Source: Isurus oxyrinchus
Lineage: Eukaryota
Length of the DNA: 64,000 bases
Reading direction: 5' to 3'
Assembly: GCA_026770705.1 (NCBI GenBank)
Contig: JANJGN010002079.1
Span: 1 to 64,000, forward strand
A program made the position numbers and the translations under genes. The first letter of the stretch is position 1; each line of letters starts with the position of its first letter. Below are positions 1-64,000 of the stretch, one piece after another. The notes beneath the pieces are model-generated. The model was given only the letters and a program-made list of their open reading frames with translations. It had not been told where the DNA came from and made no database searches.

Positions 1-1507
1 GAGGGGAGGGTCTTCGATGGGAGAGTGAGGGGATTAGAGGGAGGGTCTTCGATGGGAGAGTGAGGGGATTAGAGGGGAGGGTCTTTGATGGGAGAACGAG
101 GGGATTAGAGGGGAGGGTCTTCGATGGGAGAGTGAGGGGATTAGAGGGAGGGTCTTCGATGGGAGAGGAAGGGTCTTCGATGGGAGAGTGAGGGGATTAG
201 AGGAGATGCTCTTCGATGGGAGGGTGAGGGGATTAGAGGGGAGGGTCTTCGATGGGAGAGTGAGGGGATTAGAGGGAGGGTCTTCGATGGGAGAGTGAGG
301 GGATTAGAGGGAGGGTCTTCGATGGGAGAGTGAGGGGATTAGAGGGAGGGTCTTCGATGGGAGAGTGAGGGGATTAGAGGGATGGTCTTCGATGGGAGAG
401 TGAGGGGATTAGAGGGATGGTCTTCGATGGGAGAGTGAGGGGATTAGAGGGATGGGTCTTCGATGGGAGAGTGAGGGGATTAGAGGGGAGGGTCTTCGAT
501 GGGAGAGTGAGGGGATTAGAGGGGATGGTCTTCGATGGGAGAGTGAGGGGATTAGAGGGGGATGGTCTTCGATGGGAGGGTGAGGGGATTAGAGGGATGG
601 TCTTCGATGGGAGGGTGAGGGGATTAGAGGAGATGGTCTTCGATGGGAGGGTGAGGGGATTAGAGGGAGGGTCTTCGATGGGAGAGTGAGGGGATTAGAG
701 GGAGGGTCTTCGATGGGAGAGTGAGGGGATTAGAGGGGAGGGTCTTCGATGGGAGAGTGAGGGGATTAGAGGGAGGGTCTTCGATGGGAGAGTGAGGGGA
801 TTAGAGGGAGGGTCTTCGCTGGGAGAGTGAGGGGATTAGAGGGGAGGGTCTTCGATGGGAGAGTGAGGGGATTAGAGGGATGGTCCTTCGATGGGAGAGT
901 GAGGGGATTAGAGGGATGGTCTTCGATGGGAGAGTGAGGGGATTAGAGGGGAGGGTCTTCGATGGGAGAGTGAGGGGATTAGAGGGAGGGTCTTCGATGG
1001 GAGAGTGAGGGGATTAGAGGGAGGGTCTTCGATGGGAGAGTGAGGGGATTAGAGGGATGGTCTTCGATGGGAGAGTGAGGGGATTAGAGGGATGGTCTTC
1101 GATGGGAGAGTGAGGGGATTAGAGGGAGGGTCTTCGATGGGAGAGTGAGGGGATTAGAGGGAGGGTCTTCGATGGGAGAGTGAGGGGATTAGTGGAGTGT
1201 CTTCGATGGGAGAGTGAGGGGATTAGAGGGATGGTCCTCGATGGGAGAGTGAGGGGATTAGAGGGAGGGTCTTCGATGGGAGAGTGAGGGGATTAGAGGG
1301 AGGGTCTTCGATGGGAGAGTGAGGGGATTAGAGGGGAGGGTCTTCGATGGGAGAGTGAGGGGATTAGAGGGATGGTCTTCGATGGGAGAGTGAGGGGATT
1401 AGAGGGATGGTCTTCGATGGGAGAGTGAGGGGATTAGAGGGGGAGGGTCTTCAATGGGAGAGTGAGGGGATTAGAGGGGATGGTCTTTGCTGGGAGGGTT
1501 GAGGGGG
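1..1507 (+). repeat. G-rich minisatellite, 35-37-bp unit (GGGAGAGTGAGGGGATTAGAGGGA[G/T]GGTCTTCGAT), ~42 copies, open at the window start
   Basis: Directly visible period of 35 (GATGGG at 251 and 286); degenerates at ~1450-1507. Confidence 0.97.
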
Positions 1508-1661
1508 TCCATCCAGTTAGCTCAGCACAGGCCCGGGGTAAGAGCCTGGGCCTCTTCCCTCCGTCTGCAGTGCCTCCATTTCACGACGACTCCATCGTCT
1601 TGACGCAGATGACAGCTCCAGGCCTCAGCGAGGGGTGGGAGGGGCGGCGACCATGACACCC

Positions 1662-1667
1662 CTATCC
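1662..1667 (-). CDS. TAPBPL: Probable terminal exon coding portion (Gly-stop; GGA TAG), followed by 3' UTR
   Basis: Minus strand gttaac-tcccgctctgctttcag|GGA TAG: branch-like TTAAC (1689-1685), pyrimidine tract and CAG|G. This is the best acceptor I see downstream of the 1877 donor and gives a 210-nt intron. Its use is inferred. Confidence 0.55.
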   Translation of the reverse strand, partial: G

Positions 1668-1782
1668 CTGAAAGCAGAGCGGGAGTTAACGCGGCGTGAG
1701 GAGGGGCTAGACGAGGGGAGCACGGCGGTCGGTGGGGGGGTGGGTTTCCGTCGATCGAGCAGACAGGGAAGGCAGGGCTTGG

Positions 1783-1836
1783 CGTCACTTCGAAGAGGCA
1801 GGCTTCCGGGCCTAGTGGAGGCCATTTTGTACGTCA
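1783..1836. promoter_or_regulatory. Possible regulatory motif cluster (CRE half-sites, ETS, YY1) in CpG-rich unique sequence
   Basis: CGTCA 1783-1787, CTTCCGG 1803-1809, GCCATTTTG 1821-1829, TACGTCA 1830-1836. These are motif matches only. Confidence 0.3.
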
Positions 1837-1877
1837 AGCCGGGCAAACAGGCCGGAGGCTTGGCGCGGTCAGCTCAC

Positions 1878-1906
1878 CTTCTTCTGTCCTGTCCCGTTAC
1901 TGGGTC
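1878..1906 (-). CDS. TAPBPL: 29-nt cytoplasmic-tail micro-exon, (G)PSNGTGQKK; extends to 1869 (KKVS-stop) if the donor is not used
   Basis: Branch point CTAAC at 1951-1947, a long (TC)n polypyrimidine tract and tgcag|GA acceptor at 1907/1906. Strong donor AAG|gtgagc at 1878/1877. The phase-1 start matches the TM exon. Confidence 0.75.
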
Positions 1907-2024
1907 CTGCAGAGGGGGGAGGGAGAGAGAGAGAGAGAGGAGACGGGTTAGAGTCCGGGGGGGCTCGAGGTTGAGGCCGTTGAGCTCAGGATGGGGCCGG
2001 GGCCAGCGGCCGGAGGTTTCTTAC

Positions 2025-2108
2025 CCTGAGAGGGTCGGCAGAGGTACAGGAGGGTCAGCAGGAAGAGGACCGAGGAGACGATGAGTCCAGGCATTGCGAT
2101 GGGGTAAC
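2025..2108 (-). CDS. TAPBPL: Transmembrane exon of the same TAPBPR-like gene
   Basis: Acceptor cccttttactcccccccctacag|GT at 2109/2108 and donor CAG G|gtaaga at 2025/2024; 84 nt, phase 1-1, in frame with the IgC exon. Encodes (G)YPIAMPGLIVSSVLFLLTLLYLCRPSQ(G), a ~21-aa hydrophobic stretch followed by Arg. Confidence 0.85.
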
Positions 2109-2189
2109 CTGTAGGGGGGGGAGTAAAAGGGAGGGTCAAGGGGTCAGCCGAACTGAGACGAGGGCTCCCAGAAACAGTGGGGTAAAGGT

Positions 2190-2854
2190 GGGGGGGATTA
2201 ACCCTCTCACCCACCCCCTCCCAGTTACACACACACACACCGGGCAGCCTCTTCCCCTATCGGAGGGGGGATTAACCCTCTTACCCACCCCCTCCCAGTT
2301 ACACACACTCACACACCGGGCAGCCCCTTCCCCTATCGGAGGGGGGATTAACCCTCTCACTCACCTCCTCCCAGTTACACACACACACACACACACCGGG
2401 CAGCCCCTTCCCCTATCAGAGAGGGGATTAACCCTCTCACCCACCCCCTCCCAGTTACACACACACACACACCGGGCAGCCCCTTCCCCTATCGGAGGGG
2501 GGATTAACCCTCTCACCCACCCCCTCCCAGTTACACACACACACACCGGGCAGCCCCTTCCCCTATCGGAGGGGGGGGATTAACCCTCTCACCCACCTCC
2601 TCCCAGTTACACACACACACACCGGGCAGCCCCTTCCCCTATCGGAGGGGGATTAACCCTCTCACCCACCCCCTCCCAGTTACACACACACACACACACA
2701 CACACACACCGGGCAGCCCCTTCCCCTATCGGAGGGGGATTAACCCTCTCACTCACCCCCTCCCAGTTACACACACACACACACACACACACACAACGGG
2801 CAGCCCCTTCCCCTATCAGAGGGGGAATTAACCCTCTCACCCACCCCCTCCCAG

Positions 2855-2887
<33 letters not shown>

Positions 2888-3380
2888 GGGCAGCCCCTTC
2901 CCCTATCGGAGGGGGGATTAACCCTCTCACCCACCCCCTCCCAGTTACACACACACACACACACACACCGGGCAGCCCCTTCCCCTATCGGAGGGGGGTT
3001 TAACCCTCTCACCCACCCCCTCCCAGTTACACACACACACACACCGGGCAGCCCCTTCCCCTATCGGAGGGGGGATTAACCCTCTCACCCACCCCCTCCC
3101 AGTTACACACACACACACACCGGGCAGCCCCTTCCCCTATCGAAGGGGGGATTAACCCTCTCACCCACCCCCTCCCAGTTACACGCACACACACCGGGCA
3201 GCCCCTTCCCCTATCGGAGGGGGGGATTAACCCTCTCACCCACCCCCTCCCAGTTACACACACACACACACACCGGGCAGCCCCTTCCCCTTTCGAAGGG
3301 GGGATTAACCCTCTCACCCACCCCCCTCCCAGTTACACACACACACACACACACCGGGCAGCCCCTTCCCCTATCGGAGG
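2190..3380 (+). repeat. Intronic minisatellite, 15 copies of a 73-90-bp unit with an embedded variable (CA)n: GGGGGATTAACCCTCTCACCCACCCCCTCCCAGTT(AC)nCGGGCAGCCCCTTCCCCTATCGGA
   Basis: 15 TTAACCCT anchors counted between ~2198 and ~3305; fills ~90% of the 1303-nt intron 2109-3411. Confidence 0.96.
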
Positions 3381-3411
3381 GAGAGGGGAGGGGGAGTACC
3401 ACTGCCAGTAC

Positions 3412-3741
3412 CTGTTGGAGCGTGAAGTCGGAGGGAGACACGGAGAGGCTCCTCGAGGGCGATGTGAGTTACCTCGCAGGTGTAGACTGAGGAAGTCCCC
3501 TCGAGGCTGGGAGTGACCGACACCTGCGAAGAGAGGTTGTAGGTCCCGTCCTGATTGCGGCGGTGGCTGGAGTAGGAGACCCCGGGGAGGGCCAGAGGGC
3601 CCTGGTCATCGGCCAGGCTCTCCTGGGACCACTTGACGGACACATCCAGGGGATAGTACCGGGAAATCTCGCAGGCGAGGTCCTGGCGCACCCCCGCCAC
3701 AAAATGCAGGGTCTCCGCCGTCAGCACCGCGTGAGGCGGCT
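3412..3741 (-). CDS. TAPBPL: Internal exon encoding the IgC1 domain of a tapasin-related protein (TAPBPR-like MHC class I chaperone/peptide editor)
   Basis: Minus-strand acceptor tgtgtcttttttacag|AG at 3742/3741 and donor ACA G|gtactg at 3412/3411; 330 nt, phase 1-1 as is typical of Ig exons. Translation: (E)PPHAVLTAETLHFVAGVRQDLACEISRYYPLDVSVKWSQESLADDQGPLALPGVSYSSHRRNQDGTYNLSSQVSVTPSLEGTSSVYTCEVTHIALEEPLRVSLRLHAPT(G). It has the C1-set hallmarks C..YYP..V.W, DGTY and YxCxVxH. The motifs YYPLDV and YTCxVTHIxLEEPL match human TAPBPR as I recall it better than tapasin (FYPSGG). The paralogue call is from recall, not a search. Confidence 0.88.
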
Positions 3742-3787
3742 CTGTAAAAAAGACACACAGAGTCAACCCTCTCCCGGCGGAGAGAGA

Positions 3788-3833
3788 CCCCCCCCCCCCC
3801 CCACCCCCCCCCCCCCCCCCACACCCCCCCCCC
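3788..3833 (+). repeat. Interrupted poly-C tract (poly-G on the pre-mRNA strand)
   Basis: Runs of C15, C17 and C10 separated by A or ACA, ~45 nt upstream of the IgC acceptor. Confidence 0.9.
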
Positions 3834-3856
3834 TCCGCCACCCACTGACCCAACAC

Positions 3857-6800
3857 TCGCTCAGGCCCCTCGCTCAGTCCCCTCGCTCAGTCCCCCACTC
3901 TCTCTCAGTCCCCTCGCTCAGTCCCCTCGCTCAGTCCCCCACTCTCTCTCAGTCCCCTCGCTCAGTCCCCTCGCTCAGTCCCCTCGCTCAGTCCCCCACT
4001 CTCTCTCAGTCCCCTCGCTCAGTCCCCTCGCTCAGTCCCCCACTCTCTCTCAGTCCCCTCGCTCAGTCCCCCACTCTCTCTCAGTCCCCCTCGCTCAGTC
4101 CCCTCGCTCAGTCCCCCACTCTCTCTCAGTCCCCTCGCTCAGTCCCCTCGCTCAGTCCCCCACTCTCTCCCAGTCCCCTCGCTCAGTCCCCTCGCTCAGT
4201 CCCCCTCGCTCAGTCCCCCACTCTCTCTCAGTCCCCTCGCTCAGTCCCCCACTCTCTCTCAGTCCCCTCGCTCAGTCCCCCCACTCTCTCTCAGTCCCCT
4301 CGCTCAGTCCCCCACTCTCTCTCAGTCCCCTCGCTCAGTCCCCTCGCTCAGTCCCCCACTCTCTCTCAGTCCCCTTGCTCAGTCCCCTCGCTCAGTCCCC
4401 TCGCTCAGTCCCCCACTCTCTCTCAGTCCCCTCGCTCAGTCCCCCACTCTCTCTCAGTCCCCCTCGCTCAGTCCCCTCGCTCAGTCCCCCACTCTCTCTC
4501 AGTCCCCTCGCTCAGTCCCCCACTCTCTCTCAGTCCCCTCGCTCAGCTCCCCTCGCTCAGTCCCCCACTCTCTCTCAGTCCCCTCGCTCAGTCCCCTCGC
4601 TCAGTCCCCCACTCTCTCTCTGTCCCCTCGCTCAGTCCCCCACCCTCTCTCAGTCCCCTCGCTCAGTCCCCTCGCTCAGTCCCCCACTCTCTCTCAGTCC
4701 CCTCGCTCAGTCCCCCTCGCTCAGTCCCCCACTCTCTCTCAGTCCCCTCGCTCAGTCCCCTCGCTCAGTCCCCCACTCTCTCTCAGTCCCCTCGCTCAGT
4801 CCCCCACTCTCTCTCAGTCCCCTCGCTCAGTCCCCTCGCTCAGTCCCCCACTCTCTCTCAGTCCCCTCGCTCAGTCCCCCACTCTCTCTCAGTCCCCTCG
4901 CTCAGTCCCCTCGCTCAGTCCCCTCGCTCAGTCCCCCCACTCTCTCTCAGTCCCCTCGCTCAGTCCCCTCGCTCAGTCCCCCTCGCTCAGTCCCCCACTC
5001 TCTCAGTCCCCTCGCTCAGTCCCCCACTCTCTCTCAGTCCCCTCGCTCAGTCCCCTCGCTCAGTACCCTCGCTCAGTCCCCCACTCTCTCTCAGTCCCCT
5101 CGCTCAGTCCCCTCGCTCAGTCCCCCACTCTCTCTCAGTCCCCTCGCTCAGTCCCCTCGCTCAGTCCCCCACTCTCTCTCTGTCCCCTCGCTCAGTCCCC
5201 TCGCTCAGTCCCCCACTCTCTCTCAGTCCCCTCGCTCAGTCCCCTCGCTCAGTCCCCCACTCTCTCTCAGTCCCCTCGCTCAGTCCCCTCGCTCAGTCCC
5301 CTCGCTCAGTCCCCCACTCTCTCTCAGTCCCCTCGCTCAGTCCCCTCGCTCAGTCCCCCACTCTCTCTCAGTCCCCTCGCTCAGTCCCCCACTCTCTCTC
5401 AGTCCCCTCGCTCAGTCCCCTCGCTCAGTCCCCCACTCTCTCTCAGTCCCCTCGCTCAGTCCCCTCGCTCAGTCCCCCACTCTCTCCCAGTCCCCTCGCT
5501 CAGTCCCCTCGCTCAGTCCCCTCGCTCAGTCCCCCACTCTCTCTCAGTCCCCTCGCTCAGTCCCCCACTCTCTCTCAGTCCCCTCGCTCAGTCCCCCACT
5601 CTCTCTCAGTCCCCTCGCTCAGTCCCCCACTCTCTCTCAGTCCCCTCGCTCAGTCCCCTCGCTCAGTCCCCCACTCTCTCTCAGTCCCCTTGCTCAGTCC
5701 CCTCGCTCAGTCCCCTCGCTCAGTCCCCCACTCTCTCTCAGTCCCCTCGCTCAGTCCCCCACTCTCTCTCAGTCCCCTCGCTCAGTCCCCTCGCTCAGTC
5801 CCCTCGCTCAGTCCCCCACTCTCTCTCAGTCCCCTCGCTCAGTCCCCCACTCTCTCTCAGTCCCCTCGCTCAGTCCCCTCGCTCAGTCCCCCACTCTCTC
5901 TCAGTCCCCTCGCTCAGTCCCCCACTCTCTCTCAGTCCCCTCGCTCAGTCCCCTCGCTCAGTCCCCTCGCTCAGTCCCCCACTCTCTCTGTCCCCCTCGC
6001 TCAGTCCCCCACTCTCTCTCAGTCCCCCTCGCTCAGTCCCCTCGCTCAGTCCCCCCACTCTCTCTCAGTCCCCTCGCTCAGTCCCCCACTCTCGCTTAGT
6101 CCCCTCGCTCAGTCCCCTCGCTCAGTCCCCCACTCTCTCTCAGTCCCCTCGCTCAGTCCCCCACTCTCTCTCATTCCCCTCGCTCAGACCGCCACTCTCT
6201 CTCAGTCCCCTCGCTCAGTCCCCCACTCTCTCTCAGTCCCCTCGCTCAGTCCCCCACTCTCTCTCAGTCCCCTCGCTCAGTCCCCTCGCTCAGTCCCCCA
6301 CTCTCTCTCAGACCCCTCGCTCAGTCCCCTCGCTCAGTCCCCCCACTCTCTCTCAGTCCCCTCGCTCAGTCCCCCACTCTCTCTCAGTCCCCTCGCTCAG
6401 TCCCCTCGCTCAGTCCCCCACTCTCTCAGTCCCCTCGCTCAGTCCCCTCGCTCAGTCCCCCACTCTCTCTCAGTCCCCTCGCTCAGTCCCCTCGCTCAGT
6501 CCCCCACTCTCTCTCCGTCCCCTCGCTCAGTCCCCCACTCTCTCTCAGTCCCCTCGCTCAGTCCCCTCACTCAGTCCCCTCGCTCAGTCCCCCACTCTCT
6601 CTCAGTCCCCTCGCTCAGTCCCCTCGGTCAGTCCCCCACTCTCTCTCAGTCCCCTCGCTCAGTCCCCCACTCTCTCTCAGTCCCCTCGCTCAGTCCCCCA
6701 CTCTCTCTCAGTCCCCTCGCTCAGTCCCCCACTCTCTCTCAGTCCCCTCGCTCAGTCCCCCACTCTCTCTCAGTCCCCTCGCTCAGTCCCCCACTCTCTC

Positions 6801-7017
6801 TCAGTCCCCTCGCTCAGTCCCCTCGCTCAGTCCCCCACTCTCTCTCAGTCCCCTCGCTCAGTCCCCTCGCTCAGTCCCCCACTCTCTCTCAGTCCCCTCG
6901 CTCAGTCCCCGACTCTCTCTCAGTCCCCTCGCTCAGTCCCCCACTCTCTCTCAGTCCCCTCGCTCAGTCCCCGACTCTCTCTCAGTCCCCTCGCTCAGTC
7001 CCCCACTCTCTCTCAGT
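3857..7017 (+). repeat. Two-monomer minisatellite: A = CTCAGTCCCCTCG (13 bp) and B = CTCAGTCCCCCACTCTCT (18 bp), interspersed as AB/AAB/AAAB
   Basis: Directly visible over ~3.16 kb; strongly pyrimidine-rich on the + strand. Confidence 0.96.
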
Positions 7018-10000
7018 GTGATATCTGTACACTGACTGGTGTCTCTCAGTCTCTGTCTCTCTCAGGGAGATATCTGTACACTGACTGGTGTATCTCAGTC
7101 CCCTCTCTCTCTCAGGGAGATATCTGTACACTGACTGGTGTCTCTCAGTCTCTGTCTCTCTCAGGGAGATATCTGTACACTGACTGGTGTATCTCAGTCC
7201 CCTCTCTCTCAGGGAGATATCTGTACACTGACTGGTGTCTCTCAGTCCCCTCTCTCTCAGGGAGATATCTGTACACTGACTGGTGTCTCTCAGTCCCTCT
7301 CTCTCAGGGAGATATCTGTACATCGACTGGTGTCTCTAAGTCTACTCCCTCTCTCTCTCAGGGAGATATCTGTACACTGACTGGTATCTCTCAGTCCCCT
7401 CTCTCTCAGGGAGATATCTGTACACTGACTGGTGTCTCTCAGACCCTCTCTCTCTCAGGGAGATATCTGTGCACTGACTGGTGTCTCTCAGTTCCCTCTC
7501 TCTCAGGGATGTATCTGTACACTGACTGGTGTCTCTCAGTCCGCTCTCTCTCAGGGATGTATCTGTACACTGACTGGTGTCTCTCAGTCCCTCTCTCCCT
7601 CAGGGAGATATGTGTACACTGACTGGTGTCTCTCAGTCCCCTCTCTCTCAGGGATGTATCTGTACACTGACTGGTGTCTCTCAGTCCCCTCTCTCTCAGG
7701 GAGATATCTGTACACTGACTGGTGTCTCTCAGTCCCCTCTCTCTCTCTCAGGGAGATATCTGTACACTAACTGGTGTCTCTCAGTCCCTCTCTCTCTCAG
7801 GGAGATATCTGTACACTGACTGGTGTCTCTCAGTCTCTCTCTCTCTCTCAGGGAAATATCTGTACACTGACTGGTGTCTCTCAGTCCCTCTCTCTCAGGG
7901 TGAAATCTGTAGACTGACTGGTGTCTCTCAGTCCCCTCTCTCTCTGGGAGTTATCTGTACACTGACTGGTGTCTCTCAGTCCCTCTCTCTCAGGGAGATA
8001 TCTGTACACTGACTGGTGTCTCTACGTCTACTCTCTCTCTCTCTCTCAGGGAGATATCTGTACACTGACTGGTGTCTCTCAGTCCCTCTCTCTCAGGGAG
8101 ATATCTGTACACTGACTAGTGTCCCTCAGTCCCCCCTCTCTCTCAGGGAGATATCTGTACACTGACTGGTGTCTCTCAGTCCCCTCTCTCTCAGGGAGAT
8201 ATCTGTACACTGACTGGTGTATCTCAGTCCCTCTCTCTCAGGGAGATATCTGTACACTGACTGGTGTCTCTCAGTCTCCTCTCTCTCAGGGAGAGATCTG
8301 TACACTGACTGGTGTCTCTCAGTCCCCTCTCTCTCAGGGAGATATCTGTACACTGACTGGTGTCTCTCAGTCCCTCTCTCTCAGGGAGATATCTGTACAC
8401 TGACTGGTGTCCCTCAGTCCCTCTCTCTCTCTCAGGGAGATATCTGTACACTGACTGGTGTATCTCAGTCCCTCTATCTCAGGGAGATATCTGTACACTG
8501 ACTGGTGTCTCTCAGTCCCTCTCTCTCTCTCAGGGAGATATCTGTACACTGACTGGTGTATCTCAGTCCCTCTCTCTCAGGGAGATATCTGTACACTGAC
8601 TGGTGTCTCTCAGTCCCTCTCTCTCTCTCAGGGAGATATCTGTACACTGACTGGTGTATCTCAGTCCCTCTCTCTCAGGGAGATATCTGTACACTGACTG
8701 GTGTCTCTAAGTCTACTCTCTCTCTCTCTCAGGGAGATATCTGTACACTGACTCGTGTCTCTCAGTCCCTCTCTCTCTCAGGGAGAAATCTGCACACTGA
8801 CTGTTGTCTCTCAGTCCCTCTCTCTCAGGGAGATATCTGTACACTGACTGGTGTCTCTCAGTCCCTCTCTCTCTCAGGGAGATATCTGTACACTTACTGG
8901 TGTCTCTCAGTCTCTCTCTCTCTCAGGGAGATATCTGTACACTGACTGGTGTCTCTCAGTCCCCCTCTCTCAGTGTGATATCTGTACACTGACTCGTGTC
9001 TCTCAGTCCCTCTCTCTCTCAGGGAGAAATCTGCACACTGACTGGTGTCTCTCAGTCCCTCTCTCTCAGGGAGATATCTGTACACTGACTCGTGTCTCTC
9101 AGTCCCCTCTCTCTCAGTGAGATATCTGTACACTGACTGGTGTCTCTCAGTCCCTCTCTCTCTCAGGGATGTATCTGTACACTGACTGGTGTCTCTCAGT
9201 CCCCTCTCTCTCAGGGAGATATCTGCACACTGACTGGTGTCTCTCAGTCCCTCTCTCTCAGGGAGATATCTGTACACTGACTGATGTCTCTTAGTCCCTC
9301 TCTCTCTCTCAGGGAGATATCTGTACACTAACTGGTGTATCTCAGTCCCTCTATCTCAGGGAGATATCTGTACACTGACTGGTGTCTCTACGTCTACTCT
9401 CTCTCTCTCTCAGGGAGATATCTGTACACTGACTGGTGTCTCTCAGTCCCTCTCTCTCAGGGAGATATCTGTACACTGACTGGTGTCCCTCAGTCCCCCC
9501 TCTCTCTCAGGGAGATATCTGTACACTGACTGGTGTCTCTCAGTCCCCTCTCTCTCAGGGAGATATCTGTACACTGACTGGTGTCTCTCAGTCCCTCTCT
9601 CTCTCAGGGAGATATCTGTACACTGACTGGTGTCTCTCAGTCCCCTCTCTCTCTCTCAGGGAGATATCTGTACACTGACTGGTGTGTCTCAGTCTCCTCT
9701 CTCTCAGGGAAATATCTGTACACTGACTGGTGTCTCTCAGTCCCTCTCTCTCAGGGAGATATCTGTACACTGACTGGTGTCTCTCAGTCTCTCTCTCTCT
9801 CAGGGAGATATCTGTACACTGACTGGTGTCTCTCAGTCCCTCTCTCTCTCAGGGAGATATCTGTACACTAACTGGTTTCTCTCAGACCCCTCTCTCTCTC
9901 AGGGAGATATCTGTACACTGACTCGTGTCTCTCAGTCCCCTCTCTCTCAGGTAGATATCTGTACACTGACTGGTGTCTCTCAGTCTCTCTCTCTCTCTCA

Positions 10001-13000
10001 GGGAGATATCTGTACACTGACTGGTGTCTCTCAGTCCCTCTCTCTCAGGGAGATATCTGTACACTGACTCGTGTCTCTCAGTCCCCTCTCTCTCAGTGAG
10101 ATATCTGTACACTGACTGGTGTCTCTCAGTCCCTCTCTCTCTCAGGGATGTATCTGTACACTGACTGGTGTCTCTCAGTCCCCTCTCTCTCAGGGAGATA
10201 TCTGCACACTGACTGGTGTCTCTCAGTCCCTCTCTCTCAGGGAGATATCTGTACACTGACTGATGTCTCTTAGTCCCTCTCTCTCTCTCAGGGAGATATC
10301 TGTACACTAACTGGTGTATCTCAGTCCCTCTATCTCAGGGAGATATCTGTACACTGACTGGTGTCTCTACGTCTACTCTCTCTCTCTCTCAGGGAGATAT
10401 CTGTACACTGACTGGTGTCTCTCAGTCCCTCTCTCTCAGGGAGATATCTGTACACTGACTGGTGTCCCTCAGTCCCCCCTCTCTCTCAGGGAGATATCTG
10501 TACACTGACTGGTGTCTCTCAGTCCCCTCTCTCTCAGGGAGATATCTGTACACTGACTGGTGTCTCTCAGTCCCTCTCTCTCTCAGGGAGATATCTGTAC
10601 ACTGACTGGTGTCTCTCAGTCCCCTCTCTCTCTCTCAGGGAGATATCTGTACACTGACTGGTGTGTCTCAGTCTCCTCTCTCTCAGGGAAATATCTGTAC
10701 ACTGACTGGTGTCTCTCAGTCCCTCTCTCTCAGGGAGATATCTGTACACTGACTGGTGTCTCTCAGTCTCTCTCTCTCTCAGGGAGATATCTGTACACTG
10801 ACTGGTGTCTCTCAGTCCCTCTCTCTCTCAGGGAGATATCTGTACACTAACTGGTTTCTCTCAGACCCCTCTCTCTCTCAGGGAGATATCTGTACACTGA
10901 CTCGTGTCTCTCAGTCCCCTCTCTCTCAGGTAGATATCTGTACACTGACTGGTGTCTCTCAGTCTCTCTCTCTCTCTCAGGGAGATATCTGTACACTGAC
11001 TGGTGTCTCTCAGTCCCTCTCTCTCAGGGAGATATCTGTACACTGACTGGTGTCTCTACGTCTACTCTCTCTCTCTCTCAGGGAGATATCTGTACACTGA
11101 CTGGTGTCTCTCAGTCCCTCTCTCTCAGGGAGATATCTGTACACTGACTAGTGTCCCTCAGTCCCCCCTCTCTCTCAGGGAGATATCTGTACACTGACTG
11201 GTGTCTCTCAGTCCCCTCTCTCTCAGGGAGCTATCTGTACACTGACTGGTGTCTCTTAGTCCCTCTCTCTCTCAGGGAGATATCTGTACAATGACTGGTG
11301 TCTCTCAGTCCCCTCTCTCTCTCTCAGGGAGATATCTGTACTCTGACTGGTGTCTCTCAGTCCCCTCTCTCTCTCAGGGAGATATCTGTACACTGACTCG
11401 TGTCTCTCAGTCCCTCTCTCTCTCAGGGAGAAATCTGCACACTGACTGTTGTCTCTCAGTCCCTCTCTCTCAGGGAGATATCTGTACACTGACTGGTGTC
11501 TCTCAGTCCCTCTCTCTCTCAGGGAGATATCTGTACACTTACTGGTGTCTCTCAGTCTCTCTCTCTCTCAGGGAGATATCTGTACACTGACTGGTGTCTC
11601 TCAGTCCCCCTCTCTCAGTGTGATATCTGTACACTGACTCGTGTCTCTCAGTCCCTCTCTCTCTCAGGGAGAAATCTGCACACTGACTGGTGTCTCTCAG
11701 TCCCTCTCTCTCAGGGAGATATCTGTACACTGACTCGTGTCTCTCAGTCCCCTCTCTCTCAGTGAGATATCTGTACACTGACTGGTGTCTCTCAGTCCCT
11801 CTCTCTCTCAGGGATGTATCTGTACACTGACTGGTGTCTCTCAGTCCCCTCTCTCTCAGGGAGATATCTGCACACTGACTGGTGTCTCTCAGTCCCTCTC
11901 TCTCAGGGAGATATCTGTACACTGACTGATGTCTCTTAGTCCCTCTCTCTCTCTCAGGGAGATATCTGTACACTAACTGGTGTATCTCAGTCCCTCTATC
12001 TCAGGGAGATATCTGTACACTGACTGGTGTCTCTACGTCTACTCTCTCTCTCTCTCAGGGAGATATCTGTACACTGACTGGTGTCTCTCAGTCCCTCTCT
12101 CTCAGGGAGATATCTGTACACTGACTGGTGTCCCTCAGTCCCCCCTCTCTCTCAGGGAGATATCTGTACACTGACTGGTGTCTCTCAGTCCCCTCTCTCT
12201 CAGGGAGATATCTGTACACTGACTGGTGTCTCTCAGTCCCTCTCTCTCTCAGGGAGATATCTGTACACTGACTGGTGTCTCTCAGTCCCCTCTCTCTCTC
12301 TCAGGGAGATATCTGTACACTGACTGGTGTGTCTCAGTCTCCTCTCTCTCAGGGAAATATCTGTACACTGACTGGTGTCTCTCAGTCCCTCTCTCTCAGG
12401 GAGATATCTGTACACTGACTGGTGTCTCTCAGTCTCTCTCTCTCTCAGGGAGATATCTGTACACTGACTGGTGTCTCTCAGTCCCTCTCTCTCTCAGGGA
12501 GATATCTGTACACTAACTGGTTTCTCTCAGACCCCTCTCTCTCTCAGGGAGATATCTGTACACTGACTCGTGTCTCTCAGTCCCCTCTCTCTCAGGTAGA
12601 TATCTGTACACTGACTGGTGTCTCTCAGTCTCTCTCTCTCTCTCAGGGAGATATCTGTACACTGACTGGTGTCTCTCAGTCCCTCTCTCTCAGGGAGATA
12701 TCTGTACACTGACTCGTGTCTCTCAGTCCCCTCTCTCTCAGTGAGATATCTGTACACTGACTGGTGTCTCTCAGTCCCTCTCTCTCTCAGGGATGTATCT
12801 GTACACTGACTGGTGTCTCTCAGTCCCCTCTCTCTCAGGGAGATATCTGCACACTGACTGGTGTCTCTCAGTCCCTCTCTCTCAGGGAGATATCTGTACA
12901 CTGACTGATGTCTCTTAGTCCCTCTCTCTCTCTCAGGGAGATATCTGTACACTAACTGGTGTATCTCAGTCCCTCTATCTCAGGGAGATATCTGTACACT

Positions 13001-16000
13001 GACTGGTGTCTCTACGTCTACTCTCTCTCTCTCTCAGGGAGATATCTGTACACTGACTGGTGTCTCTCAGTCCCTCTCTCTCAGGGAGATATCTGTACAC
13101 TGACTGGTGTCCCTCAGTCCCCCCTCTCTCTCAGGGAGATATCTGTACACTGACTGGTGTCTCTCAGTCCCCTCTCTCTCAGGGAGATATCTGTACACTG
13201 ACTGGTGTCTCTCAGTCCCTCTCTCTCTCAGGGAGATATCTGTACACTGACTGGTGTCTCTCAGTCCCCTCTCTCTCTCTCAGGGAGATATCTGTACACT
13301 GACTGGTGTGTCTCAGTCTCCTCTCTCTCAGGGAAATATCTGTACACTGACTGGTGTCTCTCAGTCCCTCTCTCTCAGGGAGATATCTGTACACTGACTG
13401 GTGTCTCTCAGTCTCTCTCTCTCTCAGGGAGATATCTGTACACTGACTGGTGTCTCTCAGTCCCTCTCTCTCTCAGGGAGATATCTGTACACTAACTGGT
13501 TTCTCTCAGACCCCTCTCTCTCTCAGGGAGATATCTGTACACTGACTCGTGTCTCTCAGTCCCCTCTCTCTCAGGTAGATATCTGTACACTGACTGGTGT
13601 CTCTCAGTCTCTCTCTCTCTCTCAGGGAGATATCTGTACACTGACTGGTGTCTCTCAGTCCCTCTCTCTCAGGGAGATATCTGTACACTGACTGGTGTCT
13701 CTACGTCTACTCTCTCTCTCTCTCAGGGAGATATCTGTACACTGACTGGTGTCTCTCAGTCCCTCTCTCTCAGGGAGATATCTGTACACTGACTAGTGTC
13801 CCTCAGTCCCCCCTCTCTCTCAGGGAGATATCTGTACACTGACTGGTGTCTCTCAGTCCCCTCTCTCTCAGGGAGCTATCTGTACACTGACTGGTGTCTC
13901 TTAGTCCCTCTCTCTCTCAGGGAGATATCTGTACAATGACTGGTGTCTCTCAGTCCCCTCTCTCTCTCTCAGGGAGATATCTGTACTCTGACTGGTGTCT
14001 CTCAGTCCCCTCTCTCTCTCAGGGAGATATCTGTACGCTGACTGGTGTCTCTCAGTCGCTCTCTCTCTCAGGGAGATATCTGTACACTGACTGGTGTCTC
14101 TCAGTCCCTCTCTCTCAGCGAGATATCTGTACACTGACTGGTGTCTCTCAGTCTCTCTCTCTCTCAGGGAGATATCTGTACACTGACTGGTGCCTCTCAG
14201 TCCCCTCTCTCTCAGGGAGATATCTGTGCACTGACGGGTGTCTCTCAGTCCCCTCTCTCTCAGGGAGATATCTGTACACTGACTGGTGTCTCTCAGTCCC
14301 TCTCTCTCTCAGGGAGATATCTGTACACTGACTGGTGTCTCTCAGTCCCCTCTCTCTCTCAGGGAGATATCTGTACACTGACTGGTGTGTCTCAGTCTCC
14401 TCTCTCTCAGGGAGAGATCTGTACACTGACTGGTGTCTCTCAGTCCCCTCTCTCTCAGGGAGATATCTGTACACTGACTGGTGTCTCTCAGTCCCTCTCT
14501 CTCAGGGAGATATCTGTACACTGACTGGTGTCCCTCAGTCCCTCTCTCTCTCTCAGGGAGATATCTGTACACTGACTGGTGTATCTCAGTCCCTCTATCT
14601 CAGGGAGATATCTGTACACTGACTGGTGTCTCTCATTCCCTCTCTCTCTCTCAGGGAGATATCTGTACACTGACTGGTGTATCTCAGTCCCTCTCTCTCA
14701 GGGAAATATCTGTACACTGACTGGTGTCTCTCAGTCTCCTCTCTCTCAGGGAGAGATCTGTACACTGACTGGTGTCTCTCAGTCCCCTCTCTCTCAGGGA
14801 GATATCTGTACACTGACTGGTGTCTCTCAGTCCCTCTCTCTCAGGGAGATATCTGTACACTGACTGGTGTCCCTCAGTCCCTCTCTCTCTCTCAGGGAGA
14901 TATCTGTACACTGACTGGTCTATCTCAGTCCCTCTCTCTCAGGGAGATATCTGTACACTGACTGGTGTCTCTCAGTCCCTCTCTCTCAGGGAGATATCTG
15001 TACACTGACTAGTGTCCCTCAGTCCCCCCTCTCTCTCAGGGAGATATCTGTACACTGACTGGTGTCTCTCAGTCCCCTCTCTCTCAGGGAGCTATCTGTA
15101 CACTGACTGGTGTCTCTTAGTCCCTCTCTCTCTCAGGGAGATATCTGTACAATGACTGGTGTCTCTCAGTCCCCTCTCTCTCTCTCAGGGAGATATCTGT
15201 ACTCTGACTGGTGTCTCTCAGTCCCCTCTCTCTCTCAGGGAGATATCTGTACGCTGACTGGTGTCTCTCAGTCGCTCTCTCTCTCAGGGAGATATCTGTA
15301 CACTGACTGGTGTCTCTCAGTCCCTCTCTCTCAGCGAGATATCTGTACACTGACTGGTGTCTCTCAGTCTCTCTCTCTCTCAGGGAGATATCTGTACACT
15401 GACTGGTGCCTCTCAGTCCCCTCTCTCTCAGGGAGATATCTGTGCACTGACGGGTGTCTCTCAGTCCCCTCTCTCTCAGGGAGATATCTGTACACTGACT
15501 GGTGTCTCTCAGTCCCTCTCTCTCTCAGGGAGATATCTGTACACTGACTGGTGTCTCTCAGTCCCCTCTCTCTCTCAGGGAGATATCTGTACACTGACTG
15601 GTGTGTCTCAGTCTCCTCTCTCTCAGGGAGAGATCTGTACACTGACTGGTGTCTCTCAGTCCCCTCTCTCTCAGGGAGATATCTGTACACTGACTGGTGT
15701 CTCTCAGTCCCTCTCTCTCAGGGAGATATCTGTACACTGACTGGTGTCCCTCAGTCCCTCTCTCTCTCTCAGGGAGATATCTGTACACTGACTGGTGTAT
15801 CTCAGTCCCTCTATCTCAGGGAGATATCTGTACACTGACTGGTGTCTCTCATTCCCTCTCTCTCTCTCAGGGAGATATCTGTACACTGACTGGTGTATCT
15901 CAGTCCCTCTCTCTCAGGGAAATATCTGTACACTGACTGGTGTCTCTCAGTCTCCTCTCTCTCAGGGAGAGATCTGTACACTGACTGGTGTCTCTCAGTC

Positions 16001-19000
16001 CCCTCTCTCTCAGGGAGATATCTGTACACTGACTGGTGTCTCTCAGTCCCTCTCTCTCAGGGAGATATCTGTACACTGACTGGTGTCCCTCAGTCCCTCT
16101 CTCTCTCTCAGGGAGATATCTGTACACTGACTGGTCTATCTCAGTCCCTCTCTCTCAGGGAGATATCTGTACACTGACTGGTGTCTCTCAGTCCCTCTCT
16201 CTCTCTCAGGGAGATATCTGTACACTGACTGGTGTATCTCAGTCCCTCTGTCTCAGGGAGATATCTGTACACTGACTGGTGTCTCTCAGTCCCTCTCTCT
16301 CTCTCAGGGAGATATCTGTACACTGACTGGTGTATCTCAGTCCCTCTCTCTCAGGGAGATATCTGTACACTGACTGGTGTCTCTAAGTCTACTCTCTCTC
16401 TCTCTCAGGGAGATATCTGTACACTGACTCGTGTCTCTCAGTCCCTCTCTCTCTCAGGGAGAAATCTGCACACTGACTGTTGTCTCTCAGTCCCTCTCTC
16501 TCAGGGAGATATCTGTACACTGACTGGTGTCTCTCAGTCCCTCTCTCTCTCAGGGAGATATCTGTACACTGACTGGTGTCTCTCAGTCCCTCTCTCTCTC
16601 AGGGAGATATCTGTACACTGACTGGTGTCTCTCAGTCCCCCTCTCACAGTGAGATATCTGTACACTGACTCGTGTCTCTCAGTCCCTCTCTCTCTCAGGG
16701 AGAAATCTGCACACTGACTGGTGTCTCTCAGTCCCTCTCTCTCAGGGAGATATCTGTACACTGACTGGTGTCTCTCAGTCCCCTCTCTCTCAGTGAGATT
16801 TCTGTACACTGTCTGGTGTCTCTCAGTCCCTCTCTCTCTCAGGGACGTATCTGTACACTGACTGGTGTCTCTCAGTCCCCTCTCTCTCAGGGAGATATCT
16901 GCACACTGACTGGTGTCTCTCAGTCCCTCTCTCTCAGGGAGATATCTGTACACTGACTGATGTCTCTCAGTCCCTCTCTCTCTCTCAGGGAGATATCTGT
17001 ACACTGACTGGTGTATCTCAGTCCCTCTATCTCAGGGAGATATCTGTACACTGACTGGTGTCTCTCAGTCCCTCTCTCTCTCAGGGAGATATCTGTACAC
17101 TGACTGGTGTCTCTCAGTCCCTCTCTCTCAGGGAGATATCTGTACACTGACTGGTGTCCCTCAGTCCCCCCTCTCTCTCAGGGAGATATCTGTACACTGA
17201 CTGGTGTCTCTCAGTCCCCTCTCTCTCAGGGAGATATCTGTACACTGACTGGTGTCTCTCAGTCCCTCTCTCTCTCAGGGAGATATCTGTACACTGACTG
17301 GTGTCTCTCAGTCCCCTCTCTCTCTCTCAGGGAGATATCTGTACACTGACTCGTGTCTCTCAGTCCCTCTCTCTCTCAGGGAAATATCTGTACACTGACT
17401 GGTGTCTCTCAGTCCCTCTCTCTCAGGGAGATATCTGTACACTGACTGGTGTCTCTCAGTCTCTCTCTCTCTCAGGGAGATATCTGTACACTGACTGGTG
17501 TCTCTCAGTCCCTCTCTCTCTCAGGGAGATAGCTGTACACTAACTGGTTTCTCTCAGACCCCTCTCTCTCTCAGGGAGATATCTGTACACTGACTCGTGT
17601 CTCTCAGTCCCCTCTCTCTCAGGTAGATATCTGTACACTGACTGGTGTCTCTCAGTCTCTCTCTCTCTCTCAGGGAGATATCTGTACACTGACTGGTGTC
17701 TCTCAGTCCCTCTCTCTCAGGGAGATATCTGTACACTGACTGGTGTCTCTACGTCTACTCTCTCTCTCTCTCAGGGAGATATCTGTACACTGACTGGTGT
17801 CTCTCAGTCCCTCTCTCTCAGGGAGATATCTGTACACTGACTAGTGTCCCTCAGTCCCCCCTCACTCTCAGGGAGATATCTGTACACTGACTGGTGTCTC
17901 TCAGTCCCCTCTCTCTCAGGGAGATATCTGTACACTGACTGGTGTCTCTCAGTCCCTCTCTCTCTCAGGGAGATATCTGTACACAGACTGGTGTCTCTCA
18001 GTCCCCTCTCTCTCTCTCAGGGAGATATCTGTACTCTGACTGGTGTCTCTCAGTCGCTCTCTCTCTCAGGGAGATATCTGTACACTGACTGGTGTCTCTC
18101 AGTCCCTCTCTCTCAGCGAGATATCTGTACACTGACTGGTGTCTCTCAGTCTCTCTCTCTCTCAGGGAGATATCTGTACACTGACTGGTGCCTCTCAGTC
18201 CCCTCTCTCTCAGGGAGATATCTGTGCACTGACGGGTGTCTCTCAGTCCCCTCTCTCTCAGGGAGATATCTGTACACTGACTGGTGTCTCTCAGTCCCTC
18301 TCTCTCTCAGGGAGATATCTGTACACTGACTGGAGTCTCTCAATCCCCTCTCTCTCTCAGGGAGATATCTGTACACTGACTGGTGTGTCTCAGTCTCCTC
18401 TCTCTCAGGGAGAGATCTGTACACTGACTGGTGTCTCTCAGTCCCCTCTCTCTCAGGGAGATATCTGTACACTGACTGGTGTCTCTCAGTCCCTCTCTCT
18501 CAGGGAGATATCTGTACACTGACTGGTGTCCCTCAGTCCCTCTCTCTCTCTCAGGGAGATATCTGTACACTGACTGGTGTATCTCAGTCCCTCTATCTCA
18601 GGGAGATATCTGTACACTGACTGGTGTCTCTCATTCCCTCTCTCTCTCTCAGGGAGATATCTGTACACTGACTGGTGTATCTCATTCCCTCTCTCTCAGG
18701 GAAATATCTGTACACTGACTGGTGTCTCTCAGTCTCCTCTCTCTCAGGGAGAGATCTGTACACTGACTGGTGTCTCTCAGTCCCCTCTCTCTCAGGGAGA
18801 TATCTGTACACTGACTGGTGTCTCTCAGTCCCTCTCTCTCTCTCAGGGAGATATCTGTACACTGACTGGTGTATCTCAGTCCCTCTGTCTCAGGGAGATA
18901 TCTGTACACTGACTGGTGTCTCTCAGTCCCTCTCTCTCTCTCAGGGAGATATCTGTACACTGACTGGTGTATCTCAGTCCCTCTCTCTCAGGGAGATATC

Positions 19001-22000
19001 TGTACACTGACTGGTGTCTCTAAGTCTACTCTCTCTCTCTCTCAGGGAGATATCTGTACACTGACTCGTGTCTCTCAGTCCCTCTCTCTCTCAGGGAGAA
19101 ATCTGCACACTGACTGTTGTCTCTCAGTCCCTCTCTCTCAGGGAGATATCTGTACACTGACTGGTGTCTCTCAGACCCTCTCTCTCTCAGGGAGATATCT
19201 GTACACTGACTGGTGTCTCTCAGTCCCTCTCTCTCTCAGGGAGATATCTGTACACTGACTGGTGTCTCTCAGTCCCCCTCTCACAGTGAGATATCTGTAC
19301 ACTGACTCGTGTCTCTCAGTCCCTCTCTCTCTCAGGGAGAAATCTGCACACTGACTGGTGTCTCTCAGTCCCTCTCTCTCAGGGAGATATCTGTACACTG
19401 ACTGGTGTCTCTCAGTCCCCTCTCTCTCAGTGAGATTTCTGTACACTGTCTGGTGTCTCTCAGTCCCTCTCTCTCTCAGGGACGTATCTGTACACTGACT
19501 GGTGTCTCTCAGTCCCCTCTCTCTCAGGGAGATATCTGCACACTGACTGGTGTCTCTCAGTCCCTCTCTCTCAGGGAGATATCTGTACACTGACTGATGT
19601 CTCTCAGTCCCACTCTCTCTCTCAGGGAGATATCTGTACACTGACTGGTGTATCTCAGTCCCTCTATCTCAGGGAGATATCTGTACACTGACTGGTGTCT
19701 CTCAGTCCCTCTCTCTCTCAGGGAGATATCTGTACACTGACTGGTGTCTCTCAGTCCCTCTCTCTCAGGGAGATATCTGTACACTGACTGGTGTCCCTCA
19801 GTCCCCCCTCTCTCTCAGGGAGATATCTGTACACTGACTGGTGTCTCTCAGTCCCCTCTCTCTCAGGGAGATATCTGTACACTGACTGGTGTCTCTCAGT
19901 CCCTCTCTCTCTCAGGGAGATATCTGTACACTGACTGGTGTCTCTCAGTCCCCTCTCTCTCTCTCAGGGAGATATCTGTACACTGACTCGTGTCTCTCAG
20001 TCCCTCTCTCTCTCAGGGAAATATCTGTACACTGACTGGTGTCTCTCAGTCCCTCTCTCTCAGGGAGATATCTGTACACTGACTGGTGTCTCTCAGTCTC
20101 TCTCTCTCTCAGGGAGATATCTGTACACTGACTGGTGTCTCTCAGTCCCTCTCTCTCTCAGGGAGATAGCTGTACACTAACTGGTTTCTCTCAGACCCCT
20201 CTCTCTCTCAGGGAGATATCTGTACACTGACTCGTGTCTCTCAGTCCCCTCTCTCTCAGGTAGATATCTGTACACTGACTGGTGTCTCTCAGTCTCTCTC
20301 TCTCTCTCAGGGAGATATCTGTACACTGACTGGTGTCTCTCAGTCCCTCTCTCTCAGGGAGATATCTGTACACTGACTGGTGTCTCTACGTCTACTCTCT
20401 CTCTCTCTCAGGGAGATATCTGTACACTGACTGGTGTCTCTCAGTCCCTCTCTCTCAGGGAGATATCTGTACACTGACTAGTGTCCCTCAGTCCCCCCTC
20501 ACTCTCAGGGAGATATCTGTACACTGACTGGTGTCTCTCAGTCCCCTCTCTCTCAGGGAGATATCTGTACACTGACTGGTGTCTCTCAGTCCCTCTCTCT
20601 CTCAGGGAGATATCTGTACACAGACTGGTGTCTCTCAGTCCCCTCTCTCTCTCTCAGGGAGATATCTGTACTCTGACTGGTGTCTCTCAGTCCCCTCTCT
20701 CTCTCAGGGAGATATCTGTACGCTGACTGGTGTCTCTCAGTCGCTCTCTCTCTCAGGGAGATATCTGTACACTGACTGGTGTCTCTCAGTCCCTCTCTCT
20801 CAGCGAGATATCTGTACACTGACTGGTGTCTCTCAGTCTCTCTCTCTCTCAGGGAGATATCTGTACACTGACTGGTGCCTCTCAGTCCCCTCTCTCTCAG
20901 GGAGATATCTGTGCACTGACGGGTGTCTCTCAGTCCCCTCTCTCTCAGGGAGATATCTGTACACTGACTGGTGTCTCTCAGTCCCTCTCTCTCTCAGGGA
21001 GATATCTGTACACTGACTGGAGTCTCTCAATCCCCTCTCTCTCTCAGGGAGATATCTGTACACTGACTGGTGTGTCTCAGTCTCCTCTCTCTCAGGGAGA
21101 GATCTGTACACTGACTGGTGTCTCTCAGTCCCCTCTCTCTCAGGGAGATATCTGTACACTGACTGGTGTCTCTCAGTCCCTCTCTCTCAGGGAGATATCT
21201 GTACACTGACTGGTGTCCCTCAGTCCCTCTCTCTCTCTCAGGGAGATATCTGTACACTGACTGGTGTATCTCAGTCCCTCTATCTCAGGGAGATATCTGT
21301 ACACTGACTGGTGTCTCTCATTCCCTCTCTCTCTCTCAGGGAGATATCTGTACACTGACTGGTGTATCTCATTCCCTCTCTCTCAGGGAAATATCTGTAC
21401 ACTGACTGGTGTCTCTCAGTCTCCTCTCTCTCAGGGAGAGATCTGTACACTGACTGGTGTCTCTCAGTCCCCTCTCTCTCAGGGAGATATCTGTACACTG
21501 ACTGGTGTCTCTCAGTCCCTCTCTCTCAGGGAGATATCTGTACACTGACTGGTGTCCCTCAGTCCCTCTCTCTCTCTCAGGGAGATATCTGTACACTGAC
21601 TGGTCTATCTCAGTCCCTCTCTGTACACTGACTGGTGTCTCTCAGTCCCTCTCTCTCTCTCAGGGAGATATCTGTACACTGACTGGTGTATCTCAGTCCC
21701 TCTCTCTCAGGGAGATATCTGTACACTGACTGGTGTCTCTCAGTCCCTCTCTCTCTCTCAGGGAGATATCTGTACACTGACTGGTGTATCTCAGTCCCTC
21801 TCTCTCAGGGAGATATCTGTACACTGACTGGTGTCTCTAAGTCTACTCTCTCTCTCTCTCAGGGAGATATCTGTACACTGACTCGTGTGTCTCAGTCCCT
21901 CTCTCTCTCAGGGAGAAATCTGCACACTGACTGTTGTCTCTCAGTCCCTCTCTCTCAGGGAGATATCGGTACACTGACTGGTGTCTCTCAGTCCCTCTCT

Positions 22001-25000
22001 CTCTCAGGGAGATATCTGTACACTGACTGGTGTCTCTCAGTCCCTCTCTCTCTCAGGGAGATATCTGTACACTGACTGGTGTCTCTCAGTCCCCCTCTCT
22101 CAGTGAGATATCTGTACACTGACTCGTGTCTCTCAGTCCCTCTCTCTCTCAGGGAGAAATCTGCACACTGACTGGTGTCTCTCAGTCCCTCTCTCTCAGG
22201 GAGATATCTGTACACTGACTGGCGTCTCTCAGTCCCCTCTCTCTCAGTGAGATATCTGTACACTGACTGGTGTCTCTCAGTCCCTCTCTCTCTCAGGGAC
22301 GTATCTGTACACTGACTGGTGTCTCTCAGTCCCCTCTCTCGCAGGGAGATATCTGCACACTGACTGGTGTCTCTCAGTCCCTCTCTCTCAGGGAGATATC
22401 TGTACACTGACTGATGTCTCTCAGTCCCTCTCTCTCTCTCACGGAGATATCTGTACACTGACTGGTGTATCTCAGTCCCTCTATCTCAGGGAGATATCTG
22501 TACACTGACTGGTGTCTCTCAGTCCCTCTCTCTCTCAGGGAGATATCTGTACACTGACTGGTGTCTCTCAGTCCCTCTCTCTCAGCGAGATATCTGTACA
22601 CTGACTGGTGTCTCTCAGTCTCTCTCTCTCTCAGGGAGATATCTGTACACTGACTGGTGCCTCTCAGTCCCCTCTCTCTCAGGGAGATATCTGTGCACTG
22701 ACGGGTGTCTCTCAGTCCCCTCTCTCTCAGGGAGATATCTGTACACTGACTGGTGTCTCTCAGTCCCTCTCTCTCTCAGGGAGATATCTGTACACTGACT
22801 GGTGTCTCTCAGTCCCCTCTCTCTCTCAGGGAGATATCTGTACACTGACTGGTGTCTCTCAGTCTCCTCTCTCTCAGGGAGAGATCTGTACACTGACTGG
22901 TGTCTCTCAGTCCCCTCTCTCTCAGGGAGATATCTGTACACTGACTGGTGTCTCTCAGTCCCTCTATCTCAGGGAGATATCTGTACACTGACTGGTGTCT
23001 CTCATTCCCTCTCTCTCTCTCAGGGAGATATCTGTACACTGACTGGTGTATCTCAGTCCCTCTCTCTCAGGGAGATATCTGTACACTGACTGGTGTCTCT
23101 CAGTCTCCTCTCTCTCAGGGAGAGATCTGTACACTGACTGGTGTCTCTCAGTCCCCTCTCTCTCAGGGAGATATCTGTACACTGACTGGTGTCTCTCAGT
23201 CCCTCTCTCTCAGGGAGATATCTGTACACTGACTGGTGTCCCTCAGTCCCTCTCTCTCTCTCAGGGAGATATCTGTACACTGACTGGTGTATCTCAGTCC
23301 CTCTATCTCAGGGAGATATCTGTACACTGACTGGTGTCTCTCAGTCCCTCTCACTCTCTCAGGGAGATATCTGTACACTGACTGGTGTATCTCAGTCCCT
23401 CTCTCTCAGGGAGATATCTGTACACTGACTGGTGTCTCTCAGTCCCTCTCTCTCTCTCAGGGAGATATCTGTACACTGACTGGTGTATCTCAGTCCCTCT
23501 CTCTCAGGGAGATATCTGTACACTGACTGGTGTCTCTAAGTCTACTCTCTCTCTCTCAGGCAGATATCTGTACACTGACTGGTGTCTCTCAGTCCCTCTC
23601 TCTCTCAGGGAGAAATCTGCACACTGACTGTTGTCTCTCAGTCCCTCTCTCTCAGGGAGATATCTGTACACTGACTGGTGTCTCTCAGTCCCTCTCTCTC
23701 TCAGGGAGATATCTGTACACTGACTGGTGTCTCTCAGTCCCTCTCTCTCTCAGGGAGATATCTGTACACTGACTGGTGTCTCTCAGTCCCCCTCTCTCAG
23801 TGAGATATCTGTACACTGACTCGTGTCTCTCAGTCCCTCTCTCTCTCAGGGAGAAATCTGCACACTGACTGGTGTCTCTCAGTCCCTCTCTCTCAGGGAG
23901 ATATCTGTACACTGACTCGTGTCTCTCAGTACCCTCTCTCTCAGTGAGATATCTGTACACTGACTGGTGTCTCTCAGTCCCTCTCTCTCTCAGGGACGTA
24001 TCTGTACACTGACTGGTGTCTCTCAGTCCCCTCTCACTCAGGGAGATATCAGCACACTGACTGGTGTCTCTCAGTCCCTCTCTCTCAGGGAGATATCTGT
24101 ACACTGACTGATGTCTCTCAGTCCCTCTCTCTCTCTCAGGGAGATATCTGTACACTGACTGGTGTATCTCAGTCCCTCTATCTCAGGGAGATATCTGTAC
24201 ACTGACTGGTGTCTCTACGTCTACTCTCTCTCTCTCTCAGGGAGATATCTGTACACTGACTGGTGTCTCTCAGTCCCTCTCTCTCAGGGAGATATCTGTA
24301 CACTGACTGGTGTCCCTCAGTCCCCCCTCTCTCTCAGGGAGTTATCTGTACACTGACTGGTGTCTCTCAGTCCCCTCTCTCTCAGGGAGATATCTGTACA
24401 CTGACTGGTGTCTCTCAGTCCCTCTCTCTCTCAGGGAGATATCTGTACACTGACTGGTGTCTCTCAGTCCCCTCTCTCTCTCTCAGGGAAATATCTGTGC
24501 ACTGACTGGTGTCTCTCAGTCCCTCTCTCTCAGGGAGATATCTGTACACTGACTGGTGTCTCTCAGTCTCTCTCTCTCTCAGGGAGATATCTGTACACTG
24601 ACTGGTGTCTCTCAGTCCCTCTCTCTCTCAGAGAGATATCTGTACACTAACTTGTTTCTCTCAGACCCCTCTCTCTCTCAGGGAGATATCTGTACACTGA
24701 CTGGTGTCTCTCAGTCTCCTCTCTCTCAGGGAGAGATCTGTACACTGACTGGTGTCTCTCAGTTCCCTCTCTCTCAGGGAGATATCTGTACACTGACTCG
24801 TGTCTCTCAGTCCCCTCTCTCTCAGGTAGATATCTGTACACTGACTGGTGTCTCTCAGTCTCTCTCTCTCTCTCAGGGAGATATCTGTACACTGACTGGT
24901 GTCTCTCAGTCCCTCTCTCTCAGGGAGATCTCTGTACACTGACTGGTGTCCCTTATTCCCTCTCTCTCTCTCAGGGAGATATCTGTACACTGACTGGTGT

Positions 25001-28000
25001 ATCTCAGGCCCTCGATCTCAGGGAGATATCTGTACACTGACTGGTGTCTCTCAGTCCCTCTCTCTCTCTCAGGGAGATATCTGTACACTGACTGGTGTAT
25101 CTCAGTCCCTCTATCTCAGGGAGATATCTGTACACTGACTGGTGTCTCTCAGTCCCCTCTCTCTCTCAGGGAGATATCTGTACACTGACTGGTGTCTCTC
25201 AGTCCCCTCTCTCTCAGGGAGATACTGTATACTGACTCATGTCTCTCTGTCCCTCTCTCTCTCAGGGAGATATCTGTACACTGACTGGTGTCTCTCTGTC
25301 CCCTCTCTCTCTCAGGGATGTATCTGTACACTGACTGGTGTCTCTCAGTCCCTCTCTCTCAGGGAGATATCTGTACACTGACTGTTGTCTCTCAGTCCCT
25401 CTCTCTCAGGAAGATATCTGTACACTGACTTGTGTCTCTCAGTCCCCTGTCTCTCAGGGAGATATCTGTACACTGACTCGTGTCTCTCAGTCCCTCTCTC
25501 TCTCAGGGAGAAATCTGCACACTGACTGTTGTCTCTCAGTCCCTCTCTCTCAGGGAGATATCTGTACACTGACTGGTGTCTCTCAGTCCCTCTCTCTCTC
25601 AGGGAGATATCTGTACACTGACTGGTGTCTCTCAGTCCCTCTCTCTCTCAGGGAGAAATCTGCACACTGACTGGTGTCTCTCAGTCCCTCTCTCTCAGGG
25701 AGATATCTGTACACTGACTCGTGTCTCTCAGTCCCCTCTCTCTCAGTGAGATATCTGTACACTGACTGGTGTCTCTCAGTCTCTCTCTCTCTCAGGGACG
25801 TATCTGTACACTGACTGGTGTCTCTCAGTCCCCTCTCTCTCTCAGGGAGAAATCTGCACACTGACTGGTGTCTCTCAGTCCCTCTCTCTCAGGGAGATAT
25901 CTGTACACTGACTGGTGTCTCTCAGTCCCTCTCTCTCAGGGAGATATCTGTACACTGACTGGTGTCTCTCAGTCCCTCTCTCTCTCTCTCTCAGGGAGAT
26001 ATCTGTACACTGACTGGTATCTCTCAGTCCCCTCTCTCTCAGGGAGATATCTGTACACTGACAGGTGTCTCTCAGTTCCCTCTCTCTCAGGGATGTATCT
26101 GTACACTGACTGGTGTCTCTCAGTCCCTCTCTCCCTCAGGGAGATATGTGTACACTGACTGGTGTCTCTCAGTCCCCTCTCTCTCAGGGATGTATCTGTA
26201 CACTGACTGGTGTCTCTCAGTCCCCTCTCTCTCTCACGGAGATATCTGTATGCTGACTGGTGTCTCTCTGTCCCTCTCTCTCTCAGGGAAATATCTGTAC
26301 ACTGACTGGTGTCTCTCAGTCCCTCTCTCTCAGGGAGATATCTGTACACTGACTGGTGTCTCTCAGTCTCTCTCTCTCTCAGGGAGATATCTGTACACTG
26401 ACTGGTGTCTCTCAGTCCCTCTCTCTCTCAGAGAGATATCTGTACACTAACTGGTTTCTCTCAGACCCCTCTCTCTCTCAGGGAGATATCTGTACACTGA
26501 CTGGTGTCTCTCAGTCTCCTCTCTCTCAGGGAGAGATCTGTACACTGACTGGTGTCTCTCAGTTCCCTCTCTCTCAGGGAGATATCTGTACACTGACTCG
26601 TGTCTCTCAGTCCCCTCTCTCTCAGGTAGATATCTGTACACTGACTGGTGTCTCTCAGTCTCTCTCTCTCTCTCAGGGAGATATCTGTACACTGACTGGT
26701 GTCTCTCAGTCCCTCTCTCTCAGGGAGATCTCTGTACACTGACTGGTGTCCCTTATTCCCTCTCTCTCTCTCAGGGAGATATCTGTACACTGACTGGTGT
26801 ATCTCAGGCCCTCGATCTCAGGGAGATATCTGTACACTGACTGGTGTCTCTCAGTCCCTCTCTCTCTCTCAGGGAGATATCTGTACACTGACTGGTGTAT
26901 CTCAGTCCCTCTCTCTCAGGGAGATATCTGTACACTGACTGGTGTCTCTCAGTCCCTCTCTCTCTCTCAGGGAGATATCTGTACACTGACTGGTGTCTCT
27001 CAGTCCCTCTCTCTCAGGGAGATATCTGTACACTGACTAGTGTCCCTCAGTCCCCCCTCTCTCTCAGGGAGATATCTGTACATTGACTGGTGTCTCTCAG
27101 TCCCCTCTCTCTCAGGGAGATATCTGTACACTGACTGGTGTATCTCAGTCCCTCTCTCTCAGGGAGATATCTGTACACTGACTGGTGTCTCTCAGTCTCC
27201 TCTCTCTCAGGGAGAGATCTGTACACTGACTGGTGTCTCTCAGTCCCCTCTCTCTCAGGGAGATATCTGTACACTGACTGGTGTCTCTCAGTCCCTCTCT
27301 CTCAGGGAGATATCTGTACACTGACTGGTGTCCCTCAGTCCCTCTCTCTCTCTCAGGGAGATATCTGTACACTGACTGGTGTATCTCAGTCCCTCTATCT
27401 CAGGGAGATATCTGTACACTGACTGGTGTCTCTCAGTACCTCTCTCTCTCTCAGGGAGATATCTGTACACTGACTGGTGTATCTCAGTCCCTCTCTCTCA
27501 GGGAGATATCTGTACACTGACTGGTGTCTCTCAGTCCCTCTCTCTCTCTCAGGGAGATATCTGTACACTGACTGGTGTATCTCAGTCCCTCTCTCTCAGG
27601 GAGATATCTGTACACTGACTGGTGTCTCTAAGTCTACTCTCTCTCTCTCTCAGGGAGATATCTGTACACTGACTCGTGTCTCTCAGTCCCTCTCTCTCTC
27701 AGGGAGAAATCTGCACACTGACTGTTGTCTCTCAGTCCCTCTCTCTCAGGGAGATATCTGTACACTGACTGGTGTCTCTCAGTCCCTCTCTCTCTCAGGG
27801 AGATATCTGCACACTGACTGTTGTCTCTCAGTCCCTCTCTCTCAGGGAGATATCTGTACACTGACTGGTGTCTCTCAGTCCCTCTCTCTCTCAGGGAGAT
27901 ATCTGTACACTGACTGGTGTCTCTCAGTCCCTCTCTCTCTCAGGGAGATATCTGTACACTGAATGGTGTCTCTCAGTCCCCCTCTCTCAGTGAGATATCT

Positions 28001-31000
28001 GTACACTGACTCGTGTCTCTCAGTCCCTCTCTCTCTCAGGGAGAAATCTGCACACTGACTGGTGTCTCTCAGTCCCTCTCTCTCAGGGAGATATCTGTAC
28101 ACTGACTCGTGTCTCTCAGTCCCCTCTCTCTCAGTGAGATATCTGTACACTGACTGGTGTCTCTCAGTCCCTCTCTCTCTCAGGGACGTATCTGTACACT
28201 GACTGGTGTCTCTCAGTCCCCTCTCACTCAGGGAGATATCAGCACACTGACTGGTGTCTCTCAGTCCCTCTCTCTCAGGGAGATATCTGTACACTGACTG
28301 ATGTCTCTCAGTCCCTCTCTCTCTCTCAGGGAGATATCTGTACACTGACTGGTGTATCTCAGTCCCTCTATCTCAGGGAGATATCTGTACACTGACTGGT
28401 GTCTCTACGTCTACTCTCTCTCTCTCTCAGGGAGATATCTGTACACTGACTGGTGTCTCTCAGTCCCTCTCTCTCAGGGAGATATCTGTACACTGACTGG
28501 TGTCCCTCAGTCCCCCCTCTCTCTCAGGGAGTAATCTGTACACTGACTGGTGTCTCTCAGTCCCCTCTCTCTCAGGGAGATATCTGTACACTGACTGGTG
28601 TATCTCAGTCCCTCTATCTCAGGGAGATATCTGTACACTGACTGGTGTCTCTCAGTCCCTCTCTCTCTCTCAGGGAGATATCTGTACACTGACTGGTGTA
28701 TCTCAGTCCCTCTCTCTCAGGGAGATATCTGTACACTGACTGGTGTCTCTCAGTCCCTCTCTCTCTCTCAGGGAGATATCTGTACAATGACTGGTGTATC
28801 TCAGTCCCTCTCTCTCAGGGAGATATCTGTACACTGACTGGTGTCTCTAAGTCTACTCTCTCTCTCTCTCAGGGAGATATCTGTACACTGACTCGTGTCT
28901 CTCAGTCCCTCTCTCTCTCAGGGAGAAATCTGCACACTGACTGTTGTCTCTCAGTCCCTCTCTCTCAGGGAGATATCTGTACACTGACTGGTGTCTCTCA
29001 GTCCCTCTCTCTCTCAGGGAGATATCTGCACACTGACTGTTGTCTCTCAGTCCCTCTCTCTCAGGGAGATATCTGTACACTGACTGGTGTCTCTCAGTCC
29101 CTCTCTCTCTCAGGGAGATATCTGTACACTGACTGGTGTCTCTCAGTCCCTCTCTCTCTCAGGGAGATATCTGTACACTGAATGGTGTCTCTCAGTCCCC
29201 CTCTCTCAGTGAGATATCTGTACACTGACTCGTGTCTCTCAGTCCCTCTCTCTCTCAGGGAGAAATCTGCACACTGACTGGTGTCTCTCAGTCCCTCTCT
29301 CTCAGGGAGATATCTGTACACTGACTCGTGTCTCTCAGTCCCCTCTCTCTCAGTGAGATATCTGTACACTGACTGGTGTCTCTCAGTCCCTCTCTCTCTC
29401 AGGGACGTATCTGTACACTGACTGGTGTCTCTCAGTCCCCTCTCACTCAGGGAGATATCAGCACACTGACTGGTGTCTCTCAGTCCCTCTCTCTCAGGGA
29501 GATATCTGTACACTGACTGATGTCTCTCAGTCCCTCTCTCTCTCTCAGGGAGATATCTGTACACTGACTGGTGTATCTCAGTCCCTCTATCTCAGGGAGA
29601 TATCTGTACACTGACTGGTGTCTCTACGTCTACTCTCTCTCTCTCTCAGGGAGATATCTGTACACTGACTGGTGTCTCTCAGTCCCTCTCTCTCAGGGAG
29701 ATATCTGTACACTGACTGGTGTCCCTCAGTCCCCCCTCTCTCTCAGGGAGTTATCTGTACACTGACTGGTGTCTCTCAGTCCCCTCTCTCTCAGGGAGAT
29801 ATCTGTACACTGACTGGTGTCTCTCAGTCCCTCTCTCTCTCAGGGAGATATCTGTACACTGACTGGTGTCTCTCAGTCCCCTCTCTCTCTCTCAGGGAGA
29901 TATCTGTACACTGACTGGTGTCTCTCAGTCCCCTCTCTCTCTCAGGGAGATATCTGTATGCTGACTGGTGTCTCTCTGTCCCTCTGTCTCTCAGGGAAAT
30001 ATCTGTACACTGACTGGTGTCTCTCAGTCCCTCTCTCTCAGGGAGATATCTGTACACTGACTGGTGTCTCTCAGTCTCTCTCTCTCTCAGGGAGATATCT
30101 GTACACTGACTGGTGTCTCTCAGTCCCTCTCTCTCTCAGAGAGATATCTGTACACTAACTTGTTTCTCTCAGACCCCTCTCTCTCTCAGGGAGATATCTG
30201 TACACTGACTGGTGTCTCTCAGTCTCCTCTCTCTCAGGGAGAGATCTGTACACTGACTGGTGTCTCTCAGTTCCCTCTCTCTCAGGGAGATATCTGTACA
30301 CTGACTCGTGTCTCTCAGTCCCCTCTCTCTCAGGTAGATATCTGTACACTGACTGGTGTCTCTCAGTCTCTCTCTCTCTCTCAGGGAGATATCTGTACAC
30401 TGACTGGTGTCTCTCAGTCCCCCTCTCTCAGGGAGATCTCTGTACACTGACTGGTGTCCCTTATTCCCTCTCTCTCTCTCAGGGAGATATCTGTACACTG
30501 ACTGGTGTATCTCAGGCCCTCGATCTCAGGGAGATATCTGTACACTGACTGGTGTCTCTCAGTCCCTCTCTCTCTCTCAGGGAGATATCTGTACACTGAC
30601 TGGTGTCTCTCAGTCCCCTCTCTCTCTCAGGGAGATATCTGTACACTGACTGGTGTCTCTCAGTCCCCTCTCTCTCAGGGAGATACTGTATACTGACTCA
30701 TGTCTCTCTGTCCCTCTCTCTCTCAGGGAGATATCTGTACACTGACTGGTGTCTCTCTGTCCCCTCTCTCTCTCAGGGATGTATCTGTACACTGACTGGT
30801 GTCTCTCAGTCCCTCTCTCTCAGGGAGATATCTGTACACTGACTGTTGTCTCTCAGTCCCTCTCTCTCAGGAAGATATCTGTACACTGACTTGTGTCTCT
30901 CAGTCCCCTGTCTCTCAGGGAGATATCTGTACACTGACTCGTGTCTCTCAGTCCCTCTCTCTCTCAGGGAGAAATCTGCACACTGACTGTTGTCTCTCAG

Positions 31001-34000
31001 TCCCTCTCTCTCAGGGAGATATCTGTACACTGACTGGTGTCTCTCAGTCCCTCTCTCTCTCAGGGAGATATCTGTACACTGACTGGTGTCTCTCAGTCCC
31101 TCTCTCTCTCAGGGAGAAATCTGCACACTGACTGGTGTCTCTCAGTCCCTCTCTCTCAGGGAGATATCTGTACACTGACTCGTGTCTCTCAGTCCCCTCT
31201 CTCTCAGTGAGATATCTGTACACTGACTGGTGTCTCTCAGTCTCTCTCTCTCTCAGGGACGTATCTGTACACTGACTGGTGTCTCTCAGTCCCCTCTCTC
31301 TCTCAGGGAGAAATCTGCACACTGACTGGTGTCTCTCAGTCCCTCTCTCTCAGGGAGATATCTGTACACTGACTGGTGTCTCTCAGTCCCTCTCTCTCAG
31401 GGAGATATCTGTACACTGACTGGTGTCTCTCAGTCCCTCTCTCTCTCTCTCTCAGGGAGATATCTGTACACTGACTGGTATCTCTCAGTCCCCTCTCTCT
31501 CAGGGAGATATCTGTACACTGACAGGTGTCTCTCAGTTCCCTCTCTCTCAGGGATGTATCTGTACACTGACTGGTGTCTCTCAGTCCCTCTCTCCCTCAG
31601 GGAGATATGTGTACACTGACTGGTGTCTCTCAGTCCCCTCTCTCTCAGGGATGTATCTGTACACTGACTGGTGTCTCTCAGTCCCCTCTCTCTCTCACGG
31701 AGATATCTGTATGCTGACTGGTGTCTCTCTGTCCCTCTCTCTCTCAGGGAAATATCTGTACACTGACTGGTGTCTCTCAGTCCCTCTCTCTCAGGGAGAT
31801 ATCTGTACACTGACTGGTGTCTCTCAGTCTCTCTCTCTCTCAGGGAGATATCTGTACACTGACTGGTGTCTCTCAGTCTCTCTCTCTCTCTCAGGGAGAT
31901 ATCTGTACACTGACTGGTGTCTCTCAGTCCCTCTCTCTCAGGGAGATCTCTGTACACTGACTGGTGTCCCTTATTCCCTCTCTCTCTCTCAGGGAGATAT
32001 CTGTACACTGACTGGTGTATCTCAGGCCCTCGATCTCAGGGAGATATCTGTACACTGACTGGTGTCTCTCAGTCCCTCTCTCTCTCTCAGAGAGATATCT
32101 GTACACTGACTGGTGTATCTCAGTCCCTCTCTCTCAGGGAGATATCTGTACACTGACTGGTGTCTCTCAGTCCCTCTCTCTCTCTCAGGGAGATATCTGT
32201 ACACTGACTGGTGTCTCTCAGTCCCTCTCTCTCAGGGAGATATCTGTACACTGACTAGTGTCCCTCAGTCCCCCCTCTCTCTCAGGGAGATATCTGTACA
32301 TTGACTGGTGTCTCTCAGTCCCCTCTCTCTCAGGGAGATATCTGTACACTCACTGGTGTATCTCAGTCCCTCTCTCTCAGGGAGATATCTGTACACTGAC
32401 TGGTGTCTCTCAGTCTCCTCTCTCTCAGGGAGAGATCTGTACACTGACTGGTGTCTCTCAGTCCCCTCTCTCTCAGGGAGATATCTGTACACTGACTGGT
32501 GTCTCTCAGTCCCTCTCTCTCAGGGAGATATCTGTACACTGACTGGTGTCCCTCAGTCCCTCTCTCTCTCTCAGGGAGATATCTGTACACTGACTGGTGT
32601 ATCTCAGTCCCTCTATCTCAGGGAGATATCTGTACACTGACTGGTGTCTCTCAGTACCTCTCTCTCTCTCAGGGAGAAATCTGCACACTGACTGGTGTCT
32701 CTCAGTCCCTCTCTCTCAGGGAGATATCTGTACACTGACTCGTGTCTCTCAGTCCCCTCTCTCTCAGTGAGATATCTGTACACTGACTGGTGTCTCTCAG
32801 TCTCTCTCTCTCTCAGGGACGTATCTGTACACTGACTGGTGTCTCTCAGTCCCCTCTCTCTCTCAGGGAGAAATCTGCACACTGACTGGTGTCTCTCAGT
32901 CCCTCTCTCTCAGGGAGATATCTGTACACTGACTGGTGTCTCTCAGTCCCTCTCTCTCTCTCTCTCAGGGAGATATCTGTACACTGACTGGTATCTCTCA
33001 GTCCCCTCTCTCTCAGGGAGATATCTGTACACTGACAGGTGTCTCTCAGTTCCCTCTCTCTCAGGGATGTATCTGTACACTGACTGGTGTCTCTCAGTCC
33101 CTCTCTCCCTCAGGGAGATATGTGTACACTGACTGGTGTCTCTCAGTCCCCTCTCTCTCAGGGATGTATCTGTACACTGACTGGTGTCTCTCAGTCCCCT
33201 CTCTCTCTCACGGAGATATCTGTATGCTGACTGGTGTCTCTCTGTCCCTCTCTCTCTCAGGGAAATATCTGTACACTGACTGGTGTCTCTCAGTCCCTCT
33301 CTCTCAGGGAGATATCTGTACACTGACTGGTGTCTCTCAGTCTCTCTCTCTCTCAGGGAGATATCTGTACACTGACTGGTGTCTCTCAGTCTCTCTCTCT
33401 CTCTCAGGGAGATATCTGTACACTGACTGGTGTCTCTCAGTCCCTCTCTCTCAGGGAGATCTCTGTACACTGACTGGTGTCCCTTATTCCCTCTCTCTCT
33501 CTCAGGGAGATATCTGTACACTGACTGGTGTATCTCAGGCCCTCGATCTCAGGGAGATATCTGTACACTGACTGGTGTCTCTCAGTCCCTCTCTCTCTCT
33601 CAGAGAGATATCTGTACACTGACTGGTGTATCTCAGTCCCTCTCTCTCAGGGAGATATCTGTACACTGACTGGTGTCTCTCAGTCCCTCTCTCTCTCTCA
33701 GGGAGATATCTGTACACTGACTGGTGTCTCTCAGTCCCTCTCTCTCAGGGAGATATCTGTACACTGACTAGTGTCCCTCAGTCCCCCCTCTCTCTCAGGG
33801 AGATATCTGTACATTGACTGGTGTCTCTCAGTCCCCTCTCTCTCAGGGAGATATCTGTACACTCACTGGTGTATCTCAGTCCCTCTCTCTCAGGGAGATA
33901 TCTGTACACTGACTGGTGTCTCTCAGTCTCCTCTCTCTCAGGGAGAGATCTGTACACTGACTGGTGTCTCTCAGTCCCCTCTCTCTCAGGGAGATATCTG

Positions 34001-37000
34001 TACACTGACTGGTGTCTCTCAGTCCCTCTCTCTCAGGGAGATATCTGTACACTGACTGGTGTCCCTCAGTCCCTCTCTCTCTCTCAGGGAGATATCTGTA
34101 CACTGACTGGTGTATCTCAGTCCCTCTATCTCAGGGAGATATCTGTACACTGACTGGTGTCTCTCAGTACCTCTCTCTCTCTCAGGGAGATATCTGTACA
34201 CTGACTGGTGTATCTCAGTCCCTCTCTCTCAGGGAGATATCTGTACACTGACTGGTGTCTCTCAGTCCCTCTCTCTCTCTCAGGGAGATATCTGTACACT
34301 GACTGGTGTATCTCAGTCCCTCTCTCTCAGGGAGATATCTGTACACTGACTGGTGTCTCTAAGTCTACTCTCTCTCTCTCTCAGGGAGATATCTGTACAC
34401 TGACTCGTGTCTCTCAGTCCCTCTCTCTCTCAGGGAGAAATCTTCACACTGACTGTTGTCTCTCAGTCCCTCTCTCTCAGGGAGATATCTGTACACTGAC
34501 TGGTGTCTCTCAGTCCCTCTCTCTCTCAGGGAGATATCTGCACACTGACTGTTGTCTCTCAGTCCCTCTCTCTCAGGGAGATATCTGTACACTGACTGGT
34601 GTCTCTCAGTCCCCTCTCTCTCAGAGAGATATCTGTACACTTACTGGTGTCTCTCAGTCTCTCTCTCTCTCAGGGAGATATCTGTACACTGACTGGTGTC
34701 TCTCAGTCCCCCTCTCTCAGTGAGATATCTGTACACTGACTCGTGTCTCTCAGACCCTCTCTCTCTCAGGGAGAAATCTGCACACTGACTGGTGTCTCTC
34801 AGTCCCTCTCTCTCAGGGAGATATCTGTACACTGACTCGTGTCTCTCAGTCCCCTCTCTCTCAGTGAGATATCTGTACACTGACTGGTGTCTCTCAGTCC
34901 CTCTCTCTCTCAGGGACGTATCTGTACACTGACTGGTGTCTCTCAGTCCCCTCTCTCTCAGGGAGATATCTGCACACTCACTGGTGTCTCTCAGTCCCTC
35001 TCTCTCAGGGAGATATCTGTACACTGACTGATGTCTCTCAGTCCCTCTCTCTCTCTCAGGGAGATATCTGTACACTGACTGGTGTATCTCAGTCCCTCTA
35101 TCTCAGGGAGATATCTGTACACTGACTGGTGTCTCTACGTCTACTCTCTCTCTCTCTCAGGGAGATATCTGTACACTGACGGGTGTCTCTCAGTCCCTCT
35201 CTCTCAGGGAGATATCTGTACACTGACTGGTGTCCCTCAGTCCCCCCTCTCTCTCAGGGAGATATCTGTACACTGACTGGTGTCTCTCAGTCCCCTCTCT
35301 CTCAGGGAGATATCTGTACACTGACTGGTGTCTCTCAGTCCCTCTCTCTCTCAGGGAGATATCTGTACACTGACTGGTGTCTCTCAGTCCCCTCTCTCTC
35401 TCTCAGGGAGATATCTGTACACTGACTGGTGTCTCTCAGTCCCTCTCTCTCTCAGGGAGATATCTGTACACTGACTGGTGTCTCTCAGTCCCTCTCTCTC
35501 AGGGAGATATCTGTACACTGACTGGTGTCTCTCAGTCTCTCTCTCTCTCTCAGGGAGATATCTGTACACTGACTGGTGTCTCTCAGTCCCTCTCTCTCAG
35601 GGAGATATCTGTACACTGACTGGTGTCTCTACGTCTACTCTCTCTCTCTCTCAGGGAGATATCTGTACACTGACTGGTGTCTCTCAGTCCCTCTCTCTCA
35701 GGGAGATATCTGTACACTGACTAGTGTCCCTCAGTCCCCCCTCTCTCTCAGGGAGATATCTGTACACTGACTGGTGTCTCTCAGTCCCCTCTCTCTCAGG
35801 GAGCTATCTGTACACTGACTGGTGTCTCTTAGTCCCTCTCTCTCTCAGGGAGATATCTGTACACTGACTGGTGTCTCTCAGTCCCCTCTCTCTCTCTCAG
35901 GGAGATATCTGTACTCTGACTGGTGTCTCTCAGTCCCCTCTCTCTCTCAGGGCGATATCTGTACGCTGACTGGTGTCTCTCAGTCGCTCTCTCTCTCAGG
36001 GAGATATCTGTACACTGACTGGTGTCTCTCAGTCTCTCTCTCTCTCAGGGAGATATCTGTACACTGAATGGTGCCTCTCAGTCCCCTCTCTCTCAGGGAG
36101 ATATCTGTGCACTGACGGGTGTCTCTCAGTCCCCTCTCTCTCAGGGAGATATCTGTACACTGACTGGAGTCTCTCAGTCCCTCTCTCTCTCAGGGAGATA
36201 TCTGTACACTGACTGGTGTCTCTCAGTCCCCTCTCTCTCTCATGGAGATATCTGTACACTGACTGGTGTGTCTCAGTCTCCTCTCTCTCAGGGAGAGATC
36301 TGTACACTGACTGGTGTCTCTCAGTCCCCTCTCTCTCAGGGAGATATCTGTACACTGACTGGTGTATCTCAGTTCCTCTATCTCAGGGAGATATCTGTAC
36401 ACTGACTGGTGTCTCTACGTCTACTCTCTCTCTCTCTCAGGGAGATATCTGTACACTGACTGGTGTCTCTCAGTCCCTCTCTCTCAGGGAGATATCTGTA
36501 CACTGACTGGTGTCCCTCAGTCCCCCCTCTCTCTCAGGGAGATATCTGTACACTGACTGGTGTCTCTCAGTCCCCTCTCTCTCAGGGAGATATCTGTACA
36601 CTGACTGGTGTCTCTCAGTCCCTCTCTCTCTCAGGGAGATATCTGTACACTGACTGGTGTCTCTCAGTCCCCTCTCTCTCTCTCAGGGAGATATCTGTAC
36701 ACTGACTGGTGTCTCTCAGTCCCTCTCTCTCTCAGGGAAATATCTGTACACTGACTGGTGTCTCTCAGTCCCTCTCTCTCAGGGAGATATCTGTACACTG
36801 ACTGGTGTCTCTCAGTCTCTCTCTCTCTCAGGGAGATATCTGTACACTGACTGGTGTCTCTCAGTCCCTCTCTCTCTCAGGGAGATATCTGTACACTAAC
36901 TGGTTTCTCTCAGACCCCTCTCTCTCTCAGGGAGATATCTGTACAGTGACTCGTGTCTCTCAGTCCCCTCTCTCTCAGGTAGATATCTGTACACTGACTG

Positions 37001-40000
37001 GTGTCTCTCAGTCTCTCTCTCTCTCTCTCAGGGAGATATCTGTACACTGACTGGTGTCTCTCAGTCCCTCTCTCTCAGGGAGATATCTGTACACTGACTG
37101 GTGTCTCTACGTCTACTCTCTCTCTCTCTCAGGGAGATATCTGTACACTGACTGGTGTCTCTCAGTCCCTCTCTCTCAGGGAGATATCTGTACACTGACT
37201 AGTGTCCCTCAGTCCCCCCTCTCTCTCAGGGAGATATCTGTACACTGACTGGTGTCTCTCAGTCCCCTCTCTCTCAGGGAGCTATCTGTACACTGACTGG
37301 TGTCTCTTAGTCCCTCTCTCTCTCAGGGAGAAATCTGCACACTGACTGTTGTCTCTCAGTCCCTCTCTCTCAGGGAGATATCTGTACACTGACTGGTGTC
37401 TCTCAGTCCCCTCTCTCTCAGGGAGATATCTGTACACTTACTGGTGTCTCTCAGTCTCTCTCTCTCTCAGGGAGATATCTGTACACTGACTGGTGTCTCT
37501 CAGTCCCCCTCTCTCAGTGAGATATCTGTACACTGACTCGTGTCTCTCAGTCCCTCTCTCTCTCAGGGAGAAATCTGCACACTGACTGGTGTCTCTCAGT
37601 CCCTCTCTCTCAGGGAGATATCTGTACACTGACTCGTGTCTCTCAGTCCCCTCTCTCTCAGTGAGATATCTGAACACTGACTGGTGTCTCTCAGTCCCTC
37701 TCTCTCTCAGGGACGTATCTGTACACTGACTGGTGTCTCTCAGTCCCCTCTCTCTCAGGGAGATATCTGCACACTCACTGGTGTCTCTCAGTCCCTCTCT
37801 CTCAGGGAGATATCTGTACACTGACTGATGTCTCTCAGTCCCTCTCTCTCTCTCAGGGAGATATCTGTACACTGACTGGTGTATCTCAGTCCCTCTATCT
37901 CAGGGAGATATCTGTACACTGACTGGTGTCTCTACGTCTACTCTCTCTCTCTCTCAGGGAGATATCTGTACACTGACGGGTGTCTCTCAGTCCCTCTCTC
38001 TCAGGGAGATATCTGTACACTGACTGGTGTCCCTCAGTCCCCCCTCTCTCTCAGGGAGATATCTGTACACTGACTGGTGTCTCTCAGTCCCCTCTCTCTC
38101 AGGGAGATATCTGTACACTGACTGGTGTCTCTCAGTCCCTCTCTCTCTCAGGGAGATATCTGTACACTGACTGGTGTCTCTCAGTCCCCTCTCTCTCTCT
38201 CAGGGAGATATCTGTACACTGACTGGTGTCTCTCAGTCCCTCTCTCTCTCAGGGAAATATCTGTACACTGACTGGTGTCTCTCAGTCCCTCTCTCTCAGG
38301 GAGATATCTGTACACTGACTGGTGTCTCTCAGTCTCTCTCTCTCTCTCAGGGAGATATCTGTACACTGACTGGTGTCTCTCAGTCCCTCTCTCTCAGGGA
38401 GATATCTGTACACTGACTGGTGTCTCTACGTCTACTCTCTCTCTCTCTCAGGGAGATATCTGTACACTGACTGGTGTCTCTCAGTCCCTCTCTCTCAGGG
38501 AGATATCTGTACACTGACTAGTGTCCCTCAGTCCCCCCTCTCTCTCAGGGAGATATCTGTACACTGACTGGTGTCTCTCAGTCCCCTCTCTCTCAGGGAG
38601 CTATCTGTACACTGACTGGTGTCTCTTAGTCCCTCTCTCTCTCAGGGAGATATCTGTACACTGACTGGTGTCTCTCAGTCCCCTCTCTCTCTCTCAGGGA
38701 GATATCTGTACTCTGACTGGTGTCTCTCAGTCCCCTCTCTCTCTCAGGGAGATATCTGTACGCTGACTGGTGTCTCTCAGTCGCTCTATCTCTCAGGGAG
38801 ATATCTGTACACTGACTGGTGTCTCTCAGTCCCTCTCTCTCAGCGAGATATCTGTACACTGACTGGTGTCTCTCAGTCTCTCTCTCTCTCAGGGAGATAT
38901 CTGTACACTGACTGGTGCCTCTCAGTCCCCTCTCTCTCAGGGAGATATCTGTGCACTGACGGGTGTCTCTCAGTCCCCTCTCTCTCAGGGAGATATCTGT
39001 ACACTGACTGGTGTCTCTCAGTCCCTCTCTCTCTCAGGGAGATATCTGTACACTGACTGGTGTCTCTCAGTCCCCTCTCTCTCTCAGGGAGATATCTGTA
39101 CACTGACTGGTGTGTCTCAGTCTCCTCTCTCTCAGGGAGAGATCTGTACACTGACTGGTGTCTCTCAGTCCCCTCTCTCTCAGGGAGATATCTGTACACT
39201 GACTGGTGTATCTCAGTCCCTCTATCTCAGGGAGATATCTGTACACTGACTGGTGTCTCTCAGTCCCCTCTCTCTCAGGGAGATATCTGTACACTGACTG
39301 GTGTCTCTACGTCTACTCTCTCTCTCTCTCAGGGAGATATCTGTACACTGACTGGTGTCTCTCAGTCCCTCTCTCTCAGGGAGATATCTGTACACTGACT
39401 GGTGTCCCTCAGTCCCCCCTCTCTCTCAGGGAGATATCTGTACACTGACTGGTGTCTCTCAGTCCCCTCTCTCTCAGGGAGATATCTGTACACTGACTGG
39501 TGTCTCTCAGTCCCTCTCTCTCTCAGGGAGATATCTGTACACTGACTGGTGTCTCTCAGTCCCCTCTCTCTCTCTCAGGGAGATATCTGTACACTGACTG
39601 GTGTCTCTCAGTCCCTCTCTCTCTCAGGGAAATATCTGTACACTGACTGGTGTCTCTCAGTCCCTCTCTCTCAGGGAGATATCTGTACACTGACTGGTGT
39701 CCCTCAGTCTCTCTCTCTCTCAGGGAGATATCTGTACACTGACTGGTGTCTCTCAGTCCCTCTCTCTCTCAGGGAGATATCTGTACACTAACTGGTTTCT
39801 CTCAGACCCCTCTCTCTCTCAGGGAGATATCTGTACAGTGACTCGTGTCTCTCAGTCCCCTCTCTCTCAGGTAGATATCTGTACACTGACTGGTGTCTCT
39901 CAGTCTCTCTCTCTCTCTCAGGGAGATATCTGTACACTGACTGGTGTCTCTCAGTCCCTCTCTCTCAGGGAGATATCTGTACACTGACTGGTGTCTCTAC

Positions 40001-43000
40001 GTCTACTCTCTCTCTCTCTCAGGGAGATATCTGTACACTGACTGGTGTCTCTCAGTCCCTCTCTCTAAGGGAGATATCTGTACACTGACTAGTGTCCCTC
40101 AGTCCCCCCTCTCTCTCAGGGAGATATCTGTACACTGACTGGTGTCTCTCAGTCCCCTCTCTCTCAGGGAGCTATCTGTACACTGACTGGTGTCTCTTAG
40201 TCCCTCTCTCTCTCAGGGAGATATCTGTACACTGACTGGTGTCTCTCAGTCCCCTCTCTCTCTCTCAGGGAGATATCTGTACTCTGACTGGTGTCTCTCA
40301 GTCCCCTCTCTCTCTCAGGGAGATATCTGTACGCTGACTGGTGTCTCTCAGTCGCTCTCTCTCTCAGGGAGATATCTGTACACTGACTGGTGTCTCTCAG
40401 TCCCTCTCTCTCAGCGAGATATCTGTACACTGACTGGTGTCTCTCAGTCTCTCTCTCTCTCAGGGAGATATCTGTACACTGACTGGTGCCTCTCAGTCCC
40501 CTCTCTCTCAGGGAGATATCTGTGCACTGACGGGTGTCTCTCAGTCCCCTCTCTCTCAGGGAGATATCTGTACACTGACTGGTGTCTCTACGTCTACTCT
40601 CTCTCTCTCTCAGGGAGATATCTGTACACTGACTGGTGTCTCTCAGTCCCTCTCTCTCAGGGAGATATCTGTACACTGACTAGTGTCCCTCAGTCCCCCC
40701 TCTCTCTCAGGGAGATATCTGTACACTGACTGGTGTCTCTCAGTCCCCTCTCTCTCAGGGAGCTATCTGTACACTGACTGGTGTCTCTTAGTCCCTCTCT
40801 CTCTCAGGGAGATATCTGTACACTGACTGGTGTCTCTCAGTCCACTCTCTCTCTCTCAGGGAGATATCTGTACTCTGACTGGTGTCTCTCAGTCCCCTCT
40901 CTCTCTCAGGGCGATATCTGTACGCTGACTGGTGTCTCTCAGTCGCTCTCTCTCTCAGGGAGATATCTGTACACTGACTGGTGTCTCTCAGTCCCTCTCT
41001 CTCAGCGAGATATCTGTACACTGACTGGTGTCTCTCAGTCTCTCTCTCTCTCAGGGAGATATCTGTACACTGACTGGTGCCTCTCAGTCCCCTCTCTCTC
41101 AGGGAGATATCTGTGCACTGACGGGTGTCTCTCAGTCCCCTCTCTCTCAGGGAGATATCTGTACACTGACTGGTGTCTCTCAGTCCCTCTCTCTCTCAGG
41201 GAGATATCTGTACACTGACTGGTGTCTCTCAGTCCCCTCTCTCTCTCAGGGAGATATCTGTACACTGACTGGTGTGTCTCAGTCTCCTCTCTCTCAGGGA
41301 GAGATCTGTACACTGACTGGTGTCTCTCAGTCCCCTCTCTCTCAGGGAGATATCTGTACACTGACTGGTGTATCTCAGTCCCTCTATCTCAGGGAGATAT
41401 CTGTACACTGACTGGTGTCTCTACGTCTACTCTCTCTCTCTCTCAGGGAGATATCTGTACACTGACTGGTGTCTCTCAGTCCCTCTCTCTCAGGGAGATA
41501 TCTGTACACTGACTGGTGTCCCTCAGTCCCCCCTCTCTCTCAGGGAGATATCTGTACACTGACTGGTGTCTCTCAGTCCCCTCTCTCTCAGGGAGATATC
41601 TGTACACTGACTGGTGTCTCTCAGTCCCTCTCTTTCTCAGGGAGATATCTGTACACTGACTGGTGTCTCTCAGTCCCCTCTCTCTCTCTCAGGGAGATAT
41701 CTGTACACTGACTGGTGTCTCTCAGTCCCTCTCTCTCTCAGGGAAATATCTGTACACTGACTGGTGTCTCTCAGTCCCTCTCTCTCAGGGAGATATCTGT
41801 ACACTGACTGGTGTCTCTCAGTCTCTCTCTCTCTCAGGGAGATATCTGTACACTGAGGGGTGTCTCTCAGTCCCTCTCTCTCTCAGGGAGATATCTGTAC
41901 ACTAACTGGTTTCTCTCAGACCCCTCTCTCTCTCAGGGAGATATCTGTACAGTGACTCGTGTCTCTCAGTCCCCTCTCTCTCAGGTAGATATCTGTACAC
42001 TGACTGGTGTCTCTCAGTCTCTCTCTCTCTCTCAGGGAGATATCTGTACACTGACTGGTGTCTCTCAGTCCCTCTCTCTCAGGGAGATATCTGTACACTG
42101 ACTGGTGTCTCTACGTCTACTCTCTCTCTCTCTCAGGGAGATATCTGTACACTGACTGGTGTCTCTCAGTCCCTCTCTCTCAGGGAGATATCTGTACACT
42201 GACTAGTGTCCCTCAGTCCCCCCTCTCTCTCAGGGAGATATCTGTACACTGACTGGTGTCTCTCAGTCCCCTCTCTCTCAGGGAGCTATCTGTACACTGA
42301 CTGGTGTCTCTTAGTCCCTCTCTCTCTCAGGGAGAAATCTGCACACTGACTGTTGTCTCTCAGTCCCTCTCTCTCAGGGAGATATCTGTACACTGACTGG
42401 TGTCTCTCAGTCCCCTCTCTCTCAGGGAGATATCTGTACACTTACTGGTGTCTCTCAGTCTCTCTCTCTCTCAGGGAGATATCTGTACACTGACTGGTGT
42501 CTCTCAGTCCCCCTCTCTCAGTGAGATATCTGTACACTGACTCGTGTCTCTCAGTCCCTCTCTCTCTCAGGGAGAAATCTGCACACTGACTGGTGTCTCT
42601 CAGTCCCTCTCTCTCAGGGAGATATCTGTACACTGACTCGTGTCTCTCAGTCCCCTCTCTCTCAGTGAGATATCTGTACACTGACTGGTGTCTCTCAGTC
42701 CCTCTCTCTCTCAGGGACGTATCTGTACACTGACTGGTGTCTCTCAGTCCCCTCTCTCTCAGGGAGATATCTGCACACTCACTGGTGTCTCTCAGTCCCT
42801 CTCTCTCAGGGAGATATCTGTACACTGACTGATGTCTCTCAGTCCCTCTCTCTCTCTCAGGGAGATATCTGTACACTGACTGGTGTATCTCAGTCCCTCT
42901 ATCTCAGGGAGATATCTGTACACTGACTGGTGTCTCTACGTCTACTCTCTCTCTCTCTCAGGGAGATATCTGTACACTGACGGGTGTCTCTCAGTCCCTC

Positions 43001-46000
43001 TCTCTCAGGGAGATATCTGTACACTGACTGGTGTCCCTCAGTCCCCCCTCTCTCTCAGGGAGATATCTGTACACTGACTGGTGTCTCTCAGTCCCCTCTC
43101 TCTCAGGGAGATATCTGTACACTGACTGGTGTCTCTCAGTCCCTCTCTCTCTCAGGGAGATATCTGTACACTGACTGGTGTCTCTCAGTCCCCTCTCTCT
43201 CTCTCAGGGAGATATCTGTACACTGACTGGTGTCTCTCAGTCCCTCTCTCTCTCAGAGAAATATCTGTACACTGACTGGTGTCTCTCAGTCCCTCTCTCT
43301 CAGGGAGATATCTGTACACTGACTGGTGTCTCTCAGTCTCTCTCTCTCTCAGGGAGATATCTGTACACTGACTGGTGTCTCTCAGTCCCTCTCTCTCTCA
43401 GGGAGATATCTGTACACTAACTGGTTTCTCTCAGACCCCTCTCTCTCTCAGGGAGATATCTGTACACTGACTCGTGTCTCTCAGTCCCCTCTCTCTCAGG
43501 TAGATATCTGTACACTGACTGGTGTCTCTCAGTCTCTCTCTCTCTCTCAGGGAGATATCTGTACACTGACTGGTGTCTCTCAGTCCCTCTCTCTCAGGGA
43601 GATATCTGTACACTGACTGGTGTCTCTACGTCTACTCTCTCTCTCTCTCAGGGAGATATCTGTACACTGACTGGTGTCTCTCAGTCCCTCTCTCTCAGGG
43701 AGATATCTGTACACTGACTAGTGTCCCTCAGTCCCCCCTCTCTCTCAGGGAGATATCTGTACACTGACTGGTGTCTCTCAGTCCCCTCTCTCTCAGGGAG
43801 CTATCTGTACACTGACTGGTGTCTCTTAGTCCCTCTCTCTCTCAGGGAGATATCTGTACACTGACTGGTGTCTCTCAGTCCCCTCTCTCTCTCTCAGGGA
43901 GATATCTGTACTCTGACTGGTGTCTCTCAGTCCCCTCTCTCTCTCAGGGAGATATCTGTACACTGACTGGTGTCTCTCAGTCCCCTCTCTCTCAGGGAGA
44001 TATCTGTACACTTACTGGTGTCTCTCAGTCTCTCTCTCTCTCAGGGAGATATCTGTACACTGACTGGTGTCTCTCAGTCCCCCTCTCTCAGTGAGATATC
44101 TGTACACTGACTCGTGTCTCTCAGTCCCTCTCTCTCTCAGGGAGAAATCTGCACACTGACTGGTGTCTCTCAGTCCCTCTCTCTCAGGGAGATATCTGTA
44201 CACTGACTCGTGTCTCTCAGTCCCCTCTCTCTCAGTGAGATATCTGTACACTGACTGGTGTCTCTCAGTCCCTCTCTCTCTCAGGGACGTATCTGTACAC
44301 TGACTGGTGTCTCTCAGTCCCCTCTCTCTCAGGGAGATATCTGCACACTCACTGGTGTCTCTCAGTCCCTCTCTCTCAGGGAGATATCTGTACACTGACT
44401 GATGTCTCTCAGTCCCTCTCTCTCTCTCAGGGAGATATCTGTACACTGACTGGTGTATCTCAGTCCCTCTATCTCAGGGAGATATCTGTACACTGACTGG
44501 TGTCTCTACGTCTACTCTCTCTCTCTCTCAGGGAGATATCTGTACACTGACGGGTGTCTCTCAGTCCCTCTCTCTCAGGGAGATATCTGTACACTGACTG
44601 GTGTCCCTCAGTCCCCCCTCTCTCTCAGGGAGATATCTGTACACTGACTGGTGTCTCTCAGTCCCCTGTCTCTCAGGGAGATATCTGTACACTGACTGGT
44701 GTCTCTCAGTCCCTCTCTCTCTCAGGGAGATATCTGTACACTGACTGGTGTCTCTCAGTCCCCTCTCTCTCTCTCAGGGAGATATCTGTACACTGACTGG
44801 TGTCTCTCAGTCCCTCTCTCTCTCAGAGAAATATCTGTACACTGACTGGTGTCTCTCAGTCCCTCTCTCTCAGGGAGATATCTGTACACTGACTGGTGTC
44901 TCTCAGTCTCTCTCTCTCTCAGGGAGATATCTGTACACTGACTGGTGTCTCTCAGTCCCTCTCTCTCTCAGGGAGATATCTGTACACTAACTGGTTTCTC
45001 TCAGACCCCTCTCTCTCTCAGGGAGATATCTGTACACTGACTCGTGTCTCTCAGTCCCCTCTCTCTCAGGTAGATATCTGTACACTGACTGGTGTCTCTC
45101 AGTCTCTCTCTCTCTCTCAGGGAGATATCTGTACACTGACTGGTGTCTCTCAGTCCCTCTCTCTCAGGGAGATATCTGTACACTGACTGGTGTCTCTACG
45201 TCTACTCTCTCTCTCTCTCAGGGAGATATCTGTACACTGACTGGTGTCTCTCAGTCCCTCTCTCTCAGGGAGATATCTGTACACTGACTAGTGTCCCTCA
45301 GTCCCCCCTCTCTCTCAGGGAGATATCTGTACACTGACTGGTGTCTCTCAGTCCCCTCTCTCTCAGGGAGCTATCTGTACACTGACTGGTGTCTCTTAGT
45401 CCCTCTCTCTCTCAGGGAGATATCTGTACACTGACTGGTGTCTCTCAGTCCCCTCTCTCTCTCTCAGGGAGATATCTGTACTCTGACTGGTGTCTCTCAG
45501 TCCCCTCTCTCTCTCAGGGAGATATCTGTACGCTGACTGGTGTCTCTCAGTCGCTCTCTCTCTCAGGGAGATATCTGTACACTGACTGGTGTCTCTCAGT
45601 CCCTCTCTCTCAGCGAGATATCTGTACACTGACTGGTGTCTCTCAGTCTCTCTCTCTCTCAGGGAGATATCTGTACACTGACTGGTGCCTCTCAGTCCCC
45701 TCTCTCTCAGGGAGAGATCTGTACACTGACTGGTGTCTCTCAGTCCCCTCTCTCTCTCTCAGGGAGATATCTGTGCACTGACGGGTGTCTCTCAGTCCCC
45801 TCTCTCTCAGGGAGATATCTGTACACTGACTGGTGTCTCTCAGTCCCTCTCTCTCTCAGGGAGATATCTGTACACTGACTGGTGTCTCTCAGTCCCCTCT
45901 CTCTCTCAGGGAGATATCTGTACACTGACTGGTGTGTCTCAGTCTCCTCTCTCTCAGGGAGAGATCTGTACACTGACTGGTGTCTCTCAGTCCCCTCTCT

Positions 46001-49000
46001 CTCAGGGAGATATCTGTACACTGACTGGTGTATCTCAGTCCCTCTATCTCAGGGAGATATCTGTACACTGACTGGTGTCTCTACGTCTACTCTCTCTCTC
46101 TCTCAGGGAGATATCTGTACACTGACTGGTGTCTCTCAGTCCCTCTCTCTCAGGGAGATATCTGTACACTGACTGGTGTCCCTCAGTCCCCCCTCTCTCT
46201 CAGGGAGATATCTGTACACTGACTGGTGTCTCTCAGTCCCCTCTCTCTCAGGGAGATATCTGTACACTGACTGGTGTCTCTCAGTCCCTCTCTCTCTCAG
46301 GGAGATATCTGTACACTGACTGGTGTCTCTCAGTCCCCTCTCTCTCTCTCAGGGAGATATCTGTACACTGACTGGTGTCTCTCAGTCCCTCTCTCTCTCA
46401 GGGAAATATCTGTACACTGACTGGTGTCTCTCAGTCCCTCTCTCTCAGGGAGATATCTGTACACTGACTGGTGTCTCTCAGTCTCTCTCTCTCTCAGGGA
46501 GATATCTGTACACTGACTGGTGTCTCTCAGTCCCTCTCTCTCTCAGGGAGATATCTGTACACTAACTGGTTTCTCTCAGACCCCTCTCTCTCTCAGGGAG
46601 ATATCTGTACAGTGACTCGTGTCTCTCAGTCCCCTCTCTCTCAGGTAGATATCTGTACACTGACTGGTGTCTCTCAGTCTCTCTCTCTCTCTCAGGGAGA
46701 TATCTGTACACTGACTGGTGTCTCTCAGTCCCTCTCTCTCAGGGAGATATCTGTACACTGACTGGTGTCTCTACGTCTACTCTCTCTCTCTCTCAGGGAG
46801 ATATCTGTACACTGACTGGTGTCTCTCAGTCCCTCTCTCTCAGGGAGATATCTGTACACTGACTAGTGTCCCTCAGTCCCCCCTCTCTCTCAGGGAGATA
46901 TCTGTACACTGACTGGTGTCTCTCAGTCCCCTCTCTCTCAGGGAGCTATCTGTACACTGACTGGTGTCTCTTAGTCCCTCTCTCTCTCAGGGAGATATCT
47001 GTACACTGACTGGTGTCTCTCAGTCCCCTCTCTCTCTCTCAGGGAGATATCTGTACTCTGACTGGTGTCTCTCAGTCCCCTCTCTCTCTCAGGGAGATAT
47101 CTGTACGCTGACTGGTGTCTCTCAGTCGCTCTCTCTCTCAGGGAGATATCTGTACACTGACTGGTGTCTCTCAGTCCCTCTCTCTCAGCGAGATATCTGT
47201 ACACTGACTGGTGTCTCTCAGTCTCTCTCTCTCTCAGGGAGATATCTGTACACTGACTGGTGCCTCTCAGTCCCCTCTCTCTCAGGGAGATATCTGTGCA
47301 CTGACGGGTGTCTCTCAGTCCCCTCTCTCTCAGGGAGATATCTGTACACTGACTGGTGTCTGTCAGTCCCTCTCTCTCTCAGGGAGATATCTGTACACTG
47401 ACTGGTGTCTCTCAGTCCCCTCTCTCTCTCAGGGAGATATCTGTACACTGACTGGTGTGTCTCAGTCTCCTCTCTCTCAGGGAGAGATCTGTACACTGAC
47501 TGGTGTCTCTCAGTCCCCTCTCTCTCAGGGAGATATCTGTACACTGACTGGTGTCTCTCAGTCCCTCTCTCTCAGGGAGATATCTGTACACTGACTGGTG
47601 TCCCTCAGTCCCTCTCTCTCTCTCAGGGAGATATCTGTACACTGACTGGTGTATCTCAGTCCCTCTATCTCAGGGAGATATCTGTACACTGACTGGTGTC
47701 TCTCATTCCCTCTCTCTCTCTCAGGGAGATATCTGTACACTGACTGGTGTATCTCAGTCCCTCTCTCTCAGGGAAATATCTGTACACTGACTGGTGTCTC
47801 TCAGTCTCCTCTCTCTCAGGGAGAGATCTGTACACTGACTGGTGTCTCTCAGTCCCCTCTCTCTCAGGGAGATATCTGTACACTGACTGGTGTCTCTCAG
47901 TCCCTCTCTCTCAGGGAGATATCTGTACACTGACTGGTGTCCCTCAGTCCCTCTCTCTCTCTCAGGGAGATATCTGTACACTGACTGGTCTATCTCAGTC
48001 CCTCTCTCTCAGGGAGATATCTGTACACTGACTGGTGTCTCTCAGTCCCTCTCTCTCTCTCAGGGAGATATCTGTACACTGACTGGTATATCTCAGTCCC
48101 TCTCTCTCAGGGAGATATCTGTACACTGACTGGTGTCTCTCAGTCCCTCTCTCTCTCTCAGGGAGATATCTGTACACTGACTGGTGTATCTCAGTCCCTC
48201 TCTCTCAGGGAGATATCTGTACACTGACTGGTGTCTCTAAGTCTACTCTCTCTCTCTCTCAGGGAGATATCTGTACACTGACTCGTGTCTCTCAGTCCCT
48301 CTCTCTCTCAGGGAGAAATCTGCACACTGACTGTTGTCTCTCAGTCCCTCTCTCTCAGGGAGATATCTGTACACTGACTGGTGTCTCTCAGTCCCTCTCT
48401 CTCTCAGGGAGATATCTGTACACTGACTGGTGTCTCTCAGTCCCTCTCTCTCTCAGGGAGATATCTGTACACTGACTGGTGTCTCTCAGTCCCCCTCTCT
48501 CAGTGAGATATCTGTACACTGACTCGTGTCTCTCAGTCCCTCTCTCTCTCAGGGAGAAATCTGCACACTGACTGGTGTCTCTCAGTCCCTCTCTCTCAGG
48601 GAGATATCTGTACACTGACTGGTGTCTCTCAGTCCCCTCTCTCTCAGTGAGATATCTGTACACTGACTGGTGTCTCTCAGTCCCTCTCTCTCTCAGGGAC
48701 GTATCTGTACACTGACTGGTGTCTCTCAGTCCCCTCTCTCTCAGGGAGATATCTGCACACTGACTGGTGTCTCTCAGTCCCTCTCTCTCAGGGAGATATC
48801 TGTACACTGACTGATGTCTCTCAGTCCCTCTCTCTCTCTCAGGGAGATATCTGTACACTGACTGGTGTATCTCAGTCCCTCTATCTCAGGGAGATATCTG
48901 TACACTGACTGGTGTCTCTCAGTCCCTCTCTCTCTCAGGGAGATATCTGTACACTGACTGGTGTCTCTCAGTCCCTCTCTCTCAGGGAGATATCTGTACA

Positions 49001-52000
49001 CTGACTGGTGTCCCTCAGTCCCCCCTCTCTCTCAGGGAGATATCTGTACACAGACTGGTGTCTCTCAGTCCCCTCTCTCTCAGGGAGATATCTGAACACT
49101 GACTGGTGTCTCTCAGTCCCTCTCTCTCTCAGGGAGATATCTGTACACTGACTGGTGTCTCTCAGTCCCCTCTCTCTCTCTCAGGGAGATATCTGTACAC
49201 TGACTCGTGTCTCTCAGTCCCTCTCTCTCTCAGGGAAATATCTGTACACTGACTGGTGTCTCTCAGTCCCTCTCTCTCAGGGAGATATCTGTACACTGAC
49301 TGGTGTCTCTCAGTCTCTCTCTCTCTCAGGGAGATATCTGTACACTGACTGGTGTCTCTCAGTCCCTCTCTCTCTCAGGGAGATAGCTGTACACTAACTG
49401 GTTTCTCTCAGACCCCTCTCTCTCTCAGGGAGATATCTGTACACTGACTCGTGTCTCTCAGTCCCCTCTCTCTCAGGTAGATATCTGTACACTGACTGGT
49501 GTCTCTCAGTCTCTCTCTCTCTCTCAGGGAGATATCTGTACACTGACTGGTGTCTCTCAGTCCCTCTCTCTCAGGGAGATATCTGTACACTGACTGGTGT
49601 CTCTACGTCTACTCTCTCTCTCTCTCAGTGAGATATCTGTACACTGACTGGTGTCTCTCAGTCCCTCTCTCTCAGGGAGATATCTGTACACTGACTAGTG
49701 TCCCTCAGTCCCCCCTCTCTCTCAGGGAGATATCTGTACACTGACTGGTGTCTCTCAGTCCCCTCTCTCTCAGGGAGATATCTGTACACTGACTGGTGTC
49801 TCTCAGTCCCTCTCTCTCTCAGGGAGATATCTGTACACTGACTGGTGTCTCTCAGTCCCCTCTCTCTCTCTCAGGGAGATATCTGTACACTGACTGGTGT
49901 CTCTCAGTCCCTCTCTCTCTCAGGGAAATATCTGTACACTGACTGGTGTCTCTCAGTCCCTCTCTCTCAGGGAGATATCTGTACACTGACTGGTGTCTCT
50001 CAGTCTCTCTCTCTCTCAGGGAGATATCTGTACACTGACTGGTGTCTCTCAGTCCCTCTCTCTCTCAGGGAGATATCTGTACACTAACTGGTTTCTCTCA
50101 GACCCCTCTCTCTCTCAGGGAGATATCTGTACAGTGACTCGTGTCTCTCAGTCCCCTCTCTCTCAGGTAGATATCTGTACACTGACTGGTGTCTCTCAGT
50201 CTCTCTCTCTCTCTCAGGGAGATATCTGTACACTGACTGGTGTCTCTCAGTCCCTCTCTCTCAGGGAGATATCTGTACACTGACTGGTGTCTCTACGTCT
50301 ACTCTCTCTCTCTCTCAGGGAGATATCTGTACACTGACTGGTGTCTCTCAGTCCCTCTCTCTCAGGGAGATATCTGTACACTGACTAGTGTCCCTCAGTC
50401 CCCCCTCTCTCTCAGGGAGATATCTGTACACTGACTGGTGTCTCTCAGTCCCCTCTCTCTCAGGGAGCTATCTGTACACTGACTGGTGTCTCTTAGTCCC
50501 TCTCTCTCTCAGGGAGATATCTGTACACTGACTGGTGTCTCTCAGTCCCCTCTCTCTCTCTCAGGGAGATATCTGTACTCTGACTGGTGTCTCTCAGTCC
50601 CCTGTCTCTCTCAGGGAGATATCTGTACGCTGACTGGTGTCTCTCAGTCGCTCTCTCTCTCAGGGAGATATCTGTACACTGACTGGTGTCTCTCAGTCCC
50701 TCTCTCTCAGCGAGATATCTGTACACTGACTGGTGTCTCTCAGTCTCTCTCTCTCTCAGGGAGATATCTGTACACTGACTGGTGCCTCTCAGTCCCCTCT
50801 CTCTCAGGGAGATATCTGTGCACTGACGGGTGTCTCTCAGTCCCCTCTCTCTCAGGGAGATATCTGTACACTGACTGGTGTCTCTCAGTCCCTCTCTCTC
50901 TCAGGGAGATATCTGTACACTGACTGGTGTCTCTCAGTCCCCTCTCTCTCTCAGGGAGATATCTGTACACTGACTGGTGTGTCTCAGTCTCCTCTCTCTC
51001 AGGGAGAGATCTGTACACTGACTGGTGTCTCTCAGTCCCCTCTCTCTCAGGGAGATATCTGTACACTGACTGGTGTCTCTCAGTCCCTCTCTCTCAGGGA
51101 GATATCTGTACACTGACTGGTGTCCCTCAGTCCCTCTCTCTCTCTCAGGGAGATATCTGTACACTGACTGGTGTATCTCAGTCCCTCTATCTCAGGGAGA
51201 TATCTGTACACTGACTGGTGTCTCTCATTCCCTCTCTCTCTCTCAGGGAGATATCTGTACACTGACTGGTGTATCTCAGTCCCTCTCTCTCAGGGAAATA
51301 TCTGTACACTGACTGGTGTCTCTCAGTCTCCTCTCTCTCAGGGAGAGATCTGTACACTGACTGGTGTCTCTCAGTCCCCTCTCTCTCAGGGAGATATCTG
51401 TACACTGACTGGTGTCTCTCAGTCCCTCTCTCTCAGGGAGATATCTGTAAACTGACTGGTGTCCCTCAGTCCCTCTCTCTCTCTCAGGGAGATATCTGTA
51501 CACTGACTGGTCTATCTCAGTCCCTCTCTCTCAGGGAGATATCTGTACACTGACTGGTGTCTCTCAGTCCCTCTCTCTCTCTCAGGGAGATATCTGTACA
51601 CTGACTGGTGTATCTCAGTCCCTCTCTCTCAGGGAGATATCTGTACACTGACTGGTGTCTCTCAGTCCCTCTCTCTCTCTCAGGGAGATATCTGTACACT
51701 GACTGGTGTATCTCAGTCCCTCTCTCTCAGGGAGATATCTGTACACTGACTGGTGTCTCTAAGTCTACTCTCTCTCTCTCTCAGGGAGATATCTGTACAC
51801 TGACTCGTGTCTCTCAGTCCCCTCTCTCTCTCTCAGGGAGATATCTGTACTCTGACTGGTGTCTCTCAGTCCCCTCTCTCTCTCAGGGAGATATCTGTGC
51901 ACTGACGGGTGTCTCTCAGTCCCCTCTCTCTCAGGGAGATATCTGTACACTGACTGGTGTCTCTCAGTCCCTCTCTCTCTCAGGGAGATATCTGTACACT

Positions 52001-55000
52001 GACTGGTGTCTCTCAGTCCCCTCTCTCTCTCAGGGAGATATCTGTACACTGACTGGTGTGTCTCAGTCTCCTCTCTCTCAGGGAGAGATCTGTACACTGA
52101 CTCGTGTCTCTCAGTCCCTCTCTCTCTCAGGGAGAAATCTGCACACTGCCTGGTGTCTCTCAGTCCCTCTCTCTCAGGGAGATATCTGTACACTGACTGG
52201 TGTCTCTCAGTCCCCTCTCTCTCAGTGAGATATCTGTACACTGACTGGTGTCTCTCAGTCCCTCTCTCTCTCAGGGACGTATCTGTACACTGACTGGTGT
52301 CTCTCAGTCCCCTCTCTCTCAGGGAGATATCTGCACACTGACTGGTGTCTCTCAGTCCCTCTCTCTCAGGGAGATATCTGTACACTGACTGATGTCTCTC
52401 AGTCCCTCTCTCTCTCTCAGGGAGATATCTGTACACTGACTGGTGTATCTCAGTCCCTCTATCTCAGGGAGATATCTGTACACTGACTGGTGTCTCTCAG
52501 TCCCTCTCTCTCTCAGGGAGATATCTGTACACTGACTGGTGTCTCTCAGTCCCTCTCTCTCAGGGAGATATCTGTACACTGACTGGTGTCCCTCAGTCCC
52601 CCCTCTCTCTCAGGGAGATATCTGTACACTGACTGGTGTCTCTCAGTCCCCTCTCTCTCAGGGAGATATCTGAACACTGACTGGTGTCTCTCAGTCCCTC
52701 TCTCTCTCAGGGAGATATCTGTACACTGACTGGTGTCTCTCAGTCCCCTCTCTCTCTCTCAGGGAGATATCTGTACACTGACTCGTGTCTCTCAGTCCCT
52801 CTCTCTCTCAGGGAAATATCTGTACACTGACTGGTGTCTCTCAGTCCCTCTCTCTCAGGGAGATATCTGTACACTGACTGGTGTCTCTCAGTCTCTCTCT
52901 CTCTCAGGGAGATATCTGTACACTGACTGGTGTCTCTCAGTCCCTCTCTCTCTCAGGGAGATAGCTGTACACTAACTGGTTTCTCTCAGACCCCTCTCTC
53001 TCTCAGGGAGATATCTGTACACTGACTCGTGTCTCTCAGTCCCCTCTCTCTCAGGTAGATATCTGTACACTGACTGGTGTCTCTCAGTCTCTCTCTCTCT
53101 CTCAGGGAGATATCTGTACACTGACTGGTGTCTCTACGTCTACTCTCTCTCTCTCTCAGGGAGATATCTGTACACTGACTGGTGTCTCTCAGTCCCTCTC
53201 TCTCAGGGAGATATCTGTACACTGACTAGTGTCCCTCAGTACCCCCTCTCTCTCAGGGAGATATCTGTACACTGACTGGTCTCTCTCAGTCCCCTCTCTC
53301 TCAGGGAGATATCTGTACACTGACTGGTGTCTCTCAGTCCCTCTCTCTCTCAGGGAGATATCTGTACACTGACTGGTGTCTCTCAGTCCCCTCTCTCTCT
53401 CTCAGGGAGATATCTGTACTCTGACTGGTGTCTCTCAGTCCCCTCTCTCTCTCAGGGAGATATCTGTGCACTGACGGGTGTCTCTCAGTCCCCTCTCTCT
53501 CAGGGAGATATCTGTACACTGACTGGTGTCTCTCAGTCCCTCTCTCTCTCAGCGAGATATCTGTACACTGACTGGTGTCTCTCAGTCGCCTCTCTCTCTC
53601 AGGGAGATATCTGTACACTGACTGGTGTGTCTCAGTCTCCTCTCTCTCAGGGAGAGATCTGTACACTGACTGGTGTCTCTCAGTCCCCTCTCTCTCAGGG
53701 AGATATCTGTACACTGACTGGTGTCTCTCAGTCCCTCTCTCTCAGGGAGATATCTGTACACTGACTGGTGTCCCTCAGTCCCTCTCTCTCTCTCAGGGAG
53801 ATATCTGTACACTGACTGGTGTCTCTCAGTCCCTCTCTCTCTCAGGGAGATAGCTGTACACTAACTGGTTTCTCTCAGACCCCTCTCTCTCTCAGGGAGA
53901 TATCTGTACACTGACTCGTGTCTCTCAGTCCCCTCTCTCTCAGGTAGATATCTGTACACTGACTGGTGTCTCTCAGTCTCTCTCTCTCTCTCAGGGAGAT
54001 ATCTGTACACTGACTGGTGTCTCTCAGTCCCTCTCTCTCAGGGAGATATCTGTACACTGACTGGTGTCTCTACGTCTACTCTCTCTCTCTCTCAGGGAGA
54101 TATCTGTACACTGACTGGTGTCTCTCAGTCCCTCTCTCTCAGGGAGATATCTGTACACTGACTAGTGTCCCTCAGTCCCCCCTCTCTCTCAGGGAGATAT
54201 CTGTACACTGACTGGTGTCTCTCAGTCCCCTCTCTCTCAGGGAGATATCTGTACACTGACTGGTGTCTCTCAGTCCCTCTCTCTCTCAGGGAGATATCTG
54301 TACACTGACTGGTGTCTCTCAGTCCCCTCTCTCTCTCTCAGGGAGATATCTGTACTCTGACTGGTGTCTCTCAGTCCCCTCTCTCTCTCAGGGAGATATC
54401 TGTGCACTGACGGGTGTCTCTCAGTCCCCTCTCTCTCAGGGAGATATCTGTACACTGACTGGTGTCTCTCAGTCCCTCTCTCTCTCAGGGAGATATCTGT
54501 ACACTGACTGGTGTCTCTCAGTCCCCTCTCTCTCTCAGGGAGATATCTGTACACTGACTGGTGTGTCTCAGTCTCCTCTCTCTCAGGGAGAGATCTGTAC
54601 ACTGACTGGTGTCTCTCAGTCCCCTCTCTCTCAGGGAGATATCTGTACACTGACTGGTGTCTCTCAGTCCCTCTCTCTCAGGGAGATATCTGTACACTGA
54701 CTGGTGTCCCTCAGTCCCTCTCTCTCTCTCAGGGAGATATCTGTACACTGACTGGTGTATCTCAGTCCCTCTATCTCAGGGAGATATCTGTACACTGACT
54801 GGTGTCTCTCATTCCCTCTCTCTCTCTCAGGGAGATATCTGTACACTGACTGGTGTATCTCAGTCCCTCTCTCTCAGGGAAATATCTGTACAATGACTGG
54901 TGTCTCTCAGTCTCCTCTCTCTCAGGGAGAGATCTGTGCACTGACTGGTGTCTCTCAGTCCCCTCTCTCTCAGGGAGATATCTGTACACTGACTGGTGTC

Positions 55001-58000
55001 TCTCAGTCCCTCTCTCTCAGGGAGATATCTGTGCACTGACTGGTGTCCCTCAGTCCCTCTCTCTCTCTCAGGGAGATATCTGTACACTGACTGGTCTATC
55101 TCAGTCCCTCTCTGTACACTGACTGGTGTCTCTCAGTCCCTCTCTCTCTCTCAGGGAGATATCTGTACAATGACTGGTGTATCTCAGTCCCTCTCTCTCA
55201 GGGAGATATCTGTACACTGACTGGTGTCTCTCAGTCCCTCTCTCTCTCTCAGGGAGATATCTGTACACTGACTGGTGTATCTCAGTCCCTCTCTCTCAGG
55301 GAGATATCTGTACACTGACTGGTGTCTCTAAGTCTACTCTCTCTCTCTCTCAGGGAGATATCTGTACACTGACACGTGTGTCTCAGTCCCTCTCTCTCTC
55401 AGGGAGAAATCTGCACACTGACTGTTGTCTCTCAGTCCCTCTCTCTCAGGGAGATATCTGTACACTGACTGGTGTCTCTCAGTCCCTCTCTCTCTCAGGG
55501 AGATATCTGTACACTGACTGGAGTCTCTCAGTCCCTCTCTCTCTCAGGGAGATATCTGTACACTGACTGGTGTCTCTCAGTCCCCCTCTCTCAGTGAGAT
55601 ATCTGTACACTGACTCGTGTCTCTCAGTCCCTCTCTCTCTCAGGGAGAAATCTGCACACTGACTGGTGTCTCTCAGTCCCTCTCTCTCAGGGAGATATCT
55701 GTACACTGACTGGTGTCTCTCAGTCCCCTCTCTCTCAGTGAGATATCTGTACACTGACTGGTGTCTCTCAGTCCCTCTCTCTCTCAGGGACGTATCTGTA
55801 CACTGACTGGTGTCTCTCAGTCCCCTCTCTCTCAGGGAGATATCTGCACACTGACTGGTGTCTCTCAGTCCCTCTCTCTCAGGGAGATATCTGTACACTG
55901 ACTGATGTCTCTCAGTCCCTCTCTCTCTCTCAGGGAGATATCTGTACACTGACTGGTGTATCTCAGTCCCTCTATCTCAGGGAGATATCTGTACACTGAC
56001 TGGTGTCTCTCAGTCCCTCTCTCTCTCAGGGAGATATCTGTACACTGACTGGTGTCTCTCAGTCCCTCTCTCTCAGCGAGATATCTGTACACTGACTGGT
56101 GTCTCTCAGTCTCTCTCTCTCTCAGGGAGATATCTGTACACTGACTGGTGCCTCTCAGTCCCCTCTCTCTCAGGGAGATATCTGTGCACTGACGGGTGTC
56201 TCTCAGTCCCCTCTCTCTCAGGGAGATATCTGTACACTGACTGGTGTCTCTCAGTCCCTCTCTCTCTCAGGGAGATATCTGTACACTGACTGGTGTCTCT
56301 CAGTCCCCTCTCTCTCTCAGGGAGATATCTGTACACTGACTGGTGTCTCTCAGTCTCCTCTCTCTCAGGGAGAGATCTGTACACTGACTGGTGTCTCTCA
56401 GTCCCCTCTCTCTCAGGGAGATATCTGTACACTGACTGGTGTCTCTCAGTCCCTCTATCTCAGGGAGATATCTGTACAGTGACTGGTGTCTCTCAGTCCC
56501 TCTCACTCTCTCAGGGAGATATCTGTACACTGACTGGTGTATCTCAGTCCCTCTCTCTCAGGGAGTTATCTGTACACTGACTAGTGTCCCTCAGTCCCCC
56601 CTCTCTCTCAGGGAGATATCTGTACACTGACTGGTGTCTCTCAGTCCCCTCTCTCTCAGGGAGCTATCTGTACACTGACTGGTGTCTCTTAGTCCCTCTC
56701 TCTCTCAGGGAGATATCTGTACACTGACTGGTGTCTCTCAGTCCCCTCTCTCTCTCTCAGGGAGATATCTGTACTCTGACTGGTGTCTCTCAGTCCCCTC
56801 TCTCTCTCAGGGAGATATCTGTACGCTGACTGGTGTCTCTCAGTCGCTCTCTCTCTCAGGGAGATATCTGTACACTGACTGGTGTCTCTCAGTCCCTCTC
56901 TCTCAGCGAGATATCTGTACACTGACTGGTGTCTCTCAGTCTCTCTCTCTCTCAGGGAGATATCTGTACACTGACTGGTGCCTCTCAGTCCCCTCTCTCT
57001 CAGGGAGATATCTGTGCACTGACGGGTGTCTCTCAGTCCCCTCTCTCTCAGGGAGATATCTGTACACTGACTGGTGTCTCTCAGTCCCTCTCTCTCTCAG
57101 GGAGATATCTGTACACTGACTGGTGTCTCTCAGTCCCCTCTCTCTCTCAGGGAGATATCTGTACACTGACTGGTGTGTCTCAGTCTCCTCTCTCTCAGGG
57201 AGAGATCTGTACACTGACTGGTGTCTCTCAGTCCCCTCTCTCTCAGGGAGATATCTGTACACTGACTGGTGTCTCTCAGTCCCTCTCTCTCAGGGAGATA
57301 TCTGTACACTGACTGGTGTCCCTCAGTCCCTCTCTCTCTCTCAGGGAGATATCTGTACACTGACTGGTGTATCTCAGTCCCTCTATCTCAGGGAGATATC
57401 TGTACACTGACTGGTGTCTCTCATTCCCTCTCTCTCTCTCAGGGAGATATCTGTACACTGACTGGTGTATCTCAGTCCCTCTCTCTCAGGGAAATATCTG
57501 TACACTGACTGGTGTCTCTCAGTCTCCTCTCTCTCAGGGAGAGATCTGTACACTGACTGGTGTCTCTCAGTCCCCTCTCTCTCAGGGAGATATCTGTACA
57601 CTGACTGGTGTCTCTCAGTCCCTCTCTCTCAGGGAGATATCTGTACACTGACTGGTGTCCCTCAGTCCCTCTCTCTCTCTCAGGGAGATATCTGTACACT
57701 GACTGGTCTATCTCAGTCCCTCTCTCTCAGGGAGATATCTGTACACTGACTGGTGTCTCTCAGTCCCTCTCTCTCTCTCAGGGAGATATCTGTACACTGA
57801 CTGGTGTCTCTCAGTCCCTCTCTCTCAGGGAGATATCTGTACACTGACTGGTGTCTCTCAGTCCCTCTCTCTCTCTCAGGGAGATATCTGTACACTGACT
57901 GGTGTATCTCAGTCCCTCTCTCTCAGGGAGATATCTGTACACTGACTGGTGTCTCTAAGTCTACTCTCTCTCTCTCTCAGGGAGATATCTGTACACTGAC

Positions 58001-61000
58001 TCGAGTCTCTCAGTCCCTCTCTCTCTCAGGGAGAAATCTGCACACTGACTGTTGTCTCTCAGTCCCTCTCTCTCAGGGAGATATCTGTACACTGACTGGT
58101 GTCTCTCAGTCCCTCTCTCTCTCAGGGAGATATCTGTACACTGACTGGTGTCTCTCAGTCCCTCTCTCTCTCAGGGAGATATCTGTACACTGACTGGTGT
58201 CTCTCAGTCCCCCTCTCTCAGTGAGATATCTGTACACTGACTCGTGTCTCTCAGTCCCTCTCTCTCTCAGGGAGAAATCTGCACACTGACTGGTGTCTCT
58301 CAGTCCCTATCTCTCAGGGAGATATCTGTACACTGACTGGTGTCTCTCAGTCCCCTCTCTCTCAGTGAGATATCTGTACACTGACTGGTGTCTCTCAGTC
58401 CCTCTCTCTCTCAGGGACGTATCTGTACACTGACTGGTGTCTCTCAGTCCCCTCTCTCTCAGGGAGATATCTGCACACTGACTGGTGTCTCTCAGTCCCT
58501 CTCTCTCAGGGAGATATCTGTACACTGACTGATGTCTCTCAGTCCCTCTCTCTCTCTCAGGGAGATATCTGTACACTGACTGGTGTCTCTCAGTCCCTCT
58601 CTCTCTCAGGGAGATATCTGTACACTGACTGGTGTCTCTCAGTCCCTCTCTCTCAGGGAGATATCTGTACACTGACTGGTGTCCCTCAGTCCCCCCTCTC
58701 TCTCAGGGAGATATCTGTACACTGACTGGTGTCTCTCAGTCCCCTCTCTCTCAGGGAGATATCTGTACACTGACTGGTGTCTCTCAGTCCCTCTCTCTCT
58801 CAGGGAGATATCTGTACACTGACTGGTGTCTCTCAGTCCCCTCTCTCTCTCTCAGGGAGATATCTGTACACTGACTCGTGTCTCTCAGTCCCTCTCTCTC
58901 TCAGGGAAATATCTGTACACTGACTGGTGTCTCTCAGTCCCTCTCTCTCAGGGAGATATCTGTACACTGACTGGTGTCTCTCAGTCTCTCTCTCTCTCAG
59001 GGAGATATCTGTACACTGACTGGTGTCTCTCAGTCCCTCTCTCTCTCAGGGAGATAGCTGTACACTAACTGGTTTCTCTCAGACCCCTCTCTCTCCCAGG
59101 GAGATATCTGTACACTGACTCGTGTCTCTCAGTCCCCTCTCTCTCAGGTAGATATCTGTACACTGACTGGTGTCTCTCAGTCTCTCTCTCTCTCTCAGGG
59201 AGATATCTGTACACTGACTGGTGTCTCTCAGTCCCTCTCTCTCAGGGAGATATCTGTACACTGACTGGTGTCTCTCAGTCCCTCTCTCTCAGGGAGATAT
59301 CTGTACACTGACTAGTGTCCCTCAGTCCCCCCTCTCTCTCAGGGAGATATCTGTACACTGACTGGTGTCTCTCAGTCCCCTCTCTCTCAGGGAGATATCT
59401 GTACACTGACTGGTGTCTCTCAGTCCCTCTCTCTCTCAGGGAGATATCTGTACACTGACTGGTGTCTCTCAGTCCCCTCTCTCTCTCTCAGGGAGATATC
59501 TGTACTCTGACTGGTGTCTCTCAGTCCCCTCTCTCTCTCAGGGAGATATCTGTACGCTGACTGGTGTCTCTCAGTCGCTCTCTCTCTCAGGGAGATATCT
59601 GTACACTGACTGGTGTCTCTCAGTCCCTCTCTCTCAGCGAGATATCTGTACACTGACAGGTGTCTCTCAGTCTCTCTCTCTCTCAGGGAGATATCTGTAC
59701 ACTGACTGGTGCCTCTCAGTCCCCTCTCTCTCAGGGAGATATCTGTGCACTGACTGGTGTCTCTCATTCCCTCTCTCTCTCTCAGGGAGATATCTGTACA
59801 CTGACTGGTGTATCTCAGTCCCTCTCTCTCAGGGAAATATCTGTACACTGACTGGTGTCTCTCAGTCTCCTCTCTCTCAGGGAGAGATCTGTGCACTGAC
59901 TGGTGTCTCTCAGTCCCCTCTCTCTCAGGGAGATATCTGTACACTGACTGGTGTCTCTCAGTCCCTCTCTCTCAGGGAGATATCTGTACACTGACTGGTG
60001 TCCCTCAGTCCCTCTCTCTCTCTCAGGGAGATATCTGTACACTGACTGGTCTATCTCAGTCCCTCTCTGTACACTGACTGGTGTCTCTCAGTCCCTCTCT
60101 CTCTCTCAGGGAGATATCTGTACAATGACTGGTGTATCTCAGTCCCTCTCTCTCAGGGAGATATCTGTACACTGACTGGTGTCTCTCAGTCCCTCTCTCT
60201 CTCTCAGGGAGATATCTGTACACTGACTGGTGTATCTCAGTCCCTCTCTCTCAGGGAGATATCTGTACACTGACTGGTGTCTCTAAGTCTACTCTCTCTC
60301 TCTCTCAGGGAGATATCTGTACACTGACACGTGTGTCTCAGTCCCTCTCTCTCTCAGGGAGAAATCTGCACACTGACTGTTGTCTCTCAGTCCCTCTCTC
60401 TCAGGGAGATATCTGTACACTGACTGGTGTCTCTCAGTCCCTCTCTCTCTCAGGGAGATATCTGTACACTGACTGGTGTCTCTCAGTCCCTCTCTCTCTC
60501 AGGGAGATATCTGTACACTGACTGGTGTCTCTCAGTCCCCCTCTCTCAGTGAGATATCTGTACACTGACTCGTGTCTCTCAGTCCCTCTCTCTCTCAGGG
60601 AGAAATCTGCACACTGACTGGTGTCTCTCAGTCCCTCTCTCTCAGGGAGATATCTGTACACTGACTCGTGTCTCTCAGTCCCCTCTCTCTCAGTGAGATA
60701 TCTGTACACTGACTGGTGTCTCTCAGTCCCTCTCTCTCTCAGGGACGTATCTGTACACTGACTGGTGTCTCTCAGTCCCCTCTCTCTCAGGGAGATATCT
60801 GCACACTGACTGGTGTCTCTCAGTCCCTCTCTCTCAGGGAGATATCTGTACACTGACTGATGTCTCTCAGTCCCTCTCTCTCTCTCAGGGAGATATCTGT
60901 ACACTGACTGGTGTATCTCAGTCCCTCTATCTCAGGGAGATATCTGTACACTGACTGGTGTCTCTCAGTCCCTCTCTCTCTCAGGGAGATATCTGTACAC

Positions 61001-64000
61001 TGACTGGTGTCTCTCAGTCCCTCTCTCTCAGCGAGATATCTGTACACTGACTGGTGTCTCTCAGTCTCTCTCTCTCTCAGGGAGATATCTGTACACTGAC
61101 TGGTGCCTCTCAGTCCCCTCTCTCTCAGGGAGATATCTGTGCACTGACGGGTGTCTCTCAGTCCCCTCTCTCTCAGGGAGATATCTGTACACTGACTGGT
61201 GTCTCTCAGTCCCTCTCTCTCTCAGGGAGATATCTGTACACTGACTGGTGTCTCTCAGTCCCCTCTCTCTCTCAGGGAGATATCTGTACACTGACTGGTG
61301 TCTCTCAGTCTCCTCTCTCTCAGGGAGAGATCTGTACACTGACTGGTGTCTCTCAGTCCCCTCTCTCTCAGGGAGATATCTGTACACTGACTGGTGTCTC
61401 TCAGTCCCTCTATCTCAGGGAGATATCTGTACACTGACTGGTGTATCTCAGTCCCTCTCTCTCAGGGAGATATCTGTACACTGACTGGTGTCTCTCAGTC
61501 TCCTCTCTCTCAGGGAGAGATCTGTACACTGACTGGTGTCTCTCAGTCCCCTCTCTCTCAGGGAGATATCTGTACACTGACTGGTGTCTCTCAGTCCCTC
61601 TCTCTCAGGGAGATATCTGTACACTGACTGGTGTATCGCAGTCCCTCTATCTCAGGGAGATATCTGTACAGTGACTGGTGTCTCTCAGTCCCTCTCACTC
61701 TCTCAGGGAGATATCTGTACACTGACTGGTGTATCTCAGTCCCTCTCTCTCAGGGAGATATCTGTACACTGACTGGTGTCTCTCAGTCCCTCTCTCTCTC
61801 TCAGGGAGATATCTGTACACTGACTGGTGTCTCTCAGTCCCCTCTCTCTCTCAGGGAGATATCTGTATGCTGACTGGTGTCTCTCTGTTCCTCTCTCTCT
61901 CAGGGAAATATCTGTACACTGACTGGTGTCTCTCAGTCCCTCTCTCTCAGGGAGATATCTGTACACTGACTGGTGTCTCTCAGTCTCTCTCTCTCTCAGG
62001 GAGATATCTGTACACTGACTGGTGTCTCTCAGTCCCTCTCTCTCTCAGAGAGATATCTGTACTCTAACTGGTTTCTCTCAGACCCCTCTCTCTCTCAGGG
62101 AGATATCTGTACACTGACTGGTGTCTCTCAGTCTCCTCTCTCTCAGGGAGAGATCTGTACACTGACTGGTGTCTCTCAGTTCCCTCTCTCTCAGGGAGAT
62201 ATCTGTACACTGACTCGTGTCTCTCAGTCCCCTCTCTCTCAGGTAGATATCTGTACACTGACTGGTGTCTCTCAGTCTCTCTCTCTCTCTCAGGGAGATA
62301 TCTGTACACTGACTGGTGTCTCTCAGTCCCTCTCTCTCAGGGAGATCTCTGTACACTGACTGGTGTCCCTTATTCCCTCTCTCTCTCTCAGGGAGATATC
62401 TGTACACTGACTGGTGTATCTCAGGCCCTCGATCTCAGGGAGATATCTGTACACTGACTGGTGTCTCTCAGTCCCTCTCTCTCTCTCAGGGAGATATCTG
62501 TACACTGACTGGTGTATCTCAGTCCCTCTCTCTCAGGGAGATATCTGTACACTGACTGGTGTCTCTCAGTCCCTCTCTCTCTCTCAGGGAGATATCTGTA
62601 CACTGACTGGTGTATCTCAGTCCCTCTATCTCAGGGAGATATCTGTACACTGACTGGTGTCTCTCAGTCCCCTCTCTCTCTCAGGGAGATATCTGTACAC
62701 TGACTGGTGTCTCTCAGTCCCCTCTCTCTCAGGGAGATACTGTATACTGACTCATGTCTCTCTGTCCCTCTCTCTCTCAGGGAGATATCTGTACACTGAC
62801 TGGTGTCTCTCTGTCCCCTCTCTCTCTCAGGGATGTATCTGTACACTGACTGGTGTCTCTCAGTCCCTCTCTCTCTCAGGGAGATATCTGTACACTGACT
62901 GGTGTCTCTCAGTCCCCCTCTCTCAGTGAGATATCTGTACACTGACTCGTGTCTCTCAGTCCCTCTCTCTCTCAGGGAGAAATCTGCACACTGACTGGTG
63001 TCTCTCAGTCCCTCTCTCTCAGGGAGATATCTGTACACTGACTCGTGTCTCTCAGTCCCCTCTCTCTCAGTGAGATATCTTTACACTGACTGGTGTCTCT
63101 CAGTCTCTCTCTCTCTCAGGGACGTATCTGTACACTGACTGTTATCTCTCAGTCCCCTCTCTCTCTCAGGGAGAAATCTGCACACTGACTGGTTTCTCTC
63201 AGTCCCTCTCTCTCAGGGAGATATCTGTACACTGACTGGTGTCTCTCAGTCCCTCTCTCTCAGGGAGATATCTGTACACTGACTGGTGTCTCTCAGTCCC
63301 TCTCTCTCTCTCTCTCAGGGAGATATCTGTACACTGACTGGTATCTCTCAGTCCCCTCTCTCTCAGGGAGATATCTGTACACTGACTGGTGTCTCTCAGT
63401 TCCCTCTCTCTCAGGGATGTGTCTGTACACTGACTGGTGTCTCTCAGTCCCTCTCTCCCTCAGGGAGATATGTGTACACTGACTGGTGTCTCTCAGTCCC
63501 CTCTCTCTCAGGGATGTATCTGTACACTGACTGGTGTCTCTCAGTCCCCTCTCTCTCTCAGGGAGATATCTGTATGCTGACTGGTGTCTCTCTGTCCCTC
63601 TCTCTCTCAGGGAAATATCTGTACACTGACTGGTGTCTCTCAGTCCCTCTCTCTCAGGGAGATATCTGTACACTGACTGGTGTCTCTCAGTCTCTCTCTC
63701 TCTCAGGGAGATATCTGTACACTGACTGGTGTCTCTCAGTCCCTCTCTCTCTCAGAGAGATATCTGTACACTAACTGGTTTCTCTCAGACCCCTCTCTCT
63801 CTCAGGGAGATATCTGTACACTGACTGGTGTCTCTCAGTCTCCTCTCTCTCAGGGAGAGATCTGTACACTGACTGGTGTCTCTCAGTTCCCTCTCTCTCA
63901 GGGAGATATCTGTACACTGACTCGTGTCTCTCAGTCCCCTCTCTCTCAGGTAGATATCTGTACACTGACTGGTGTCTCTCAGTTTCTCTCTCTCTCTCAG
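7010..64000 (+). repeat. Large satellite array, 47-54-bp unit AGGGAGATATCTGTACACTGACTGGTGTCTCTCAGTCCC(C)(TC)n, roughly 1,150-1,200 copies, open at the window end
   Basis: Continuous head-to-tail repeat with no inversion or unique insert that I could see. The consensus unit carries GATATC (EcoRV) and TGTACA (BsrGI) palindromes. Length variation comes from the C run and the (TC)n tract. Copy number is estimated as 57 kb / ~48.5 bp. Confidence 0.98.

What the first reader, a model, noticed from the sequence alone, without database searches (positions are those of the whole stretch)
1662..1906. A splice donor that doubles as a KKxx ER-retrieval signal: possible localisation switch in a TAPBPR-like protein
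Seen: the micro-exon ends CAG AAG AAG|GTG AGC TGA. Read through (stop 1871-1869), the protein ends ...GQKKVS*, with Lys at -4 and -3, a canonical COPI di-lysine motif. Spliced to the 1667 acceptor it ends ...GQKKG*, with Lys at -3 and -2, which is non-canonical. Established: tapasin is ER-retrieved through a C-terminal KKxx (human KKAE), while human TAPBPR lacks such a motif and traffics beyond the ER. Inference: this gene either keeps an ancestral tapasin-like ER signal on a TAPBPR-type ectodomain, or toggles between ER-resident and exported forms by retaining a 210-nt intron. Caveat: AAG|GTGAG is also simply the donor consensus, so the overlap may be chance.
Basis: partly seen in the sequence, partly recalled or inferred. 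Interest (0 to 1): 0.8.

Follow-up and report, generated by a model that had tools for sequence, protein, structure and literature searches.

The report
Shark TAPBPR ending in KKVS
The last coding exon of a shark TAPBPR (MHC class I peptide-editor) gene ends in Lys-Lys-Val-Ser-stop, a tapasin-style ER-retrieval motif, and in the transcripts available the donor-like GTGAGC is read through, not spliced.

Summary
On the minus strand there is an IgC1 exon (3741-3412), a TM exon (2108-2025), then CAG AAG AAG GTG AGC TGA (stop 1871-1869) and a good acceptor at 1669-1668.

The "micro-exon" is not a micro-exon in the RNA I could see. Assembled transcripts from three runs in two related sharks splice IgC to TM and TM to 1906, then run unbroken through 1877 and past 1668. 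Their depth there equals that of the coding exons. No 1877->1668 joint appeared in 0 of 4 runs. In the sister species the GT is TT, the TGA is kept, and the tail is RKLS. That matches the NCBI white-shark model XP_041036048.1, which is 93% identical over the IgC exon.

So the protein ends GQKKVS*. The gene belongs to the TAPBPR clade (tree support 100/99), not to tapasin.

The splicing toggle is unsupported.

Side result: 18 of 145 named TAPBPR-type models from at least 8 lineages, bats included, end in dibasic COPI-type motifs. I found no paper saying so. COPI binding and localisation are untested.

The parts
3412..3741 (-). IgC1 (C1-set) exon of the TAPBPR orthologue, phase 1 at both ends
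   Evidence: Translation. Pfam C1-set E 4e-12. Best PDB matches are human TAPBPR chains 5opi_C and 5wer_C, E about 5e-20. 93% identical to white-shark XP_041036048.1. RNA contigs join 3410/3412 to 2106/2108 in X1 and X7.
2025..2108 (-). Transmembrane exon with no Lys or Arg inside the hydrophobic stretch
   Evidence: Translation. Spliced to the IgC exon (X1, X7) and to 1906 (X3 record 17; X1 and X7 loose ends at 2024).
1869..1906 (-). Coding start of the terminal exon: (G)PSNGTGQKKVS plus stop TGA 1871-1869.
   Evidence: Translation. Contigs are continuous across 1878/1877 in X1 (record 3), X3 (record 17) and X7 (record 24).
1872..1883 (-). Codons AAG AAG GTG AGC = K K V S, a KKxx-stop di-lysine motif. 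GTGAGC (1877-1872) looks like a 5' splice site but is not seen to be used.
   Evidence: In organism B, 1877 is T on the minus strand (GT becomes TT), 1872 changes synonymously, and the tail is RKLS*. The white-shark model has the same tail.
1662..1669 (-). Candidate 3' splice site (AG 1669-1668) followed by GGA TAG. It lies inside the 3'UTR as transcribed.
   Evidence: No joint to it in 0 of 4 runs. Contigs of X1, X3 and X7 pass over it unbroken.
1455..1868 (-). 3' untranslated region (minimum extent), running into the 35-bp satellite
   Evidence: X1 record 3 reaches 1455 and X7 record 24 reaches 1458. Depth equals that of the coding exons (2.97 vs 3.8; 53.3 vs 54.9). No AATAAA, ATTAAA, AGTAAA or TATAAA on the minus strand of 1-1900.
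2191..3381 (.). 76-bp minisatellite with (GT)n that fills the IgC-to-TM intron
   Evidence: TRF: 15 copies, 84% matches. Skipped in the RNA contigs.
3849..64000 (.). Tandem arrays upstream of the IgC exon: a 13/31/44-bp array at 3849-7003, then a 47/145-bp satellite from 7002 to the window end. Presumably these lie within the IgV-to-IgC intron.
   Evidence: TRF, uniform composition, and no non-repeat island beyond 3848. The X7 mRNA contig carries 1015 further letters upstream of 3741/3742 that do not lie on the stretch laid (1450-3760).

Best explanation
This is the 3' end of the shark orthologue of TAPBPR (gene TAPBPL), the tapasin-related MHC class I peptide editor. Shown: after the IgC1 and TM exons, the last exon starts at 1906 and is not interrupted at 1877. 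The mRNA reads AAG AAG GTG AGC TGA straight through and continues as 3'UTR into the flanking satellite. The protein is therefore a type I membrane protein with a 17-residue cytosolic tail, CRPSQGPSNGTGQKKVS, ending in a canonical KKxx-COOH. Inferred: this end is bound by COPI coatomer and returns the protein from the cis-Golgi/ERGIC to the ER, as tapasin's di-lysine tail is reported to do. On that view this shark's TAPBPR works mainly in the ER and early Golgi, rather than travelling on as the main human isoform does. The GTGAGC is either a chance look-alike or the relic of a splice donor still used near this point in other sharks. In this lineage it supplies the 'xx' of the motif and is followed at once by the stop.
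For: Gene structure and reading frame. TAPBPR identity: human TAPBPR chains E 4.5e-20 to 7.6e-20; no tapasin among the 60 listed; 101 of 109 identical to white-shark 'tapasin-related protein-like'; 4 shark proteins form a 100/99 clade inside a 100/99 TAPBPR clade, apart from tapasin at 100/99 and a third lineage at 100/100. Read-through is the expressed form. X3 record 17 is one contig carrying the end of the IgC exon, the whole TM exon, and 1905->1604. X1 record 3 spans 1893->1455. X7 record 24 spans 1907->1458. Depth of this stretch equals the exon depth, while the true intron 1918-1995 has depth 0 in all three. No 1877->1668 joint in 0 of 4 runs. Conservation: organism B has TT for GT, keeps TGA, and has the tail ...GQRKLS*. 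That is identical to the C-terminus of the NCBI white-shark models X1 and X2. RKxx is listed as a proven COPI variant in passages of PMC5798408 and PMC4757895. Family context: tapasin-lineage proteins end in K(x)Kxx in 3 of 4 tree rows plus the Heptranchias tapasin-like protein. Dibasic ends occur in 18 of 145 named TAPBPR-type models, against 33 of 3625 internal 5-mers of their last 30 residues.
Against: No localisation or COPI-binding data exist for any of these proteins. All runs were served as assembled contigs, which drop rare variants and carry no tissue or stimulus information, so a minor or inducible spliced form cannot be excluded. The X7 contigs break exactly on the two sides of the 29-nt segment, with a 30-letter overlap. 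That hints at a branch in the assembly graph, which I could not resolve. The motif is not general in sharks. Scyliorhinus (2 species) and Mustelus models stop five residues earlier (GPKDGTR/G*), and Heptranchias has AEVRPN* or a long tail. The tail evolves fast: 4 of the 12 residues GPSNGTGQKKVS differ between the two lamniforms. On a 29-row tree the motif needs at least 6 changes, so chance gain in a Lys-rich tail is a live alternative. Only the last three exons are in the window. TAPBPR identity of the whole gene rests on the 93%-identical white-shark protein.
Confidence: 0.6

Rival explanations
1. The 210-nt stretch 1877-1668 is a facultative intron. When retained the protein ends KKVS (ER-retrieved). 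When removed it ends KKG (escapes). The choice is regulated, for example by interferon or infection.
For: AAG|GTGAGC and the pyrimidine-rich acceptor at 1669-1668 are good consensus sites. Predicted isoforms of two other sharks diverge at or next to the aligned position: Heptranchias X1/X2 and Heterodontus X1-X4. Coelacanth and duck models also have alternative tails, of which only one carries KxKxx. Human TAPBPR tail splicing changes trafficking (PMC4008236 passages). The X7 contig break at the 29-nt segment is compatible with a graph branch.
Against: No 1877->1668 joint in 0 of 4 runs. Three contigs from three studies and two species cross both sites unbroken, at the same depth as the coding exons. 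The GT is TT in the sister species while the stop is kept. The NCBI white-shark models use the read-through end in both isoforms.
Confidence: 0.07
2. The KKVS end is real but has no sorting function. It is a chance product of a short, fast-drifting basic tail, and localisation of shark TAPBPR is set by other means, such as luminal partners or the TM segment.
For: The tail diverges quickly: 5 nucleotide and 4 amino-acid differences in the last 38 coding letters between the two lamniforms. Carcharhiniform and hexanchiform orthologues lack the motif. At least 6 state changes are needed on the 29-row tree.
Against: Despite four replacements, the two lamniform tails both fit [KR]-K-x-x-stop. Dibasic ends are about 13-fold more frequent at the true C-terminus than at internal positions of the same tails: 18/145 against 33/3625. 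The rows are phylogenetically non-independent and are predicted models.
Confidence: 0.3
3. The locus is a decaying gene fragment stranded in satellite DNA, so its tail has no biological meaning.
For: The only non-repeat islands in 64 kb are 1507-2190 and 3382-3848. The upstream exons are not in the window.
Against: The exons are open and correctly phased. They are spliced in RNA contigs of three runs. In X7 they sit in a 1459-letter contig that continues 1015 letters upstream of the IgC exon. They are 93% identical in protein to an annotated full-length white-shark gene.
Confidence: 0.03

Closest known systems
White-shark 'tapasin-related protein-like' (Carcharodon carcharias XP_041036048.1 / XP_041036050.1, NCBI models)
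   Same: Orthologue: 101 of 109 identical over the IgC exon. Same TM segment and same tail layout, ending four residues after GQ at the read-through stop.
   Different: Tail is RKLS instead of KKVS (Lys to Arg at -4, Val to Leu at -2). At DNA level the related species laid has TT where this window has the donor-like GT.
Human TAPBPR (TAPBPL gene; structures 5opi, 5wer, 7rno, 9c96)
   Same: Same clade in the tree and best structural-database match of the IgC exon. No basic residue in the TM segment. Its TM and tail are encoded by up to three exons, with alternative tail splicing that alters trafficking (PMC4008236 passages).
   Different: Human isoform 1 has a long tail ending ...RVSQPS with no di-lysine, and is described as not restricted to the ER (PMC4008236 passage). 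The shark tail is 17 residues long and ends KKVS.
Tapasin (TAPBP) C-terminal double-lysine retrieval signal
   Same: A type I membrane MHC-I chaperone with K(x)Kxx at the extreme C-terminus. Seen here in elephant-shark, lungfish and Heptranchias tapasin-type proteins. Its function as a retrieval signal is the title claim of Paulsson et al. 2006, seen only as reference 66 of PMC5824609.
   Different: A different paralogue. Tapasin-lineage TM segments carry a Lys or Arg, which a passage of PMC5824609 links to TAP association. This protein has none.
Third tapasin-family lineage ('TAPBPL' in the sense of Grimholt 2018, PMC5824609)
   Same: Some members end in K(x)Kxx: caecilian KRKPY and an unnamed representative KKKPY. 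The paper notes an ER-retention signal in some of them (passage).
   Different: The window's gene is not in that clade (100/100 separation). My equating of that clade with Grimholt's lineage is presumed from names and taxa, not tested.

Membership tests
TAPBPR (tapasin-related protein, gene TAPBPL) | Membrane-proximal IgC1 domain closer to TAPBPR than to tapasin | tested here: met
   the four best PDB sequences are human TAPBPR (E 4.5e-20 to 7.6e-20), followed by antibody chains, with no tapasin in the 60 listed. C1-set; 93% identical to a shark TAPBPR-type protein.
TAPBPR (tapasin-related protein, gene TAPBPL) | Orthology: groups with TAPBPR, not with tapasin or the third lineage, in a family tree | tested here: met
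   using the full-length white-shark orthologue as proxy because only 3 exons lie in the window. Sharks plus TAPBPR have 100/99 support, tapasin 100/99, third lineage 100/100.
TAPBPR (tapasin-related protein, gene TAPBPL) | N-terminal domain plus IgV domain upstream of the IgC domain | tested here: inconclusive
   These exons are not in the window. The X7 mRNA contig continues 1015 letters upstream of the IgC exon. By my hand translation, its first 30 loose letters read as the end of an IgV domain like that of P0168.
TAPBPR (tapasin-related protein, gene TAPBPL) | No basic residue in the TM segment (tapasin's TAP-binding Lys is absent) | tested here: met
   GLIVSSVLFLLTLLYLC has no K or R. Tapasin-lineage rows have K or R in the TM segment. 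The feature is taken from a passage of PMC5824609.
COPI di-lysine ER-retrieval signal (KKxx / KxKxx-COOH) | Lys at -3 and at -4 or -5, counted from the true C-terminus | tested here: met
   ...GQKKVS*. The stop used is the transcribed one.
COPI di-lysine ER-retrieval signal (KKxx / KxKxx-COOH) | Located on the cytosolic tail of a type I membrane protein | tested here: met
   A luminal Ig domain is followed by one hydrophobic segment and a 17-residue tail. The topology is inferred from sequence.
COPI di-lysine ER-retrieval signal (KKxx / KxKxx-COOH) | Binds coatomer and confers ER/ERGIC residence | not testable with these tools
   Needs reporter and binding assays.
   no 1877->1668 joint in 0 of 4 runs; the read-through stretch is at exon depth in 3 RNA-type runs. 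These are contigs only, so a rare form is not excluded.
   position 1877 is C>A on the plus strand in organism B (GT becomes TT). The white-shark protein has Leu there.

The most novel reading that the evidence does not exclude
A COPI-type dibasic C-terminus is an old and recurrent feature of TAPBPR, not a tapasin-only trait. It appears in lamniform sharks, a bullhead-shark isoform, coelacanth, lungfish, a frog, two caecilians, duck, six bats, rhino and an orangutan model, often on only one of several alternative tails. On this reading, the free post-ER trafficking of the main human and mouse isoform is a derived state. In some lineages, though not visibly in this shark, choice of tail exon could set where TAPBPR edits MHC class I.
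Probability: 0.3. Interest if true: 0.6.

Novelty: new member of a known kind. Interest (0 to 1): 0.3.

Why it matters
TAPBPR is usually contrasted with tapasin partly by where it works: tapasin is held in the ER by a di-lysine tail, while human TAPBPR travels on. A shark TAPBPR whose transcribed C-terminus is KKVS, and the scatter of similar ends in other vertebrate TAPBPR models, suggest this contrast may be a mammalian-model view rather than a family rule. That is cheap to test with tail-swap reporters. It would bear on how the second MHC class I editing step was placed in the secretory pathway early in jawed-vertebrate evolution. The more striking claim, a splice donor acting as a localisation switch, is not supported here.

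Tried and rejected
1. Splicing toggle. I looked for it in four runs and found no 1877->1668 joint. I rejected it as the main reading and keep it at about 7%.

2. Pseudogene in satellite. Rejected because the exons are open, spliced and transcribed, and 93% identical to an annotated gene.

3. Tapasin or third-lineage identity. Rejected and the tree.

4. The search for homologous proteins on residues 296-460 of the Heptranchias protein at E<=1e-10 returned only the query itself (1 of 591 candidates). That search was wasted. The whole-protein searches found the shark orthologues.

5. phmmer of the IgC exon against the 50% representatives (727 hits at E<=0.001, 150 listed). The top was dominated by multi-domain immunoglobulin heavy chains. 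I picked TAPBPR-like rows by hand, fetching 20 and 11.

6. Poly(A) signal. None of four hexamers is present on the minus strand of 1-1900, so the 3' end of the mRNA is unknown.

7. Earlier notes of this scan by place gave nothing near the locus. Notes by words and by genome only told me the genome is a shark's.

8. Literature. No paper held TAPBPR together with di-lysine (0 papers). TAPBPR with dilysine gave 1 paper, about adenovirus E3-19K. TAPBPR with KKXX gave 1 paper, about an engineered tapasin construct. The broader searches gave nothing on a TAPBPR di-lysine tail. Papers were read as passages only: PMC5824609, PMC4008236, PMC10751288, PMC9586880, PMC5798408, PMC4757895. Supplements are closed. 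The alignment in Additional file 1 of PMC5824609 may already show TAPBPR tails, and I could not see it. Subscription-journal papers (the original TAPBP-R and trout TAPBP-R descriptions, which I recall but did not see) were not searchable.

9. I could not decide whether GTGAGC is a relic of an ancestral donor, because no eukaryotic genome collection is on hand.

10. The joined (spliced) protein model was never built or searched. Only the IgC exon was used as a query. The TM exon and the tail were only translated, each on its own, and the tail piece was aligned on its own.

Full report
WHAT IS IN THE SEQUENCE

The window is almost entirely tandem repeats. There is a 35-bp satellite at 1-1506, a 76-bp minisatellite at 2191-3381, a 13/31/44-bp array at 3849-7003, and a 47/145-bp satellite from 7002 to the end. 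The only non-repeat islands are 1507-2190 and 3382-3848. On the minus strand these islands hold three exon-like pieces.

- An Ig exon lies at 3741..3412, with phase 1 at both ends. It translates to PPHAVLTAETLHF...YTCEVTHIALEEPLRVSLRLHAPT.
- A transmembrane exon lies at 2108..2025 and reads YPIAMPGLIVSSVLFLLTLLYLCRPSQ.
- A segment starts at 1906 and reads (G)PSNGTGQKK, then GTG AGC TGA = V S stop.
- An AG at 1669-1668 is followed by GGA TAG.

WHICH GENE

- The Ig exon is a C1-set domain.
- Against all PDB sequences, its four best matches are human TAPBPR chains (5opi_C, 5wer_C, 7rno_C, 9c96_C; E 4.5e-20 to 7.6e-20). Antibody constant domains follow, and no tapasin is among the 60 listed.
- A HMMER search of 1.84 billion representatives gave, among single-domain matches, a Heptranchias perlo "tapasin-related protein-like" (49% identity). 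It also gave TAPBPR proteins of sturgeon, caecilian, coelacanth, duck and lungfish; names come.
- Whole-protein searches seeded with the Heptranchias and Carcharodon proteins found orthologues in Carcharodon, Cetorhinus, Heterodontus, two Scyliorhinus species and Mustelus.
- The white-shark protein XP_041036048.1 is 101/109 identical to the window's IgC exon.
- I built a 29-row maximum-likelihood tree. The rows were hand-picked: 4 sharks, 17 TAPBPR, 4 tapasin-type and 4 of a third lineage. Five rows are unnamed representatives. The sharks form a 100/99 clade inside a 100/99 TAPBPR clade, separate from tapasin (100/99) and the third lineage (100/100).
- The TM segment has no Lys or Arg, as in TAPBPR and unlike the tapasin-type rows.

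So "TAPBPR-like" is right. It rests on the IgC, TM and tail exons plus the near-identical white-shark protein, because the N-terminal and IgV exons are outside the window.

IS 1878|1877 A SPLICE SITE?

I asked for runs holding 1510-3745 and laid four of them on 1450-3760. All four were served as contigs. X1 and X3 (organism A) are nearly identical to the window. X7 and X11 (organism B) differ by about 6%.

X1, X3 and X7 are transcript assemblies, because they carry exon-exon joints:
- The joint 2106->3410 (equivalent to 2108|3412) is in X1 record 4 and X7 record 25.
- X3 record 17 goes from the end of the IgC exon through the whole TM exon straight to 1905.
- The loose ends of X1 and X7 at 2024 read as the start of the 1906 segment.

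The same X3 contig then runs unbroken from 1905 to 1604. That takes it through the donor-like site and 64 letters past the candidate acceptor. X1 record 3 covers 1893->1455 and X7 record 24 covers 1907->1458, both also unbroken.

The depth of this stretch equals that of the coding exons: 2.97 against 3.8 in X1, the same contig at 9.03 in X3, and 53.3 against 54.9 in X7. The true intron at 1918-1995 has depth 0 in all three.

The joints table lists no 1877->1668 joint in any of the 4 runs. The DNA-type run X11 shows no exon-exon joint, so the spliced contigs are not a retrocopy, at least in organism B.

The "micro-exon" is therefore the beginning of the terminal exon, and the protein ends ...GQKKVS*.

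Caveats on this evidence:
- Contigs drop rare variants and say nothing about tissue or stimulus.
- In X7, the contig ending at 1878 and the contig starting at 1907 overlap by exactly 30 letters. That is what a branch in a k=31 graph would give. The branch could be unspliced pre-mRNA on the 5' side or an alternative continuation on the 3' side, and I could not tell which. The k value and this reading are my inference.

THE RELATIVE

In organism B the plus-strand differences 1877 C>A and 1872 G>A turn GTG AGC into TTG AGT. No difference is listed at 1871-1869 (9 further differences were not shown). The loose end at 2024 gives the preceding codons. By hand translation the tail is GPSDRTGQRKLS followed by the kept TGA. 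That is exactly the C-terminus of both NCBI white-shark models.

The donor GT is thus gone in the relative, while the stop and a [KR]-K-x-x end are kept. This holds despite 4 replacements in the 12 residues GPSNGTGQKKVS. RKxx is named as a proven COPI-recognised variant in passages of PMC5798408 and PMC4757895. I did not see the primary papers they cite.

HOW IT MOST LIKELY WORKS

Shown: this is a type I membrane protein of the TAPBPR clade whose transcribed C-terminus is KKVS.

Inferred: the di-lysine end is bound by coatomer, and the protein is retrieved to the ER as reported for tapasin. That report is Paulsson 2006, seen only as a reference title. On this view the shark's TAPBPR would edit MHC class I in the ER and early Golgi.

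I put about 0.9 on the transcript structure and about 0.55 on the sorting function.

WIDER PATTERN

Aligned shark tails show the motif is not general:
- Scyliorhinus and Mustelus models stop at GPKDGTR/G*.
- Heptranchias has ...GQAEV, then RPN* (X2) or a 30-residue extension (X1).
- Heterodontus X4 ends EEKVRAD* (KxRxx), while its X1-X3 isoforms have a long tail.

The predicted isoforms of Heptranchias and Heterodontus diverge at or next to the aligned Val. An exon boundary near this point therefore probably exists in other sharks. GTGAGC in the window may be its relic, now read through to an adjacent stop. This is inference; I had no shark genomes to check it.

Across 145 named TAPBPR-type models end in a dibasic motif: 9 KKxx, 5 KxKxx, 3 RKxx and 1 KxRxx. 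I left out 30 unnamed rows and 2 tapasins. By comparison, 33 of 3625 internal 5-mers in the last 30 residues of the same models match. The 18 are:
- white shark (2 isoforms)
- Heterodontus X4
- coelacanth X2
- lungfish (2 isoforms)
- the frog Gastrophryne
- the caecilians Microcaecilia and Geotrypetes
- duck
- six bats
- white rhinoceros
- an orangutan UniProt model

 These rows are predicted models, include several isoforms per species, and are phylogenetically dependent. On the 29-row tree the trait needs at least 6 changes.

Human isoform 1, mouse, turtles, crocodilians and ray-finned fishes lack the motif; teleost models end right after the TM segment. Grimholt 2018 treats an ER-retention signal as something tapasin and the third lineage share, as against TAPBPR (passage). 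I found no paper that ascribes a di-lysine end to TAPBPR itself, within the limits of that library and without supplements.

COMPARISON WITH THE KNOWN

The gene is an orthologue of TAPBPR. Its tail works like tapasin's (inferred), but it is not a tapasin. Alternative splicing of the TAPBPR tail is known in humans: the beta isoform's extra exon 7a lowers surface expression (PMC4008236 passages). A splicing switch is therefore a reasonable idea for the family, but it is not what the data show at this locus.

VERDICT

The "donor" is not used in the transcripts available and is not conserved. The KKxx reading is the expressed one.

This is a new member of a known kind: a TAPBPR orthologue carrying a known sorting motif, already implicit in the white-shark annotation. 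Interest is modest at 0.3. The broader, testable idea is that COPI-type tails are widespread in TAPBPR, and that the main human isoform's lack of one is a derived state. I give that a probability of about 0.3.

Noticed in passing
window 3849-64000: The DNA upstream of the IgC exon is more than 60 kb of tandem repeat: a 13/31/44-bp array, then a 47/145-bp satellite, with no unique island. The IgV exon that the mRNA joins to 3741 lies beyond the window. So this intron appears to be a giant satellite block, if the assembly is right.
   Followed up: partly
window 2191-3381: The IgC-to-TM intron is filled by a 76-bp minisatellite with an internal (GT)n. A DNA contig of the related species (X11) skips 736 letters of it (joint 2648->3385), which indicates a different copy number.
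   Followed up: no
window 1-1868: The 3'UTR runs from the stop into the 35-bp satellite (contigs reach 1455/1458). There is no AATAAA, ATTAAA, AGTAAA or TATAAA on the minus strand of 1-1900, so the polyadenylation site is unknown.
   Followed up: partly
window 1878-1907 (run X7): Two X7 contigs end and begin exactly at the borders of the 29-nt segment, overlapping by 30 letters. This looks like a branch point in the assembly graph. Its cause is unresolved: unspliced pre-mRNA or an alternative continuation.
   Followed up: no
proteins P0178, P0188, P0195, P0203, P0293, P0294, P0310, P0280: TAPBPR models of a rhinoceros, six bats and an orangutan end in ...SKKKE, SKKKA, SKKEE or SRKKE, i.e. KKxx-type C-termini. 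Human isoform 1 and mouse do not.
   Followed up: partly
protein P0167 (Cetorhinus maximus, partial): After ...CRPSQG its tail continues IRVSWSPS... instead of PS(N/D).... This looks like a model that reads through the TM-exon donor, so its C-terminus is uninformative. I left it unscored.
   Followed up: no
proteins P0155/P0065/P0157 (Latimeria), P0100/P0160 (Anas), P0029/P0151 (Heptranchias), P0282-P0284 (Heterodontus): Several species have predicted alternative TAPBPR tails that diverge just after the juxtamembrane stretch. In coelacanth, duck and Heterodontus only one of the alternatives carries a dibasic C-terminus.
   Followed up: partly

What the first reader, a model, noticed from the sequence alone, without database searches (positions are those of the whole stretch)
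3742..64000. Satellite-filled giant intron (>60 kb) in an MHC class I pathway gene
Seen: after ~115 nt of mostly unique or poly-C sequence, everything upstream of the IgC exon is tandem repeat, while the downstream exons are intact with good splice sites. Established: mammalian TAPBPL is a compact gene, and satellite-driven intron gigantism is best known from Drosophila Y-linked fertility genes. Inference: Pol II must cross >57 kb of homogeneous satellite, so array length could act as an allelic dial on induction delay or expression, and the intron would produce abundant satellite RNA.
Basis: partly seen in the sequence, partly recalled or inferred. Interest (0 to 1): 0.7.

Follow-up and report, generated by a model that had tools for sequence, protein, structure and literature searches.

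The report
Giant satellite intron in shark TAPBPR
A shark immune gene (TAPBPR) has a 62,000-base intron made almost wholly of tandem repeats that is spliced out correctly, but an unrelated gene in the same genome has an even larger intron of the same repeat, so this is likely ordinary, tolerated repeat growth in shark DNA rather than a control device for the immune gene.

Summary
Real, but not special to this gene. The window is the start of an 88.9-kb unplaced contig, 97% tandem repeat. The missing exons lie just beyond it. Six exons splice in frame into a stop-free tapasin-related protein (TAPBPR), 90% identical to the white shark's and found once in the genome. The IgV-IgC intron is 62,033 bp and 99.9% tandem repeat. 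Contigs from three runs of one sample join IgV directly to IgC.

The ~48-bp unit belongs to a genome-wide family: 27,676 exact 40-mers, 375 on this contig. Two variants found only here are spread through the array, so it likely grew in place. A 67.5-kb array of the same family fills a 71-kb intron of an FE65/APBB1-like gene. Four of the gene's five other introns are also mostly repeat. In 3 of 7 other sharks the whole gene fits on a contig shorter than this intron. Earlier, unchecked scan notes report similar introns in other shark genomes.

Best reading: neutral array expansion, tolerated by ordinary splicing. The expression dial is untested, has a human precedent (ABCA7), and nothing ties it to TAPBPR. 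No spanning read validates the length.

The parts
3742..64000 (-). Phase-1 GT-AG intron between IgV and IgC, 99.9% tandem repeat. It continues past the window to contig position 65,774 (62,033 bp in all). Beyond it on contig C2079, same numbering: IgV exon 66,110-65,775, exon 3 68,063-67,779, exon 2 70,308-70,078, then a 69-bp array 70,326-88,931 to the contig end
7002..64000 (.). Array of a ~48-bp satellite, continuing to contig position 65,751 (58.7 kb; 1,198 monomers of 180 types); the purine-rich strand is the transcribed one; it starts within about 25 bases of the IgV donor
3849..7010 (.). 3.15-kb array of mixed 13- and 18-bp units that share the CT-rich part of the 48-bp unit (seen in the sequence)
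3742..3848 (-). unique 3' end of the intron: G-rich run, pyrimidine tract and AG acceptor
3412..3741 (-). IgC (C1-set) exon of TAPBPR
   Evidence: Pfam PF07654 E 4e-12; best PDB hits are TAPBPR, E 4.5e-20; covered exactly by spliced contigs
2109..3411 (-). 1,303-bp intron, 91% a 76-bp repeat
2025..2108 (-). transmembrane exon
   Evidence: joined to IgC in contigs of X3 and X7
1869..1906 (-). predicted last coding exon and stop
   Evidence: aligns with the white shark tail; not covered by the laid contigs
1..1506 (.). 35-bp tandem array downstream of the gene

Best explanation
The 62-kb IgV-IgC intron of this intact shark TAPBPR gene is spliced out exactly at its GT-AG ends and is filled by a genome-wide ~48-bp satellite that likely grew in place by repeated block duplication and is likely tolerated as neutral filler. 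Shown: intact frame, spliced junction, family membership, locus-specific variants spread through the array, and a second gene built the same way. Inferred: (1) a few seed units lay just behind the donor, as short clusters do at other sites; (2) unequal crossing-over or slippage multiplied blocks of 1-50 monomers; (3) Pol II reads through, since the transcribed strand has no poly(A) signal, no strong donor and no acceptor-like site; (4) the spliceosome defines the short, well-signalled exons and ignores the array. The cost would be roughly 18-62 extra minutes per transcript (elongation rates recalled).
For: Six exons give 433 residues without a stop; 428 aligned residues are 90% identical to the white shark protein; the only copy found in G000. 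Contigs from X3, X5 and X7 (one sample) cover 3410/3419-3742 and continue into the IgV exon; the DNA run X1 continues into the intron. The 40-mer occurs 27,676 times, control 0, on C1, C4, C11, C14 and C15 among the first 100 places listed; 375 (1.4%) are on this contig. Two variants occur only here, 33 of 33 and 25 of 25 hits, spread over 8-54 kb and 9-65 kb. The array parses into 399 phrases against 1,000-1,030 for five shuffles, longest copied block 54 monomers. The transcribed strand has 0 AATAAA, 0 AG|GTRAG and 0 Y10NYAG sites; the other strand has 1,107 Y10NYAG. Control: a 67.5-kb array, about 86% like this one, lies in a 71,241-bp in-frame GT-AG interval of an FE65/APBB1-like gene. Orthologs in Cetorhinus, Mustelus and Heptranchias lie on contigs of 24,272, 27,774 and 44,241 bp. 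Elasmobranch small chromosomes and chromosome ends are rich in tandem repeats, and introns lengthen by repeat gain (PMC10620051 and 10.1101/2025.06.08.657570, passages).
Against: Neutrality is inferred from generality and lack of conservation, not measured. The three short ortholog contigs could hold collapsed arrays, and for 4 of 7 sharks the intron could not be measured. Of 10 other array sites examined, only 1 was this large (sizes 0.15-67.5 kb; first-listed sites, not a random sample), so giant arrays are the tail of the distribution. The two paralogs have IgV-IgC introns of only about 2.5 and 4.5 kb. The junction evidence is assembled contigs from one sample whose RNA status is the tool's guess. 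No long read validates the length.
Confidence: 0.72

Rival explanations
1. Allelic dial: array length varies between individuals and tunes TAPBPR output, induction delay or skipping of the flanking IgV exon, as the ABCA7 intronic VNTR does in people.
For: The array is young and dynamic, so length polymorphism is likely. ABCA7 VNTR length tracks expression and exon skipping (PMC5954066 abstract). A white shark database isoform lacks exactly the 112-residue IgV exon (P0005). Human TAPBPR splice isoforms change MHC I binding (PMC4008236 abstract). 62 kb costs about 18-62 min at 1-3.5 kb/min (rates recalled).
Against: No allele or expression data. The same architecture occurs in an FE65-like gene. 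All 3 laid contigs from the spliced sample kept IgV joined to IgC, though contigs drop rare variants. The white shark intron itself was not seen, so the skipped isoform cannot be tied to an array.
Confidence: 0.12
2. Length artefact: the intron is real but the assembler over-expanded or mis-ordered the array, so the true intron is much shorter than 62 kb.
For: Unplaced 88.9-kb contig that begins and ends in repeat. Exact duplicated blocks up to 2,672 bp. One exon base (3625) differs from all four laid runs. Exon 1 is missing from the assembly.
Against: No N in the contig. No exact duplicate longer than 2.7 kb, and 79 of 1,198 monomers are unique, a mosaic of short blocks rather than one replayed read. 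Diagnostic variants occur on no other contig and run through the array, against a chimera. Both flanks belong to one transcript.
Confidence: 0.11
3. Drosophila-type intron gigantism: a dedicated programme of RNA-binding proteins handles the satellite transcript and makes it a developmental timer or RNA body.
For: Tandem repeat fills over 99% of the intron and must be transcribed, as for kl-3 and kl-5 (PMC6508621 abstract).
Against: 62 kb against megabases; minutes against about 90 h; a 48-bp complex unit against simple repeats; a conserved chaperone gene, not a germline gene; no dedicated factor tested.
Confidence: 0.03
4. Orphan fragment or pseudogene: the three exons in the window have no upstream partners.
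For: Only that exon 1 is absent from the assembly.
Against: Three upstream exons lie in cis, in frame; spliced contigs run from exon 1 through IgC (X7); no other copy found.
Confidence: 0.02

Closest known systems
TAPBPR (tapasin-related protein; human gene TAPBPL; PDB 5WER, 5OPI)
   Same: Domain order and exon layout (IgV in exon 4, IgC in exon 5, as in PMC4008236 abstract); 44% identical to human over IgV+IgC; groups with shark tapasin-related proteins.
   Different: Coding exons 2-7 span about 68 kb here, with a 62-kb IgV-IgC intron; the human gene is about 15 kb (recalled).
Tandem-repeat-rich small chromosomes and chromosome ends of elasmobranchs (PMC10620051; 10.1101/2025.06.08.657570; 10.1101/443036; passages read)
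   Same: GC-rich, tandem-repeat-dominated, hard-to-assemble gene region; intron growth by repeat gain.
   Different: Those papers give genome-wide trends, attribute long introns mainly to LINEs and report smaller genes on small chromosomes; the passages seen do not describe single introns filled by one 60-kb array.
ABCA7 intron-18 VNTR (PMC5954066, abstract)
   Same: A minisatellite array inside an intron, next to a splice site.
   Different: ABCA7 has measured length polymorphism and effects and reaches about 10 kb (PMC6857246, listing); here neither is measured, the array is about six times longer and belongs to a dispersed family.
Drosophila Y-loop genes kl-3 and kl-5 (PMC6508621, abstract)
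   Same: Satellite makes up nearly all of a transcribed intron.
   Different: Megabase scale, simple repeats, about 90 h of transcription, dedicated RNA-binding proteins, germline only.

Membership tests
TAPBPR (tapasin-related) | N-terminal domain, IgV, IgC, transmembrane segment and short tail in an unbroken frame | tested here: met
   the signal-peptide exon is seen only in run contigs
TAPBPR (tapasin-related) | Groups with TAPBPR, apart from tapasin and the third paralog | tested here: met
   IgV+IgC tree of 24 rows: shark clade 94/95; tapasins plus the C21 and C10 paralogs separate at 100/99; midpoint root only; no named TAPBPL (Grimholt) sequence included
TAPBPR (tapasin-related) | Binds MHC class I and edits peptides | not tested
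   no binding prediction or assay run
Spliceosomal GT-AG intron | GT donor, AG acceptor, matching phase, removed in transcripts | tested here: met
Dispersed satellite family, locally amplified | Same unit at many loci; locus-specific variants homogenised within an array | tested here: met
Drosophila-type intron gigantism | Megabase-sized intron | tested here: not met
   62,033 bp against megabases
Drosophila-type intron gigantism | Satellite makes up over 99% of the intron and is transcribed | tested here: met
   99.9%; transcription follows from the spliced junction if the array is in cis as assembled
Drosophila-type intron gigantism | Dedicated RNA-binding factors and stage-long transcription | not testable with these tools
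   needs nascent RNA and cell imaging
Expression- or splicing-linked intronic VNTR (ABCA7 type) | Length polymorphism among individuals | not testable with these tools
   one assembly; run contigs break at repeats
Expression- or splicing-linked intronic VNTR (ABCA7 type) | Length correlates with expression or exon skipping | not testable with these tools
   no paired genotype and RNA data

The most novel reading that the evidence does not exclude
Sharks carry a whole class of ordinary genes whose introns hold 50-200-kb single-satellite arrays. These arrays would be hypervariable between individuals and, when giant, survive mainly with the acceptor-free strand transcribed. At TAPBPR the array length would set induction delay or IgV-exon skipping, and so tune MHC class I peptide editing without any coding change.
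Probability: 0.12. Interest if true: 0.65.

Novelty: new member of a known kind. Interest (0 to 1): 0.27.

Why it matters
It shows that a conserved immune gene is spliced across about 60 kb of near-pure satellite in a vertebrate. It also explains why this gene sits on small unplaced contigs, often without exon 1, in shark assemblies. It gives a locus with short unique flanks and diagnostic variants where intron length, delay and splicing fidelity could be tested between alleles. Because a non-immune gene is built the same way, the question worth asking is genome-wide (how many shark genes, which orientation, how variable), not one about TAPBPR.

Tried and rejected
1. Exon 1: a 30-base piece of the exon seen in run X7 found 0 places in G000 at up to 2 mismatches; an incomplete assembly is the likely reason.
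2. Run search: no RNA holder listed on record; the RNA label of X3, X5, X7, X8 and X9 is the tool's guess. X8 laid nothing on exon 2, which proves nothing.
3. Orientation rule (acceptor-like strand kept off the transcript): 10 other array sites were examined, and a host intron was established for 2. The FE65-like intron agrees (67.5 kb). The ATG9 intron does not (0.8 kb plus small clusters, in an AT-AC intron). With TAPBPR that is 2 of 3, so no rule is shown. An earlier unchecked note (e1-9957511) reports a 138-kb array the other way round. For the other 8 sites no host intron was established: 6 had no exon assigned, one lies about 2 kb past a homeobox stop, and one lies between an Ig exon and a zinc-finger frame. 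ORFs were pre-filtered (132 and 120 of 388; 197 of 1,470; 147 of 1,369), so exons may have been missed.
4. Mobile-element origin of the unit: the flanks of 14 clusters shared only 3 short matches of 20-33 bases; no common carrier seen.
5. A 6-base micro-exon in the FE65-like intron: a strict pattern found none.
6. and part had off-by-one exon ends, corrected.
7. Sequence look-up in earlier notes gave one chance hit.
8. Literature: searches listed no paper on single-satellite giant introns in sharks; only open-licence papers are searched and no supplements were read.
9. No structure or complex prediction was run; it does not bear on the intron.

Full report
OBSERVATION. The window is bases 1-64,000 of contig C2079 (88,931 bp, no N) in a 4.98-Gb, 5,558-contig genome. 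The contig is 96.9% tandem repeat, and the finding's range 99.9%. On the minus strand lie an IgC exon (3741-3412), a transmembrane exon (2108-2025) and a short tail exon (1906-1869). Upstream come 107 unique or poly-C bases, a 3.15-kb array of 13/18-bp units, and from 7002 a ~48-bp array.

THE GENE. The IgC exon matches Pfam C1-set and has TAPBPR as its best solved relative (E 4.5e-20, next family 1e-14). The rest of the contig holds three more exons: IgV 66,110-65,775, exon 3 68,063-67,779 and exon 2 70,308-70,078. The six exons join through GT-AG, phase-1 junctions into 433 residues without a stop, 90% identical to a white shark tapasin-related protein over 428 aligned residues. The IgV-IgC intron is 3742-65,774, or 62,033 bp. 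A search with the white shark protein found these exons only on C2079; the tool used a stricter first look, so weak matches may be missing. In a 24-row IgV+IgC tree the gene is sister to the white and basking shark proteins within a shark clade. The paralogs on C21 (75% to a named tapasin-like protein over IgV) and C10 fall with tapasin. I read C10 as the third paralog, TAPBPL of Grimholt (PMC5824609, passages); that label is inferred, as no named TAPBPL was in the tree. The host is thus a shark, likely lamniform.

SPLICING. Contigs of runs X3, X5 and X7 (one sample, one study; RNA status is the tool's guess) cover the IgC exon up to 3742 and continue with the end of the IgV exon. X3 and X7 continue on the other side into the transmembrane exon, while the DNA run X1 reads on into the intron. 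X7, and X9 from a second organism, join exon 2 to exon 3 and to an exon 1 encoding the signal peptide. That exon was not found in G000 and would lie beyond a 69-bp array of at least 18.6 kb that runs off the contig. The orphan or pseudogene reading is refuted.

THE ARRAY. It has 1,198 monomers of 180 types, 79 of them unique, about 2.8% from consensus. It parses into 399 phrases, against 1,000-1,030 for five shuffles, with copied blocks up to 54 monomers. The longest exact duplicate is a 2,672-bp tandem block. Two variants occur nowhere else in the genome (33 of 33 and 25 of 25 hits on C2079) and are spread along the array. This is the pattern expected of in-place growth by block duplication (inference), and it argues against a chimera of arrays. 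It cannot prove the exact length. The transcribed strand has no AATAAA or ATTAAA, no AG|GTRAG and no Y10NYAG site, while the other strand has 1,107 acceptor-like sites (motifs recalled). The array therefore offers the splicing and 3'-end machinery almost nothing to trip on.

IS IT SPECIAL? (1) A 40-base piece of the unit occurs 27,676 times in the genome (reversed control 0); 375, or 1.4%, are on this contig. (2) On C11 a 67,492-bp array of the same family, about 86% alike, lies between two exons that match consecutive parts of FE65/APBB1 (PDB 3D8D residues 54-95 and 99-136). They join in frame across a 71,241-bp GT-AG interval; no transcript was checked there. (3) Four of the five other TAPBPR introns are 65-99.9% tandem repeat of different units, and the 30 kb around tapasin is 47%. 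(4) Of 7 other sharks with an ortholog, 3 have it on contigs of 24,272, 27,774 and 44,241 bp, shorter than this intron; collapse is possible there, and the other 4 could not be measured. (5) Published work describes tandem-repeat-rich small chromosomes and chromosome ends, and repeat-driven intron growth, in elasmobranchs (PMC10620051, 10.1101/2025.06.08.657570 and 10.1101/443036, passages). (6) Earlier unchecked scan notes report repeat-filled introns or arrays of 15.7, 58, 94, 138 and 196 kb in other shark genomes. Against ordinariness: of 10 other sites, 9 were 0.15-10.5 kb; the paralogs' matching introns are about 2.5 and 4.5 kb; and searches listed no paper describing such introns in sharks.

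MECHANISM. Most likely (0.72), a seed cluster behind the IgV donor expanded neutrally, Pol II reads through, and exon definition removes the intron. The cost would be 18-62 min per transcript (rates recalled). The dial (0.12) has a precedent in ABCA7 (PMC5954066, abstract) and one hint, a white shark isoform lacking exactly the IgV exon, but no data here. A length artefact (0.11) remains until spanning reads exist. A Drosophila-type programme (0.03) fails on scale: megabases and about 90 h (PMC6508621, abstract). I tested whether intronic arrays keep their acceptor-like strand off the transcript: 2 of 3 established introns do, and the exception is a short array in an AT-AC intron of ATG9, so this stays a lead.

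VERDICT. Observation confirmed and extended to a complete, spliced 62-kb intron; interpretation partly supported. A new member of a known kind, found before by this scan on other shark DNA. Interest 0.27. Other papers cited were seen only as abstract (PMC4008236) or search listing (PMC6857246); no supplements were read.

Noticed in passing
G000:C11:366,811-438,051 (L036-L043): An FE65/APBB1-like gene has a 71,241-bp interval holding a 67.5-kb array of the same family. Its two exons leave out two residues of the human chain (PDB 3D8D), where a neuronal 6-base micro-exon is recalled to lie; a strict search found no such micro-exon.
   Followed up: partly
G000:C14:143,809,608-143,812,504 (L066-L067): An ATG9 gene has a 2,897-bp AT-AC intron with minor-spliceosome-like donor and branch point (consensus recalled). 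It carries about 24 units of this satellite with the acceptor-like strand transcribed.
   Followed up: partly
window 1869-1885, minus strand: The predicted tail ends KKVS, a di-lysine ER-retrieval-like motif (recalled); white shark ends RKLS, and the other shark orthologs and human lack it. The same bases also resemble a splice donor, so the true end is open.
   Followed up: no
protein P0005 (white shark isoform X2): Lacks exactly the 112-residue IgV exon that precedes the giant intron here.
   Followed up: no
window 3625 and 3699: At 3625 all four laid runs differ from the window (assembly error or second allele). At 3699 only the three runs of sample S2 differ (a usable exonic SNP).
   Followed up: no
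orthologs: In 5 of 7 other sharks the gene lies on pieces of 3.7 Mb or less, and the basking shark model also lacks exon 1; the region is consistently hard to assemble.
   Followed up: no
G000:C21:118.006-118.023 Mb and G000:C10:154.663-154.668 Mb: Tapasin lies about 0.3 Mb from the end of C21 in DNA that is 47% tandem repeat; a third family member lies on C10 in DNA with none. This shark thus has three tapasin-family genes.
   Followed up: partly
contig C2079 70,326-88,931; G000:C11:355,408-356,465; G000:C14:138.10-138.12 Mb: The 69-bp unit of intron 1 also forms arrays on C11 and C14, so it is a second dispersed family.
   Followed up: no
L009 5582-5619 (contig 69,582-69,619): A 36-base stretch in intron 2 matches unrelated contigs of runs X3 and X9; probably a scrap of a dispersed repeat.
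   Followed up: no
G000:C16:85.8-88.5 Mb: A cluster of about 25 near-identical C1-set exons, picked up as weak matches; probably an immunoglobulin-family array.
   Followed up: no
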